Of a stretch of 32,000 bases of DNA, positions 1 to 32,000 are shown piece by piece. The first letter of the stretch is position 1, and each line of letters opens with the position of its first letter. The notes under the pieces are model-generated. The model had not been told where the DNA came from, made no database searches, and saw nothing but the letters and a program-made list of their open reading frames with translations. The DNA lies in the NCBI GenBank assembly GCA_017934955.1, contig JAGBIO010000002.1, positions 20,177 to 52,176 on the forward strand, written 5' to 3'. Source of the DNA: Clostridia bacterium (lineage in GTDB: Bacteria > Bacillota > Clostridia > TANB77 > RGIG9151). Made by a program: the position numbers and the translations under genes.

Positions 1-133
1 TCTGCAATGATGGCACAATCATTGTAGGGACAGCATTCATGCTGTCCTGCCTTTCTACGCTTCCTGTGGACAGCATAAATGCTGTCCCTACAGTACTTGT
101 GCCATTTTTGTAATTTTAATTCTGAATTGTAAC
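1..133. repeat. Composite REP-like element, inverted doublet. Parts: hairpin CAATGAT-N6-ATCATTG (5-24); GTAG + core GGACAGCATTCATGCTGTCC (24-47, minus orientation); 20-nt spacer; core GGACAGCATAAATGCTGTCC + CTACA (68-92, plus orientation); right arm ending TCTGAATTGTAAC (121-133). The left edge may be cut by the window.
   Basis: Read directly. TGGCACAA (11-18) pairs with TTGTGCCA (97-104), so 11-104 is one long imperfect inverted repeat. The same architecture recurs at 9454-9653. Confidence 0.85.
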
Positions 134-205
134 GTTAATTTTATTCTATCATGATTATTTTATTATGCCAAGGTGATAAATTTGTGAAGTTATTTGGAAT
201 TTTTG

Positions 206-234
206 TTGAAAAATAGTTCAATTTGGAGTAAAAT
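206..234 (+). promoter_or_regulatory. Candidate sigma-A promoter for prs
   Basis: TTGAAA (206-211), 17-nt spacer, TAAAAT (229-234), about 35 nt upstream of the prs ATG. Confidence 0.35.
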
Positions 235-268
235 GGTAGTAGAATGAATTTTAGAAAGGGAGATTTTA

Positions 269-1207
269 ATGGATGAATTAAAAGTTTTTGGTTGTAATGC
301 AAGCAAAGAGTTTACTAAAGAAGTTTGCGATTGTCTCGGCGTTCATTTGGGTGAGAGTGAAGCATTTAAGTTTGACAATGACAATACATTTGTGAAGATT
401 TTAGAGACGGTAAGAGGAGACGACGTGTTTGTTATACAATCTTCTTGTCCGCCGGTGGATGAGAATTTTATGGAACTTTTAATTACGATTGACGCCTTAA
501 AGAGAGCGTCGGCAAAGCGGATTACAGCAATTCTTCCGTATTATCCTTATGCTCGTTCGGATAAGAAGGATCAGCCGAGAGTTTCTATTACTTCAAAGTT
601 GGTTGCAGATTTATTGACTGCAGCAGGGGCAAATCGTATTTTAACTTCAGATTTGCATGCCACACAGATTTTAGGATTCTTTAATATTCCGGCAGATCAG
701 TTGATTTTTGCGGATTTATTGGCAAACTATTTTAAGGAAAAGAACTTTGAGGATTTGGTAGTGGTTGCAACAGATGCAGGAAGCTCGAAAAAAGCGTATA
801 AATATGCGAAACGTTTGGATGCACCGATTGCGATGTTGGATAAAAGAAGATTGGGAAATTCGCAGGAAACATTGATTGAGAATATTGTGGGAGATGTAAC
901 GGGAAAAACTTGTGTTATTTTTGATGATGAAATCGATCGCGGAAGTTCGATTATGAATGCGGTTCGAGTTTTGGAAGATTATAATGTGAAGGAGATTTAT
1001 GCGGCTTGTTCGCATGGGGTATTGTCCGGTCCGGCAGTTGAGAGAATTAAAAATTCTTCTATTAAGGAATTGGTTATTACAAATACCGTTCCGCTTCCGC
1101 CGGAGAAGCAAATTGATAAGATTAAGGTGTTGACGGTTGCTCCGATTTTTGCGGAGGCAATTAAGAGAATTCATGAGGGACATTCGATGGGAGAAATGTT
1201 CTATTAA
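269..1207 (+). CDS. prs: Ribose-phosphate pyrophosphokinase (PRPP synthetase)
   Basis: 312-aa ORF with typical Prs layout (N-terminal MDELKVF..., PRPP-binding loop region VVVATDAGSSKKA, DDEIDRGSS). RBS AAGGGAG upstream of ATG 269. Confidence 0.93.
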   Translation: MDELKVFGCNASKEFTKEVCDCLGVHLGESEAFKFDNDNTFVKILETVRGDDVFVIQSSCPPVDENFMELLITIDALKRASAKRITAILPYYPYARSDKKDQPRVSITSKLVADLLTAAGANRILTSDLHATQILGFFNIPADQLIFADLLANYFKEKNFEDLVVVATDAGSSKKAYKYAKRLDAPIAMLDKRRLGNSQETLIENIVGDVTGKTCVIFDDEIDRGSSIMNAVRVLEDYNVKEIYAACSHGVLSGPAVERIKNSSIKELVITNTVPLPPEKQIDKIKVLTVAPIFAEAIKRIHEGHSMGEMFY

Positions 1208-1218
1208 TAGGAGGACGC

Positions 1219-1989
1219 ATGACAAAGATTGGCGTTTTTATCAATCAGGAAAAAGATACAGAGGGAAAGATTGCCGAAGAGATAGTATCCGCTGCCAAGA
1301 AATTGGGAGCGGACTGTTCTTTGGTGGAGAAAAATCAGTCGTATGATTTTGTCATTTCGGTTGGCGGAGACGGCACGTTTTTGGGAACTGCGAGAAAGTT
1401 TATGGAGTCGGGTACTCCGATTGTGGGAGTGAATTTGGGAAATTTGGGATATTTGACTGAAATTTCCAAAGAGCAAGTTCATGATGCTTTGGCACAGATT
1501 TTAGCGGGAAACTATACTGTAGAGGAACGGATTTTATTAGAAGCGGAGTTCTTGGGGCAAAAAATGTATGCCTTAAATGATATTGTGGTAAGCCGTGGGA
1601 TTCAGACCAAATTATTGGAGTTGAATTTATTTTTTGATGGAAAGTTTGTGGATCGATATCGGGCGGATGGTCTGATTTTAGCTACTCCTACGGGTTCTAC
1701 GGCGTATTCTTTGTCTTCCGGTGGTCCGATTGCAGAGCCGGCTTTGGATGTTTTGTTGGTGACGCCGATTTGTGCGCATTCGTTGTATCAAAGACCGATT
1801 ATTGTGCGTGGAGATACCGAGATAAGAGTGGAAACGCCGGGTTGTATGGTGGTGGCTGACGGACAGGAGTTACGGGAACATTATGAGGAAACTTCTGTGA
1901 TCATTCGGAAGTCGGAGAAAACGATAAAGTTGATGAAATTGAAAGATCATTTCTTTTTCGATACGGTGAGAAAGAAATTTATGAAATAG
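1219..1989 (+). CDS. nadK: NAD kinase
   Basis: 256-aa ORF with the GGDGT motif (VISVGGDGTFLG) and a conserved C-terminal NAD-kinase fold pattern. RBS GGAGG 8 nt upstream. The stop TAG 1987-1989 lies inside the first unit of the downstream tandem repeat. Confidence 0.92.
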   Translation: MTKIGVFINQEKDTEGKIAEEIVSAAKKLGADCSLVEKNQSYDFVISVGGDGTFLGTARKFMESGTPIVGVNLGNLGYLTEISKEQVHDALAQILAGNYTVEERILLEAEFLGQKMYALNDIVVSRGIQTKLLELNLFFDGKFVDRYRADGLILATPTGSTAYSLSSGGPIAEPALDVLLVTPICAHSLYQRPIIVRGDTEIRVETPGCMVVADGQELREHYEETSVIIRKSEKTIKLMKLKDHFFFDTVRKKFMK

Positions 1990-2148
1990 TTGTAAAGCAG
2001 GGAATGGACAGCATAAATGCTGTCCGTACAGAAGGTTGAGGAATAGTTGTAAAGTAGGGAATGGACAGCATAAATGCTGTCCGTACAGAAGGTTGAGAAA
2101 TAGATGTAAAGTAGAGAATGGACAGCATAAATGCTGTCCGTACAGAAA
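1986..2148 (+). repeat. Tandem array, 3 x 57 bp. Each unit carries one core palindrome GGACAGCATAAATGCTGTCC + GTACAG (cores 2006-2025, 2063-2082, 2120-2139).
   Basis: Units start at 1986, 2043 and 2100. Units 1 and 2 differ at 2 of 57 positions. Unit 3 diverges after GTACAGAA. Whole units are repeated, not only the hairpin. Confidence 0.92.
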
Positions 2149-2168
2149 TAGGTTGGCTGGAGGAAAAG

Positions 2169-3824
2169 ATGCTGTCACACGTTCATATAAAAAATCTTGG
2201 AATTATTGATGAAATTACGATTCATTTTGAGAAGGGCTTAAATATTTTGACGGGGGAAACCGGTGCGGGAAAGTCTTTGATTATTAATGCGATTCATATG
2301 ATTTTGGGAAATAAGATGTCGAAGGATTTTATTAGGACCGGTGCGGATAAAGCTGTTGCAGAGGCTTTATTTTTTATTGAGAATGATGTGTTAAAGAGTC
2401 GATTGGCGGCGTTAGGCTATGAGGAAGATGAAATCGTGATTTATCGGGAGTTACTGTTAAACGGACGAAGCGTGACGAAGGTGAACGGAAGATTGGTGAC
2501 GCTTGGCGAGTTGCGGGCTTTAGGTGAATTGCTGATTGACTTGCATGGGCAGCATGATAATCAGTCTTTGTTAAATCCAAAGAATCATTTGGAACTTTTG
2601 GATAATTTTGCGGGGAAGGAGCTTACAAAGCGACTTTTGGAGTATAAGGAATTTTATGAGAAACGAAGAAAGATTAAGGAGAAAATGGAACAACTTGGTG
2701 GAGAGCCGGAGAAGCGAATTCGCAGTATGGAGTTTTTGAAATTTCAGATTGAGGAAATTGAGGAGGCTTCGCTTTCAGTGGGAGAGGAAGAGGAGTTGAT
2801 TCGAAAACGAAATTTGTTTATGAATTCCGAGAAAATTATGCGGGTACTTGGTGCTTGTCATGAAGGATTATCGGGAGATTCCGGAGTTTTATCCCGTTTA
2901 GAGAAGATGATGAGCGGGTTGAGGGAAATTTCGACGGTAGAAGAAAAATATCAGGAGTATGAGGAGAAGGTTAGCGAAATTTATTATTTGGCGGAGGATA
3001 TTTCTTCGGTGTTGGGACGTGAGTCGGAGAAAGTGTTTGTGGATGAGAGTGAAATGAATGTGGTTACCGACCGTTTAGACTTGATTTTTAAGTTAAAAAA
3101 GAAGTATGGGGCAGATATTGAGACAATTTTGAAGACGTTAAAGGAGTTTCATGCAGAATATGAGGAGTTGTTGTCTTCGGAGGAGATTTTGACGCAGTTG
3201 ATGAGGGAACTTGAGGAGACTGAAAAAAAGATGCGGGAGTGCGGAAAGGTACTTTCGGAATTACGTCAAAAGGCAGGCAAGAAGTTAGAAACGGGACTTA
3301 CGGAGATTTTAACGGAGTTGGAGATGCCAAAGTCGCGATTTGAAATTTCAATCCGGTCGTCTGACCATTTTGGAGAAAACGGAATGGATTCGGTGGAATT
3401 TTTATTTTCTTCGAATTTGGGAGAGTCGGTAAAACCGTTGGCGAAAATTGCTTCGGGGGGCGAAATTTCAAGAATTATGCTTTCTCTAAAGAATGTTTTA
3501 TTAAATGCCGATATAATACCGGTAATGGTCTTTGATGAAATTGATGTCGGTATTAGCGGAAAGGCCGGTTTTGCGGTGGCAGAAAAGATGCATGAGATTG
3601 CTAAGGACAAGCAAGTCATCTGTGTGACGCATTTGGCGTCGATTGCAGCTTACGCGGATTGCCATTTTTATATTAGCAAGCAGGATGAGGATGGTCGGAC
3701 CGTTACGAGACTGAAGCGATTGTTACCGGAGGAACGAGTTCAGGAAGTGGCGAGAATTATCAGCGGCGGGAATATTACAGAGGCGTCTTTGGCGCATGCG
3801 AAGGAACTTATTGCGCTTCATTAG
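2169..3824 (+). CDS. recN: DNA repair protein RecN
   Basis: SMC-like ATPase with Walker A GETGAGKS, long coiled-coil middle, and C-terminal signature/Walker B region (SGGEISRIMLSL, VMVFDEIDVGISG). Start moved from the track start 2118 to ATG 2169 (GGAGG at 2157-2161), because residues 1-17 (MDSINAVRT...) are the translated repeat. Confidence 0.93.
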   Translation: MLSHVHIKNLGIIDEITIHFEKGLNILTGETGAGKSLIINAIHMILGNKMSKDFIRTGADKAVAEALFFIENDVLKSRLAALGYEEDEIVIYRELLLNGRSVTKVNGRLVTLGELRALGELLIDLHGQHDNQSLLNPKNHLELLDNFAGKELTKRLLEYKEFYEKRRKIKEKMEQLGGEPEKRIRSMEFLKFQIEEIEEASLSVGEEEELIRKRNLFMNSEKIMRVLGACHEGLSGDSGVLSRLEKMMSGLREISTVEEKYQEYEEKVSEIYYLAEDISSVLGRESEKVFVDESEMNVVTDRLDLIFKLKKKYGADIETILKTLKEFHAEYEELLSSEEILTQLMRELEETEKKMRECGKVLSELRQKAGKKLETGLTEILTELEMPKSRFEISIRSSDHFGENGMDSVEFLFSSNLGESVKPLAKIASGGEISRIMLSLKNVLLNADIIPVMVFDEIDVGISGKAGFAVAEKMHEIAKDKQVICVTHLASIAAYADCHFYISKQDEDGRTVTRLKRLLPEERVQEVARIISGGNITEASLAHAKELIALH

Positions 3825-3827
3825 GGC

Positions 3828-3856
3828 TTGACAAAGTTTTGTTTTTATGTTAACAT
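3828..3856 (+). promoter_or_regulatory. Candidate promoter for the 3889-7236 cassette
   Basis: TTGACA (3828-3833), 17 nt, TAACAT (3851-3856). There is no terminator between recN and this site, so read-through from recN is also possible. Confidence 0.3.
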
Positions 3857-3888
3857 AAATTATAATAGGTACTAAGGAGGAAATCCGA

Positions 3889-4452
3889 ATGAGTTTTTTG
3901 GAAGGAATAGAATTTCATGTCATTCAGCCGGTTGGCGTTAATGTTATGGCGTTTGCGATTAATTTTACGAAGAAAGAGCAGTGGTTGGAATCTCCTTTAT
4001 GTACTTTGGAGAAGTTAGAATATTCTGAAACGGCTGTAGATGGAAGAATTCAGCGGACTTTCTCAATTCCGTATTCCGATGAACCGATTCAAAATGTGGT
4101 GATTTTGTCTTTAGCGAAAACACGTTGTGTGGTTGGATACGGAAAAGTGGAGAATGGTGAGTTTGTTGAAGCGAAGGAAACCATTCAGCTTCAATACAGC
4201 AATTATGCGCAGGCAGATGTAGCCGAGAGAAATTATGAATTTACGTTTAATCCAAAGCGACAAATTGTTTTGGTGGATGTAGATGAGGGAAAACAACTGT
4301 TTCCGAGTATTTCAAAACCGGATATATTTGGAAATTTAAGAGGAGTTTATAAGCTAATTCCATATAGAAATTATATTGCACTTGAGATGAATGTAAGTAT
4401 TAAATTACCTAAGACGAAGGAATCGGAAGATTTGGAGAATATGCTGCTTTAG
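3889..4452 (+). CDS. Hypothetical protein (187 aa), first gene of the coupling-protein cassette
   Basis: Strong RBS AAGGAGG 8 nt upstream and host-like codon usage. I recognise no motif. Confidence 0.7.
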   Translation: MSFLEGIEFHVIQPVGVNVMAFAINFTKKEQWLESPLCTLEKLEYSETAVDGRIQRTFSIPYSDEPIQNVVILSLAKTRCVVGYGKVENGEFVEAKETIQLQYSNYAQADVAERNYEFTFNPKRQIVLVDVDEGKQLFPSISKPDIFGNLRGVYKLIPYRNYIALEMNVSIKLPKTKESEDLENMLL

Positions 4453-4465
4453 AGGGGGAATTTGA

Positions 4466-5074
4466 ATGAGTGAAATGGAATTTGGTTTGGCGGCGACGAG
4501 TTTGCGCTTTGAGGAAGGAAACACAATACATTTTGGACAAGGAAAGGCGATTCAATTAGAGGGGATTACTCCGCCGGTTGATATTGCGAGATTGAAGGCT
4601 GAATTGGCACAAGCACAAAGCTATGAAGCGACGTTAAATGTATTAAAGGCAAATGGTGTTGATACGAAGGCGTTTATTGAAGCAAATACTGCGTTAATGA
4701 TTTTAACTTCGCCGGAGGGTACGCAATTAATGTTGAATACAAATCCGGACGAGAAACTTACTTTAAATAAAACACTTAGTCCGGAAGTGGCATTGGAACT
4801 TCAGGATGCTGCCGCAAGAAATTCCGGTATTAGCATGAAAGAGATAGAAGAGATTTTGGTAGCGCGTGGATTGATGGAAGAGAAGAGACCAGATGTGGTT
4901 CATACGGAGGAAGATAGAGGATTTGTTCATGAAGATGCGAATATGGCGCCGGATTCTGTGTTTGGTGTAGCGGACAAGTCACAGACGGAGGCAGTAAGAG
5001 ATGCTACGCAGGAGGAAATGTACAGAAGACGTCAACACGAGAGAGAACATGGCATGGATGGCATGGACCGTTAA
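4466..5074 (+). CDS. Hypothetical protein (202 aa) with a charged, probably disordered C-terminal tail
   Basis: RBS GAGGGGG upstream. Starts 13 nt after the previous stop. C-terminus rich in E/D/R/H (EEMYRRRQHEREHGMDGMDR). No recognisable motif. Confidence 0.7.
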   Translation: MSEMEFGLAATSLRFEEGNTIHFGQGKAIQLEGITPPVDIARLKAELAQAQSYEATLNVLKANGVDTKAFIEANTALMILTSPEGTQLMLNTNPDEKLTLNKTLSPEVALELQDAAARNSGISMKEIEEILVARGLMEEKRPDVVHTEEDRGFVHEDANMAPDSVFGVADKSQTEAVRDATQEEMYRRRQHEREHGMDGMDR

Positions 5075-5118
5075 TCTGTTGATATTAAAATTTTGATTTA
5101 CGAAAGAGGAGAGAAATC

Positions 5119-7005
5119 ATGGCGAATTTCTTGAATGATAGAAAGAAGCGATACATATTTTTTGGAATTCTTTTATTGATACTGGACTTTTTCATTATTG
5201 GTTCATTTGCGGTGACGTATACGCAGTGTCTCCAGAATGGATGGGGTCTGTTTGAGGGTCTCAATAAAGGGGTTCCGTATTTTTTTAAGAATTTATGGCC
5301 GTTTACCATCCTTTCTTATTTGTTTCATTATGCCGAAACGAGAGCGATGTGGATGAATTTGGCACCGGCGGCGACTTTAATCGGATTAGTGGTTATTGTG
5401 GTTTTTGAAGTGAACCAGTTTTGGTTAAAAGGAGAATATGAAGGTGTTGAGCATGGTTCCAGCGGCTGGGCGGATGGTGAGCAATATCAGATCTTAAATC
5501 GGAATACCGGAATTATTTTGGCGCAGGATAATTATTTAACGACGGATAATAAGTTTATTAATAAGAATGTCTTAATCATAGGTGGTGCGGGTTCGAGAAA
5601 ATCCAGAGGTTATATTATGCCGAATATGTTGCAAATGTTGGGTTCTTATATCGTTACCGACCCGAAAGGTGAAAACTTTGATACAGCGGCGGGATTTTTA
5701 CGAGACAACGGTTATGAAGTGCGTTGTATCAATTTGGTAAACCCGGAGTGCAGTGACTCGTATAATCCGCTGTGGCATATCGGAAGTCCGTTGGACGTTG
5801 ATATTGTCAGTGATGCTTTGATTAAGAATACCAGTAAGGGTTCGACAAATGAGGACCCGTTCTGGCCGCAAGCAGAAAGAGCGTTACTAAATTCTTGTAT
5901 TTATTATTTGTTGAGTGAAGTGCCGAAGGAAGAGCAGTCTTTGGCAAGTTGTTTGGCGATGGTTCGTGCGGGGGAAAATTTCGATTGGATGGACGATGTA
6001 TTTATGCGTCTTCCGTTTGAACATATGGCGAGAAAGAGTTATGAGACATTTCGTTTGGCGGTAGATAAGACGAGAGCGGGAGTTTTGGTTGGATTGGCAA
6101 CGCGTCTTAACGTGTTTGATACACCGCAGATTTCTTCAATTACCGGTAGCAGTTCGATCGATATTGATGCGATGGGTGAGAAAAAAATGGCTACTTTCGT
6201 TATTACACCGGATAGCCATAGTGCGTTTAACTTTATTCCGACGATGTTCTTCGGTCAGGTTTTGCAGAGATTGTATTTTAAGGCGGATCAGAATGGAGGA
6301 AAGTTGGATATACCGGTCTTCTTCCTCCTCGACGAGTTTGCGAATACGGGGCAAATTCCGGATTTTAACCAGAAGTTAAGTACCAGCCGAAGCAGAAATA
6401 TTAATATCAGTATTGTATTGCAGAGTATTGACCAGTTGATGGATATGTATAAAGATATTTATGAGAATATTATGGCGAACTGTGATACGCATTTGTTCTT
6501 AGGCAGTCAGGCAGTAAAAACGTGTGAGTATATTTCGAAGAGTTTGGGAGAAACTACAATTAATAAGAAACAACATTCCGTTAGTGGTCCGTTGGAAGGC
6601 ATTTTATCGGCAGGCGCGGGTCAAAAGTCCGAGAGTATTTCAGATAATTCGATGGGTAGAGCTTTAATGACGATTGATGAGTTAAAGCGTTTGCCGTTAG
6701 ATACCAGTATCGTTATGGTAAAGGGTATGAAGCCGATTAAGGCGAAAAAATATGATGTTTCGATGCATCCGAAGGATAAGGAGAGAATGAAGTGCAAGTT
6801 GGATCATAATGATCCGACGTTGAATCATCGTATGGAGTACAAGATTGTATATCCGTATGGCTTAAAGACCGGCCCGGCAGATACTTCTTCGCCGCTTCAT
6901 CCGAACGGAATGAATCCGGAGCCGGAAGTAGATTTGGGGGACGATGATATTCAAAAGCAGTTGGAAGCGAAATTTGATGAATTATTTGGTAGTTTAAATT
7001 CCTAA
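5119..7005 (+). CDS. VirD4/TraG/TraD-family type IV coupling protein-like ATPase (membrane anchored)
   Basis: N-terminal hydrophobic segments (IFFGILLLILDFFIIGSFAV; LAPAATLIGLVVIVVF). P-loop IIGGAGSRKSRG. Walker B block FFLLDEFANTGQIPDF followed by SRSRNINISIVLQSIDQL, the pattern typical of T4CPs. RBS AGAGGAG. Confidence 0.82.
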   Translation: MANFLNDRKKRYIFFGILLLILDFFIIGSFAVTYTQCLQNGWGLFEGLNKGVPYFFKNLWPFTILSYLFHYAETRAMWMNLAPAATLIGLVVIVVFEVNQFWLKGEYEGVEHGSSGWADGEQYQILNRNTGIILAQDNYLTTDNKFINKNVLIIGGAGSRKSRGYIMPNMLQMLGSYIVTDPKGENFDTAAGFLRDNGYEVRCINLVNPECSDSYNPLWHIGSPLDVDIVSDALIKNTSKGSTNEDPFWPQAERALLNSCIYYLLSEVPKEEQSLASCLAMVRAGENFDWMDDVFMRLPFEHMARKSYETFRLAVDKTRAGVLVGLATRLNVFDTPQISSITGSSSIDIDAMGEKKMATFVITPDSHSAFNFIPTMFFGQVLQRLYFKADQNGGKLDIPVFFLLDEFANTGQIPDFNQKLSTSRSRNINISIVLQSIDQLMDMYKDIYENIMANCDTHLFLGSQAVKTCEYISKSLGETTINKKQHSVSGPLEGILSAGAGQKSESISDNSMGRALMTIDELKRLPLDTSIVMVKGMKPIKAKKYDVSMHPKDKERMKCKLDHNDPTLNHRMEYKIVYPYGLKTGPADTSSPLHPNGMNPEPEVDLGDDDIQKQLEAKFDELFGSLNS

Positions 7006-7065
7006 AATCCCTATGTATTATTTTGTTCGGAAAGAAAAAAATAATACCATAGAGAGGTGAGAAAT

Positions 7066-7236
7066 ATGAGTCGTTTTGCGAAGGGAATTATTGCCGGCAG
7101 TGTGATTGCGGCGGCACTTGGTGTGACCGGTATGGCAAATAACAGATGGATGAAGAGAAGAGTTTGGAAACCGAGTAAGTCGGCTGCGAAGAAGCTTGCA
7201 AGAATGATGAATGAGGTTGCAAATATGATTGACTAA
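7066..7236 (+). CDS. Small membrane peptide (56 aa), below the ORF-track cutoff
   Basis: Hand translation: MSRFAKGIIAGSVIAAALGVTGMANNRWMKRRVWKPSKSAAKKLARMMNEVANMID. RBS GAGAGGTGA 6 nt upstream. One hydrophobic helix, then a basic tail. A strong terminator follows directly. Confidence 0.5.
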   Translation: MSRFAKGIIAGSVIAAALGVTGMANNRWMKRRVWKPSKSAAKKLARMMNEVANMID

Positions 7237-7248
7237 AAGTATTGAAAA

Positions 7249-7283
7249 CTAAGGACAGCATATGGTATGCTGTCCTTAGTTTT
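7249..7283 (+). terminator. Intrinsic terminator whose stem contains the repeat-family core
   Basis: Perfect 14-bp stem CTAAGGACAGCATA / TATGCTGTCCTTAG (7249-7262 / 7266-7279), 3-nt loop, then TTTT (7280-7283). Confidence 0.7.
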
Positions 7284-7313
7284 AGGAAATTTATCGGGAA
7301 GGTGGAGAAGAAT

Positions 7314-7946
7314 ATGATAGAAGATGGGATTCGGGTTTTAGGGCATGCGTCGATTCGTTTGGAAAAGGAAAGAAAAGTGATTTACATAGATCCTTATAAA
7401 GTGGAGGAGAGGCATGATGCGGATGTTATTTTTTGTACACATCCTCATTATGACCATTTTTCGGAGACGGATATTTTGCGTTTGAAGAAGGATTCGACGA
7501 AGTTGGTTGTTGTGCGGGAATCTTATGAAGATGCGTTAAAAATGGGATTTAATGAAGAGGACGTTGTTGTTGCAGAAATTGGGAAAAACGGTGAAGTGGC
7601 GGAAATTTCCTTTTCGGTGATTCCGTCTTACAACGTTATGAAACCGTTTCATCCGAAAGGGAAGCAGTGGGTTGGTTATCTTCTTACGTTGGATGGCATT
7701 CGTTATTATATTGCAGGGGATACCGATAAGATTCCGGAGATGGAGTCGATTTCCTGTGATGTGGCGTTTTTGCCGGTGGGGGGTACGTATACGATGAATG
7801 CACAGAATGCGGCGGAGGCGGCGAATTTGATAAAGCCGAAGATTGCGATTCCGATTCATTTTGGCAGTATTGTGGGGACTCGAAAGGATGCGGAAGAGTT
7901 TGTGAAGAATTTAGAGACAGGAATAATTGGGAAAATATTTGATTAA
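7314..7946 (+). CDS. MBL-fold metallo-hydrolase
   Basis: HxHxDH motif (THPHYDHF). Start moved from TTG 7242 to ATG 7314 (RBS GGTGGAG), because the extension runs through the terminator hairpin. Confidence 0.85.
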   Translation: MIEDGIRVLGHASIRLEKERKVIYIDPYKVEERHDADVIFCTHPHYDHFSETDILRLKKDSTKLVVVRESYEDALKMGFNEEDVVVAEIGKNGEVAEISFSVIPSYNVMKPFHPKGKQWVGYLLTLDGIRYYIAGDTDKIPEMESISCDVAFLPVGGTYTMNAQNAAEAANLIKPKIAIPIHFGSIVGTRKDAEEFVKNLETGIIGKIFD

Positions 7947-7958
7947 CGGAGGATTTTT

Positions 7959-8882
7959 ATGGCGATTAATAAGGTGTTTCAGGCGGCATTAAAGGCGCTT
8001 TCTTATCCAGATTTGGATTTTAAAAAGAATTACGGAATGGCGAGAAAGTTTGAGGGGACTATTTATAAAGAATATGCCGGCGATGATGTGGAGAAGCAGG
8101 ATCATTTTTTTGATTTTGAGGAGAGAAAAATCCGAGTACGGTCTTATCGGGCAAAATCAGCGGAAGAAAAGAGCATTTTGGTTTTTATTCATGGCGGTGG
8201 CTGGGTGTTAGGCTCGGTGGATACTTATGATGATACCTGTGCAGAACTTTCAAAGGCGACGAATTCTACCGTTCTTTCGATTGATTACAGTTTATCGCCG
8301 GAGGTGAAGTTTCCGGTGGCTTTGGAAGAATGCTATAAATTGATAAAAGACATCTTTTGGATGAATGAAGTTCTTTACAGGGAAAAAGCGGAGATTACTT
8401 TAATTGGAGATAGTGCCGGCGGGAATCTTGTTGCGGCTTTATCGATGATGTTTCGGGATAGAGGGGAATTTTCGGTTGTAAAGCAGATTTTGATTTATCC
8501 GGTGACCTACTATACGCATAATCCGGCTCTTTCGCCGTTTGAATCGGTTAGAAGCAACGGAGAAAATTATTTGCTTACAGCGAAGAGATTATGCGATTAT
8601 ACCGAGATGTATGTGAATCAAGAGGAAAATTTAGAGAATCCGTATTTGGCACCGTTATTGGCGAAGGATTTTTCGAATTTGCCGGATACGTTATTGATTA
8701 CGGCGGAATATGATCCTTTGCGAGATGAGGGCGAGTCTTTTGGCGTGAAGTTGAAAGATGCGGGAAATTATGTAGAAATGTATCGTGTGGAAGATACGTT
8801 GCATGGCTTTTTTCACCTTCCGCCTAAGTTTTCTTATGTGCAGACGGTGTATCAATATATCAATCATTTTTTGAATCGCTGA
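7959..8882 (+). CDS. Alpha/beta hydrolase, esterase/lipase of the HSL-like (fold-3) type
   Basis: Oxyanion motif HGGGW, nucleophile elbow GDSAGG, C-terminal DPLRDE and H (LHGF). RBS GGAGG. Confidence 0.85.
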   Translation: MAINKVFQAALKALSYPDLDFKKNYGMARKFEGTIYKEYAGDDVEKQDHFFDFEERKIRVRSYRAKSAEEKSILVFIHGGGWVLGSVDTYDDTCAELSKATNSTVLSIDYSLSPEVKFPVALEECYKLIKDIFWMNEVLYREKAEITLIGDSAGGNLVAALSMMFRDRGEFSVVKQILIYPVTYYTHNPALSPFESVRSNGENYLLTAKRLCDYTEMYVNQEENLENPYLAPLLAKDFSNLPDTLLITAEYDPLRDEGESFGVKLKDAGNYVEMYRVEDTLHGFFHLPPKFSYVQTVYQYINHFLNR

Positions 8883-8935
8883 TATGTCCCTTAAGACTTG
8901 TTTTGCATAATATAGAATGAAGGGGTTTGAGGCTA

Positions 8936-9226
8936 ATGTTAAAGAATATTACAAAAAATGAAGCCCGAATACTTTTGGAAAATCATGCAAAAGTGATCGA
9001 TATCAGAGATAAGAGTGATTTTAATCGTTCTCATTTAAAAGGCTCACTCAACATTGAGCCTCAAGATATTGAGAATATTTTAAATATATACCCTGACAAA
9101 AATACGATGTTGATTGTGGTTTGTGCATCCGGTATCAGAAGTATTGCTGTTGCCGAGATGCTGATTGATTTGGGTTATAAAGAAGTGTATAATTTATTGG
9201 GCGGATATGATGAATATTTTAAATAA
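8936..9226 (+). CDS. Rhodanese-domain protein (single domain)
   Basis: Active-site loop CASGIRS. Start taken as ATG 8936 rather than the track TTG 8927. Confidence 0.78.
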   Translation: MLKNITKNEARILLENHAKVIDIRDKSDFNRSHLKGSLNIEPQDIENILNIYPDKNTMLIVVCASGIRSIAVAEMLIDLGYKEVYNLLGGYDEYFK

Positions 9227-9257
9227 AAAAAGAAAACCGAAATCGGTTTTCTTTTTT
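9225..9257. terminator. Bidirectional intrinsic terminator shared by the rhodanese gene and tRNA-Arg
   Basis: Stem AGAAAACCG / CGGTTTTCT (9231-9239 / 9244-9252), flanked by an A-run on the left and a T-run on the right. Confidence 0.7.
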
Positions 9258-9333
9258 GGTGTGCCTGAGACGATTCGAACGTCCGGCCAACGGCTTAGAA
9301 GGCCGTTGCTCTATCCTGCTGAGCTACAGGCAC
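9257..9333 (-). tRNA. tRNA-Arg (anticodon TCT), CCA encoded
   Basis: The reverse complement folds as a cloverleaf: acceptor GTGCCTG/CAGGCAC, D arm GCTC..GAGC, anticodon stem ACGGC/GCCGT with loop CTTCTAA, T arm GGACG TTCGAAT CGTCT, discriminator A + CCA. 77 nt. Confidence 0.93.
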
Positions 9334-9351
9334 ATGTCTTATTGCTTATAT

Positions 9352-9381
9352 ATTATATACCAAATTAGTTATAAATTGCAA
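9352..9381 (-). promoter_or_regulatory. Candidate promoter for tRNA-Arg
   Basis: On the minus strand: TTGCAA (9376-9381), 18 nt, TATAAT (9352-9357), 18 nt upstream of the mature 5' end. Confidence 0.3.
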
Positions 9382-9453
9382 TAGTTTTTGTAAAAAAAAT
9401 TTAGAAAGTGGTTACAGGTCAGGCTTAACAACTTATTATTTTCGCGAAAGCCT

Positions 9454-9653
9454 TGTAGGGACAGCATTCATGCTGTCCTTTATTCCACATTTTCTGTGGA
9501 CAGCATAGTAGTCAAAACTTCCCAATCACTTCGTTCTTGGAGTTTTTTTACACAGGACGTACAAGCCATTCACTTCGTTCATGGTGTTACGTCCGCGAAT
9601 GCTGTCCCTACACTATTTATGCTTTTTCTATAAATTTAAGTCTGACCAGTAAC
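9454..9653. repeat. Second inverted doublet. Parts: TGTAG + core (9459-9478, minus orientation); 19-nt spacer; plus-oriented core split into 9498-9507 and 9598-9607 + CTACA (9608-9612); right arm ending TCTGACCAGTAAC (9641-9653).
   Basis: Aligns module by module with 23-133, including the approximately 45-nt right arm. Confidence 0.85.
9508..9597 (+). mobile_element. 90-nt structured insert (MITE-like) sitting exactly in the loop of a core palindrome
   Basis: GGACAGCATA | insert | AATGCTGTCC, versus the intact GGACAGCATAAATGCTGTCC at 68-87. The insert starts GTAG. It holds an 11-nt direct repeat TCACTTCGTTC (9526-9536, 9570-9580), each inside a small hairpin (CCAA..TTGG, CCAT..ATGG), and an outer stem GGACGTA/TACGTCC (9555-9561 / 9588-9594). 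Confidence 0.55.
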
Positions 9654-9693
9654 AGAAATTGGTTTCAGTTCAGACTAAAGTTGTTGCAAATAT

Positions 9694-9767
9694 ATCGGTA
9701 CGTCAAGGACGCCGTCTCCTACAATGGTTGTAGCATCATTATAAAAAGCTATATTCTGAACTGTAAC
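9694..9767 (+). repeat. Composite element with the second core type: ATCGGTACGTCAAGGACGCCGTCTCC + TACA (9694-9723), degenerate CAATGGT..ATCATT hairpin, right arm AAAGCTATATTCTGAACTGTAAC
   Basis: The reverse complement of 9694-9723 matches 18138-18167 at 27 of 30 positions. The downstream modules match 22501-22551. Confidence 0.75.
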
Positions 9768-9846
9768 TTATTTTCGGATAATCTGCAAGAACTTTATTGG
9801 TACTTTTGATGATTTGTGATAGAATCTTAGCAAGGAGGGTGAGATT

Positions 9847-10605
9847 ATGAAAAATTTATTTGATTTGACGGGTAAAGTAGCGATTGTGACGGGTTCGAGT
9901 CGTGGTTTAGGACAGGCGATTTGTGTGGCTTTGGCGGAGAATGGTGCGAATGTGGTTGGAGTGAGTCAGTCGAGTAGTGAGGAGACAAAGTCGTTGGTAG
10001 AAAAAGCGGGTGGTAAGTTTGCTTGGGTGAAGGCGGATCTTACTACTTTAGAGGCGGTTGATGAGATTATAAATACGGCGAAAGAGACGTTTGGAAGAGT
10101 GGATATTTTAGTAAATAATGCGGGAACGATTCGTCGTGCGGATGCGGTGGATTATACCGAGAAGGATTGGGACGATATTTTGAATTTGAATTTAAAAACA
10201 GCGTTTTTCTTATCGCAGAGAGTGGCGAAGGAGTTTATGGAACAGAAACAGGGCGGAAAGATTGTGAATATTGCTTCTATGCTTACATTCCAAGGGGGTA
10301 TTCGTGTGCCGGCTTATACGGCAAGCAAGAGTGCGATTGGCGGTGTGACAAAGGCGTTGGCGAATGAGTGGGCGAAGTATGGAATTAATGTGAATGCGAT
10401 TGCACCGGGTTATATGGCGACGGATAATACGCAGGCGCTTCGTGCGGATGAAAAGAGAAGCGAGGAGATTTTGAGCCGAATTCCGGCTGGACGTTGGGGG
10501 ACACCGGAGGATTTAATGGGCGCGGTCGTTTTCTTGTCTTCGGCGGCTTCGGACTATGTGAATGGACATATTTTGGCGGTTGATGGTGGTTGGTTGGCGA
10601 GATAA
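9847..10605 (+). CDS. kduD: 2-dehydro-3-deoxy-D-gluconate 5-dehydrogenase (SDR family)
   Basis: TGSSRGLG cofactor motif and YTASK catalytic motif. The C-terminal half (NIASMLTFQGGIRVPAYTASKS...NVNAIAPGYMATDNT...IPAGRWG...VDGGWLAR) is very close to KduD as I remember it. Confidence 0.85.
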   Translation: MKNLFDLTGKVAIVTGSSRGLGQAICVALAENGANVVGVSQSSSEETKSLVEKAGGKFAWVKADLTTLEAVDEIINTAKETFGRVDILVNNAGTIRRADAVDYTEKDWDDILNLNLKTAFFLSQRVAKEFMEQKQGGKIVNIASMLTFQGGIRVPAYTASKSAIGGVTKALANEWAKYGINVNAIAPGYMATDNTQALRADEKRSEEILSRIPAGRWGTPEDLMGAVVFLSSAASDYVNGHILAVDGGWLAR

Positions 10606-10704
10606 ATAAAGGGATTCCTTCTTTGAAAAAATAGCAAGAATGGATTATTTATGAAAAAATTGGGTAATCTATTTTTGCAAAATTTTTTTGAAGGAGGAAT
10701 TTTT

Positions 10705-11130
10705 ATGTATAATTTAGTGCCATGGGAAAACAGAAACGGTAGTGTATTTGACTATTTGGATCATTGGGAGAAAAACTTATGGGAAGGTCTTTCGGGGGCG
10801 ACAAATAGTTTTAAGACGGATATTATTGATAAAGGGGATAAATATCTTCTTCAGGCGGAGTTGCCGGGGTTTGAGAAGAAGGATATTTATATCGATATTG
10901 ATGGAGATTATTTGACGATTCAGGCAGAGAAAGATGATAGTAAGGAGTATGATGAGACGGATAAGGTGATTAAGAAGGAGCGGTATTATCATTCGTATGC
11001 GAGAAGTTTTCGGGTTTCGGGTGTGGAGAAGGATAAGATTACAGCGGAGTATAAAAACGGAGTTTTGGAGATGGCGTTACCAAAAACAGAAATGAAACAT
11101 GAGGGCGGTACGCAGATTGAGGTGCAATAA
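10705..11130 (+). CDS. Hsp20/alpha-crystallin family small heat-shock protein
   Basis: Alpha-crystallin domain (AELPGFEKKDIYIDIDGDYLTIQAE ... NGVLEMALPK). Start moved to ATG 10705, 8 nt after AAGGAGG (10691-10697). Confidence 0.88.
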   Translation: MYNLVPWENRNGSVFDYLDHWEKNLWEGLSGATNSFKTDIIDKGDKYLLQAELPGFEKKDIYIDIDGDYLTIQAEKDDSKEYDETDKVIKKERYYHSYARSFRVSGVEKDKITAEYKNGVLEMALPKTEMKHEGGTQIEVQ

Positions 11131-11150
11131 GGATAGGCAAGAGAAAAGAA

Positions 11151-11197
11151 AAAATAAAGGCAATTACGAAGGAAAATGCCTTTATTTTTTCTTTTTT
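11151..11197 (+). terminator. Intrinsic terminator after hsp20
   Basis: 12-bp stem AAAATAAAGGCA / TGCCTTTATTTT (11151-11162 / 11177-11188), then a T-run. Confidence 0.5.
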
Positions 11198-11253
11198 CCT
11201 GCCTTGATAATTCTCGCAAATTGTGATAATCTTCTATCTTGGAGGAGTTTATT

Positions 11254-12417
11254 ATGTACAATGTCATTTTAGTAAGATATGGTGAAATTGCCTTGAAGGG
11301 AAATAACAGGGCGAAATTTGAGAAAAAATTAGTGGATAATATTAAGGACGCTTTGCGTGGAGAAAAGGTGAAAATTCAGATTTCGCAGGCGAGAGTATAT
11401 ATTGAACCGGAGGAACCGGAGTTTTTGGATCGGATTATGGAGAAGACGAGACGGGTGTTTGGTATTGTTTCGATTAGTCCGGCTGTGAAGATTGATAGTG
11501 ATTATGATTTGATTAAGAAAACGGCGGTTCAATTAATGGAAGAGGAAAATTTGAATGAGACGTTTAAGGTGGAGGCGCGTCGTGGAGATAAGAGTTTTCC
11601 GAAGGATTCCATGGAAATTGCGAAAGAGGTTGGCGGCTATATTTTATCGAAGATAAAGGGTCTTCGGGTGGATGTGACGAAGCCGGAGACGTTGTTGACG
11701 ATTGAAGTGAGAGAGAAAACCTATATTTACATAGAGAAGATTCCGGCACTTGGCGGTATGCCGGTTGGAACGAACGGAAAGGCTTTATTGCTTGTTTCGG
11801 GTGGAATCGATAGTCCGGTTGCGGGGTATATGTTGGCGCGTCGTGGGGTTGAGATTGATGCGTTGCATTTCTTTAGTCCTCCATATACGGGACCGAAGGC
11901 TCGTGAAAAGGTTATTGATTTGTGTAAGATTTTGGCGGGGTATTGTAAGAAAGTGAATTTATATATTGCGAATTTTACCGAACCGCAGTTGGCGATTCGG
12001 GATAATTGTCCGGCGGATCAGATGGTGTTGTTGATGCGTCGTATTATGATGAGAGTGGCGGAGCGTGTTGCGGCGGCGAAGGGCTGTGATGCTTTGCTTA
12101 CGGGGGAGAATATCGGACAAGTGGCGAGTCAGACGATGAAGTCGATTGTAGCGACGAATGATGTTTGCAGTATTCCGGTGTTTCGCCCGTTAATTGGATT
12201 GGACAAGAATGATATTATTGATATTGCGAAGAAGATTGGAACTTATGAGACTTCTATTTTGCCGTATGAGGATTGCTGTACGATTTTTGTGCCGAAGCAT
12301 CCGGAGACGCAGCCGAAGATTGAGAAGTTAAAGAAGTCGGAGGAACATTTGGCGATTGAGGAAATTGTGGAGACGGTGGTTAATAATTTAGAGCGTATTG
12401 AGATATTGGGAAATTAG
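11254..12417 (+). CDS. thiI: tRNA 4-thiouridine(8) synthase ThiI
   Basis: N-terminal ferredoxin-like/THUMP pattern (VILVRYGEIALKGNNR) and PP-loop SGGIDSPVA. Start ATG 11254 after GGAGGAG. Confidence 0.9.
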   Translation: MYNVILVRYGEIALKGNNRAKFEKKLVDNIKDALRGEKVKIQISQARVYIEPEEPEFLDRIMEKTRRVFGIVSISPAVKIDSDYDLIKKTAVQLMEEENLNETFKVEARRGDKSFPKDSMEIAKEVGGYILSKIKGLRVDVTKPETLLTIEVREKTYIYIEKIPALGGMPVGTNGKALLLVSGGIDSPVAGYMLARRGVEIDALHFFSPPYTGPKAREKVIDLCKILAGYCKKVNLYIANFTEPQLAIRDNCPADQMVLLMRRIMMRVAERVAAAKGCDALLTGENIGQVASQTMKSIVATNDVCSIPVFRPLIGLDKNDIIDIAKKIGTYETSILPYEDCCTIFVPKHPETQPKIEKLKKSEEHLAIEEIVETVVNNLERIEILGN

Positions 12418-12425
12418 AAGAAAGT

Positions 12426-12451
12426 GGACAGCATAAATGCTGTCCGTACGG
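12426..12451 (+). repeat. Single core palindrome GGACAGCATAAATGCTGTCC + GTACGG between thiI and mutL
   Basis: Read directly. Lies 9 nt after the thiI stop. Confidence 0.9.
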
Positions 12452-12492
12452 ATAGAAAGAGCAGACATGATGTGTGGAAGGAGAGGGGTGTT

Positions 12493-14391
12493 GTGGGTAA
12501 GATTGTTGTGTTGGACGAGCTGACGTCGAATCAGATTGCGGCGGGCGAGGTTGTGGAGAGACCTTCGTCGGTGGCGAAGGAGATGATTGAGAATTCTTTG
12601 GATGCGGGTGCGACGAGTGTGACGGTGGAGATCTTAAATGGCGGAATTTCCTATTTGAAGATTTCGGATAACGGTAGCGGAATTGCGAAGGATGATATGG
12701 AGCTTGCGTTTGAACGGCATGCGACAAGTAAGATTCGTAGCGCGAGTGATTTGAATTCGATTTCTTCTTTTGGCTTTCGTGGTGAGGCTTTAGCGTCGGT
12801 TGCGTCGGTTGCGGAAGTGGAGGTGACGACTCGGCAGGCGGAGAGCGATGTGGGAAACCGTTTAGTGATAAAGGGCGGTAAAATTTTAGAACAGACGGAA
12901 GCGGCGAGTAACAAAGGGACGACGATGGTGGTTCGAAACTTATTCTATAACACGCCGGCTCGTTATAAATTTTTGAAGAAGGATTATACCGAAGCGGGAT
13001 ATATTGAGGATGTTGTGTCGAAGATGGCATTGATTCATTCGGATATTGCGTTTAAGTATATCAATTCGAAGAAGGTGATTCTTCAGACGAATGGGGACGG
13101 AAATATTATTAATAGCATTTACAGCATTTACGGGAAGGATATTGCGAGAAATGTGATTCCGTTTTCGTTTGAGATGGAGAATGTGAAAGTGACCGGTGTG
13201 GCGGGAAATGCGTCAACGGGGCGTTCGAATCGTACCAATCAGATCTTTTTTGTGAATGGAAGATACATAAAGAATAAGACAATTTCGACGGCGGTGGAGA
13301 ATGCGTATCAGACAATTGTGCCGGAGGGAAAGTTTCCGTTTGTGGTTGTGAATGTGGAAATGAGTAATGAGTTAGTGGATGTGAATGTGCATCCGGCGAA
13401 GACGGAGGTCCGTTTTTCTGATGAGAGCGTGATTTATCGGGCGGTGTATAATGCGGTAAGAGGAGCGGTTTTGGAGAGGGATTTGGTTCCGGAAATGGAG
13501 AAACCGGAGGAAGAATCTGAGTTGCCGAAGCATGATGTGAAGGAATTGTTTCAGTCGCTTCCGAAGGGGGAGACGAATCGGTTTGCGGGAAGTTCAATAC
13601 CGAGAAGCGGGAGTAGTTTTTCTTCTGCGAAGAGTGGCAGTAGTTATCCTTCTTTTTCTTCTCCAAAGAGTAGCAGTGGGATGAAGGATTCTTACCGTCT
13701 GGTGAATATTCCGACGGCATCGATCCCGGTACAGGAGAAGAAGGAAATTTATCAGCCGATAAAAGAGCGAAATGAAAGTATTTTTAACAGTGAAGCGGTT
13801 TCGGTACCGAATCCGGTGAAGGATTATAAGATTATCGGCGTGGTGTTTTCGACGTATATTATTTTACAACAAAGAGACGATTTTTATATTATCGATCAGC
13901 ATGCGGCGCATGAGCGTGTGATGTATGAGCGACTTGTGAAGAAGGTGCGGGAAAAGCAGAAAAATAAGCAGATTTTGATGATCCCGGAAGTCATCGAGTT
14001 AAAGAAGAATGAGTTTGATTTGGTTTCGGCGAATTTGGATTTATTTGATAAGACGGGATTTGAGTTGGAGGAGTTTGGAGGAAATTCTTTTAAGATTTCG
14101 GCGGTTCCGAGTGAAATTTCGACTTCGGATATTAAGGGAATTTTCTTTGATTTAATTGATAGTCTAAGTCGTGAGAGTGGGGTTGTGGAGAATGATAAGG
14201 TGGAATACTTTATTTTTACCATGGCTTGCAAGGCGGCGGTGAAGGCGAATATGAATTTGGATTATCGGGAGATTGAAGTGCTGATTGATGAGATGATGAA
14301 ACTAAATAATCCGTTTACTTGTCCGCATGGGAGACCGACAGCGATTCGTATGAGTAAGGCGGAGTTGGAGAAGAAATTTAAGAGAAGTTAA
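12493..14391 (+). CDS. mutL: DNA mismatch repair protein MutL
   Basis: GHKL ATPase motifs (IAAGEVVERP, ENSLDAGA, GFRGEAL), a low-complexity S-rich linker, and a C-terminal dimerisation/endonuclease domain (DQHAAHERV). Start set at GTV 12493 after GGAGAGGGG, because the track start 12424 is the translated repeat. GTG 12472 is an alternative. Confidence 0.9.
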   Translation: MGKIVVLDELTSNQIAAGEVVERPSSVAKEMIENSLDAGATSVTVEILNGGISYLKISDNGSGIAKDDMELAFERHATSKIRSASDLNSISSFGFRGEALASVASVAEVEVTTRQAESDVGNRLVIKGGKILEQTEAASNKGTTMVVRNLFYNTPARYKFLKKDYTEAGYIEDVVSKMALIHSDIAFKYINSKKVILQTNGDGNIINSIYSIYGKDIARNVIPFSFEMENVKVTGVAGNASTGRSNRTNQIFFVNGRYIKNKTISTAVENAYQTIVPEGKFPFVVVNVEMSNELVDVNVHPAKTEVRFSDESVIYRAVYNAVRGAVLERDLVPEMEKPEEESELPKHDVKELFQSLPKGETNRFAGSSIPRSGSSFSSAKSGSSYPSFSSPKSSSGMKDSYRLVNIPTASIPVQEKKEIYQPIKERNESIFNSEAVSVPNPVKDYKIIGVVFSTYIILQQRDDFYIIDQHAAHERVMYERLVKKVREKQKNKQILMIPEVIELKKNEFDLVSANLDLFDKTGFELEEFGGNSFKISAVPSEISTSDIKGIFFDLIDSLSRESGVVENDKVEYFIFTMACKAAVKANMNLDYREIEVLIDEMMKLNNPFTCPHGRPTAIRMSKAELEKKFKRS

Positions 14392-14407
14392 GAGTTGGGA
14401 GTTTGGA

Positions 14408-15331
14408 ATGAAGAGTAAAGTTTTGGTGATTGCCGGTCCGACGGCGGTAGGTAAGACGAAGATTGCGATTGAGACAGCGAAGCGACTAAACGGGGAGATT
14501 ATTTCGGCGGATTCGATGCAGATTTATAAGAAGATGGATATTGGTACGGCGAAGCCTACCGTTGAGGAAATGGACGGTATTCCGCATCATTTGTTAAGTG
14601 TTGTCGAGATTGGGGAGAAATTTAGTGTCGTGGATTTTCAAAAGGCGGCATATACTTGTATTGAGGATATTTTGAGCCGTGGGAAAGTACCGATTGTTTG
14701 TGGCGGGACGGGGCTTTATATCAACAGTTTGGTGGAGGAGATTGATTACGGCGAGGTAACGTCTTCGGAGAAACTTCGGGAGGAACTTGAAAAAGTTGCG
14801 AAGGAAAAAGGGAATGCGTATCTGTATGAAGAATTAAAAAAGGTAGATAAAGAGTCGGCGGAGAGAATTAAGCTAAATGATATGAAGCGGATTATTCGTG
14901 CTTTAGAGGTTTATCGTGTGACCGGCAAAACGATTACGGAGTTTCAGAGAAGGTCTAAAGAAAAAGAGAAAAAATACGATTATATAGTAGTGGGATTACA
15001 GATGGAACGCGAAAAATTATACGAGCGGATTAATTTACGTGTGGAGGAAATGATGAAGTGCGGATTGCTTGAGGAAGCGAAGGCTGTAATGGAGGAAATG
15101 AACGCGAACGAGAAACTTACTTCTTTTCAGGCGATCGGCTATAAAGAGTTTATGCCGTTTTTTGAGGGAGTATGTTCCCTTGAAGAGGTTGCAGAGCAGA
15201 TTAAGCAAGAGTCAAGACGCTATGCGAAGCGGCAGATCACATGGTTTAAGAGGACACCGGGATTACGTTGGTTTGATGTTTCGGATGGTGTTTCGGTAAT
15301 TGATAAAATTTTGGAGTTTTATACGGAATAG
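14408..15331 (+). CDS. miaA: tRNA dimethylallyltransferase
   Basis: P-loop GPTAVGKT and IPHHLL motif. Classic mutL-miaA-hfq order. Confidence 0.92.
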
Positions 15332-15342
15332 GAGGAGCTTTT

Positions 15343-15591
15343 ATGGCAGGAGCGAATTTACAGGATTTATTTTTGAACCAATTACGAAAGGAACATTCGG
15401 TGGTGAGTGTTTATTTGGTGAATGGTTTTCAGCATAAAGGGGTTATTAAGGGATTTGATAATTTTGTTGTGATGCTTGAGAATGATGGAAAGCAGTTTTT
15501 AATTTATAAACATTCGATTGCGACGATTAATCCGTTAAAGCCGATTAAGACGATGCTGGGAACGGAGGACCAACCGATTAATTTTGTGTAA
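15343..15591 (+). CDS. hfq: RNA chaperone Hfq
   Basis: Sm1/Sm2 motifs ([33 protein letters not shown]). RBS GGAGGAG. Confidence 0.92.
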
Positions 15592-15613
15592 AAAAATGGG
15601 TCAGAAAAAATGA

Positions 15614-15653
15614 AAGAATAGAGAATAAATGAAATTTATTCTTTATTCTTTTC
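15614..15653 (+). terminator. Intrinsic terminator after hfq (AT-rich stem)
   Basis: AGAATAAAT GAA ATTTATTCT core (15622-15642), extended by AAGAATA/TATTCTT, then TTC/T-rich sequence. Confidence 0.45.
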
Positions 15654-15668
15654 TATGCGAGGGTAGTC

Positions 15669-16913
15669 ATGTCAACAAAAGAGGAAAAGGTAGTTTATCG
15701 AGTGAAGAAGAAAAGTAAAATAAAATGGGGTAGATTTGTAATATTTGTGCTTTTGATCGCATATATTATAATGTTTGTCTACACCTTTTTTTCGCAGTCT
15801 GTGGATACGACGGTAATTGTGAATGGCGAGATTGAAGTGTTGGAGACGGTAGATGGCTATATTACGCGTAATGAGAAGATTGTGAATGTGGAAGCAACGG
15901 GAGAGTTGTATCCGATTGCGAATGAGGGGGAACGTGTTTCGGTGGGACAAACCGTTGCGGTTTTGAAGGAACGTGACAGCAGCGAGATTAACGGAAAAAT
16001 TCAGGAAATTAATGCGAAACTTTCACAGTTATCCGGTCCGGGGATTTTTAATAACGATATTGCGCTAATTGAGAGTGATGTGAATTCGGTTTTGCAGAAT
16101 TTGATGTTGTCGGATTATAATGATACGTTTTCGACGTTAAGCGATGTGAAGAGTAAAATTGATGATAAGCTTAGCAAAAAAGCGAAAATTATCGGGGAGA
16201 TGAGTCCGAAGGGTTCAGTGGAGCGTAATTATTATGACGAGTTGCGGCAATATGAGGCGGAACTTACGGCGAGTCGGACGGAGCTTACGGCGCCGATTGC
16301 GGGTACGGTTGCGTATAAATTGGATGGCTATGAGGAAGTTTTTTCTTCGAAGGAAATCGGAAATTACGAGTCAGAAGTTTTGGAGAAATTAAAAGTGCCG
16401 AGCGGTGAATTGGTGGGAACTATTAAGCCGAATTGTTTTAAGATTGTGGATAATATTGAAGGTTATATTACGGTAATTTCTTCGTCGAAGAATGCGTTAA
16501 ATGCGAAGGTCGATAGTAAGGTAAAGTTAAGATTCCCGGAAATCGGTTCAGATGAGATTACGGGAAGAATTGATTATATTACCATTGAGAACGGTAAGGC
16601 GATTTTGACATTTCGGATTAATCGCGGAATCGAGTCATTACTGAATTATCGGAAAATTAAAGTGGATATTATTTGGGACAGTGCGTCGGGATTGAAGGTT
16701 CCGACTTCGGCGATTCGTGAAAATGAGGGAGTCAATCAAATTTATATTGTGAATGGGACGAGATTATTCCCGAAAACGATTGAAATTGTAAATAGTTATG
16801 GCGGAGATTCGATTATTAAAGAGGTTGAGGGAGAGAGTAAGCCGTATTTGTATGACAAAATCGTAGAGGATGCGGCGAATGTGAAGGAAGAAAAAATGAT
16901 AATTGCAAATTAA
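15669..16913 (+). CDS. HlyD-family membrane-fusion/adaptor-like protein (N-terminal TM anchor)
   Basis: TM helix FVIFVLLIAYIIMFVYTFF, a lipoyl-like hairpin halves pattern (GEIEVL...V.VGQTVAVL ... LTAPIAGTV) and a coiled-coil middle. No transporter partner adjacent. Confidence 0.5.
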   Translation: MSTKEEKVVYRVKKKSKIKWGRFVIFVLLIAYIIMFVYTFFSQSVDTTVIVNGEIEVLETVDGYITRNEKIVNVEATGELYPIANEGERVSVGQTVAVLKERDSSEINGKIQEINAKLSQLSGPGIFNNDIALIESDVNSVLQNLMLSDYNDTFSTLSDVKSKIDDKLSKKAKIIGEMSPKGSVERNYYDELRQYEAELTASRTELTAPIAGTVAYKLDGYEEVFSSKEIGNYESEVLEKLKVPSGELVGTIKPNCFKIVDNIEGYITVISSSKNALNAKVDSKVKLRFPEIGSDEITGRIDYITIENGKAILTFRINRGIESLLNYRKIKVDIIWDSASGLKVPTSAIRENEGVNQIYIVNGTRLFPKTIEIVNSYGGDSIIKEVEGESKPYLYDKIVEDAANVKEEKMIIAN

Positions 16914-17014
16914 ATTTTTAAAAAGCGTATAAAGTTTTTCATATATTTTCCGATATATGAAGAGTAAAGTGACACAGAAGAGAATTTTTAATTTATTTTT
17001 AGGGAGGTTTGAAT

Positions 17015-17467
17015 ATGTCAGCTTTAATCAACAAGATGTTGAACTTAGTAGGCTTCGATAATGAAGAGGAACTCACGGATGAGGAAGTTTACAATTCAAA
17101 TGAGACACCGAAGAATCAAGAGAATCTGAAGGGAAATTATAACCCTTTTAAGAAGAATGGAAAGGTTGTGAATTTATCTGATGCGAATCAGTTAAAGTTA
17201 GTTGTGATGCAACCGAATTCTTTTGACGACGCTCAAGATGTGTGTGATCATTTAAAGGAGAAAAAACCGGTCGTTATAAATTTAGAGTATGCAGATAAAG
17301 ATACTGCGAGAAGATTAATTGATTTTTTAAGTGGTGCTGTTTATGGCGTGGATGGTCATATTCAGAAGGTTTCGTCATCAATCTTTTTAATTGTGCCTTA
17401 TAATGTGGACATTTTAAGTGAAGGAAAAGATGACAGAAATAAAGGCACTTTCCCTTGGATAAAATAG
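17015..17467 (+). CDS. sepF: Cell division protein SepF
   Basis: Conserved C-terminal SepF domain (VVMQPNSFDDAQDVCDHLKEKKPVVINLE...ARRLIDFLSGAVYGVDGHIQKV). ATG 17015 after AGGGAGG. Confidence 0.88.
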   Translation: MSALINKMLNLVGFDNEEELTDEEVYNSNETPKNQENLKGNYNPFKKNGKVVNLSDANQLKLVVMQPNSFDDAQDVCDHLKEKKPVVINLEYADKDTARRLIDFLSGAVYGVDGHIQKVSSSIFLIVPYNVDILSEGKDDRNKGTFPWIK

Positions 17468-17499
17468 GAATGTTTTGTTATGGGGATAATTTTGAATGG

Positions 17500-17551
17500 G
17501 CATAGAAATTTTTCCCTTCGGAAAGAGAAGAATTTCTATGCTCATTTCTTT
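17500..17551 (+). terminator. Intrinsic terminator after sepF
   Basis: 11-bp stem GCATAGAAATT / AATTTCTATGC (17500-17510 / 17531-17541), followed by a T-rich tract. Confidence 0.5.
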
Positions 17552-17619
17552 GTAAGCGGCTTTGACTCAGCCGTTTTACGTTAAAAATTTCGGGTCAGAA
17601 AGGCTAATGGGGCGATGTT

Positions 17620-18057
17620 ATGATTACACCATTGGAACTTGAGAAGAATGAGTTTAAGAAGACTTTGGGCGGTTATTCGAGAAGGTCTGTTGATACGTTT
17701 TTTGCGAAAGTAAATCAGGATTATGAGGCGTTATATAAAGAGAATATTGAGTTAAAGGATCGGATTGCGTTATTGAATGAGGGCATCAGTCAGTATAAGG
17801 CGATGGAAGAGGTTTTGAAGAATTCGATGATTGCGGCGCAGAATGCGGCGGAGGAGATTAAGCGAAATGCGCAGGAGAAAGCGGAAAATATTCTTCAAGA
17901 GGCGGAATTTTTAGCTCAGAAGAACCGAGAGTTTTCGAATCAGGAAGTGATTGATAAGAAGAATGAGATGGAGAAGATTCGGCAGGAAGTGGCGGTTTAT
18001 AAGAGCAAGATTGAGTCGATTATTAAGTCGCAGTTGGAGCTGCTAAAAGAACTATAA
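17620..18057 (+). CDS. divIVA: DivIVA-domain protein
   Basis: N-terminal DivIVA signature (ITPLELEKNEFKKTLGGYSRRSVDTFF) followed by coiled coil. Confidence 0.85.
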   Translation: MITPLELEKNEFKKTLGGYSRRSVDTFFAKVNQDYEALYKENIELKDRIALLNEGISQYKAMEEVLKNSMIAAQNAAEEIKRNAQEKAENILQEAEFLAQKNREFSNQEVIDKKNEMEKIRQEVAVYKSKIESIIKSQLELLKEL

Positions 18058-18063
18058 AAAGAA

Positions 18064-18095
18064 AGAGGAGAATTCGCGAGAATCTCCTCTTTTTG
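18064..18095 (+). terminator. Intrinsic terminator after divIVA
   Basis: AGAGGAGAATTC / GAATCTCCTCT stem (one bulge), then TTTT. Confidence 0.7.
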
Positions 18096-18137
18096 GGTTA
18101 TTACACCCTCTTGGATTTACAGCGATTATGCCGTTAT

Positions 18138-18186
18138 TGTAGGGGACGGCGTCCTCGACGTCCCGATGTATAGTCTGACTTGTAAC
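18138..18186. repeat. Second-core element: TGTAG + GGGACGGCGTCCTCGACGTCCCGAT (18138-18167), then right arm TCTGACTTGTAAC (18174-18186)
   Basis: 27/30 match to the reverse complement of 9694-9723. GGACG-G-CGTCC is itself palindromic. It shares the TGTAGGGAC start and the ..TGTAAC arm with the main family. Confidence 0.75.
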
Positions 18187-18215
18187 AAACATTGGAAAAA
18201 TTTTGCGGGAAATGC

Positions 18216-18244
18216 TTGTATAAAATTTGTCGATGTGGTATGAT
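18216..18244 (+). promoter_or_regulatory. Candidate promoter for secG
   Basis: TTGTAT (18216-18221), 17 nt, TATGAT (18239-18244), with TGG immediately upstream (extended -10 like). Confidence 0.4.
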
Positions 18245-18283
18245 AATATAGCTAATTGAGAAAACTATTGGAGGTAGAATGAT

Positions 18284-18517
18284 ATGTTGAAAACAGTTTT
18301 AATGGTTTTGCATGTAATTGTGTGCTTGACACTTATCTTTGTTGTTATACTTCAATCGGGAAGAAGTGCCGGAATTTCGGGTGAGATTGCCGGAGGAGCT
18401 GAGACTTTCTTTGGAAAGAATAAGGCTAGAACATTGAATGGAATGTTGGGAAGAATGACAACGATTGCTGCTGTTGTTTTTGTGATTACATCACTTGCAT
18501 TGACAATAGTTTGGTAA
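18284..18517 (+). CDS. secG: Preprotein translocase subunit SecG
   Basis: 77 aa, two TM helices and a G-rich loop (LQSGRSAGISGEIAGG), typical of SecG. Confidence 0.88.
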   Translation: MLKTVLMVLHVIVCLTLIFVVILQSGRSAGISGEIAGGAETFFGKNKARTLNGMLGRMTTIAAVVFVITSLALTIVW

Positions 18518-18521
18518 GGAA

Positions 18522-18551
18522 GAGAGGGCCAAGAGATTGGCTCTTTTGTTT
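18522..18551 (+). terminator. Probable intrinsic terminator after secG
   Basis: GAGAGGGCC ... GGCTCTTTT stem with G-U pairs, followed by a T-rich tail. Confidence 0.4.
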
Positions 18552-18576
18552 TATACAGAGAATTTGGGTGAGGTAT

Positions 18577-18673
18577 GGACAGCATGAATGCTGTCCGTAC
18601 GGAGATTGAGATATAAAGTGTTACTAAAGGCATTAATGAGAAGGAATGGACAGCATGAATGCTATCCGTACGG
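18577..18673 (+). repeat. Two core palindromes 71 nt apart: 18577-18596 + GTACGG, and 18648-18667 + GTACGG (the second has one stem mismatch, GCTATCC)
   Basis: Read directly. Lies between secG and rnr. Confidence 0.9.
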
Positions 18674-18694
18674 AAGGGAAGAGACATTTAAGTT

Positions 18695-20629
18695 ATGGCG
18701 ATTATTATAACAGGAATTTTTGAAGCGAATGAGAAGGGGTTTGGATTTGTTCGTCCGGAGGATGAGAATGAGGCGGATATTTTTATTCCACCGTCTGATG
18801 TGAAGGGTGCTTGGGATGGAGATAAGGTAGAAGTGCGTGTTGTTTCTATGGGGGATGAGCACAGAGGTCCTGAGGGGATTATTACGAAGATTTTGGAGCG
18901 GAATCACAAGCAGATTATCGGGCGTTTTGAGAGAAGTAAGAATTTTGCGTTTGTGGTGCCGTTGGATAAGAAGATTTCGCAGGATATTTTTATTTCGAAG
19001 AATGAGTTTAACGGTGCGAAGAATAATGAGGTTGTGACGGTGGAGATTACGAAGTGGCCGGCTTCGCGTCGAAGTGCTGAGGGAAAAGTGGTGAGTCGGT
19101 TAGGAAAAATCGGCGCTCCGGGTGTGGATATTTTGGCGATTATGTATTCGCATGATTTGACGGAGGATTTTCCGAAAGAAGTTTTGGCGCAGGTGAAGAA
19201 GATTCAGGAGGAGATTCCGGCGGAGGAGTATAAAAAGAGAAGAGATTTGCGTGACGTGAAGATGGTGACGATTGATGGTGAAGATGCGAAGGATTTGGAT
19301 GATGCGGTGTCTATTTCGAAGTTAGAAAATGGAAATTACCGTCTTGGAGTGCATATTGCGGATGTTTCGTTTTATGTAAAAGAGGGGTCTGCGTTAGATA
19401 AAGAGGCGTATGAGAGAGGTACCAGCGTGTATTTGGTGGATCGTGTGATTCCGATGTTGCCGAGAAAGTTGTCGAATGGAGTTTGCAGCTTGAATATGGG
19501 AGAGGATAGGCTGGCGTTTTCGGTGATGATGGAGATTGACGAGAAAGGTAAAATTCTTGGTAGCGATATCTTTAAGAGTGTGATTCATATTGATGAGCGT
19601 ATGAATTATTCGGATGTGACGAAGATCTTAGAGGGAGATAAGGCTTTAAGAAAGCGTTATCAGGCGTTTGTGGATGAGTTTTCGATGATGGCGGAATTGT
19701 CTCGGATTTTACGGGCACGTCGTGTGAAGCGTGGAAGTATCGATTTTGATATTCCGGAGGCTAAGGTGATTTTGGATGAGTCGGGTAAGCCGATTGAGAT
19801 TAAGAAGTATGAGATAACGGTTTCGAATAATATAATTGAAGATTTTATGTTGGCGGCGAATGAGACGGTTGCAGAGCGGTTTTTCTGGTTGGAAGTGCCG
19901 TTTATGTTTCGTGTGCATGATTTGCCGGATTCTGAGAAGTTGGAGGAGTTTTCGAAGTTTATTTTTAATTACGGCTATCGTGTTAAGGGACTTTCGAAGT
20001 TACAGCCGAAGGCGTTTCAGGAGCTTTTGAAGGAGATTAAGGGAAAGCCGGAGGAGAAGATTATTTCGGCGTTGATGTTACGGTCGATGCAACAGGCGAG
20101 GTACAGCGCGGAGAATACGGGACATTTCGGTTTGGCGGCGAAGTATTATTGTCATTTTACTTCTCCGATTCGGCGTTATCCGGATTTGTTTATTCATCGT
20201 GTGATGAGTGAGTTGATTGAGAATGGGTATCAGTTTAAGAATGAGAAGCGTGTGAAGAAGTTAAGAAAATTGGCGGTGGAAGGCGCGAAGCATTCGTCGG
20301 AGAAGGAACGTGAGGCACAGCTTGCGGAGCGGGATTCGGTGGATTTGAAGAAGGCGGAGTATATGGCTCAGTTTGTTGGGGAAGAGTTTGAGGGAATTAT
20401 TTCGTCGGTTACTTCTTTTGGATTTTTTGTGGAGTTGGAGAATACCATTGAGGGACTTGTGCGAGTGGAGAGTATTGAGGATGATTATTATATTTACCAG
20501 GAAAAGTTGTGTGCGATGATTGGGGAGAGAACGAATAAGATTTACCGCTTGGGTGATGTTGTGAAGGTGAGATTGATGAGAGCGGATATTGAGACGCGGA
20601 AGATTGATTTTGAGGTGGTTTGTGAATAG
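18695..20629 (+). CDS. rnr: Ribonuclease R
   Basis: Cold-shock-like N-terminus (GFGFVRPED), RNB catalytic region (DGEDAKDLDDAVS), C-terminal S1 domain (FEGIISSVTSFGFFVEL). The RBS is weak. Confidence 0.9.
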   Translation: MAIIITGIFEANEKGFGFVRPEDENEADIFIPPSDVKGAWDGDKVEVRVVSMGDEHRGPEGIITKILERNHKQIIGRFERSKNFAFVVPLDKKISQDIFISKNEFNGAKNNEVVTVEITKWPASRRSAEGKVVSRLGKIGAPGVDILAIMYSHDLTEDFPKEVLAQVKKIQEEIPAEEYKKRRDLRDVKMVTIDGEDAKDLDDAVSISKLENGNYRLGVHIADVSFYVKEGSALDKEAYERGTSVYLVDRVIPMLPRKLSNGVCSLNMGEDRLAFSVMMEIDEKGKILGSDIFKSVIHIDERMNYSDVTKILEGDKALRKRYQAFVDEFSMMAELSRILRARRVKRGSIDFDIPEAKVILDESGKPIEIKKYEITVSNNIIEDFMLAANETVAERFFWLEVPFMFRVHDLPDSEKLEEFSKFIFNYGYRVKGLSKLQPKAFQELLKEIKGKPEEKIISALMLRSMQQARYSAENTGHFGLAAKYYCHFTSPIRRYPDLFIHRVMSELIENGYQFKNEKRVKKLRKLAVEGAKHSSEKEREAQLAERDSVDLKKAEYMAQFVGEEFEGIISSVTSFGFFVELENTIEGLVRVESIEDDYYIYQEKLCAMIGERTNKIYRLGDVVKVRLMRADIETRKIDFEVVCE

Positions 20630-20630
20630 A

Positions 20631-20664
20631 AAAGGAGTCGCGGAATGCGACTCCTTTTGTGTTT
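20631..20664 (+). terminator. Intrinsic terminator after rnr
   Basis: Perfect 11-bp stem AAAGGAGTCGC / GCGACTCCTTT (20631-20641 / 20647-20657), then a T-rich tail. Confidence 0.8.
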
Positions 20665-20691
20665 GACATAAAGTTAAAATTACGATATAAT
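20663..20691 (+). promoter_or_regulatory. Perfect-consensus sigma-A promoter
   Basis: TTGACA (20663-20668), exactly 17 nt, TATAAT (20686-20691). About 70-nt leader to ATG 20767. Confidence 0.65.
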
Positions 20692-20766
20692 AAACACATT
20701 ATGGAACTTTGAAAAAGGGTGTCGATTGGCAGACCGGACGAATAAAAAAGCAGGGGGACGTAGAAG

Positions 20767-21453
20767 ATGAAAGATTGTAATTGGAAGGTTGGAGATTATG
20801 TGGAGTATGTGCCGAATCAGGATAAGTGTGTTATATTGGCGAGAGATTCGGGGCATAAGGAGGATCAGGAGTTTTTTCCGTCGAAAACGCGACTGTGGCG
20901 AGTTTTTCGATGGGGAGAAGAAATTGAACTGGTGGCGGCAAAGAGTGGCGGAAAGTTGACTTTGTGCGGATTTGAAGGATTTCAGAATTCGGCGGATATT
21001 TTGAATTATTTGTCAGAGGCTCATGTGAATCGGCGTTATGCGAGTTGTGGGCGGAGCCTTGGAAGTCAGAGTCCGATGATACCGGTGAATCGTGGAATTA
21101 CCTTTCCCATAGACGCACAGGGAATAGTTCAAGCGGGAGTGCCGAGGCGTTTTGATGCAGGCGATGTGGAGCAGCTGAATGCGTATGATTTGTTTCCGTC
21201 GAAGCGTGGAATGGTTTGGCTTGCGGCAAATTATCGGATTTTGAATAAGGGGGAAGAGTATTGTAATTGTCGCTGTGTGCGGTGTGAAAATGGGGATGCG
21301 GTTGGTGTTTGTTTACAGTATACGCATTGTGGTGAGTATCCGAAGCAATTTGCTCAGACGAAGAATGTGATGCCGATTGTTCGGCTGCGTCCGGAGGTTC
21401 GGCTTGAGGAAGGAATGGGGACGGAGAAGAGTCCTTATAAGGTTGTGATTTAA
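20767..21453 (+). CDS. Hypothetical Cys-rich protein (228 aa)
   Basis: RBS AGGGGGA. C-terminal cluster CNCRCVRC...C...C. No family recognised. Confidence 0.7.
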   Translation: MKDCNWKVGDYVEYVPNQDKCVILARDSGHKEDQEFFPSKTRLWRVFRWGEEIELVAAKSGGKLTLCGFEGFQNSADILNYLSEAHVNRRYASCGRSLGSQSPMIPVNRGITFPIDAQGIVQAGVPRRFDAGDVEQLNAYDLFPSKRGMVWLAANYRILNKGEEYCNCRCVRCENGDAVGVCLQYTHCGEYPKQFAQTKNVMPIVRLRPEVRLEEGMGTEKSPYKVVI

Positions 21454-21456
21454 GAG

Positions 21457-21487
21457 AAAAGAGGCTGTCTTGGGACGGCCTCTTTTC
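21457..21487 (+). terminator. Intrinsic terminator
   Basis: 9-bp stem GAGGCTGTC / GACGGCCTC (21461-21469 / 21474-21482), loop TTGG, then TTTT. Confidence 0.75.
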
Positions 21488-21585
21488 CTTAATGGACAGC
21501 ATGAATGCTGTCCGTACAGTGAGATAGAAATATATTTCCTTAATGGACAGCATGAATGCTGTCCGTACAGTAAGATAGAAAACAT
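21487..21585 (+). repeat. Tandem array, 2 x 51 bp, each unit with core GGACAGCATGAATGCTGTCC + GTACAG (21494-21513, 21545-21564)
   Basis: Units start at 21487 and 21538. Lies in the convergent gap before the thioesterase stop. Confidence 0.9.
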
Positions 21586-21587
21586 GG

Positions 21588-22319
21588 TTAGAAAGAAAAA
21601 ATGACGTGGAAGGAGATTTTTTCTTTGGTTTTATTGCAGCCTTGGATGATGATTTGGTTGTTTTGGTTGGATTTTTTAATTTCGAAGATGTCTTTTTTGG
21701 AGAGTTCGGAGAGGAAGTAGATGTCGATTCGTTTTAAGTTTTCTAAGTTTGCGATTTCTTCGTCGGTGAGGACGTCGTAGGCGAATTCAGTGTAGCGATA
21801 GTTGTTGACGTGACCGAGTACGTCTATGTAGCTGTTTTGGACTTGCTTTTCGGCGACGGTTTGAAAGTCTGCGATTGGTTTGAAACTATGAGTTGCTTCT
21901 ATGGTGTGTTCTTCGTGGAAGGTGATACTGCCGAAAGGAGTTTCTTTTTTTCGATAGATGCTTCTGGTTTGTAGGTCTAAAAGGAAAGAGAAGGAAGTAC
22001 CGCAGAAGATAACGTCGTTTCCTTGATAAAATTCAAAGTCTCTTTGATAAAGAGGTCCTTTATGTGAGGATGCCCATGTTTTGGCGGTGAGTTCGGGATT
22101 TCCTTTTATAGGGCGGTTGAGTTGGATGGACATGGAGGTGAGGGCCCATGCGAGTCCGTATTTTGAGGTGATTCCGATATCCCATTTATTATTGATTAAG
22201 TGTTCTTCAATGATTTTTGCAATCATCAATGGGTAAGCGTATGGCTTTAACACGTTATTTTCGTTTAATTCGCAAACTTCGGGTTTGCAGTGATAGGTGT
22301 AGGATTTTTCGTCGTTCAT
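21588..22319 (-). CDS. Acyl-ACP thioesterase family protein (putative)
   Basis: 243 aa with length and double hot-dog-like layout consistent with this family. RBS AAGGAGG. The family call is from memory only. Confidence 0.5.
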   Translation of the reverse strand: MNDEKSYTYHCKPEVCELNENNVLKPYAYPLMIAKIIEEHLINNKWDIGITSKYGLAWALTSMSIQLNRPIKGNPELTAKTWASSHKGPLYQRDFEFYQGNDVIFCGTSFSFLLDLQTRSIYRKKETPFGSITFHEEHTIEATHSFKPIADFQTVAEKQVQNSYIDVLGHVNNYRYTEFAYDVLTDEEIANLENLKRIDIYFLSELSKKDIFEIKKSNQNNQIIIQGCNKTKEKISFHVIFSF

Positions 22320-22341
22320 TTTGATTCCTCCTTAGTTATTG

Positions 22342-22551
22342 GGACACAATAAATTGTGTCCGTACAATGATTGCGATATCATCGTAGAAAGCGATATTTT
22401 GAACTGTAATATTTTTAGCTTAGAATTAGGACAGCATGAATGCTGTCCGTACGGTGCAGAGCTCTTTTAGATTAGAATGTGGACAGCATGAATGCTGTCC
22501 CTACAATGATAGCACACAATCATTGTAGAAAGCTATATTTTGAACTGTAAC
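22342..22551 (+). repeat. Cluster of three cores plus modules. Parts: variant core GGACACAATAAATTGTGTCC + GTACA (22342-22366) with hairpin-2 and right arm (to 22410); core 22429-22448 + GTACGG; core 22481-22500 + CTACAATGAT-N7-ATCATTGTAG (22501-22528) + AAAGCTATATTTTGAACTGTAAC (22529-22551).
   Basis: Read directly. Fills almost the whole gap between the thioesterase start and the pseudouridine synthase stop. Confidence 0.9.
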
Positions 22552-22561
22552 AGTTGTAGGC

Positions 22562-23413
22562 TTAGAATTTAGGACATAGAGTTACTTCTTTGCCGTTTAG
22601 GTAGTTTAGGATTCCGGCGTCGTTGGAGAAGCAGAAGCGGAGTTTGTAGGCGGTGAGTTCTTGGTATTTTTTCCCGTAACGTTTATTGGCTTCATAATCT
22701 CCGTATTTTCCGTCTCCGATGATGGGATGTCCGATATAGGCTAAATGGGCGCGGATTTGGTGGGTTCTTCCGGTGACAAGTTCGACTTCTAAGTAGCTGG
22801 AGTCGTTGTCTTCTTTTGTAACGGTGTACTTTGTGGTAATTGGGAGATAGCCTGTTTTTTGAGTGTCGCTGATATAGACCATGCTTTTTTTTCGGTCTTT
22901 GAAAAGATAGTGATTTAGGGTTTCTGATTTTTTAGGCATTTTTCCGAGAACATGGCATTGATAGTATTTTTTGATTTGTTTGGTTTGTATTTTTTCTTCC
23001 AATATTTTTAGGGTTTCTTCGTTTTTTGCGAAGAGAACAAGCCCGGCGGTGTTTCTGTCTAAGCGGTGAGCGGGGTATAGGTAGGCGTTATTGTATTGTT
23101 TTTTTAGAATGTCGAGTAGGGAGGTTTCTTCGATGGATTTTAATACCTCGATTCCTTGTGGTTTATTGGCAATTAAGATGTTGTCGTCTTCATAGATGAT
23201 TTCGGCTTTTTCGGTGGGAGTGGCTAAATAAATTTCTACAATATCCCCCGCGAAGATATTGACGTTTTGGGATACGCGTTTCCCGTTTATTTTGATGTCT
23301 TTTTTTCGGAGTAGCTTTTGAAGAGTGTTGTAGGAGATTTTTGGGTAGAAGTTTTGAATGGAAGACAAGAGTTTTAAGTTATTGTGTTTTTGGGGAACGG
23401 TAAATTTTATCAT
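22562..23413 (-). CDS. RluA-family pseudouridine synthase with N-terminal S4 domain
   Basis: Catalytic motif HRLDRNTAGLVLFAK and TGRTHQIRAH. Start moved to ATG 23413 (RBS GGAGGAAAATC), because the track extension MYGQHSCCP... is the translated repeat. Confidence 0.88.
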   Translation of the reverse strand: MIKFTVPQKHNNLKLLSSIQNFYPKISYNTLQKLLRKKDIKINGKRVSQNVNIFAGDIVEIYLATPTEKAEIIYEDDNILIANKPQGIEVLKSIEETSLLDILKKQYNNAYLYPAHRLDRNTAGLVLFAKNEETLKILEEKIQTKQIKKYYQCHVLGKMPKKSETLNHYLFKDRKKSMVYISDTQKTGYLPITTKYTVTKEDNDSSYLEVELVTGRTHQIRAHLAYIGHPIIGDGKYGDYEANKRYGKKYQELTAYKLRFCFSNDAGILNYLNGKEVTLCPKF

Positions 23414-23447
23414 GATTTTCCTCCTTATAAAGTGGATTTTAATTGAT

Positions 23448-23472
23448 GGACAGCATGAATGCTGTCCGTACA
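23448..23472 (+). repeat. Single core GGACAGCATGAATGCTGTCC + GTACA between mutS2 and the pseudouridine synthase gene
   Basis: Read directly. Confidence 0.9.
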
Positions 23473-23504
23473 AGGGTTTTGTATAACATTAGACTTGTTT
23501 CATA

Positions 23505-25856
23505 TTATTTTAATTCTGCAATTGTGACGCCGAGGTCGCCTTCGCCGAATTCTCCTAAACGATAACTTTTGACATTTGGATGATTTTTTAGAAATTCGTG
23601 TACCGCTTTTCTTAAGATTCCTTCGCCTTTTCCGTGTACAATGCGAATGGTGGAGAGGTTGGCGATTAAGGCGTGGTCGATGTATTTTTCGAGTTCGTAT
23701 AAAGCTTCGTCGACGTGCATATGGCGAAGCATGATTTCGTTACTGATGTTTTGTGCTTGTATCTTGGATGAAACCGATATTTTGACGTTGTTGACGGTGG
23801 ATTGCGGCTGTTTTGTCGGGCGGAGTTTGGAGATGTGGAGTTTGGATTTTACGATACCGGCTTGGACTTGTACGTTTTGGTCGGAGTCGGGGAGGGAGAG
23901 GACGGAGGCTTCTTGGTCGAGAGATGGGATGTAGACATTCATGCCGACTTTGATTTCAAATGGGGTGTAAGGGGTTTCGGTGTCTTCGGTTTTAACGTAA
24001 GTTTTGGAAAGTTGCTTTTTGATTTTGCTTTTGGCATTATCAAATTTTTTATTCATTTCGTTATATTTTAATTTTTTTGCTTCTTTGATTTCTTTCATGG
24101 TTTCTTTAGCGGTTTCCTCAGCGTCTAAAAGAATACCGGTCGCTTCTTCGCGTGCTTTCGTGAGAATTTTTGTTTTGTGTTCTTCTAATTTTGCTTTACT
24201 TTCGGCGAGTTCTTTTTTGAGTTTTTCGATTTCGGCGAGTTCTTGTTGTGCTTGATTTCTTTGTTGTTCTAAGGTTTGTCTGTCTTTTTGAAGTTCTGAA
24301 ATAATATCTTCGAATTTTACTTGTTCATGTGCGATGAAGTTTTTTGCGTTTTCTAAGATATATTCGGACAGTCCTAATTTTTTTGAGATGGCGAAGGCGT
24401 TACTTTTGCCGGGTAAGCCGATCATCAGTTTATAGATTGGATTTAGGGTGTTGACGTCGAATTCGCAGGAGGCGTTTTTGATGCCGGGGGTAGTAAGAGC
24501 GTAGGTTTTTAGTTCGCTGTAATGGGTGCTTGCGATTGTTCGGCATCCGAATTTATATAAGTAGTCTAAAATGGCAACCGCGAGGGCAGAGCCTTCGACA
24601 GGATCGGTGCCGGATCCGAGTTCGTCGAGGAGGACAAGAGAATTTGGAGTGATGTTTTTTAGGATGGAGATGATGTTGGTCATGTGGGAGGAGAAGGTGC
24701 TGAGGCTTTGTTCGATGCTTTGTTCGTCTCCGATGTCGGCGTAGACTTTATCAAATACAGCGATTTCCGAGTTTTCGAGGGCAGGGATGAATAAGCCGGA
24801 GTATGCCATTAGGGTTAAGAGCCCGACGGTTTTTAGGGTTACGGTTTTTCCGCCTGTATTTGGCCCTGTGATGATAAGTGACCGGAAGTCTTTTCCGATC
24901 CAGATGTCAATTGGTACGACTTTCTTGTCCGGTATGAGGGGGTGACGTGCTTGTAACAGATGAATATAACCGTTTTGATTGAGGTTTGGTGCGAAGGCTT
25001 TTTGCTGGAGGGAGAGTTTTGCTTTTGCGAAGATGAAGTCGAGGTTTGCAAGTGTTTTTTGCAGGTAGGTGAGTTCTTGGGTGATGGGCCATATTTTTGC
25101 GGATAATTCCGATAGAATTTTTTCGATTTCACTTTTTTCGTGTAAGTAGAGTTCGTGGATTCGGTTGTTGGCTTCGACGACTGCCATCGGTTCGATGAAT
25201 AGGGTTGAGCCGGTAGAGGAGGAATCGTGGACGAGTCCGGGAATGTGACTGCGGTATTCTTGTTTTACCGGAATGACGTAACGGTCATTTCTTAGCGTTA
25301 CGATACTTTCTTGTAAGTATTTTGAATAAGAACCGCCGCGAATGATGGCGTTGATTTTTTCTTTGATATTGTTTTCTTCCGATTGGATTTTTTGTCGGAT
25401 CTGGTAGAGTTCGGGGGAGGCGTGGTCGGAGATATGGTCGGTGTTGTCGATGGCTTGGTAGATGGCGGTTTCGATACCTGTGTTTTGGTAAAGGGCGTTG
25501 AATTTTTCCGATAGAATCGGGAAGTTGTCGTCTAAATTTTCCGATAGTTTTTTTAGCTTTTTGGAACCGCGAAGAGTGTCGGCGATGTTGAGGAGTTCTT
25601 CCGGCGTGAGAGTGGAGGAGATTTCGGCTCTTTTGATGGCGGTTCGAATGTCATGAATTCCGGAAAATTGCGGTGTTTCGTAGCGTAGGATGATGTTGAC
25701 GGCTTCTTGGGTTTCTGCGAGTTTTTCGGAAATTTCTTGGTAGTCCCAAGCAGGTTCGATGGTTTCGCAAAGTTCACGTCCGGGTTTTGTGAGGGCGTGA
25801 GCGGTTAATTTTTCTGCTATTTTATTATATTCTAACGTTTTTAATAATTTATTCAT
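23505..25856 (-). CDS. mutS2: Endonuclease MutS2 (MutS ATPase + C-terminal Smr domain)
   Basis: Walker A GPNTGGKT, DELGSGTDP, long coiled-coil, Smr domain (IVHGKGEGILRKAVHEFLK). RBS GGAAAGGA. Confidence 0.92.
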   Translation of the reverse strand: MNKLLKTLEYNKIAEKLTAHALTKPGRELCETIEPAWDYQEISEKLAETQEAVNIILRYETPQFSGIHDIRTAIKRAEISSTLTPEELLNIADTLRGSKKLKKLSENLDDNFPILSEKFNALYQNTGIETAIYQAIDNTDHISDHASPELYQIRQKIQSEENNIKEKINAIIRGGSYSKYLQESIVTLRNDRYVIPVKQEYRSHIPGLVHDSSSTGSTLFIEPMAVVEANNRIHELYLHEKSEIEKILSELSAKIWPITQELTYLQKTLANLDFIFAKAKLSLQQKAFAPNLNQNGYIHLLQARHPLIPDKKVVPIDIWIGKDFRSLIITGPNTGGKTVTLKTVGLLTLMAYSGLFIPALENSEIAVFDKVYADIGDEQSIEQSLSTFSSHMTNIISILKNITPNSLVLLDELGSGTDPVEGSALAVAILDYLYKFGCRTIASTHYSELKTYALTTPGIKNASCEFDVNTLNPIYKLMIGLPGKSNAFAISKKLGLSEYILENAKNFIAHEQVKFEDIISELQKDRQTLEQQRNQAQQELAEIEKLKKELAESKAKLEEHKTKILTKAREEATGILLDAEETAKETMKEIKEAKKLKYNEMNKKFDNAKSKIKKQLSKTYVKTEDTETPYTPFEIKVGMNVYIPSLDQEASVLSLPDSDQNVQVQAGIVKSKLHISKLRPTKQPQSTVNNVKISVSSKIQAQNISNEIMLRHMHVDEALYELEKYIDHALIANLSTIRIVHGKGEGILRKAVHEFLKNHPNVKSYRLGEFGEGDLGVTIAELK

Positions 25857-25937
25857 AGTTTTTTCCTTTCCTGATTTACGATAAGGAAATTATAGCAGAG
25901 ATTTGCGAGGATATCAATAAATTTGTTTGTTGCGGGG

Positions 25938-25966
25938 TTGTATTCCGGGCAAGAAAAGTATATGAT
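25938..25966 (+). promoter_or_regulatory. Candidate promoter for the 26089 gene
   Basis: TTGTAT (25938-25943), 17 nt, TATGAT (25961-25966). These are the same hexamers as the secG candidate. This would put the repeat at 26014-26041 in the 5' UTR. Confidence 0.4.
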
Positions 25967-26013
25967 AATAGTGGATTGAAAAAAAATATTTTTAATGGTC
26001 TGTTTGTTGAAAT

Positions 26014-26041
26014 GGAGACAGTATGAATGCTGTCCGTACGG
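26014..26041 (+). repeat. Degenerate core GGAGACAGTATGAATGCTGTCC + GTACGG
   Basis: Aligns to the family with a 2-nt insertion and one stem mismatch. Confidence 0.7.
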
Positions 26042-26088
26042 GACAGAGGAACTTTAATGAAAAGGAAAATTACGGAGGAGGAATTGGG

Positions 26089-27861
26089 ATGGAATACAAG
26101 GATGATGAAAATTTGGAGAAAGAGAATTTGAAGGAAGAAACTGAGAATAAAGTTACGGAAGAAACGACAGTGGAATCTGCGGAGAAGGAAAATGGAAACG
26201 GAGGAGAAAATGTTTCTGAGCAAGAAATTCCGAAGAATAATAATCTTGCGCTTTCTTTTGTTGTGACGTTTCTGATTATTGCGGTGATTGTTGTTTTTGT
26301 GATTATGACCGTTGTTCCGCTGGTTTCGTCGAAGGAGAAGTTTTTTAAGATTTCGCAGAATGCGGGTGCCGAAATCGGGAATATGATAGAGAATTTGGGC
26401 GATTCTGTGTTTGGAAAGATGCTGACCATCGGACCGAAAGAGAAATTTCAGGCTACGACAGATTTGGAGTTGGCCTTGGAGACGAAGGATCAAGAATTAT
26501 TGGATATTATTTATGGGTTTAAGAACTTAAAATTAACTTTAAATCAAGATTTTGATTTAGGAAATCATTATACGGCGTCTGAGGCGAAGGTTTTGATAAA
26601 TGACGAGGATTTTGTGTCGGCGGATGTTTTGGAGGATGATACTTATATTGCGTTAAAGTCTGCCGGGATCGCGGATCAGTATTTGAGAGCGGAGAAGAAT
26701 AATCTTCATTCGGTTTGGCATCGTTTGAATATGGAGGGGCCGGATCAATTAGGGTCTCAAAATGAGGTTTTTGAAAAGTTACAGTTGACAAAAGCGGAAA
26801 AGAAAGAGTTTGAGAATACATTTAAACGAGTATTTAATGCGGTGAAGAAGTTATATACTAACGCTGATTTTACTGAGGGGACGGAGGCAATTCATTATAA
26901 CAATGCGGATAGGACACTTTCTTATGTGGATTTGAAGTTGACTTCGAAGAAGATGAATGATTCTGTGATTGCGATTTTGGAACAACTTCAGAAGGAGACG
27001 AAGGCGATTGATATTCTTGTTGCGAAGTTAAACGGTGTGGGAGAAGTTTATGAAGCAATGGGATATGAGAATACGGTATGGACGCAAGAAGAAGTTTTGA
27101 ATATGATTGAGGATATGTTAGAGGAGATTCGTGATTTCGAGGTTTCGGAAGAGGAGGGAATGCTTCTTCGCGTGTATTATTCCGGTTGGGATTTAACGCC
27201 GATGGGATTGGCGATGTTTATGTTGCCGACAGATGAAGTGTATGATTTTAAGTATGCGGATGGCTTTAATAAGTTGCTTGCAGATAAAGAGGGCGGCTAT
27301 TATGAATATTCTGATCAAATTCAGGAATATGTAGATGTGGTTTCGACAAATGCGAAGGTAGATACGCATCAATTTGAGATTCGTTATAAGAATTATACGT
27401 CCGGTGAAGTGCTTAGTGATTATACAGAGAAATATACTTTTACAGTGGATTATTCGAATAAGAATAAATTGATTTGCAATTTGAAGGATCCTGACGGTTA
27501 CATTGATTATACGTTGAGTGGTGAGATTAACGGTAAGGTGCAGACGCTTAAGCTAACGATGAAGGACTTTTACGAGGAAGGCGAAACGAATGATTTGAAT
27601 TTGACGGTTACTTTAAATCGGAATGCTGATGTGACTCGGAAAGAGTTGGCTGCGGGTGAGTTCTTGGATTTGAATAATGCTTCGGAGGAAGAATTTAATG
27701 CTACGATTGCGAATGTGAAGGCGAAGTGGGATGCTTTTGTGGCGACGAATGAAACGAAAATCAATCAGTTTTCGACGATTGTGGGGGCGTATATGACGAT
27801 GTTGATGCCTTATGATCCATATGATTACAGCGGTTTGATGTTGGAGGATGCACAAGGTTAA
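26089..27861 (+). CDS. Hypothetical membrane-anchored protein (acidic N-terminus, one TM, large extracytoplasmic domain)
   Basis: Start ATG 26089 after GGAGGAGG. TM LALSFVVTFLIIAVIVVFVIMTVVPLV. No recognisable family. Confidence 0.75.
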   Translation: MEYKDDENLEKENLKEETENKVTEETTVESAEKENGNGGENVSEQEIPKNNNLALSFVVTFLIIAVIVVFVIMTVVPLVSSKEKFFKISQNAGAEIGNMIENLGDSVFGKMLTIGPKEKFQATTDLELALETKDQELLDIIYGFKNLKLTLNQDFDLGNHYTASEAKVLINDEDFVSADVLEDDTYIALKSAGIADQYLRAEKNNLHSVWHRLNMEGPDQLGSQNEVFEKLQLTKAEKKEFENTFKRVFNAVKKLYTNADFTEGTEAIHYNNADRTLSYVDLKLTSKKMNDSVIAILEQLQKETKAIDILVAKLNGVGEVYEAMGYENTVWTQEEVLNMIEDMLEEIRDFEVSEEEGMLLRVYYSGWDLTPMGLAMFMLPTDEVYDFKYADGFNKLLADKEGGYYEYSDQIQEYVDVVSTNAKVDTHQFEIRYKNYTSGEVLSDYTEKYTFTVDYSNKNKLICNLKDPDGYIDYTLSGEINGKVQTLKLTMKDFYEEGETNDLNLTVTLNRNADVTRKELAAGEFLDLNNASEEEFNATIANVKAKWDAFVATNETKINQFSTIVGAYMTMLMPYDPYDYSGLMLEDAQG

Positions 27862-27869
27862 AGATTTTT

Positions 27870-27906
27870 GGCTCTTGTCTTTTGTGAGGCAAGGGTCTTT
27901 TGTTTT
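27870..27906 (+). terminator. Intrinsic terminator
   Basis: 10-bp stem GGCTCTTGTC / GGCAAGGGTC (with G-U pairs), 8-nt loop, then a T-run. Confidence 0.55.
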
Positions 27907-27973
27907 CTGAGAAATTTTTGTTATGGATCAGACAATCTTTTTTATATCTTCCTAAAATAATGATACAATTTGT

Positions 27974-28003
27974 TGTAGGAACACAATAAATTGTGTCCCT
28001 ACA
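27974..28003. repeat. Variant core flanked on both sides by the tail: TGTAG-GAACACAATAAATTGTGTCC-CTACA
   Basis: Same CA/TG stem variant as 22342-22361, with one extra A in the 5' arm. Confidence 0.8.
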
Positions 28004-28053
28004 GAGGGGGAGAGGTAATAAGGTAAAGAATAAGGCTGATTTTGGAGGAGAAG

Positions 28054-28878
28054 ATGAAGAAATATAAGAAGATTTATGTGGAGATTACGAATTGTTGTAA
28101 TTTGAGTTGTTCATTTTGTCCGAAGAATATGCGAGAACCTCGTTTTATGAGTGTGGCGGAGTTTCGAGAGGTTAATGAGAAGATTCGGGATTTGACAGAT
28201 CATTTGTATTTTCATGTGATGGGGGAGCCGCTTTTGCATCCGGAGTTGGAGGAACTTTTTAAGATTGCGGGAGAGTTTGGAAAGAAGGTTAATCTTACGA
28301 CAAATGGAGTGCTGATTCAGAAGGTCGGGGAGAAACTTTTGATGGCGGAGAGTTTGCGGAAAGTTAGTTTTTCTTTGCATAGTTTTGAGGCGAATGAGAA
28401 GGAATGTAGCTTTGCGGAGTATTTGGCGGATATTGTTGCGTTTGTAAAGGTAGCGGCGAAGTGTGGGATTCTTTGCGAGTTTCGTTTTTGGGACGGGACG
28501 GCGAAGGAGGATGAGAAGATTACGTTGTTAGAGAAGGCGTTTGGACATAAATTTGACGGAAATAACAGAATCTGCGATAATGTTTTTTGGGGCTTCGGCG
28601 AGAGATTTGAGTGGAATACCGAGAAGAAGCGGAAGGTTGGCTTTTGTTACGGATTGAGAGATCATTTCGGTATTTTGGCGGATGGAACGGTGGTTCCGTG
28701 TTGTTTGGATAATGAGGGGACTCTTGCTTTGGGAAATATATTTCGGGAGGAGATTCATACAATCCTTTCGTCGGAGAAGGCGAAGAGGATTTATGATGGT
28801 TTTTCCGGTCATCGAGCGGTTTATGAGAAGTGTCAGGCGTGTGGATTTATTGAGAGATTTGGGAGGAATGAAGGATGA
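28054..28878 (+). CDS. Radical SAM protein with C-terminal Cys-rich (SPASM/twitch-like) region
   Basis: CNLSCSFC (CX3CX2C) near the N-terminus and C-terminal cysteines (VVPCCLDNEG, CQACGF). ATG 28054 after GGAGGAG. Confidence 0.8.
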   Translation: MKKYKKIYVEITNCCNLSCSFCPKNMREPRFMSVAEFREVNEKIRDLTDHLYFHVMGEPLLHPELEELFKIAGEFGKKVNLTTNGVLIQKVGEKLLMAESLRKVSFSLHSFEANEKECSFAEYLADIVAFVKVAAKCGILCEFRFWDGTAKEDEKITLLEKAFGHKFDGNNRICDNVFWGFGERFEWNTEKKRKVGFCYGLRDHFGILADGTVVPCCLDNEGTLALGNIFREEIHTILSSEKAKRIYDGFSGHRAVYEKCQACGFIERFGRNEG

Positions 28879-29120
28879 GATTGGATAAATTTTTGAAGGT
28901 TTCGAGAGTGATTAAGAGAAGAAGTGTGGCGAATGAGGCGTGCGATTTGGGGCGTGTGAAGGTGAATGATAAAGTGGCGAAGGCTTTTACTGAGGTAAAA
29001 GTGGGAGACGTGATTGAGATTAAGTTTGGGGAGAATTGGGTGAAGTTTGAAGTTTTGAATGTGGCGATGAGTATTAAGAAGGAAGATTGCAAGGAAATGG
29101 TTAGATTGATGGAAGAGTAA
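28875..29120 (+). CDS. rqcP: S4-domain RNA-binding protein, YabO/RqcP (Hsp15-like) family
   Basis: 81 aa. MRLDKFLKVSRVIKRRS...GRVKVN...VKVGDVIEI closely resembles B. subtilis YabO as I recall it. ATGA overlap with the upstream stop. Confidence 0.65.
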   Translation: MRLDKFLKVSRVIKRRSVANEACDLGRVKVNDKVAKAFTEVKVGDVIEIKFGENWVKFEVLNVAMSIKKEDCKEMVRLMEE

Positions 29121-29135
29121 TTTGGAGGCTAAATT

Positions 29136-30494
29136 ATGGTGGAGAAGAATAAGGAATATGTTACGGAAGTTTTGGATTTGACGCATGAGGGATTGGGCGT
29201 TGCGAAGGTGGAAGGTTTTGCAGTTTTCGTGGAAGGGGCGTTACCGAGAGAACAAATTCGGATGAAGATTGTGAAGGTGACGAAGAATTTTGCTTACGGG
29301 AAGTTGTTAGAAATTTTAGAACCGTCTTCGAAGCGGCGTCCGGTGACTTGTGATACGTTTAAGAAGTGTGGGGGATGTGCACTTTGTCATATGTCTTATC
29401 CGGCGACGTTGGAGTTTAAGCGGAAGGTGGTGCGGGATAGCTTTTTGCGAATCGGGCATCGGGATGTTGCTGTGGAAGAGACGATTGGAATGGAGGAGCC
29501 TTATTTTTATCGGAATAAGGTTCAGTTTCCGGTGGGCTTGTCTGCGGATGGTAAGGTGATTACGGGATTTTATGCGAATCGGACGCATGATATTGTTTCG
29601 GTGAATGATTGTTCGATTCAGTCGCGGATTGCGAATAAGTTGATTTTGAATATTCGGGAGTTTTTACGGGAGAATAAAGTGCCAATTTATGATGAGAAGA
29701 CGCAGACGGGTTTGGTTCGTCATGTGATTATTCGAAATTCTGAGAAGACCGGTGAGGTTATGGTGATTTTGGTGACGAAGGAGGAAGCGTTTGCGCAGAA
29801 GGAGGCGTTTGTTTCTTTTGTTTTGGAGAAGTGCAGTAAAGTGGTTTCGATTATGCAGAATATTAATCCGAAGAATACGAATGTGATTTTGGGGGAAAAG
29901 AATATTCGGTTGTACGGGAAGGATACGATTAAGGACTATATTGGGGAGTTTTCTTTTAATATTTCGCCGAATTCCTTTTTTCAGGTGAATGCGCGGCAGA
30001 CGGAGGTTTTGTATCGGAAGGCGTTGGAATTTGCGGATTTGTCGGGGAATGAGACGGTGTTTGATTTGTATTGCGGAATTGGTTCGATTTCGTTATTTTT
30101 GGCGAAGAAGGCGAAGCGTGTGTACGGCGTTGAGGTTGTGAAGCCGGCGGTGCAGAATGCGAAGGAGAATGCGAAGGAGAACGGAATTACGAATGCGGTG
30201 TTTTATTGCGGTAAGGCAGAGGAAGTGGTTCCGAAACTTTACAGCGAGGGGATTCGTGCAGATGTGGTTGTGGTGGATCCGCCGCGAAGCGGTTGTGATA
30301 AGGTTTTGATTGATACGATTTTGGAGATGAAGCCGAAGAAGATTGTGTATGTGAGCTGTAATCCGGGAACGTTGGCTCGTGATGTGGCGGCGCTTGAGGG
30401 GTATGAGGTAAAGATGGTGCAGCCAGTGGATATGTTCCCGTGGAGCTTCCACGTCGAGACGGTAGTAGAGATATGTAAAGTCGAAACCTTGTAA
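29136..30494 (+). CDS. rlmD: 23S rRNA (uracil-C5)-methyltransferase, RlmD/RumA family
   Basis: TRAM N-terminus, Fe-S cysteines (CDTFKKCGGCALCH), SAM motifs (DLYCGIGSISL, DPPRSGC), catalytic YVSCNPGTLARD. Confidence 0.88.
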   Translation: MVEKNKEYVTEVLDLTHEGLGVAKVEGFAVFVEGALPREQIRMKIVKVTKNFAYGKLLEILEPSSKRRPVTCDTFKKCGGCALCHMSYPATLEFKRKVVRDSFLRIGHRDVAVEETIGMEEPYFYRNKVQFPVGLSADGKVITGFYANRTHDIVSVNDCSIQSRIANKLILNIREFLRENKVPIYDEKTQTGLVRHVIIRNSEKTGEVMVILVTKEEAFAQKEAFVSFVLEKCSKVVSIMQNINPKNTNVILGEKNIRLYGKDTIKDYIGEFSFNISPNSFFQVNARQTEVLYRKALEFADLSGNETVFDLYCGIGSISLFLAKKAKRVYGVEVVKPAVQNAKENAKENGITNAVFYCGKAEEVVPKLYSEGIRADVVVVDPPRSGCDKVLIDTILEMKPKKIVYVSCNPGTLARDVAALEGYEVKMVQPVDMFPWSFHVETVVEICKVETL

Positions 30495-30826
30495 TATGCA
30501 TTATCACCGGTTTTCAAGAAATTGGGCTAAAGAAGAAAAATGATTAAAAAAGTCAAAAAACACCTTTCCCTTTGATGTTATGTAAAGTTCCGATGTTCAA
30601 CCCTGCACGTGTGGGTATGTCGAAAGGTGGTATGCGTAGATATAAGGAATTTATCTTTTGATAAAAAATAATTTATAAAGTTGAAAAAAAATATATATTT
30701 GTCCGTTTTTTTAGACACACTGGTTATTTATTAAGTGTAAGGAAAATTTGTACCTTGATAAATGAATAGTGTGTTTTTTATTTTGGGATAATCGGACAAA
30801 ACTAAAAAAGAAAGTGAGGTATAAAA

Positions 30827-31885
30827 ATGGAGTATATTTTAGAATTAAAGCAAATTGTTGATTATCCACGAGTTAGAGTTTATCGTGAATTTATTCAAAC
30901 TTTAATAAATCATAAAGAATTATCAGTAAAGGGGAATTGTAATTTGTTTAACTACATAGTTTTATGCTGTTATGCGAATTATAGTACTTCAAAGAAAAGT
31001 ATTGACGGAAAAAAATATCTGATAGCACCAGGACAGTGGCTCTGTTCAATTAAAGATATAATGAAATGGTTTAATTTAACAAAGGCAAAAAGTTTAGAAG
31101 TTTTAGAGAACTTACAAAAACTTGATGTTATAGAATATGAAATAATAAACGAATATGTTTTTTATAAAATTATAGATTGGGGTAAATCTAACTCATTTAT
31201 GGAATATGAAGCACATTGTCAAAAAGATGATGGCTTTTTCTTTTTTCCGTTTGATTATATTGATAGGTTCTTAAAACAAGGTGAAAAATGCTCTGAAAAG
31301 GATATATTGATGGATTTATGGCTTAATACTATTTATAATGACAATAGAGTAGATGGATCTAAAGTAGGACCAGTAGTTTATTTCAGAAATGGAACCGGAA
31401 ATCCGAGAACCTGCTATAGTTTTTTGGCAAAAAGATGGAATAGTTCAAAAGCTACAGTATGCAGACAATTAGAAAAACTACAAGAAAATAATTATATTAC
31501 TTATATTAATTTTTCAGGAAGATACGGGAGTGTAATTTACTTAAATGGATATATGTCTTTGATGTTTAGAATATCAGATGTACCTATTGATAAGAAAGAA
31601 GTAGCTTTGGCATTGAAATTAAAAATTGAACTTGAAGAAGAAATTGAGGAAAATATCGTTTCGGAAGAAAAGATTATCGTTTCAAAAAGTGGTCTAAAAA
31701 TTATCGAAGAAAAACTTAAAGAAACACTTAATTTATCAGGGTTTGGCTGTGCTGTTTGCAAAGCAAGTTCCTCTCTATTATATAGATTATCTTTAGACTG
31801 CAATATGTATATGTTTAAAGTACTATGTAAGAAAGGAAAAGATTACAAATTTTTAACTAAAATTAGGAGAGAGAATTCGGGTTAG
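30827..31885 (+). CDS. Hypothetical protein with two winged-helix-like segments (possible replication/DNA-binding protein of a mobile element)
   Basis: 352-aa ORF, RBS AGTGAGG. Two similar segments (...WFNLTKAKSLEVLENLQKLDVIEY, ...RWNSSKATVCRQLEKLQENNYITY). The function is a guess. Confidence 0.6.
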   Translation: MEYILELKQIVDYPRVRVYREFIQTLINHKELSVKGNCNLFNYIVLCCYANYSTSKKSIDGKKYLIAPGQWLCSIKDIMKWFNLTKAKSLEVLENLQKLDVIEYEIINEYVFYKIIDWGKSNSFMEYEAHCQKDDGFFFFPFDYIDRFLKQGEKCSEKDILMDLWLNTIYNDNRVDGSKVGPVVYFRNGTGNPRTCYSFLAKRWNSSKATVCRQLEKLQENNYITYINFSGRYGSVIYLNGYMSLMFRISDVPIDKKEVALALKLKIELEEEIEENIVSEEKIIVSKSGLKIIEEKLKETLNLSGFGCAVCKASSSLLYRLSLDCNMYMFKVLCKKGKDYKFLTKIRRENSG

Positions 31886-31898
31886 GAGTGATGAATAA

Positions 31899-32000
31899 AT
31901 GATTAAGGATGAAAAATGGTACTTTCATAACACAAAAGAGCTATTAAAAAAATATAGACAAGTAATGATGTGTGTTGGTGAAAACTTAGATGAGATAGAG
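31899..32000 (+). CDS. 5' part of an ORF truncated by the window end (possibly a small phage/ICE-type transcriptional regulator)
   Basis: ATG 31899, 10 nt after AGGAG. 34 in-frame codons (MIKDEKWYFHNTKELLKKYRQVMMCVGENLDEIE) reach the window edge. Confidence 0.45.
   Translation, partial: MIKDEKWYFHNTKELLKKYRQVMMCVGENLDEIE

Follow-up and report, generated by a model that had tools for sequence, protein, structure and literature searches.

Short palindromes are densely distributed between the genes of the window, the 32,000-nucleotide stretch of Clostridia DNA analysed here, which belongs to a genome of 41% GC. An earlier note likened them to the REP sequences of E. coli and did not recognize the family. 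The question raised by the locus is whether these repeats are mobile DNA of a known kind, RNA signals or binding sites for proteins.

Thirteen exact copies of GGACAGCATNNATGCTGTCC, that is GGACAGCAT and ATGCTGTCC separated by two nucleotides, are present in the window, where none is expected by chance; no copy occurred in any of 100 dinucleotide-preserving shuffles. A mismatch-tolerant search added the copies at 18648 (one mismatch) and 26016 (two mismatches). With up to five mismatches allowed, the copies at 22342 and 27979 were added, in which the changes are compensatory (GGACACAAT..ATTGTGTCC). The 19 copies counted in the earlier note were all located, 13 of them exact and six variant. One of the variants is genuinely split: GGACAGCAT (9498-9506) and AATGCTGTCC (9598-9607) are about 90 nucleotides apart, the additional DNA lying within the loop.

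Conservation is restricted to 26 nucleotides, which consist of the hairpin followed by [G/C]TAC and two purines (RR). On the opposite strand the unit reads 5'-GTAG or 5'-GTAC and then the hairpin. The 3' flanks of the hairpins begin with GTACRG and continue as purine-rich sequence. The 9-bp arms and their 2-nucleotide centre fold into 8 bp with a 4-nucleotide loop, and the DNA folding energy of a single hairpin is -8.4 kcal/mol (z -5). The repeat is a short palindrome within the limits of the GTAG-tagged REP superfamily (20-40 bp in length and 6-13 bp in stem, with a small loop). The statement that CTAC or GTAC abuts every copy holds for 18 of the 19, because the palindrome at 7253 is flanked by CTAA and TTAG and has neither GTAG nor GTAC. 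In the other copies (13 exact and five variant, or about 18 per 28 kb) an unpaired tetranucleotide of the GTAG type is found on one side, except in copy 27979, which is tagged on both. The tag is GTAC in 12 of them and GTAG, which reads as CTAC on the other strand, in six.

All copies are intergenic, as had been claimed, once over-long mechanical ORFs (recN, mutL, the rluD-like gene and a 612-aa ORF at 26023-27861) are cut back to starts preceded by a ribosome-binding site; the repeats inflate such ORF calls at recN, mutL and other genes. The copies are either intercistronic or downstream of genes, and their placement is that of extragenic elements found singly, as dimers (HH, TT or HT) and in clusters. 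Two loci are head-to-head dimers, four are head-to-tail arrays and five are singletons. Inverted doublets therefore comprise 2 of about 11 loci, and head-to-tail arrays and singletons dominate. The features are as follows.

5..110: REPIN-like head-to-head doublet with 43-nucleotide arms, 86% complementary, and a 20-nucleotide spacer
24..47, plus strand: REP copy with a 5' GTAG tag, in the opposite orientation to most copies; forms the left half of the dimer 5-110
68..91, minus strand: REP copy with CTAC 3' on the plus strand (GTAG on the minus strand); right half of the dimer 5-110
1973..2147, minus strand: three 57-nucleotide units, head-to-tail, 89-90% identical, between nadK and recN; one GTAC-tagged REP per unit, with hairpins at 2006, 2063 and 2120
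7245..7283: 18-bp perfect hairpin with a GGACAGCAT core, tagless and terminator-like; a doubtful member of the family
9455..9478, plus strand: REP copy with GTAG 5' on the plus strand; forms the left half of the other head-to-head dimer
9498..9611, minus strand: REP copy with a CTAC tag, its loop interrupted by an insert of about 90 nucleotides (9507-9597)
12426..12449, minus strand: single GTAC-tagged REP between thiI and mutL; a decayed orthologous copy is present in the sister species L089
18577..18671, minus strand: head-to-tail pair (18577 and 18648) with a 71-nucleotide period and GTAC tags, between secG and rnr; the site is empty in L089
21494..21568, minus strand: head-to-tail pair (21494 and 21545) with a 51-nucleotide period and GTAC tags, between convergent genes
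22342..22387, minus strand: sub-family REP GGACACAAT..ATTGTGTCC with two compensatory pair changes and a GTAC tag; another hairpin, GTACAATGAT..ATCATCGTAG, comes next
22429..22528, minus strand: head-to-tail pair, 22429 (GTAC) and 22481 (CTAC), with a 52-nucleotide period; copy 22481 is followed by the hairpin CTACAATGAT-N8-ATCATTGTAG, giving a double-hairpin long form
22534..22551, plus strand: module C, TATATTYTGAACTGTAAC, which goes with long-form elements
116, 9750, 18169, 22393 and 9662 (the last on the minus strand): further copies of module C
23448..23471, minus strand: single GTAC-tagged REP flanked by mutS2 and the rluD-like gene, both on the minus strand
26016..26039, minus strand: decaying REP with a GTAC tag and two mismatches in the left arm
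27975..28002: sub-family REP with two tags, GTAG-GAACACAAT AA ATTGTGTCC-CTAC

The region of the first doublet (1-115) has a DNA folding energy of -35 kcal/mol, with a z of about -10. Long composite forms of about 70-90 nucleotides are made up of a REP, a second hairpin and module C. A CRISPR array was rejected because the DNA between the hairpins of the 57-nucleotide array is itself repeated with 89-90% identity; copies outside this array are scattered. Intrinsic, Rho-independent terminators were rejected as well, on account of the purine-rich 3' flanks and the lack of a T/U tract on the transcribed strand. The repeat matched no family in Rfam 15, where the only match to the whole window was a tRNA-Arg, and region 9330-9850 had no match at E<=1.

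The stems of the hairpins co-vary. A perfect hairpin follows 173 of 226 occurrences of the 8-mer GTAGGGAC, more than 20 distinct distal stems being represented, and double-sided stem changes number 101 compared to 44.6 in shuffles, none of 500 shuffles reaching 101. L089, a sister species with 81% nucleotide identity, has a compensatory stem variant, GGTCAGCAT..ATGCTGACC, that carries the GTAC tag and occupies non-orthologous sites at a density of 4 copies per 10 kb. Its secG-rnr gap has no copies and its thiI-mutL gap has only the decayed orthologue. Because L089 has the variant at other sites together with this decayed copy, copies must have been gained, lost and replaced. The two genomes differ in both the presence and the position of copies, which contradicts strict synteny or invariance across related species and reveals lineage-specific variants and turnover of the kind associated with mobile REPs. 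No copies were found in relatives more distant than L089.

Among the matches listed, the identical 20-nucleotide hairpin with 5' GTAG is multi-copy in MAGs of Chloroflexota, Bacteroidota and other Clostridia, and its tag there is nearly always GTAG. A gene for a RAYT-type Y1 HUH transposase adjoins the identical hairpin in two genomes, L082 and L085. The L082 ORF (2084-2602) encodes the motifs HFH, WQ and YIRNN and has hairpin copies on its flanks (n=2). The sole PDB match of its product is E. coli TnpA-REP (4ER8). The protein matches NCBIfam REP_Tyr_transpos with an E of 2.5e-7 and 30.7 bits, the curated cut-off being 80, and has no Pfam match at curated cut-offs; its homologs bear the name RayT or contain PF01797. 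In L085, a Clostridia MAG that encodes a homolog, the hairpin lies about 170 nucleotides upstream of the start codon of that gene. GTAG-tagged perfect hairpins with the foot RGRC are located within 400 nucleotides of 72 out of 80 metagenomic RAYT relatives, and a tagged palindrome lies within the gene, near +259 nt, in 59 of the 80. Insertion of a REP into the gene is the hallmark reported for subclass 2.4 (PMC6006769).

The family fits the GTAG-tagged REP superfamily described by Di Nocera in 2013 (PMC3733652) and is, contrary to the first impression, recognizable. Because the 26-base hairpin repeat belongs to the known REP type, it is not a new kind of element, but a new member, in an uncultured Clostridia, of a known kind of miniature mobile DNA. 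The parallel with E. coli, a hairpin with an adjacent GTAG, is supported by the cross-phylum hairpin, its adjacency to RAYT genes, the covariation and the turnover. We consider it likely that the repeats are REPs of this superfamily spread by a RAYT encoded elsewhere in the genome. Judged from the motifs (NHFH, WQ and YI(R/E)NNV in the L082-type proteins versus NH[IFV]H, WQ and YIxNNP), this RAYT would most probably belong to subclass 2.4 (Quentin 2018), or group 4 (Bertels 2017).

The type of hairpin matches the REPs of that class (PMC6006769, PMC5581495), which are found in Cyanobacteria, Bacteroidetes, Chloroflexi and scattered phyla. Both have a 5' GTAG, a perfect hairpin with the foot RGRC (PMC6006769) and double-hairpin long forms, and GGACAGCAT..ATGCTGTCC itself adjoins RAYT genes with the motifs NH[FI]H, WQ and YIxNN in L082 and L085. 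The window repeats differ in their host, a Clostridia MAG, in their mostly GTAC tags, in that their RAYT is a presumed one, and in a local density far above the approximately 14 occurrences of the flanking 16-mer in group 4 (PMC5581495). Group 3 REPs and REPINs of Pseudomonas, and the SMAG of Stenotrophomonas maltophilia (an 8-bp perfect palindrome with a 3-nucleotide loop, 23 nucleotides in all), are likewise short, perfect, intergenic palindromes with a 5' GTAG that form doublets and clusters; GTAG is the guide for the cleavage site in this group (PMC8266576). However, RAYT group and host phylum are different, and inverted doublets are few in the window. The E. coli REPs and BIMEs (TnpA-REP, group 2, 4ER8) share an extragenic hairpin with GTAG immediately on its 5' side and the mosaic clusters, but these REPs are longer, imperfect, bulged, GC-rich and alternating in orientation, whereas the window repeats have perfect 9-bp stems, mostly in one orientation. 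The ends of IS200/IS605 elements (IS608, ISDra2) are also single-strand hairpins with a 5' guide tetranucleotide, and these elements and their miniature derivatives share a strand-specific, replication-linked biology (PMC8266576, PMC6006769). In contrast, the window repeats contain no transposase, lack asymmetric ends and have a unit of just 26 nucleotides.

The REP would be a 26-nucleotide non-autonomous element, the single-stranded DNA of which would form a hairpin of 8-9 bp preceded on its 5' side by GTAG or GTAC. A putative RAYT (TnpA-REP), a Y1 HUH tyrosine transposase encoded outside the window, would bind the tag and the hairpin foot (GGAC...GTCC) on single-stranded DNA, and would then cut and rejoin nearby. 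New copies, head-to-head doublets and head-to-tail arrays would in this way be seeded in intergenic DNA. From the known systems we infer the presence of a RAYT in the source genome, its moving of the copies and the cleavage chemistry. Because copies sit within operons, transcribed hairpins may affect mRNA ends as a secondary effect.

An unusual feature, like the majority of GTAC tags and the prevalence of head-to-tail arrays and singletons, is the uniform orientation: all 8 independent loci of the window face one way relative to the replication strand, even those situated among genes of the opposite strand, and the L089 loci (4 of 4) are oriented likewise on the G-rich leading strand. The tag lies on the C-rich strand, the template for the leading strand. 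In the IS608 model it is the lagging-strand template that is active, so that the tag strand is opposite to the naive expectation, which counts against spread by a RAYT. The same is true of the sub-threshold scores of the L082 protein and of the absence of a RAYT gene from the window, which had been noticed earlier and was borne out by Pfam scans of 29 ORFs and by phmmer and jackhmmer searches with every window ORF of 90 aa or more, which gave zero Y1 or RAYT matches. Furthermore, GTAC, the tag of 12 of the 18 copies, is not among the degenerate tag forms that the 2013 survey lists in its text, and head-to-tail arrays, which predominate here, are reported there to be rare (PMC3733652).

It is quite improbable that the hairpins are primarily RNA elements (3'-end stabilizers, attenuators or terminators), kept by selection on RNA and spread without a dedicated transposase. 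Their intercistronic or downstream position would suit such a role, as would RNA folds of -13.6 to -15.4 kcal/mol and the argument that many REPs act as RNA (PMC3733652), and the tagless hairpin at 7245-7283 resembles a bidirectional terminator. However, no U-tract follows the hairpins, the terminator-like flag falls on only 2 of about 18 copies, both on the non-coding strand, and the total of terminator-like matches equals the shuffle expectation. In the minus-strand gene block, orientation tracks the DNA strand rather than the direction of transcription. The conserved unpaired tag, the cross-phylum adjacency to RAYT genes and the non-syntenic copies of L089 would also be left unexplained. 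As a secondary, exapted function, an RNA role is compatible with REPs spread by a RAYT.

The design of a hairpin with a 5' tetranucleotide is common to IS200/IS605 ends (PMC8266576), and the repeats could be PATEs or MITEs, miniature derivatives of a classical element of this type mobilized by its TnpA or by another transposase, and not by a domesticated RAYT. The composite forms and the insertion of about 90 nucleotides within one REP loop agree with such an origin, but it is very unlikely: left and right ends are not distinct, only 26 nucleotides are conserved, no TnpA or TnpB gene was found among the window ORFs, and the genes adjoining identical hairpins elsewhere are of RAYT type, their best matches being 4ER8 and NF047646, not IS200 TnpA. 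The uniform orientation in the window and in L089 is also what would be expected of strand-polarized sites, architectural or bound by a protein (gyrase, a translocase or a nucleoid protein, for example), whose orientation is kept by selection, and several proteins are described as binding to E. coli BIMEs (PMC2817692). A strand-specific insertion mechanism would explain the polarity equally well, however, and tandem duplication together with flanking DNA, decaying copies, stem switching and RAYT adjacency indicate a mobile repeat, leaving such sites with hardly any likelihood.

To our knowledge, nearly all that has been worked out about REP-RAYT systems comes from Proteobacteria. Tagged palindromes were not reported in Firmicutes by the 2013 survey (PMC3733652). 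A dense REP family in an uncultured Clostridia lineage, where it has apparently been active recently, widens the known host range; its repeats also break short-read assemblies of the organism. The family provides a compact, perfect-stem substrate with natural GTAG/GTAC alternatives for the guide model of cleavage-site choice. A change of GTAG to GTAC in one tested RAYT moved cleavage from CT/CA to GA/GT (PMC8266576). That the family is a still-active, replication-polarized REP system with a retargeted guide is a bolder, and unlikely, proposal. The extreme strand asymmetry of the genome makes a replication-linked insertion bias easy to read, and if the polarity extends across the genome and reverses at the origin and terminus, it would provide natural evidence of fork-coupled, RAYT-driven spread of REPs with a defined strand preference. 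For RAYTs of groups 2 and 3 the picture has been drawn as mainly vertical. If the proposal is true, the identity of the hairpin across Chloroflexota, Bacteroidota and Clostridia would imply horizontal transfer of the REP-RAYT pair across phyla, which would run against that picture.

The repeats of the window are a real family and belong to the GTAG-tagged REP superfamily (PMC3733652), which gives an affiliation to what the earlier note did not recognize. The exact sequence GGACAGCATNNATGCTGTCC occurs 13 times in the window and in none of 100 shuffled versions. A relaxed search adds the copies at 18648 (one mismatch) and 26016 (two mismatches), as well as those at 22342 and 27979, where four or five differences, all of them compensatory, result in GGACACAAT..ATTGTGTCC. 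The split copy at 9498/9598 is genuine, its loop being interrupted by an insertion of about 90 nt. Every copy is intergenic, as had been claimed, if mechanical ORFs of excessive length are cut back to start codons located behind a ribosome-binding site.

Repeats and associated features of the window
5-110 and 9454-9612: head-to-head dimers, tags pointing outward
12426, 22342, 23448, 26016 and 27979: singletons (n=5)
7245-7283 (copy 7253): 18-bp perfect hairpin with the REP core GGACAGCAT inside; flanks AAAACTAA/TTAGTTTT, untagged; RNA fold -26 kcal/mol
9507-9597: ~90-nt insertion in a REP loop, with direct repeats TCACTTCGTTC[T/A]TGG at 9526 and 9570 and the imperfect palindrome GGACGTAC...GTTACGTCC
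116, 9750, 18169, 22393, 22534 (+) and 9662 (-): module C, the conserved 18-mer TATATTYTGAACTGTAAC, accompanying long-form REPs
18139-18161 (+) and 9700-9722 (-): second GTAG-tagged repeat GTAGGRGACGGCGTCCTYGACGT, two copies, each followed by module C

When the copies are stacked, conservation is limited to the hairpin, the [G/C]TAC tag and two purines, and the other side is unconserved. Twelve copies have GTAC as the tag and six have CTAC, which read as GTAC and GTAG, respectively, on the opposite strand. The earlier statement that all copies are abutted by such a tetranucleotide thus holds except for the copy at 7253. The hairpin containing this copy could be a REP that has turned into a bidirectional terminator, or else a terminator-like source of the REP family. 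The loop sequence gives every copy a definite orientation: it is GA or AA in copies tagged 3' of the hairpin, and TC in the two that are flipped. A single unit consists of an 8-bp stem and a 4-nt loop, with a folding energy of -8.4 kcal/mol as DNA (z about -5) and of -13.6 to -15.4 kcal/mol as RNA. The dimer at 5-110 has 43-nt arms with 86% complementarity and folds with -35 kcal/mol (z -10), resembling a REPIN. Head-to-tail arrays are found at four loci with periods of 57, 71, 51 and 52 nt, the flanking DNA having been duplicated together with the repeat.

In the long form of the repeat, seen in several copies, the tag is sequestered in an additional hairpin, [C/G]TACAATGAT-N-ATCATTGTAG, and module C follows. 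No copy of this module was found in the relatives compared (L089-L094). Its interpretation as a promoter was discarded on visual inspection: three copies, those at 9750 and 18169 among them, have better -35/-10 candidates farther downstream, and two further copies are in a minus-strand gene block, where the neighboring genes are oppositely directed. The REP and its tag together give a promoter-like string, TGGACA-16 nt-TACAAT/TACAGT, at 22480-22507, 22339-22368 and 21493-21520, and some insertions could create outward promoters. The insertion at 9507-9597 has neither a second copy in the window nor a match in Rfam.

Other readings of the hairpins were rejected. The only known RNA family found in the Rfam search was tRNA. 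Intrinsic terminators are disfavored by the absence of a T-tract 3' of the hairpins, and terminator-like matches are as frequent as expected from shuffling. CRISPR was also rejected for the repeats of the window. The lineage motif GGACAGCATRAATGCTGTCCGTAC had no matches in a metagenome scan, and a literature search with the literal repeat sequence returned unrelated primer matches only.

The window covers a housekeeping region in a chromosome of the Clostridia type, with prs, nadK, recN, thiI, mutL, miaA, hfq, sepF, divIVA, secG, rnr and mutS2. Between recN and the housekeeping genes there is a block (3889-7005), in which two ORFs without a Pfam match (187 and 202 amino acids) precede a gene for a VirD4/TraG-type type IV coupling protein (5119-7005); the window shows no further transfer genes. 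Contigs matching the first and last genes of the window are short and 99.4-100% identical to it, and in three Logan contigs the end falls precisely in a REP, showing that the REPs break assemblies of the source organism. These ends were discounted as proof of copies beyond the window, because the copies within it suffice to break a de Bruijn graph. The Logan contig L001 terminates within the 18139 copy of GTAGGRGACGGCGTCCTYGACGT.

The repeats turn over between closely related species. A contig of a sister species (L089) encodes an RNase R that is 88% identical to that of the window, the nucleotide identity being 81%. The repeat of this species is GGTCAGCATGAATGCTGACC with a GTAC tag, and differs by a swap of A:T to T:A at stem position 3. 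Presence/absence polymorphism, which the earlier note had proposed to look for, is seen around secG and rnr.

Occupancy of equivalent sites in the window and in the sister species (L089)
Upstream of secG: no copy in the window; two copies in L089
Downstream of rnr: a terminator and no copy in the window; one copy in L089
secG-rnr gap: two copies in the window; none in L089
thiI-mutL gap: an intact copy in the window; a decayed copy with the old stem, GGATAGTAT..ATGCTGTCC-GTAC, in L089

The comparison also shows one stem variant replaced by another. Such hairpins are absent from relatives sharing 74-78% RNase R identity with the window, and ordinary terminators are found instead. A more distant relative (L090, GCA_964316295.1), which is devoid of the REP, carries two palindromes of its own, each present twice: GGACGTAA-CACTGCGTG-TTT-CACGCAGTG-ACACGTCC at 4919-4955 and 8734-8770, and ATCCTACA-NN-TGTAGGAT at 4885-4902 and 15444-15461.

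No gene for a Y1 transposase was found in the window, in agreement with the earlier note. The link to such enzymes (RAYTs, REP-associated Y1 transposases) comes from other genomes. A scan using one genome per species found the exact hairpin in at least 86 DNA stretches. Among the matches listed, the multi-copy hosts include many Chloroflexota/Anaerolineae MAGs, two high-GC Clostridiales, one Muribaculum and another Bacteroidetes MAG, and in nearly all cases the hairpin is abutted by GTAG on one side. A few single matches lacking the tag (L007, L028 and Poribacteria) have the appearance of chance occurrences or unrelated hairpins. At two of the loci the hairpin adjoins a RAYT-type gene. In the Muribaculum (L082, Bacteroidota) two copies of the hairpin flank a 172-amino acid ORF with HFH, WQ and YIRNN motifs. 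The only PDB match of its product is E. coli TnpA-REP (4ER8), with which the HUH and Tyr regions align. Its match to the NCBIfam model REP_Tyr_transpos (E 2.5e-7) is under the curated cut-off, and some of its 283 homologs are named RayT or contain PF01797. A sister REP, GGACGCCAT(A/G)CATGGCGTCC-CTAC, forms tandem arrays with a period of ~60 nt on either side of this gene (1730-2060 and 2660-2750), mirroring the head-to-tail arrays of the window. A Clostridia MAG (L085) contains a homolog of the same type, and both the hairpin itself and sister hairpins are located a short distance upstream of it. A protein search with this RAYT fragment gave eight matches, none of them from the source genome of the window; the best, P0241, is beside genes with Por_Secre_tail domains, neighbors that we take to mark Bacteroidota.

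With a profile built on the L082/L085-type proteins, 80 metagenomic loci were retrieved. GTAG-tagged perfect hairpins with the foot (stem base) RGRC are located at most 400 nt away in 72 of these, and in 59 of the 80 a tagged hairpin is within the gene, its median position being +259 nt. Together with the RAYT-type genes beside the identical hairpin, this bears out the REP-like reading of the earlier note. REP insertion within the RAYT gene is reported to be unique to subclass 2.4, which has the motifs NH[IFV]H, WQ and YIxNNP (Quentin et al., PMC6006769). The equivalent group 4 RAYTs are found across 17 classes and are described as common in Cyanobacteria, Chlorobia and Caldilineae (Bertels et al., PMC5581495). 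The hairpin type of the window appears to match that accompanying subclass 2.4/group 4 RAYTs. A survey of tagged palindromes reported them from Proteobacteria, Cyanobacteria, Chloroflexi and the PVC group, Firmicutes being unmentioned (PMC3733652).

Covariation was analyzed in the retrieved loci in a set chosen by the 8-mer GTAGGGAC alone. A perfect hairpin follows in 173 of 226 occurrences, and the distal stems of these hairpins are of more than 20 kinds. At stem positions 5-8 of 93 distinct 24-mers there are 101 double-sided changes compared to 44.6 in shuffles, a value reached by none of 500 shuffles, and the proportion of paired cells falls from 79% to 35-41% on sliding the partner column. 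The tag and the foot GGAC/GTCC are thus fixed and the distal stem is free, as would be expected if a protein recognized the tag together with the base of the stem. Since GGACAGCAT is one of many permitted distal stems, the identity of hairpins across distant phyla could be due to horizontal transfer or to limited sequence space.

The orientation of the repeats is strikingly uniform. GC skew marks the leading strand; strand asymmetry is extreme in the window, with a skew of +0.25 to +0.54 (G+C 41%; C 12.4% of the + strand), and the skew of the L089 contig is +0.38. Because of this skew and the gene orientation, the + strand of the window is taken as the leading strand. The tag is 3' on the G-rich + strand at all eight independent singleton or array loci of the window and at 4/4 in L089, the only flipped copies being partners within the two head-to-head dimers. 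The polarity holds at three loci among minus-strand genes, so REP orientation tracks the strand of replication rather than the direction of transcription. The tagged strand, which is C-rich, serves as the leading-strand template, contrary to expectation from the IS608 model. A weak trend in the same direction is seen in other phyla (L002-L087), among the matches listed: the GTAG strand is the locally C-rich one in 51 cases versus 32 (p ~0.05, not robust to skew thresholds), and in six versus one at |skew| > 0.1.

The substrate of characterized RAYTs is the single-stranded REP; a 5' GTAG is required, and cleavage takes place at the dinucleotides CT or CA (PMC8266576). In Marinomonas the tag serves as a guide, and changing GTAG to GTAC shifted the cleavage to GA/GT (PMC8266576). 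By analogy, the REPs of the window would be subject to the same single-strand cleavage, with the tag as the guide, and their natural mixture of GTAG and GTAC suggests a RAYT that may be either tolerant or retargeted. Three features of this family merit follow-up: its tags of the GTAC type, its bias toward head-to-tail arrays and the strictness of its strand polarity.

Follow-up and report, generated by a model that had tools for sequence, protein, structure and literature searches.

VirD4-type coupling proteins encoded in core genomes of uncultured Clostridia, without conjugation partner genes nearby

Genes for type IV coupling proteins (T4CPs) are taken as a hallmark of conjugation and of type IV secretion. 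The locus described here raises the question why one of them lies in the genome of a Clostridia bacterium with housekeeping genes on both sides, in a window (the whole 32,000-nucleotide stretch of DNA that was analysed) in which no conjugation or integration genes were detected among the ORFs scanned. The cassette at positions 3828-7283 consists of a promoter-like site, the genes OrfA and OrfB, the T4CP, a 56-aa membrane peptide and a strong terminator hairpin (Table 1). A first-pass annotation, made from the sequence alone, had listed the four genes, the motifs GGAGSRKS and FFLLDEFANTG, the terminator and a further hairpin, and all of these are present where it had placed them. All four ORFs are intact. 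The promoter-like site matches the consensus at 10 of 12 positions and carries an upstream TG, which is a consensus match only, without transcription data; comparable TTGACA/TATAAT-like sites were judged by eye to be present 5' of OrfA in most related loci. The terminator hairpin (-26 kcal/mol, z -6.6) contains, as had been claimed, the host palindrome GGACAGCAT..ATGCTGTCC, for which 31 matches were counted in the window where 1.3 would be expected.

Table 1. Features of the cassette (positions in the window)
Feature	Position	Strand	Remarks
Sigma-A-type promoter-like site	3828..3856	+	TTGACA-17 nt-TG-n-TAACAT; 64-nt gap after recN
OrfA	3889..4452	+	187 aa, cytoplasmic, predicted all-beta; conserved partner of the orphan T4CP
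OrfB	4466..5074	+	202 aa, hypervariable
VirD4/TraG-family T4CP homologue	5119..7005	+	628 aa
Non-canonical Walker A GGAGSRKS, aa 155-162	5581..5604	+	
Walker B Asp-Glu, D405 and E406, within FFLLDEFANTG	6331..6336	+	
Clade-specific C-terminal peptide DIQKQLEAKFDELFG, aa 610-624	6946..6990	+	after variable linker
A/U-rich imperfect hairpin	7011..7052	+	between T4CP stop codon and RBS of peptide gene
56-aa peptide gene	7066..7236	+	one TM segment, basic tail
Terminator hairpin closing the cassette	7245..7283	.	18-bp perfect stem on host palindromic repeat

With a GC content of 0.40-0.42 and a GC skew of +0.27 to +0.38, the cassette is not distinguishable from its neighbours, and the claim that its codon usage and composition resemble theirs thus held on GC and GC skew. 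The window ORFs scanned contain no detectable relaxase domain, no integrase, and neither VirB4 nor the channel genes VirB6, PrgI/VirB3, VirB8-like or cell-wall hydrolase, and the cassette is not flanked by direct repeats other than the dispersed host palindrome; the corresponding claims, including the absence of att-like repeats, therefore held as well.

The profile-HMM check that had been proposed for the ATPase confirms its family, as it matches T4SS-DNA_transf (PF02534, E 3.5e-67, 227.7 bits), TraG-D_C (PF12696, 2.6e-32, 111.8 bits) and TrwB_AAD_bind (PF10412, 2.8e-19, 69.7 bits, covering aa 148-539), with cut-offs of about 20-22 bits, and the NCBIfam model NF045973 conju_CD1115 with 416 bits (cut-off 250; homology over aa 131-554). 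No match to FtsK_SpoIIIE of Pfam was found. The protein is laid out as a two-TM anchor (TM-like segments starting at about aa 9-20 and 76-87), a cytoplasmic nucleotide-binding domain into which an all-alpha domain is inserted, then a variable linker and, at the C-terminus, a conserved peptide. Its Walker A motif retains the Lys and the Ser, but the invariant Gly before the Lys is replaced by Arg, so that the canonical GxxGxGK[ST] is not met. All 33 sequences of the two nearest tiers, the subclade of the window, read GGAGS[R/K]KS, and the other 90 sequences, including four canonical T4CPs, read GG[SA]GxGK[ST]. Walker B is intact (FFLLDEF, fulfilling hhhhDE), and D405, E406 and F407 are invariant in the alignment (A5). 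I infer from the substitution that nucleotide handling is altered in this subclade, although its effect on ATP binding is unknown, and the window protein may lack ATPase activity.

The most conserved segment of the T4CP across the clade is not a catalytic domain, but the C-terminal peptide (0.82 vs. 0.65-0.76 for the catalytic domains), with the consensus DxQKxLEAKFDELFG, while the all-alpha domain is as conserved as the ATPase core. This signature of the orphan clade is found in all 76 complete orphan T4CP ORFs (73 with the strict pattern and three close variants), and was not found in the four canonical T4CPs nor in any ORF of 80 mobile-element loci. It may be a docking motif; this is an inference, and there are no binding data.

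OrfA and OrfB, neither of which has a TM segment, differ in their conservation. OrfA has no match in Pfam, NCBIfam or PADLOC and only weak ones in PHROGs (E ~0.01), and its family counts 52 close homologues and, among 1.84e9 proteins, 53 clusters at 50% identity. An AlphaFold2 model (pLDDT 84.9, pTM 0.79) confidently predicts an all-beta protein with 13 strands, for which a structure search of PDB and BFVD returned nothing at E<1e-3; the OrfA sequence likewise has no match in the PDB. An OrfA homologue lies just 5' of the T4CP in 65 of 66 testable metagenome loci, and also in L009, L012 and L015; L026 and L094 carry a longer member of the OrfA family (210 aa), with 9-15 nt between its end and the T4CP. 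In the 53-63% tier, similarity of the OrfA-like proteins to the OrfA profile is only weak (HMM E ~2e-6, in a tiny database), and hhalign with a narrow profile (A2) against them was negative. For OrfB only seven homologues were found, and its identity in orthologous loci is 17-28%, against 86-90% for the T4CP core. Still, a small ORF of 52-215 aa fills its slot in 68 loci. The C-terminal half of OrfB is charged and probably disordered, ending in ...RRRQHEREHGMDGMDR, and a [DE]R terminus occurs in about 16 of 43 distinct sequences from this slot. As to known partners of T4CPs, the gene directly 5' of the T4CP has no Pfam or NCBIfam match to PcfB/DUF3801, the OrfA and OrfB alignments, compared by hhalign with a DUF3801 protein, reached a probability of 0.1%, and no likeness in sequence or fold to TraM, IcmSW or PcfB was found for either protein.

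The gene order prs-nadK-recN-OrfA-OrfB-T4CP-peptide is kept in five related species, so the cassette is not absent from all close relatives, which would have spoken against a core-genome locus. Across these species the cytoplasmic domain of the T4CP shows 86-90% identity, compared with 53-58% for RecN, about 50% for NadK and about 90% for Prs; the TM anchor, the least conserved part of the protein, shows only 25-39%. More distant T4CP relatives (38-63% identity) are located at other sites of the core genome, and the identity of the T4CP tracks that of the flanking dnaJ-like, sbcD and prfB genes (Spearman 0.84-0.89). In a neighbour-joining tree the whole orphan clade sits on one long branch apart from the four canonical T4CPs. 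The module is thus a strongly conserved set of three genes that many uncultured Clostridia of gut and rumen inherit vertically as part of their core genome, and it has probably been recruited to an unknown host function. Every carrier is an uncultured MAG or a metagenome contig, for which misassembly or mis-binning cannot be judged locus by locus; replication over more than 90 loci argues against it.

Neighbourhoods of the relatives support the same conclusion. VirB4, VirB6, PrgI, PcfB and relaxase had no match in any of 80 related metagenome loci (the relaxase probe represented one family only, MobQ), and no VirB4, VirB6, PrgI, PcfB or relaxase was found within 8-10 kb in ten individually inspected relatives (39-57% identity), nine of which lie among core genes, e.g. 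mreBCD, uvrC, dnaB/ftsH, sbcCD/prfB, secDF and ligA. The tenth, L014, also lacks conjugation genes, but its neighbourhood is partly mobile-looking; as OrfA is missing from this sub-branch and a serine recombinase is encoded nearby, not every member of the clade is plainly core. In the control set of 80 mobile-element T4CP loci (31-37% identity), conjugation genes were present in all 80, and OrfA and the C-terminal peptide in none; PcfB was matched by blastp in 77 of these, vs. none of the related loci. The view of the first-pass annotation, that of an orphan T4CP which lies outside any ICE, within the core genome, and has unknown partners dedicated to it, is therefore supported, and has survived all three of its refutation tests: relatives do not reside in an ICE or plasmid, five related species carry the cassette at the same position next to recN, and the ATPase motifs are only partly deviant, with a substitution that is kept across the subclade. 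The cassette belongs to a large and widespread clade and is neither a one-off nor a decayed ICE. Of the options left open by that annotation, the evidence favours a stand-alone module; conservation as strong as this contradicts a domesticated remnant, and defence finds no support.

The closest known counterparts of the window T4CP are the VirD4-like T4CPs of monoderm ICEs and plasmids (NF045973 conju_CD1115, Tn1549/CTn4-type, e.g. pCDC3875 and the ICE copies of Vescimonas and Monoglobus), with which it shares the two-TM anchor, the nucleotide-binding and all-alpha domains, and the HGSSxW and DEF motifs, at only 31-37% identity. Unlike these, it does not lie beside PcfB/DUF3801, Maff2, VirB6, PrgI, VirB4 or relaxase; it is chromosomal, syntenic and co-diverging with core genes, is accompanied by OrfA and OrfB instead of PcfB, and has its own invariant C-terminal peptide and, in its subclade, the Arg for Gly in Walker A. 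A second likeness concerns the tail. The tail of TraD from the F plasmid binds TraM, and that of Legionella DotL binds IcmS/IcmW/DotN/LvgA; the DotL coupling complex is also mentioned in PMC12857230. As in these proteins, a variable linker is followed by a short conserved acidic/hydrophobic C-terminal peptide, and small dedicated proteins are encoded beside the T4CP. However, TraD and DotL feed a T4SS channel, and none is evident for the window module; tail binding is suggested by analogy only, without binding data. Finally, Streptomyces TraB and FtsK/SpoIIIE are ATPases of the FtsK/HerA/VirD4 superfamily that act alone (PMC3548315), and resemble the window protein in being a single membrane-anchored hexameric translocase without multi-protein channel genes. 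They belong to the FtsK branch, though, not to the VirD4 branch, and DNA translocation by the window module has not been shown.

On balance I favour, with modest confidence, the explanation that a clade of VirD4-type T4CPs, descended from a monoderm CD1115/Tn1549-type T4CP, has left mobile elements and is now a vertically inherited host module. This module consists of OrfA, the small hypervariable OrfB and the T4CP, apparently under its own sigma-A-type promoter. Its sites, surrounded by housekeeping genes, differ between lineages but are stable, its divergence parallels that of the flanking core genes, and no conjugation partner genes are found near it; the latter applies to neighbourhoods only, and a T4SS, T7SS or other channel encoded elsewhere and acting in trans is not excluded. 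What follows is inferred. The T4CP would form the usual membrane-anchored hexameric ring, with N-terminal helices that may serve as an anchor only, a reading based on the poor conservation of this region. The all-alpha domain and the C-terminal peptide would serve to recruit a single ligand or partner, shared throughout the clade, by analogy with the TraD tail and TraM and with the DotL tail and its adaptors. OrfA may be a dedicated cytoplasmic adaptor, for which there are no interaction data, and OrfB a regulator or cargo that evolves fast. Whether the substrate is DNA or protein, and in which cellular process the module acts, is left unspecified, as there is no direct functional evidence. 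A bolder reading, which I consider rather less well founded, is that the T4CP was domesticated in a broad group of gut and rumen Clostridia into a self-sufficient housekeeping machine without a T4SS channel. Here the T4CP ring, with a novel beta-sandwich OrfA and with OrfB as cargo or regulator, would move DNA or protein at the cytoplasmic membrane or anchor it there, its C-terminal peptide plugging into a universally conserved cellular partner.

Alternatively, the system could be split, with the T4CP and its adaptors serving a channel encoded elsewhere in the chromosome (a VirB4/VirB6 cluster without a T4CP of its own, type VII EssC or a type IV pilus) in conjugation-like export of DNA or protein. 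This remains possible, as T4CPs are substrate receptors that need a channel, and a 2025 review (PMC12857230) notes systems in which VirB4/VirD4-like proteins work together with type IV pili, with ESX/T7SS or with unknown proteins. In addition, an EssC-like FHA-FtsK ATPase is encoded about 2 kb downstream in L015 and L016. However, this neighbour is restricted to one lineage, more than 90 loci are free of channel genes within 8-10 kb, the TM anchor, by which channel subunits are usually contacted, is the least conserved part of the protein, and a conserved channel partner would need equally universal, vertical inheritance.

A role in defence against plasmids is unlikely. Here, a host T4CP paralogue, possibly impaired as an ATPase, would titrate relaxosomes or poison the T4CP hexamers of invaders, with OrfB as the fast-evolving specificity component. 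The hypervariability of OrfB, the deviant Walker A in the window's subclade and the abundance of CD1115-type ICEs in gut Clostridia speak for it. Defence genes are typically patchy and located in islands, however, and this module is syntenic across species and co-diverges with core genes, with a catalytic core about as conserved as Prs and a canonical Walker A in most of the clade. PADLOC-DB 2.0 moreover gave no meaningful match, mad8 alone for the T4CP (E 9.5e-4, 16.8 bits) and nothing for OrfB or the 56-aa peptide. Decay of an integrated conjugative or mobilizable element that was fixed by chance after recN could account for the conjugative nature of the nearest named family and for the compact block with its own promoter and terminator, but is all but excluded by the intact ORFs, the core identity in excess of that of RecN, the host-like composition, the lack of flanking direct repeats and, among the ORFs scanned, of integrase and relaxase, and the recurrence of the same architecture over a deep clade.

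A vertically inherited T4CP clade without a nearby T4SS would be a clear case of host recruitment, and would raise the question what a T4CP ring can do alone; the bolder reading, if true, would make it the first T4CP with a cellular role outside conjugation and T4SS. Because of the score against conju_CD1115, far above its cut-off, annotation pipelines will name proteins of this kind "VirD4-like conjugal transfer protein", and surveys of the gut mobilome or of ICEs that count T4CP matches will therefore over-call conjugation genes. The C-terminal peptide together with an OrfA profile provides a simple filter to remove orphan T4CPs from such surveys. Many carrier contigs stem from human-gut assemblies, and the module may therefore matter for abundant uncultured commensals.

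The last gene of the cassette and the hairpin preceding it are of more local interest. The peptide counts 56 aa from the ATG at 7066 and 59 aa from a GTG at 7057, and a family search gave a sole, weak match to DUF3042, below threshold. It shows 39-54% identity in L002-L006 and is missing 3' of the T4CP in other clades among the individually inspected contexts. Its membership of the cassette thus holds for the window's own lineage only, and does not extend to the module in general. The hairpin at 7011-7052 (-13.9 kcal/mol, z -3.3) is not followed by a U-tract and is therefore not a classical terminator. A similar hairpin is found at the same place in five orthologous loci folded singly (z -2.9 to -4.7), and in an alignment of the window with seven orthologous loci, 2 of its 14 predicted pairs show compensatory changes.

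The 628-aa protein encoded downstream of recN is a VirD4/TraG-family type IV coupling protein (T4CP), with matches to Pfam T4SS-DNA_transf (3.5e-67), TraG-D_C (2.6e-32) and TrwB_AAD_bind (2.8e-19), and to the NCBIfam family 'VirD4-like conjugal transfer protein, CD1115 family' (416 bits, cut-off 250). Two hydrophobic segments are found at its N-terminus, and none in the two proteins encoded immediately upstream, OrfA and OrfB. The first-pass annotation had described these genes and a 56-aa peptide gene as an orphan coupling-protein cassette embedded in the core genome, and this observation held in every particular. The GC content and GC skew of the cassette are the same as those of its flanks. 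Past the peptide gene follow a metallo-beta-lactamase-fold gene, an alpha/beta hydrolase, a rhodanese, a tRNA-Arg on the opposite strand (the only match in an Rfam scan of the window), an SDR, hsp20 and thiI, and farther downstream mutL, miaA, sepF, divIVA, RNase R and mutS2.

Positions of the features discussed, in the window or in the loci of more distant relatives (L numbers)
Feature	Sequence	Position	Strand	Basis or remark
prs	window	269-1207	+	ORF list
nadK	window	1219-1989	+	ORF list
recN	window	2118-3824	+	ORF list
Sigma-A-like extended -10 promoter	window	3828-3856		5' border of cassette; consensus-like sequence
OrfA, 187 aa	window	3889-4452	+	ORF list
OrfB, 202 aa	window	4466-5074	+	ORF list
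T4CP, 628 aa	window	5119-7005	+	ORF list, Pfam, NCBIfam
56-aa peptide gene	window	7066-7236	+	ORF list
18-bp perfect hairpin	window	7245-7283		3' border of cassette; -26 kcal/mol, z -6.6
REP-like element copies	window	17-110, 1973-2147, 7245-7283, 9448-9480, 9598-9609, 12416-12462, 18567-18684, 21484-21581, 22332-22517, 23438-23484, 26017-26048, 27969-28015		
ORF, 228 aa	window	20767-21453	+	no Pfam/NCBIfam match
ORF, 612 aa	window	26023-27861	+	no Pfam/NCBIfam match
Low-GC region	window	30500-32000		
ORF, 352 aa	window	30827-31885		weak HTH_36 match only
Upstream flanking unknown gene	L007	8455-8844		no Pfam match
Downstream flanking unknown gene	L007	11885-12613		no Pfam match
Upstream flanking unknown gene	L008	8534-8914		no Pfam match
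Downstream flanking unknown gene	L008	11876-12484		no Pfam match
CTATG/CATAG inverted repeat	L012	about 9000-9077		
CTATG/CATAG inverted repeat	L015	about 9050-9128		
CTATG/CATAG inverted repeat	L019	about 7000-7080		
Module without OrfA	L014	8526-12013		
EssC-like ATPase	L015	14175-18785		
EssC-like ATPase	L016	7720-12330		

One genome of each GTDB species was scanned, which yielded five relatives, all uncultured Eubacteriales/Clostridia MAGs (one from goat rumen), and the order prs-nadK-recN-OrfA-OrfB-T4CP-peptide is kept in all five. Identity to the window is about 90% for Prs, 53-58% for RecN and about 50% for NadK; in the cassette it is 44-63% for OrfA, 17-28% for OrfB, 74-78% for the whole T4CP and 39-54% for the 56-aa peptide. 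Within the T4CP, the cytoplasmic part (aa 106-560) is 86-90% identical, the last 20 residues 80-85%, and the TM anchor (aa 1-105) 25-39%. Evolution of the catalytic domain is about as slow as that of Prs, hence the gene is not a decaying relic, and its cytoplasmic domains and tail peptide are under strong purifying selection.

A protein search with the T4CP gave 3892 matches, the best 120 of which fall into tiers of >=74%, 53-63% and 39-48% identity, while the best plasmid matches reach only 32-37%. In a neighbour-joining tree all top matches lie on one long branch, away from four canonical T4CPs, the only outgroups used. The four canonical loci inspected carry, in this order, DUF3801 or PcfB, the T4CP, in some cases Maff2, and VirB6, PrgI, VirB4 and a hydrolase. 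With an alignment of clade-member T4CPs (that of OrfA being too divergent for scanning collections), I retrieved 80 metagenome loci at 38-77% identity, many from human-gut assemblies and on contigs of up to 406 kb, and, as a control, 80 mobile-element T4CP loci at 31-37% from IMG/VR, a scan in which only canonical T4CPs and no members of the orphan clade were found. Probes from canonical loci (VirB4, VirB6, PrgI, PcfB, DUF3801, Maff2, DUF6017, MobQ, CHAP and SLT; blastp 1e-5), with relaxases represented by one family only, matched at none of the 80 metagenome loci and at every control locus (PcfB 77, Maff2 71, VirB6 59, PrgI 53, VirB4 50). An OrfA-family gene was detected by HMM on the same strand and within 800 nt of the T4CP at 65 of the 66 metagenome loci with at least 900 nt of upstream room, versus 0/80 in the control. 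Between members of the largest subclade, T4CP identities correlate with those of the dnaJ-like, sbcD and prfB genes on the flanks (pairwise Spearman 0.84-0.89), as vertical co-divergence predicts. The orphan proteins are homologues of T4CPs that have lost all conjugation neighbours and reside in the core genome, with which they co-diverge.

Inspection of ten contigs from the wider clade revealed no VirB4, VirB6, PrgI or relaxase within 8-10 kb of the T4CP, and housekeeping surroundings in nine. The neighbours depend on the lineage: recN in the window; mreBCD and a PBP in L007; spoVG, uvrC and guaB in L008; dnaB, tilS, ftsH, rarA and dut in L009; a dnaJ-like gene, then sbcD, sbcC, prfB and pcrA in L012, L013 and L019; a dnaJ-like gene and prfB in L015 and L016; rpsB, tsf and secDF in L020; ligA and nth in L021. 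Inferring a function from the neighbourhood was therefore abandoned; several neighbours are DNA-repair or replication genes, yet no partner is consistent. The carriers are all uncultured, and cluster look-ups with the T4CPs and flanking housekeeping proteins resolve their taxonomy to Clostridia only. The L007 MAG (GCA_050258375.1) is labelled 'Deltaproteobacteria bacterium', but the module lies beside the Firmicutes-type genes MecA, MreBCD and RadC, which suggests a mislabelled or mis-binned assembly.

Some loci show further peculiarities. L014 belongs to a sub-branch (P0096-P0101) that has the C-terminal peptide of the clade and lacks OrfA; three unrelated small genes lie upstream, HU is nearby, and a serine recombinase and small sigma-like genes lie downstream, and this member could possibly sit on a non-conjugative mobile element. 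In the 53-63% tier, two more unknown genes flank the module in both L007 and L008, of 126-129 aa upstream and 202-242 aa downstream. In a single lineage (L015, L016), an EssC-like type VII secretion ATPase (FHA and repeated FtsK_SpoIIIE domains, 1536 aa) is encoded about 2 kb downstream of the T4CP. In the dnaJ-like/sbcCD subclade, a CTATG...(loop)...CATAG inverted repeat recurs in the leader of about 60-70 nt between a promoter-like site and OrfA, and may represent a conserved 5'-UTR hairpin.

The orphan T4CPs bear signatures of their own. While Walker B (DEF) is intact, Walker A reads GGAGS[R/K]KS in all 33 sequences of the window's subclade (tiers >=53%), as opposed to GG[SA]GxGK[ST] in the remaining orphan clade and in canonical T4CPs. 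Among P-loop NTPases it is unusual for the Gly preceding the catalytic Lys to be replaced, although MCM proteins tolerate Ala or Ser there. That the change is strictly kept, in a domain with 86-90% identity, speaks for a modified rather than a lost function, although there are no activity data. All members of the orphan clade carry, beyond a low-complexity linker of variable sequence, the peptide D[ILV]QK[EQ]LE[AEK]KFDELFG (aa 610-624 in the window), the best-conserved segment of the whole T4CP across the clade; it is present in all 76 complete T4CP ORFs of the metagenome loci, in no ORF of the IMG/VR loci, and is also missing from canonical T4CPs. The all-alpha domain, which in conjugative T4CPs is considered to differ according to the cognate relaxase, is conserved across the clade to the same degree as the ATPase core. 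Taken with the invariant peptide, this points to a single ligand or partner shared by the entire clade. As OrfA diverges to about 20-25% identity between subclades, I infer that the peptide's partner may instead be some cellular protein with higher conservation.

Two dedicated partner genes accompany the T4CP, the conserved OrfA and the hypervariable OrfB. Neither these nor the 56-aa peptide match any Pfam, NCBIfam or PADLOC family, and the PHROGs matches were all weak (E about 0.01 or worse). Among 1.84 billion representative proteins, a profile search with OrfA returned only 53 clusters. Given close homologues alone, AlphaFold2 produced a poor model (pLDDT 66), and its fold search was empty; a deeper, more diverse alignment gave a confident all-beta model of 13 strands (pLDDT 84.9, pTM 0.79), predicted from its fold matches to form two beta-sandwiches. 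Against PDB and BFVD, Foldseek matched it only to generic Ig-like tandem sandwiches (E>=0.008, TM about 0.2), and neither a PDB sequence profile search nor a Pfam scan of 30 family members found anything. Across subclades, OrfA homology is firmly supported in L009, L012 and L015 (L009 hhalign 97.8%; HMM E 1e-54 to 1e-74) and only weakly in the 53-63% tier. Between OrfA and the T4CP lies a small ORF of 52-215 aa, hypervariable and charged; at two loci a longer OrfA-family ORF (210 aa) abuts the T4CP. About 16 of 43 distinct OrfB versions end in [DE]R, that of the window in ...GMDGMDR. DUF3801 was considered for OrfA, and a divergent PcfB/DUF3801, the usual upstream partner, for OrfB; no similarity was found (for OrfB, by Pfam, NCBIfam and DUF3801 comparison). 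The 56-aa TM peptide is confined to the window's own lineage, as is the conserved A/U-rich hairpin that precedes its ribosome-binding site, and I regard them as a lineage-specific addition.

I propose that the module, for which sigma-A-type promoter-like sequences were found by sequence match, serves a host process instead of conjugation. The T4CP would form a membrane-anchored hexameric ring, with its TM part as anchor only, while the all-alpha domain and tail peptide would recruit a conserved ligand; OrfA may be an adaptor and OrfB a regulator or cargo. By analogy this would resemble TraD-TraM or DotL-adaptor complexes, apart from the host process served. I am more confident that the module is inherited with the host and does not belong to an ICE than I am of this exaptation model as a whole, which I favour by a modest margin; the specific adaptor and cargo roles are far more tentative.

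Alternatively, the system could be split, with the channel (T4SS, T7SS or pilus) elsewhere in the genome. Unconventional pairings of this sort are described in a recent T4SS review (PMC12857230), and only flanks of 8-10 kb were covered, yet I consider this unlikely. A function in defence, which the first-pass annotation had left possible, or as a decoy is more doubtful still, as PADLOC gives nothing meaningful and defence islands show a different pattern of conservation. A decayed ICE remnant is contradicted by the slow evolution of the catalytic domain and all but excluded.

The T4CP protein family itself is already known, and the gene will be annotated automatically as conjugal. The literature searched yielded no account of a VirD4-type module with such partners that is chromosomal and vertically inherited in Firmicutes, neither in a phylogenomic analysis of conjugation ATPases nor in the 2025 T4SS review, where the words orphan, exapted and domesticated do not occur; as coverage was incomplete, this is absence of evidence only.

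The window as a whole has a very strong GC skew, positive throughout (+0.19 to +0.57 per 1-kb interval), and nearly all genes are on the + strand; the exception is a block from about 21.5 to 25.9 kb, in which AT skew becomes strongly negative. Past a tRNA/rRNA uracil-methyltransferase-like gene, GC falls sharply to about 28%, possibly the edge of a horizontally acquired island. The first-pass claim that the cassette's terminator uses a host repeat also held: the window contains 31 matches to the palindrome GGACAGCAT..ATGCTGTCC, versus 1.3 expected. This palindrome is the core, GGACAGCAT(N3)ATGCTGTCC with GTAC often next, of a dispersed intergenic REP-like element, three tandem 57-nt units of which are found between nadK and recN. 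Copies overlap the first candidate starts of recN (2118) and mutL (12424), so that the true starts probably lie farther downstream.

Follow-up and report, generated by a model that had tools for sequence, protein, structure and literature searches.

The interrupted REP doublet

The window, that is, the whole stretch of 32,000 nucleotides analysed here, lies on contig C3 of a 1.57-Mb genome assembled in 35 contigs with 38.8% G+C. As seen in Table 1, a doublet of REP hairpins is located between a minus-strand tRNA gene (9260-9333) and a plus-strand short-chain dehydrogenase gene of the SDR family (from 9847). One hairpin of the doublet is intact, and the other is interrupted by an insert of 90 nt. 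In the window, 36 occurrences of the arm GGACAGCAT were counted, whereas chance would give 3, and the right-hand frame TATAAATTTAAGTCTGA is also present beside about 10 further insert-bearing doublets of the genome. Additionally, the third REP family described below is represented at 9696-9722 by a degenerate copy in inverted orientation (CGGTACGTCAAGGACGCCGTCTCCTAC), about 100 nt downstream of the interrupted REP.

Table 1. Features of the interrupted doublet (positions of the window)
Feature	Start	End	Strand	Remarks
Outer inverted repeat, left arm (GGTTACAGGTCAGGCTTAAC)	9410	9429		Frames the REP doublet; complementary to 9637-9654
Intact partner REP: GTAG tag and GGACAGCAT-TC-ATGCTGTCC	9455	9478	+	GTAG at 9455-9458
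Spacer of the doublet, 19 nt	9479	9497		Commonest doublet spacer length in the genome
Interrupted REP, left arm GGACAGCAT and first loop base	9498	9507	+	Arm 9498-9506, loop base A 9507
Two-hairpin element, 90 nt	9508	9597	-	Subfamily A, GTAG variant
Hairpin 1 of the element	9508	9551		GTA/TAC closing pairs, CAAAAC-T/AGTTTT stem, CCAA/TTGG, tip 9526-9536
Hairpin 2 of the element	9555	9594		GGACGTAC...GTTACGTCC stem, CCAT/ATGG, tip 9570-9580
Interrupted REP, second loop base, right arm ATGCTGTCC and CTAC	9598	9611	+	Loop base A 9598, arm 9599-9607, CTAC 9608-9611
Outer inverted repeat, right arm (TTAAGTCTGACCAGTAAC)	9637	9654		Read in the sequence

When the flanks of the insert are joined, GGACAGCATAAATGCTGTCC with the loop AA (TT in the complement) is obtained, and 283 intact copies of this loop form of the stem family exist in the genome. 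The insert, which starts with GTAG and ends with GCG, splits the REP hairpin precisely between its two loop bases, and the CTAC after the right arm is the complement of the GTAG tag. Both strands of the segment 9490-9616 fold into a three-way junction, with two inner hairpins enclosed by the REP stem; compared with shuffles, the z values are -3.6 and -3.4. The insert is 100% identical to two other genomic copies. Logan contigs that contain both neighbouring genes end at the repeats, and the matches to the SDR gene in congeners are only paralogues of 36-40% identity.

These observations agree with a preliminary description of the locus, in which a 90-nt insert beginning with GTAG was placed exactly in the loop of a palindrome and no target duplication was seen; direct reading of the sequence gave the same result at both joints. 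The 11-nt direct repeat TCACTTCGTTC noticed there is exact at both tips, as are the stems CCAA..TTGG and CCAT..ATGG by which its two hairpins were said to differ, and GGACGTA (9555-9561) does pair with TACGTCC (9588-9594). One correction concerns the 11-nt loops of the two small hairpins, which are not open but have the structured tip GA-AC-GAA-GT-GA on the minus strand.

Host repeats and transposase genes

A total of 905 perfect hairpins of the form GGAC-N5-(2 nt)-N5'-GTCC were found in the genome. According to the stem they can be divided into families, of which AGCAT has 605 copies, ACAAT 276 and ACCAT 17. None was detected in the 20 relatives searched. The orientation of these repeats is given by a GTAG or GTAC directly 5' of the stem on the T[TC]-loop strand, which is present in 359 copies, and about 170 inverted doublets are formed. 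A high-copy repeat with inverted pairs, a GT[AG]G-type tetranucleotide at the hairpin foot and a Y1/HUH gene flanked by its own REPs (a REPtron, here RAYT1) are the marks of the REP/RAYT group, and the host repeats, which show all of these, are typical members of the REP/REPIN/BIME and RAYT systems such as the REPtron of E. coli (PMC3333891, PDB 4ER8).

Only two transposase-like genes were found in the genome, both RAYT-like Y1/HUH. RAYT1 (C22:48449-48943, 164 aa) contains the HVH and Y motifs and is flanked by a GTAG-REP upstream and a REP-GTAC downstream, both of the GGACAGCAT family. It scores 30.9 bits on Pfam Y1_Tnp (cut-off 23) and matches 4ER8 with E = 8.6e-5; on NCBIfam REP_Tyr_transpos it reaches 64 bits, below the cut-off of 80, and the two RAYTs together range from 62 to 64 bits on this profile. 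RAYT2 (C32:423-1043, 206 aa) is flanked by REPs of a third family (GTAGGGGACGGCGTCC...), of which about 89 copies exist (GTAGGGGACGGCGTCCTCGACGTCCCG). The reading frame of RAYT2 holds two REPs of its own family (GTAGGGGACGGCGTCCTCAACGTCCCG and its inverse) and is not broken by them, and more third-family REPs stand at its start and just past its stop. Such in-frame REPs within the gene are described as unique to TnpAREP subclass 2.4 (Quentin et al., PMC6006769), to which RAYT2 is alike in this respect. In a profile search of the genome, no transposases of the IS110 (DEDD_Tnp_IS110), TnpB or rve types were found above cut-off. The E. coli TnpAREP requires GTAG and a REP on single-stranded DNA, GTAG being indispensable for both binding and cleavage; its cleavage is of low specificity, and strand transfer is also among its activities (PMC3333891).

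The inserted element in this genome and in relatives

The insert is a copy of a non-coding element of about 90 nt with two very stable hairpins. In an alignment of 28 distinct copies, 97.5% of the cells are paired, and changes on both sides occur in 13 of the 26 pairs, whereas shuffles gave 5.0 ± 1.4 such pairs and slid controls 0-4. Covarying pairs of hairpin 1 are found among GCA/TGC, GTA/TAC and ACA/TGT and among GAAACT/AGTTTC, GAAACC/GGTTTC and GAAATT/AATTTC, and hairpin 2 among CCAT/ATGG, CCGT/ACGG, CTGT/ACAG and CTAC/GTAG. On the minus strand of the window the tips consist of a tandem G.A, 2 bp and a GNA triloop in the pattern GA-xy-G(N)A-y'x'-GA; the inner pairs covary (AC/GT, GT/AC, GC/GC, ACC/GGT) and the loops are GAA, GTA, GCA, GTAA or GAAA. 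Single mismatches, read by hand, are mostly wobble-compatible on the minus strand, for example CAAAAC...GTTTCT in six copies. Because the GNA-type tips and the wobble-compatible mismatches are both on the minus strand, this is considered to be the folding strand; in the A-type copies described below it runs with the GTAG-tagged strand of the REP.

The DNA mini-hairpin d(GCGAAGC), which is extraordinarily stable, likewise has C-GAA-G at its core, and mini-hairpins d(GCGAAGC)/d(GCGNAGC) occur in single-strand replication origins (PMC13037366). The tips of the element are similar to them in the C-GAA-G (or GCA, GTA, GTAA, GAAA), the 2-bp closure and the G.A/A.G flanks. However, these mini-hairpins are a structural motif and no element family, whereas here the motif is embedded in a 90-nt repeat.

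A BLAST search of the genome yielded about 38 copies of the element in three subfamilies, which answers the proposal of the preliminary description to look for further copies of the 90-mer. Among them, 22 are located between perfect REP arms, with 91-93 nt from arm to arm. About 12 further copies touch a REP arm, about 5 with slightly degenerate arms and 7 truncated to one arm, and 4 occupy one fixed site of another repeat, family X, this division of the copies outside perfect arms being a manual tally of the listed sequences; 34 of the 38 copies are tied to REP arms. No loop occupied by any other sequence was found among the 905 REPs, and in a few other cases what looks like an interruption is a neighbouring REP of degenerate sequence. 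The GC skew around the copies is very strong, with values of 0.2-0.36 in 30-kb windows around every copy examined.

The A-type copies (GCAG or GTAG...GCG) are hosted by REPs with CTAC on the right and with AGCAT or ACAAT stems. Read on the tagged strand of the REP, the arrangement is GTAG-GGACAGCAT-T, the reverse complement of the element, and Y-ATGCTGTCC; TC|GCAG is a minor joint. The B-type copies (ACAG...GCA) have the opposite orientation in the REP and a joint shifted by one base, which is CAT-TA|ACAG...CGCA|ATG in all of them. To regard B-type as A-type inverted between the REP arms was considered and rejected, as the predicted joints mismatch unless three further changes are made. C-type copies exist only in family X, at one site. 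Three types of REP-loop junction can be distinguished, R|GCAG..GCG|A, TC|GCAG..GCG|A and TA|ACAG..GCA|, which span both orientations and two REP stem families. The left flanks of the element are CATA, CATG, AATA, ATTC, ATTA and CG[GAT]C, and no cleavage dinucleotide of the kind known from E. coli TnpAREP (C|T) is shared by all types at both junctions on either strand.

Most copies in this genome have lost their own GTAG/CTAC tags. The GTAG start is kept by only 4 copies, including that of the window, and the others have GCAG or ACAG; a CTAC end was found in none of the element copies of this genome. The element does not lie beside RAYT1 or RAYT2. No full-length parent was found among the 35 contigs of this genome, searched for Y1, TnpB, IS110 and rve. 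The partial copies result from truncation or from interruption by other repeats and are not the ends of a longer element. Classical MITE features are absent, as there is no duplication and any terminal inverted repeat, seen in some copies, does not exceed 3 nt (CGC..GCG). No bias in orientation was detected relative to the G-rich strand (15 of 38 co-oriented, p = 0.26) or to neighbouring genes (13 against 12). In Rfam, nothing over the element of the window reached E = 1, the weak overlaps being mir-205 (E = 2.2) and PYLIS_3 (E = 8), far under gathering scores.

Several single loci show further rearrangements. At C1:17360-19131, two element-bearing REPs in direct orientation bracket about 1.6 kb. 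The upstream one, at C1:19088, has lost everything between the 11-nt direct repeats, so that a single hybrid hairpin is left. At C14:47720-47860, a REP-loop element is cut short by a fourth family of GTAG-tagged palindromes (GTAGGGGCGACTATCAGTCGCCC / GGGCGATTAATAATCGCCCCTAC), which has about 16 copies in all, and three levels of nesting can be seen at this place.

The family X repeat is about 140 nt long and is present roughly 25 times in the genome (e.g. C33:144930-145067, C34:6903-7038, C24:25922-26058 and C8:10981-11115). Its predicted empty site, CTCGCG-T-TCGGCGCAGG, is intact in at least 15 copies, and this site does not form a hairpin tip but has a helix on each side. CGCG-closed helices are preceded by a long hairpin rich in A and T (TTGTTGTATAGG...CCTATACAACAA); the 3' part consists of a terminator-like hairpin GTGTTTTGC..GCAAAACAC and TTTT, with the alternative pairing GCGCAGG/CCTGCGC. 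Rfam gave only chance matches for the three family X loci submitted. Family X could be a mobile element, or a family of small RNAs or attenuators.

Four congeners (G002, G003, G006 and G007) have no such REPs, yet carry the element, only in the rpsN-rpsH spacer and in one or two tandem copies. With the rpsN stop codon as its starting point (TGGTAG|GGAGACG...), the congener element has GTAG...CCCTAC as its boundaries; among copies with GTAG at the foot of their own hairpins, these stand beside the 4 copies of the present genome. In G003, G002 and G007 (loci L052, L051 and L055), the rpsN TGG-TAG supplies the GTAG tag of the element. Three genomes of the same family (G001, G004 and G008) have short rpsN-rpsH spacers of 52-76 nt without the element; the rpsN stop of element-less genomes is TAA, except in G004, where it is TAG. 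In the present genome this spacer contains two REPs and no element. The form of the related species, bounded by GTAG...CTAC, is the ancestral one and is like the "double-foot" REPs of subclass 2.4 (PMC6006769), being a tagged hairpin repeat.

A search of GTDB representative genomes gave one match, a Hadza-gut "uncultured Clostridia" MAG, which is a close relative. An exact core pattern had no match in JGI metagenomes, and in metagenomes the matches of a looser pattern comprised three true homologues besides three that are due to chance. One homologue follows a gene stop (L060), one lies upstream of a gene (L061), and one (L064, JAEEGL016588527.1, around 119-158) is located in the 16S-23S spacer, about 25 nt past the 3' end of the 16S rRNA. 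The hairpin tips of the latter are GNRA-like (GTAA, GAAA), and its folding strand is the rRNA sense direction. Judged from this distribution, the element predates the REPs and does not depend on them. The possibility that the short REP is a central-deletion product of the long form was ruled out, since the element exists without REP arms in relatives.

Origin and spread of the nested element

The nesting of the 90-nt element in REP loops is real and non-random. One hairpin element nested in another had been suspected from the window alone, and this is borne out by the 22 copies between perfect REP arms; as the element is also present in genomes without such REPs, it is a separate entity nested in the REP. 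On balance, comparison of the copies favors an origin in which a REP-like element entered REP loops and now spreads mainly with its host REPs. The entry would have been made into the 2-nt apical loop, immediately 3' of the invariant T that this loop has on the GTAG-tagged strand. As the element folds on itself, the REP arms could still pair as a three-way junction, and RAYT, acting on single-stranded DNA, would recognise the REP by its GTAG tag and by the foot of its stem. If it reads only these two parts, it would mobilise a REP with its cargo like ordinary REPs. Copies would multiply mainly as REP cargo, and selection for those that still fold may have produced the compensatory changes. Such a two-step account, with few entries followed by amplification as RAYT-mobilised cargo, is the most economical, and the whole looks like a parasite riding inside a parasite and not like a new gene.

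Several signs of hitch-hiking can be observed. Element subtypes track their hosts, with CAAAAC in GGACAGCAT hosts (AGCAT) and CGAAAC in GGACACAAT hosts (ACAAT); each subfamily has one fixed, idiosyncratic junction; and a CTAC end belongs to about 20 of the 22 A-type hosts compared to about 44% of all REPs. Probably, three or more entries were made into REP loops and one or more into a second repeat family. Because chimeric hosts exist, the GGACACAAT-hosted copies could come from GGACAGCAT-hosted ones by arm conversion, and the independent entries may therefore number fewer than three. The founding entry has no known enzymology, and its junctions follow neither the C|T rule nor a constant target word. 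The host flanks of identical elements are only 61-96% alike, filled doublets are interspersed among insert-free ones, and the B-type hosts have unrelated outer flanks and mixed tags, the closest B-type pair carrying GTAC and GTAG. Identical elements in diverged hosts, interspersion and mixed B tags fit independent insertion or gene conversion just as well as transport as cargo.

Independent insertion would be expected of an active mini-transposon that targets loops, in which case most copies would be insertions of their own and RAYT1 or RAYT2 would join the excised single-stranded element into REP tips. The element always follows the loop T immediately, whichever of the two orientations or two REP stem families is concerned, and R in the loop can be A or G, which is also the case for ordinary REPs. 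The presence of 100% identical elements in diverged hosts, filled doublets whose nearest relatives are empty ones, and B-type hosts with unrelated flanks and mixed tags are in line with this, as is the lack of target duplication and terminal inverted repeats, which is shared with IS200/IS605. Nevertheless, such an activity is regarded as doubtful. GTAG is missing from most copies; the B junction (T..A, with Y missing) needs an extra change from the T[TC] loop and yet is identical throughout B; host choice is non-random with respect to the CTAC tag and tracks the element subtype; and there is neither a constant target word, nor an orientation bias relative to GC skew, nor a full-length parent in this genome. 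Equally tentative is a hyperparasite, for which an HUH transposase would insert the element after the loop T of extruded REPs and the GTAG tag of the host would then be used. If this were true, recognition of a hairpin tip would become known for the first time in a small non-autonomous element, and it would be a natural proof that RAYTs tolerate and move a loop cargo of about 90 nt.

Spread by gene conversion or by template switching at stalled hairpins would require no transposase and could copy the insert in either orientation; copying from a filled to an empty REP is possible because the arms are identical in all REPs and are inverted repeats. The host at C32:50126 is a chimera with the left arm GGACAGCAT (AGCAT) and the right arm ATTGTGTCC (ACAAT), other chimeric or imperfect hosts are found at C14:3850 and C4:17438, and a copy on contig C30 is half A-type and half C-type with a right flank of family X. 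Together with the deletion between direct repeats at C1:19088, these chimeras indicate that recombination acts on the element family, and the elements are more uniform than their flanks. However, arms of 9 nt are very short for homologous recombination, and neither the first entry into a loop nor that into family X, which has no REP arms, is explained, so that spread without a transposase appears improbable as the general cause. A functional structured RNA or transcript element, such as a signal for mRNA or rRNA processing or stability that became multi-copy by chance, is considered less probable still. In its favor, the copies outside this genome are all in transcribed spacers (at the rpsN stop in four congeners, at the 16S rRNA 3' end, after a gene stop and upstream of a gene), the better-folding strand is the sense direction in every one of these cases, and the stems covary across species. 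These outside cases represent only about four independent events and are not significant. In this genome the window copy lies between genes of opposite strands, Rfam offers no match, and the ties of most copies to REP arms are not explained by an RNA function. The lack of orientation bias relative to GC skew and genes argues against an RNA role here, and also against a strict strand preference of the IS200/IS605 kind. Finally, local decay or chance interruption of one palindrome, which the preliminary description would have recognised by a unique 90-mer without intact hairpins, can be dismissed for practical purposes. It is refuted by 38 copies with precise junctions, by empty sites in hundreds of paralogous REPs and by the covariation.

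Unlike a REP of the known REP/RAYT systems, the insert combines two hairpins that differ from each other, are arranged in direct order and carry structured GNA tips; it lies inside the loop of another REP, stands beside neither RAYT gene and has mostly lost its tags; no description of REPs with loop cargo was found in the REP/RAYT literature covered. Specific insertion within REP sequences is also made by insertion sequences, among them IS1397 and ISKpn1 of the IS3 family and IS621 and ISPpu9 of the IS110 family (PMC1525189). These are 1-1.5 kb long with a DDE or DEDD transposase, and the IS3 type makes target duplications of 3-4 bp, whereas the element here has 90 nt, no ORF, no duplication and no such transposase above cut-off in the genome. 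IS1397 and ISKpn1 reportedly choose the REP loop. With IS200/IS605 and their gene-less PATE-like derivatives, the element shares hairpins near both ends in direct order and the absence of terminal inverted repeats and target duplication, and an HUH Y1 enzyme is the sole candidate mobiliser here. In contrast to them, it has no constant target tetranucleotide or pentanucleotide and no replication-strand bias, and this genome contains no full-length parent and no TnpB above cut-off.

The excision of REPs and REPINs, their integration sites and the tolerance of RAYTs are largely unknown even in E. coli and Pseudomonas. The present genome is a natural series of substrates, comprising plain REPs, REPs in which a 90-nt cargo that folds on itself is present in one or the other orientation, dead-end hosts of chimeric type and the same cargo in another repeat family. 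Whether RAYT reads only the tag and the stem foot, and whether it carries loop cargo, are testable with oligonucleotides and one purified protein. The covariation of this element arises in selfish DNA, and an RNA gene should thus not be concluded from covariation alone. REP/RAYT pairs might serve as small single-stranded-DNA shuttles, provided that cargo in the loop is tolerated.
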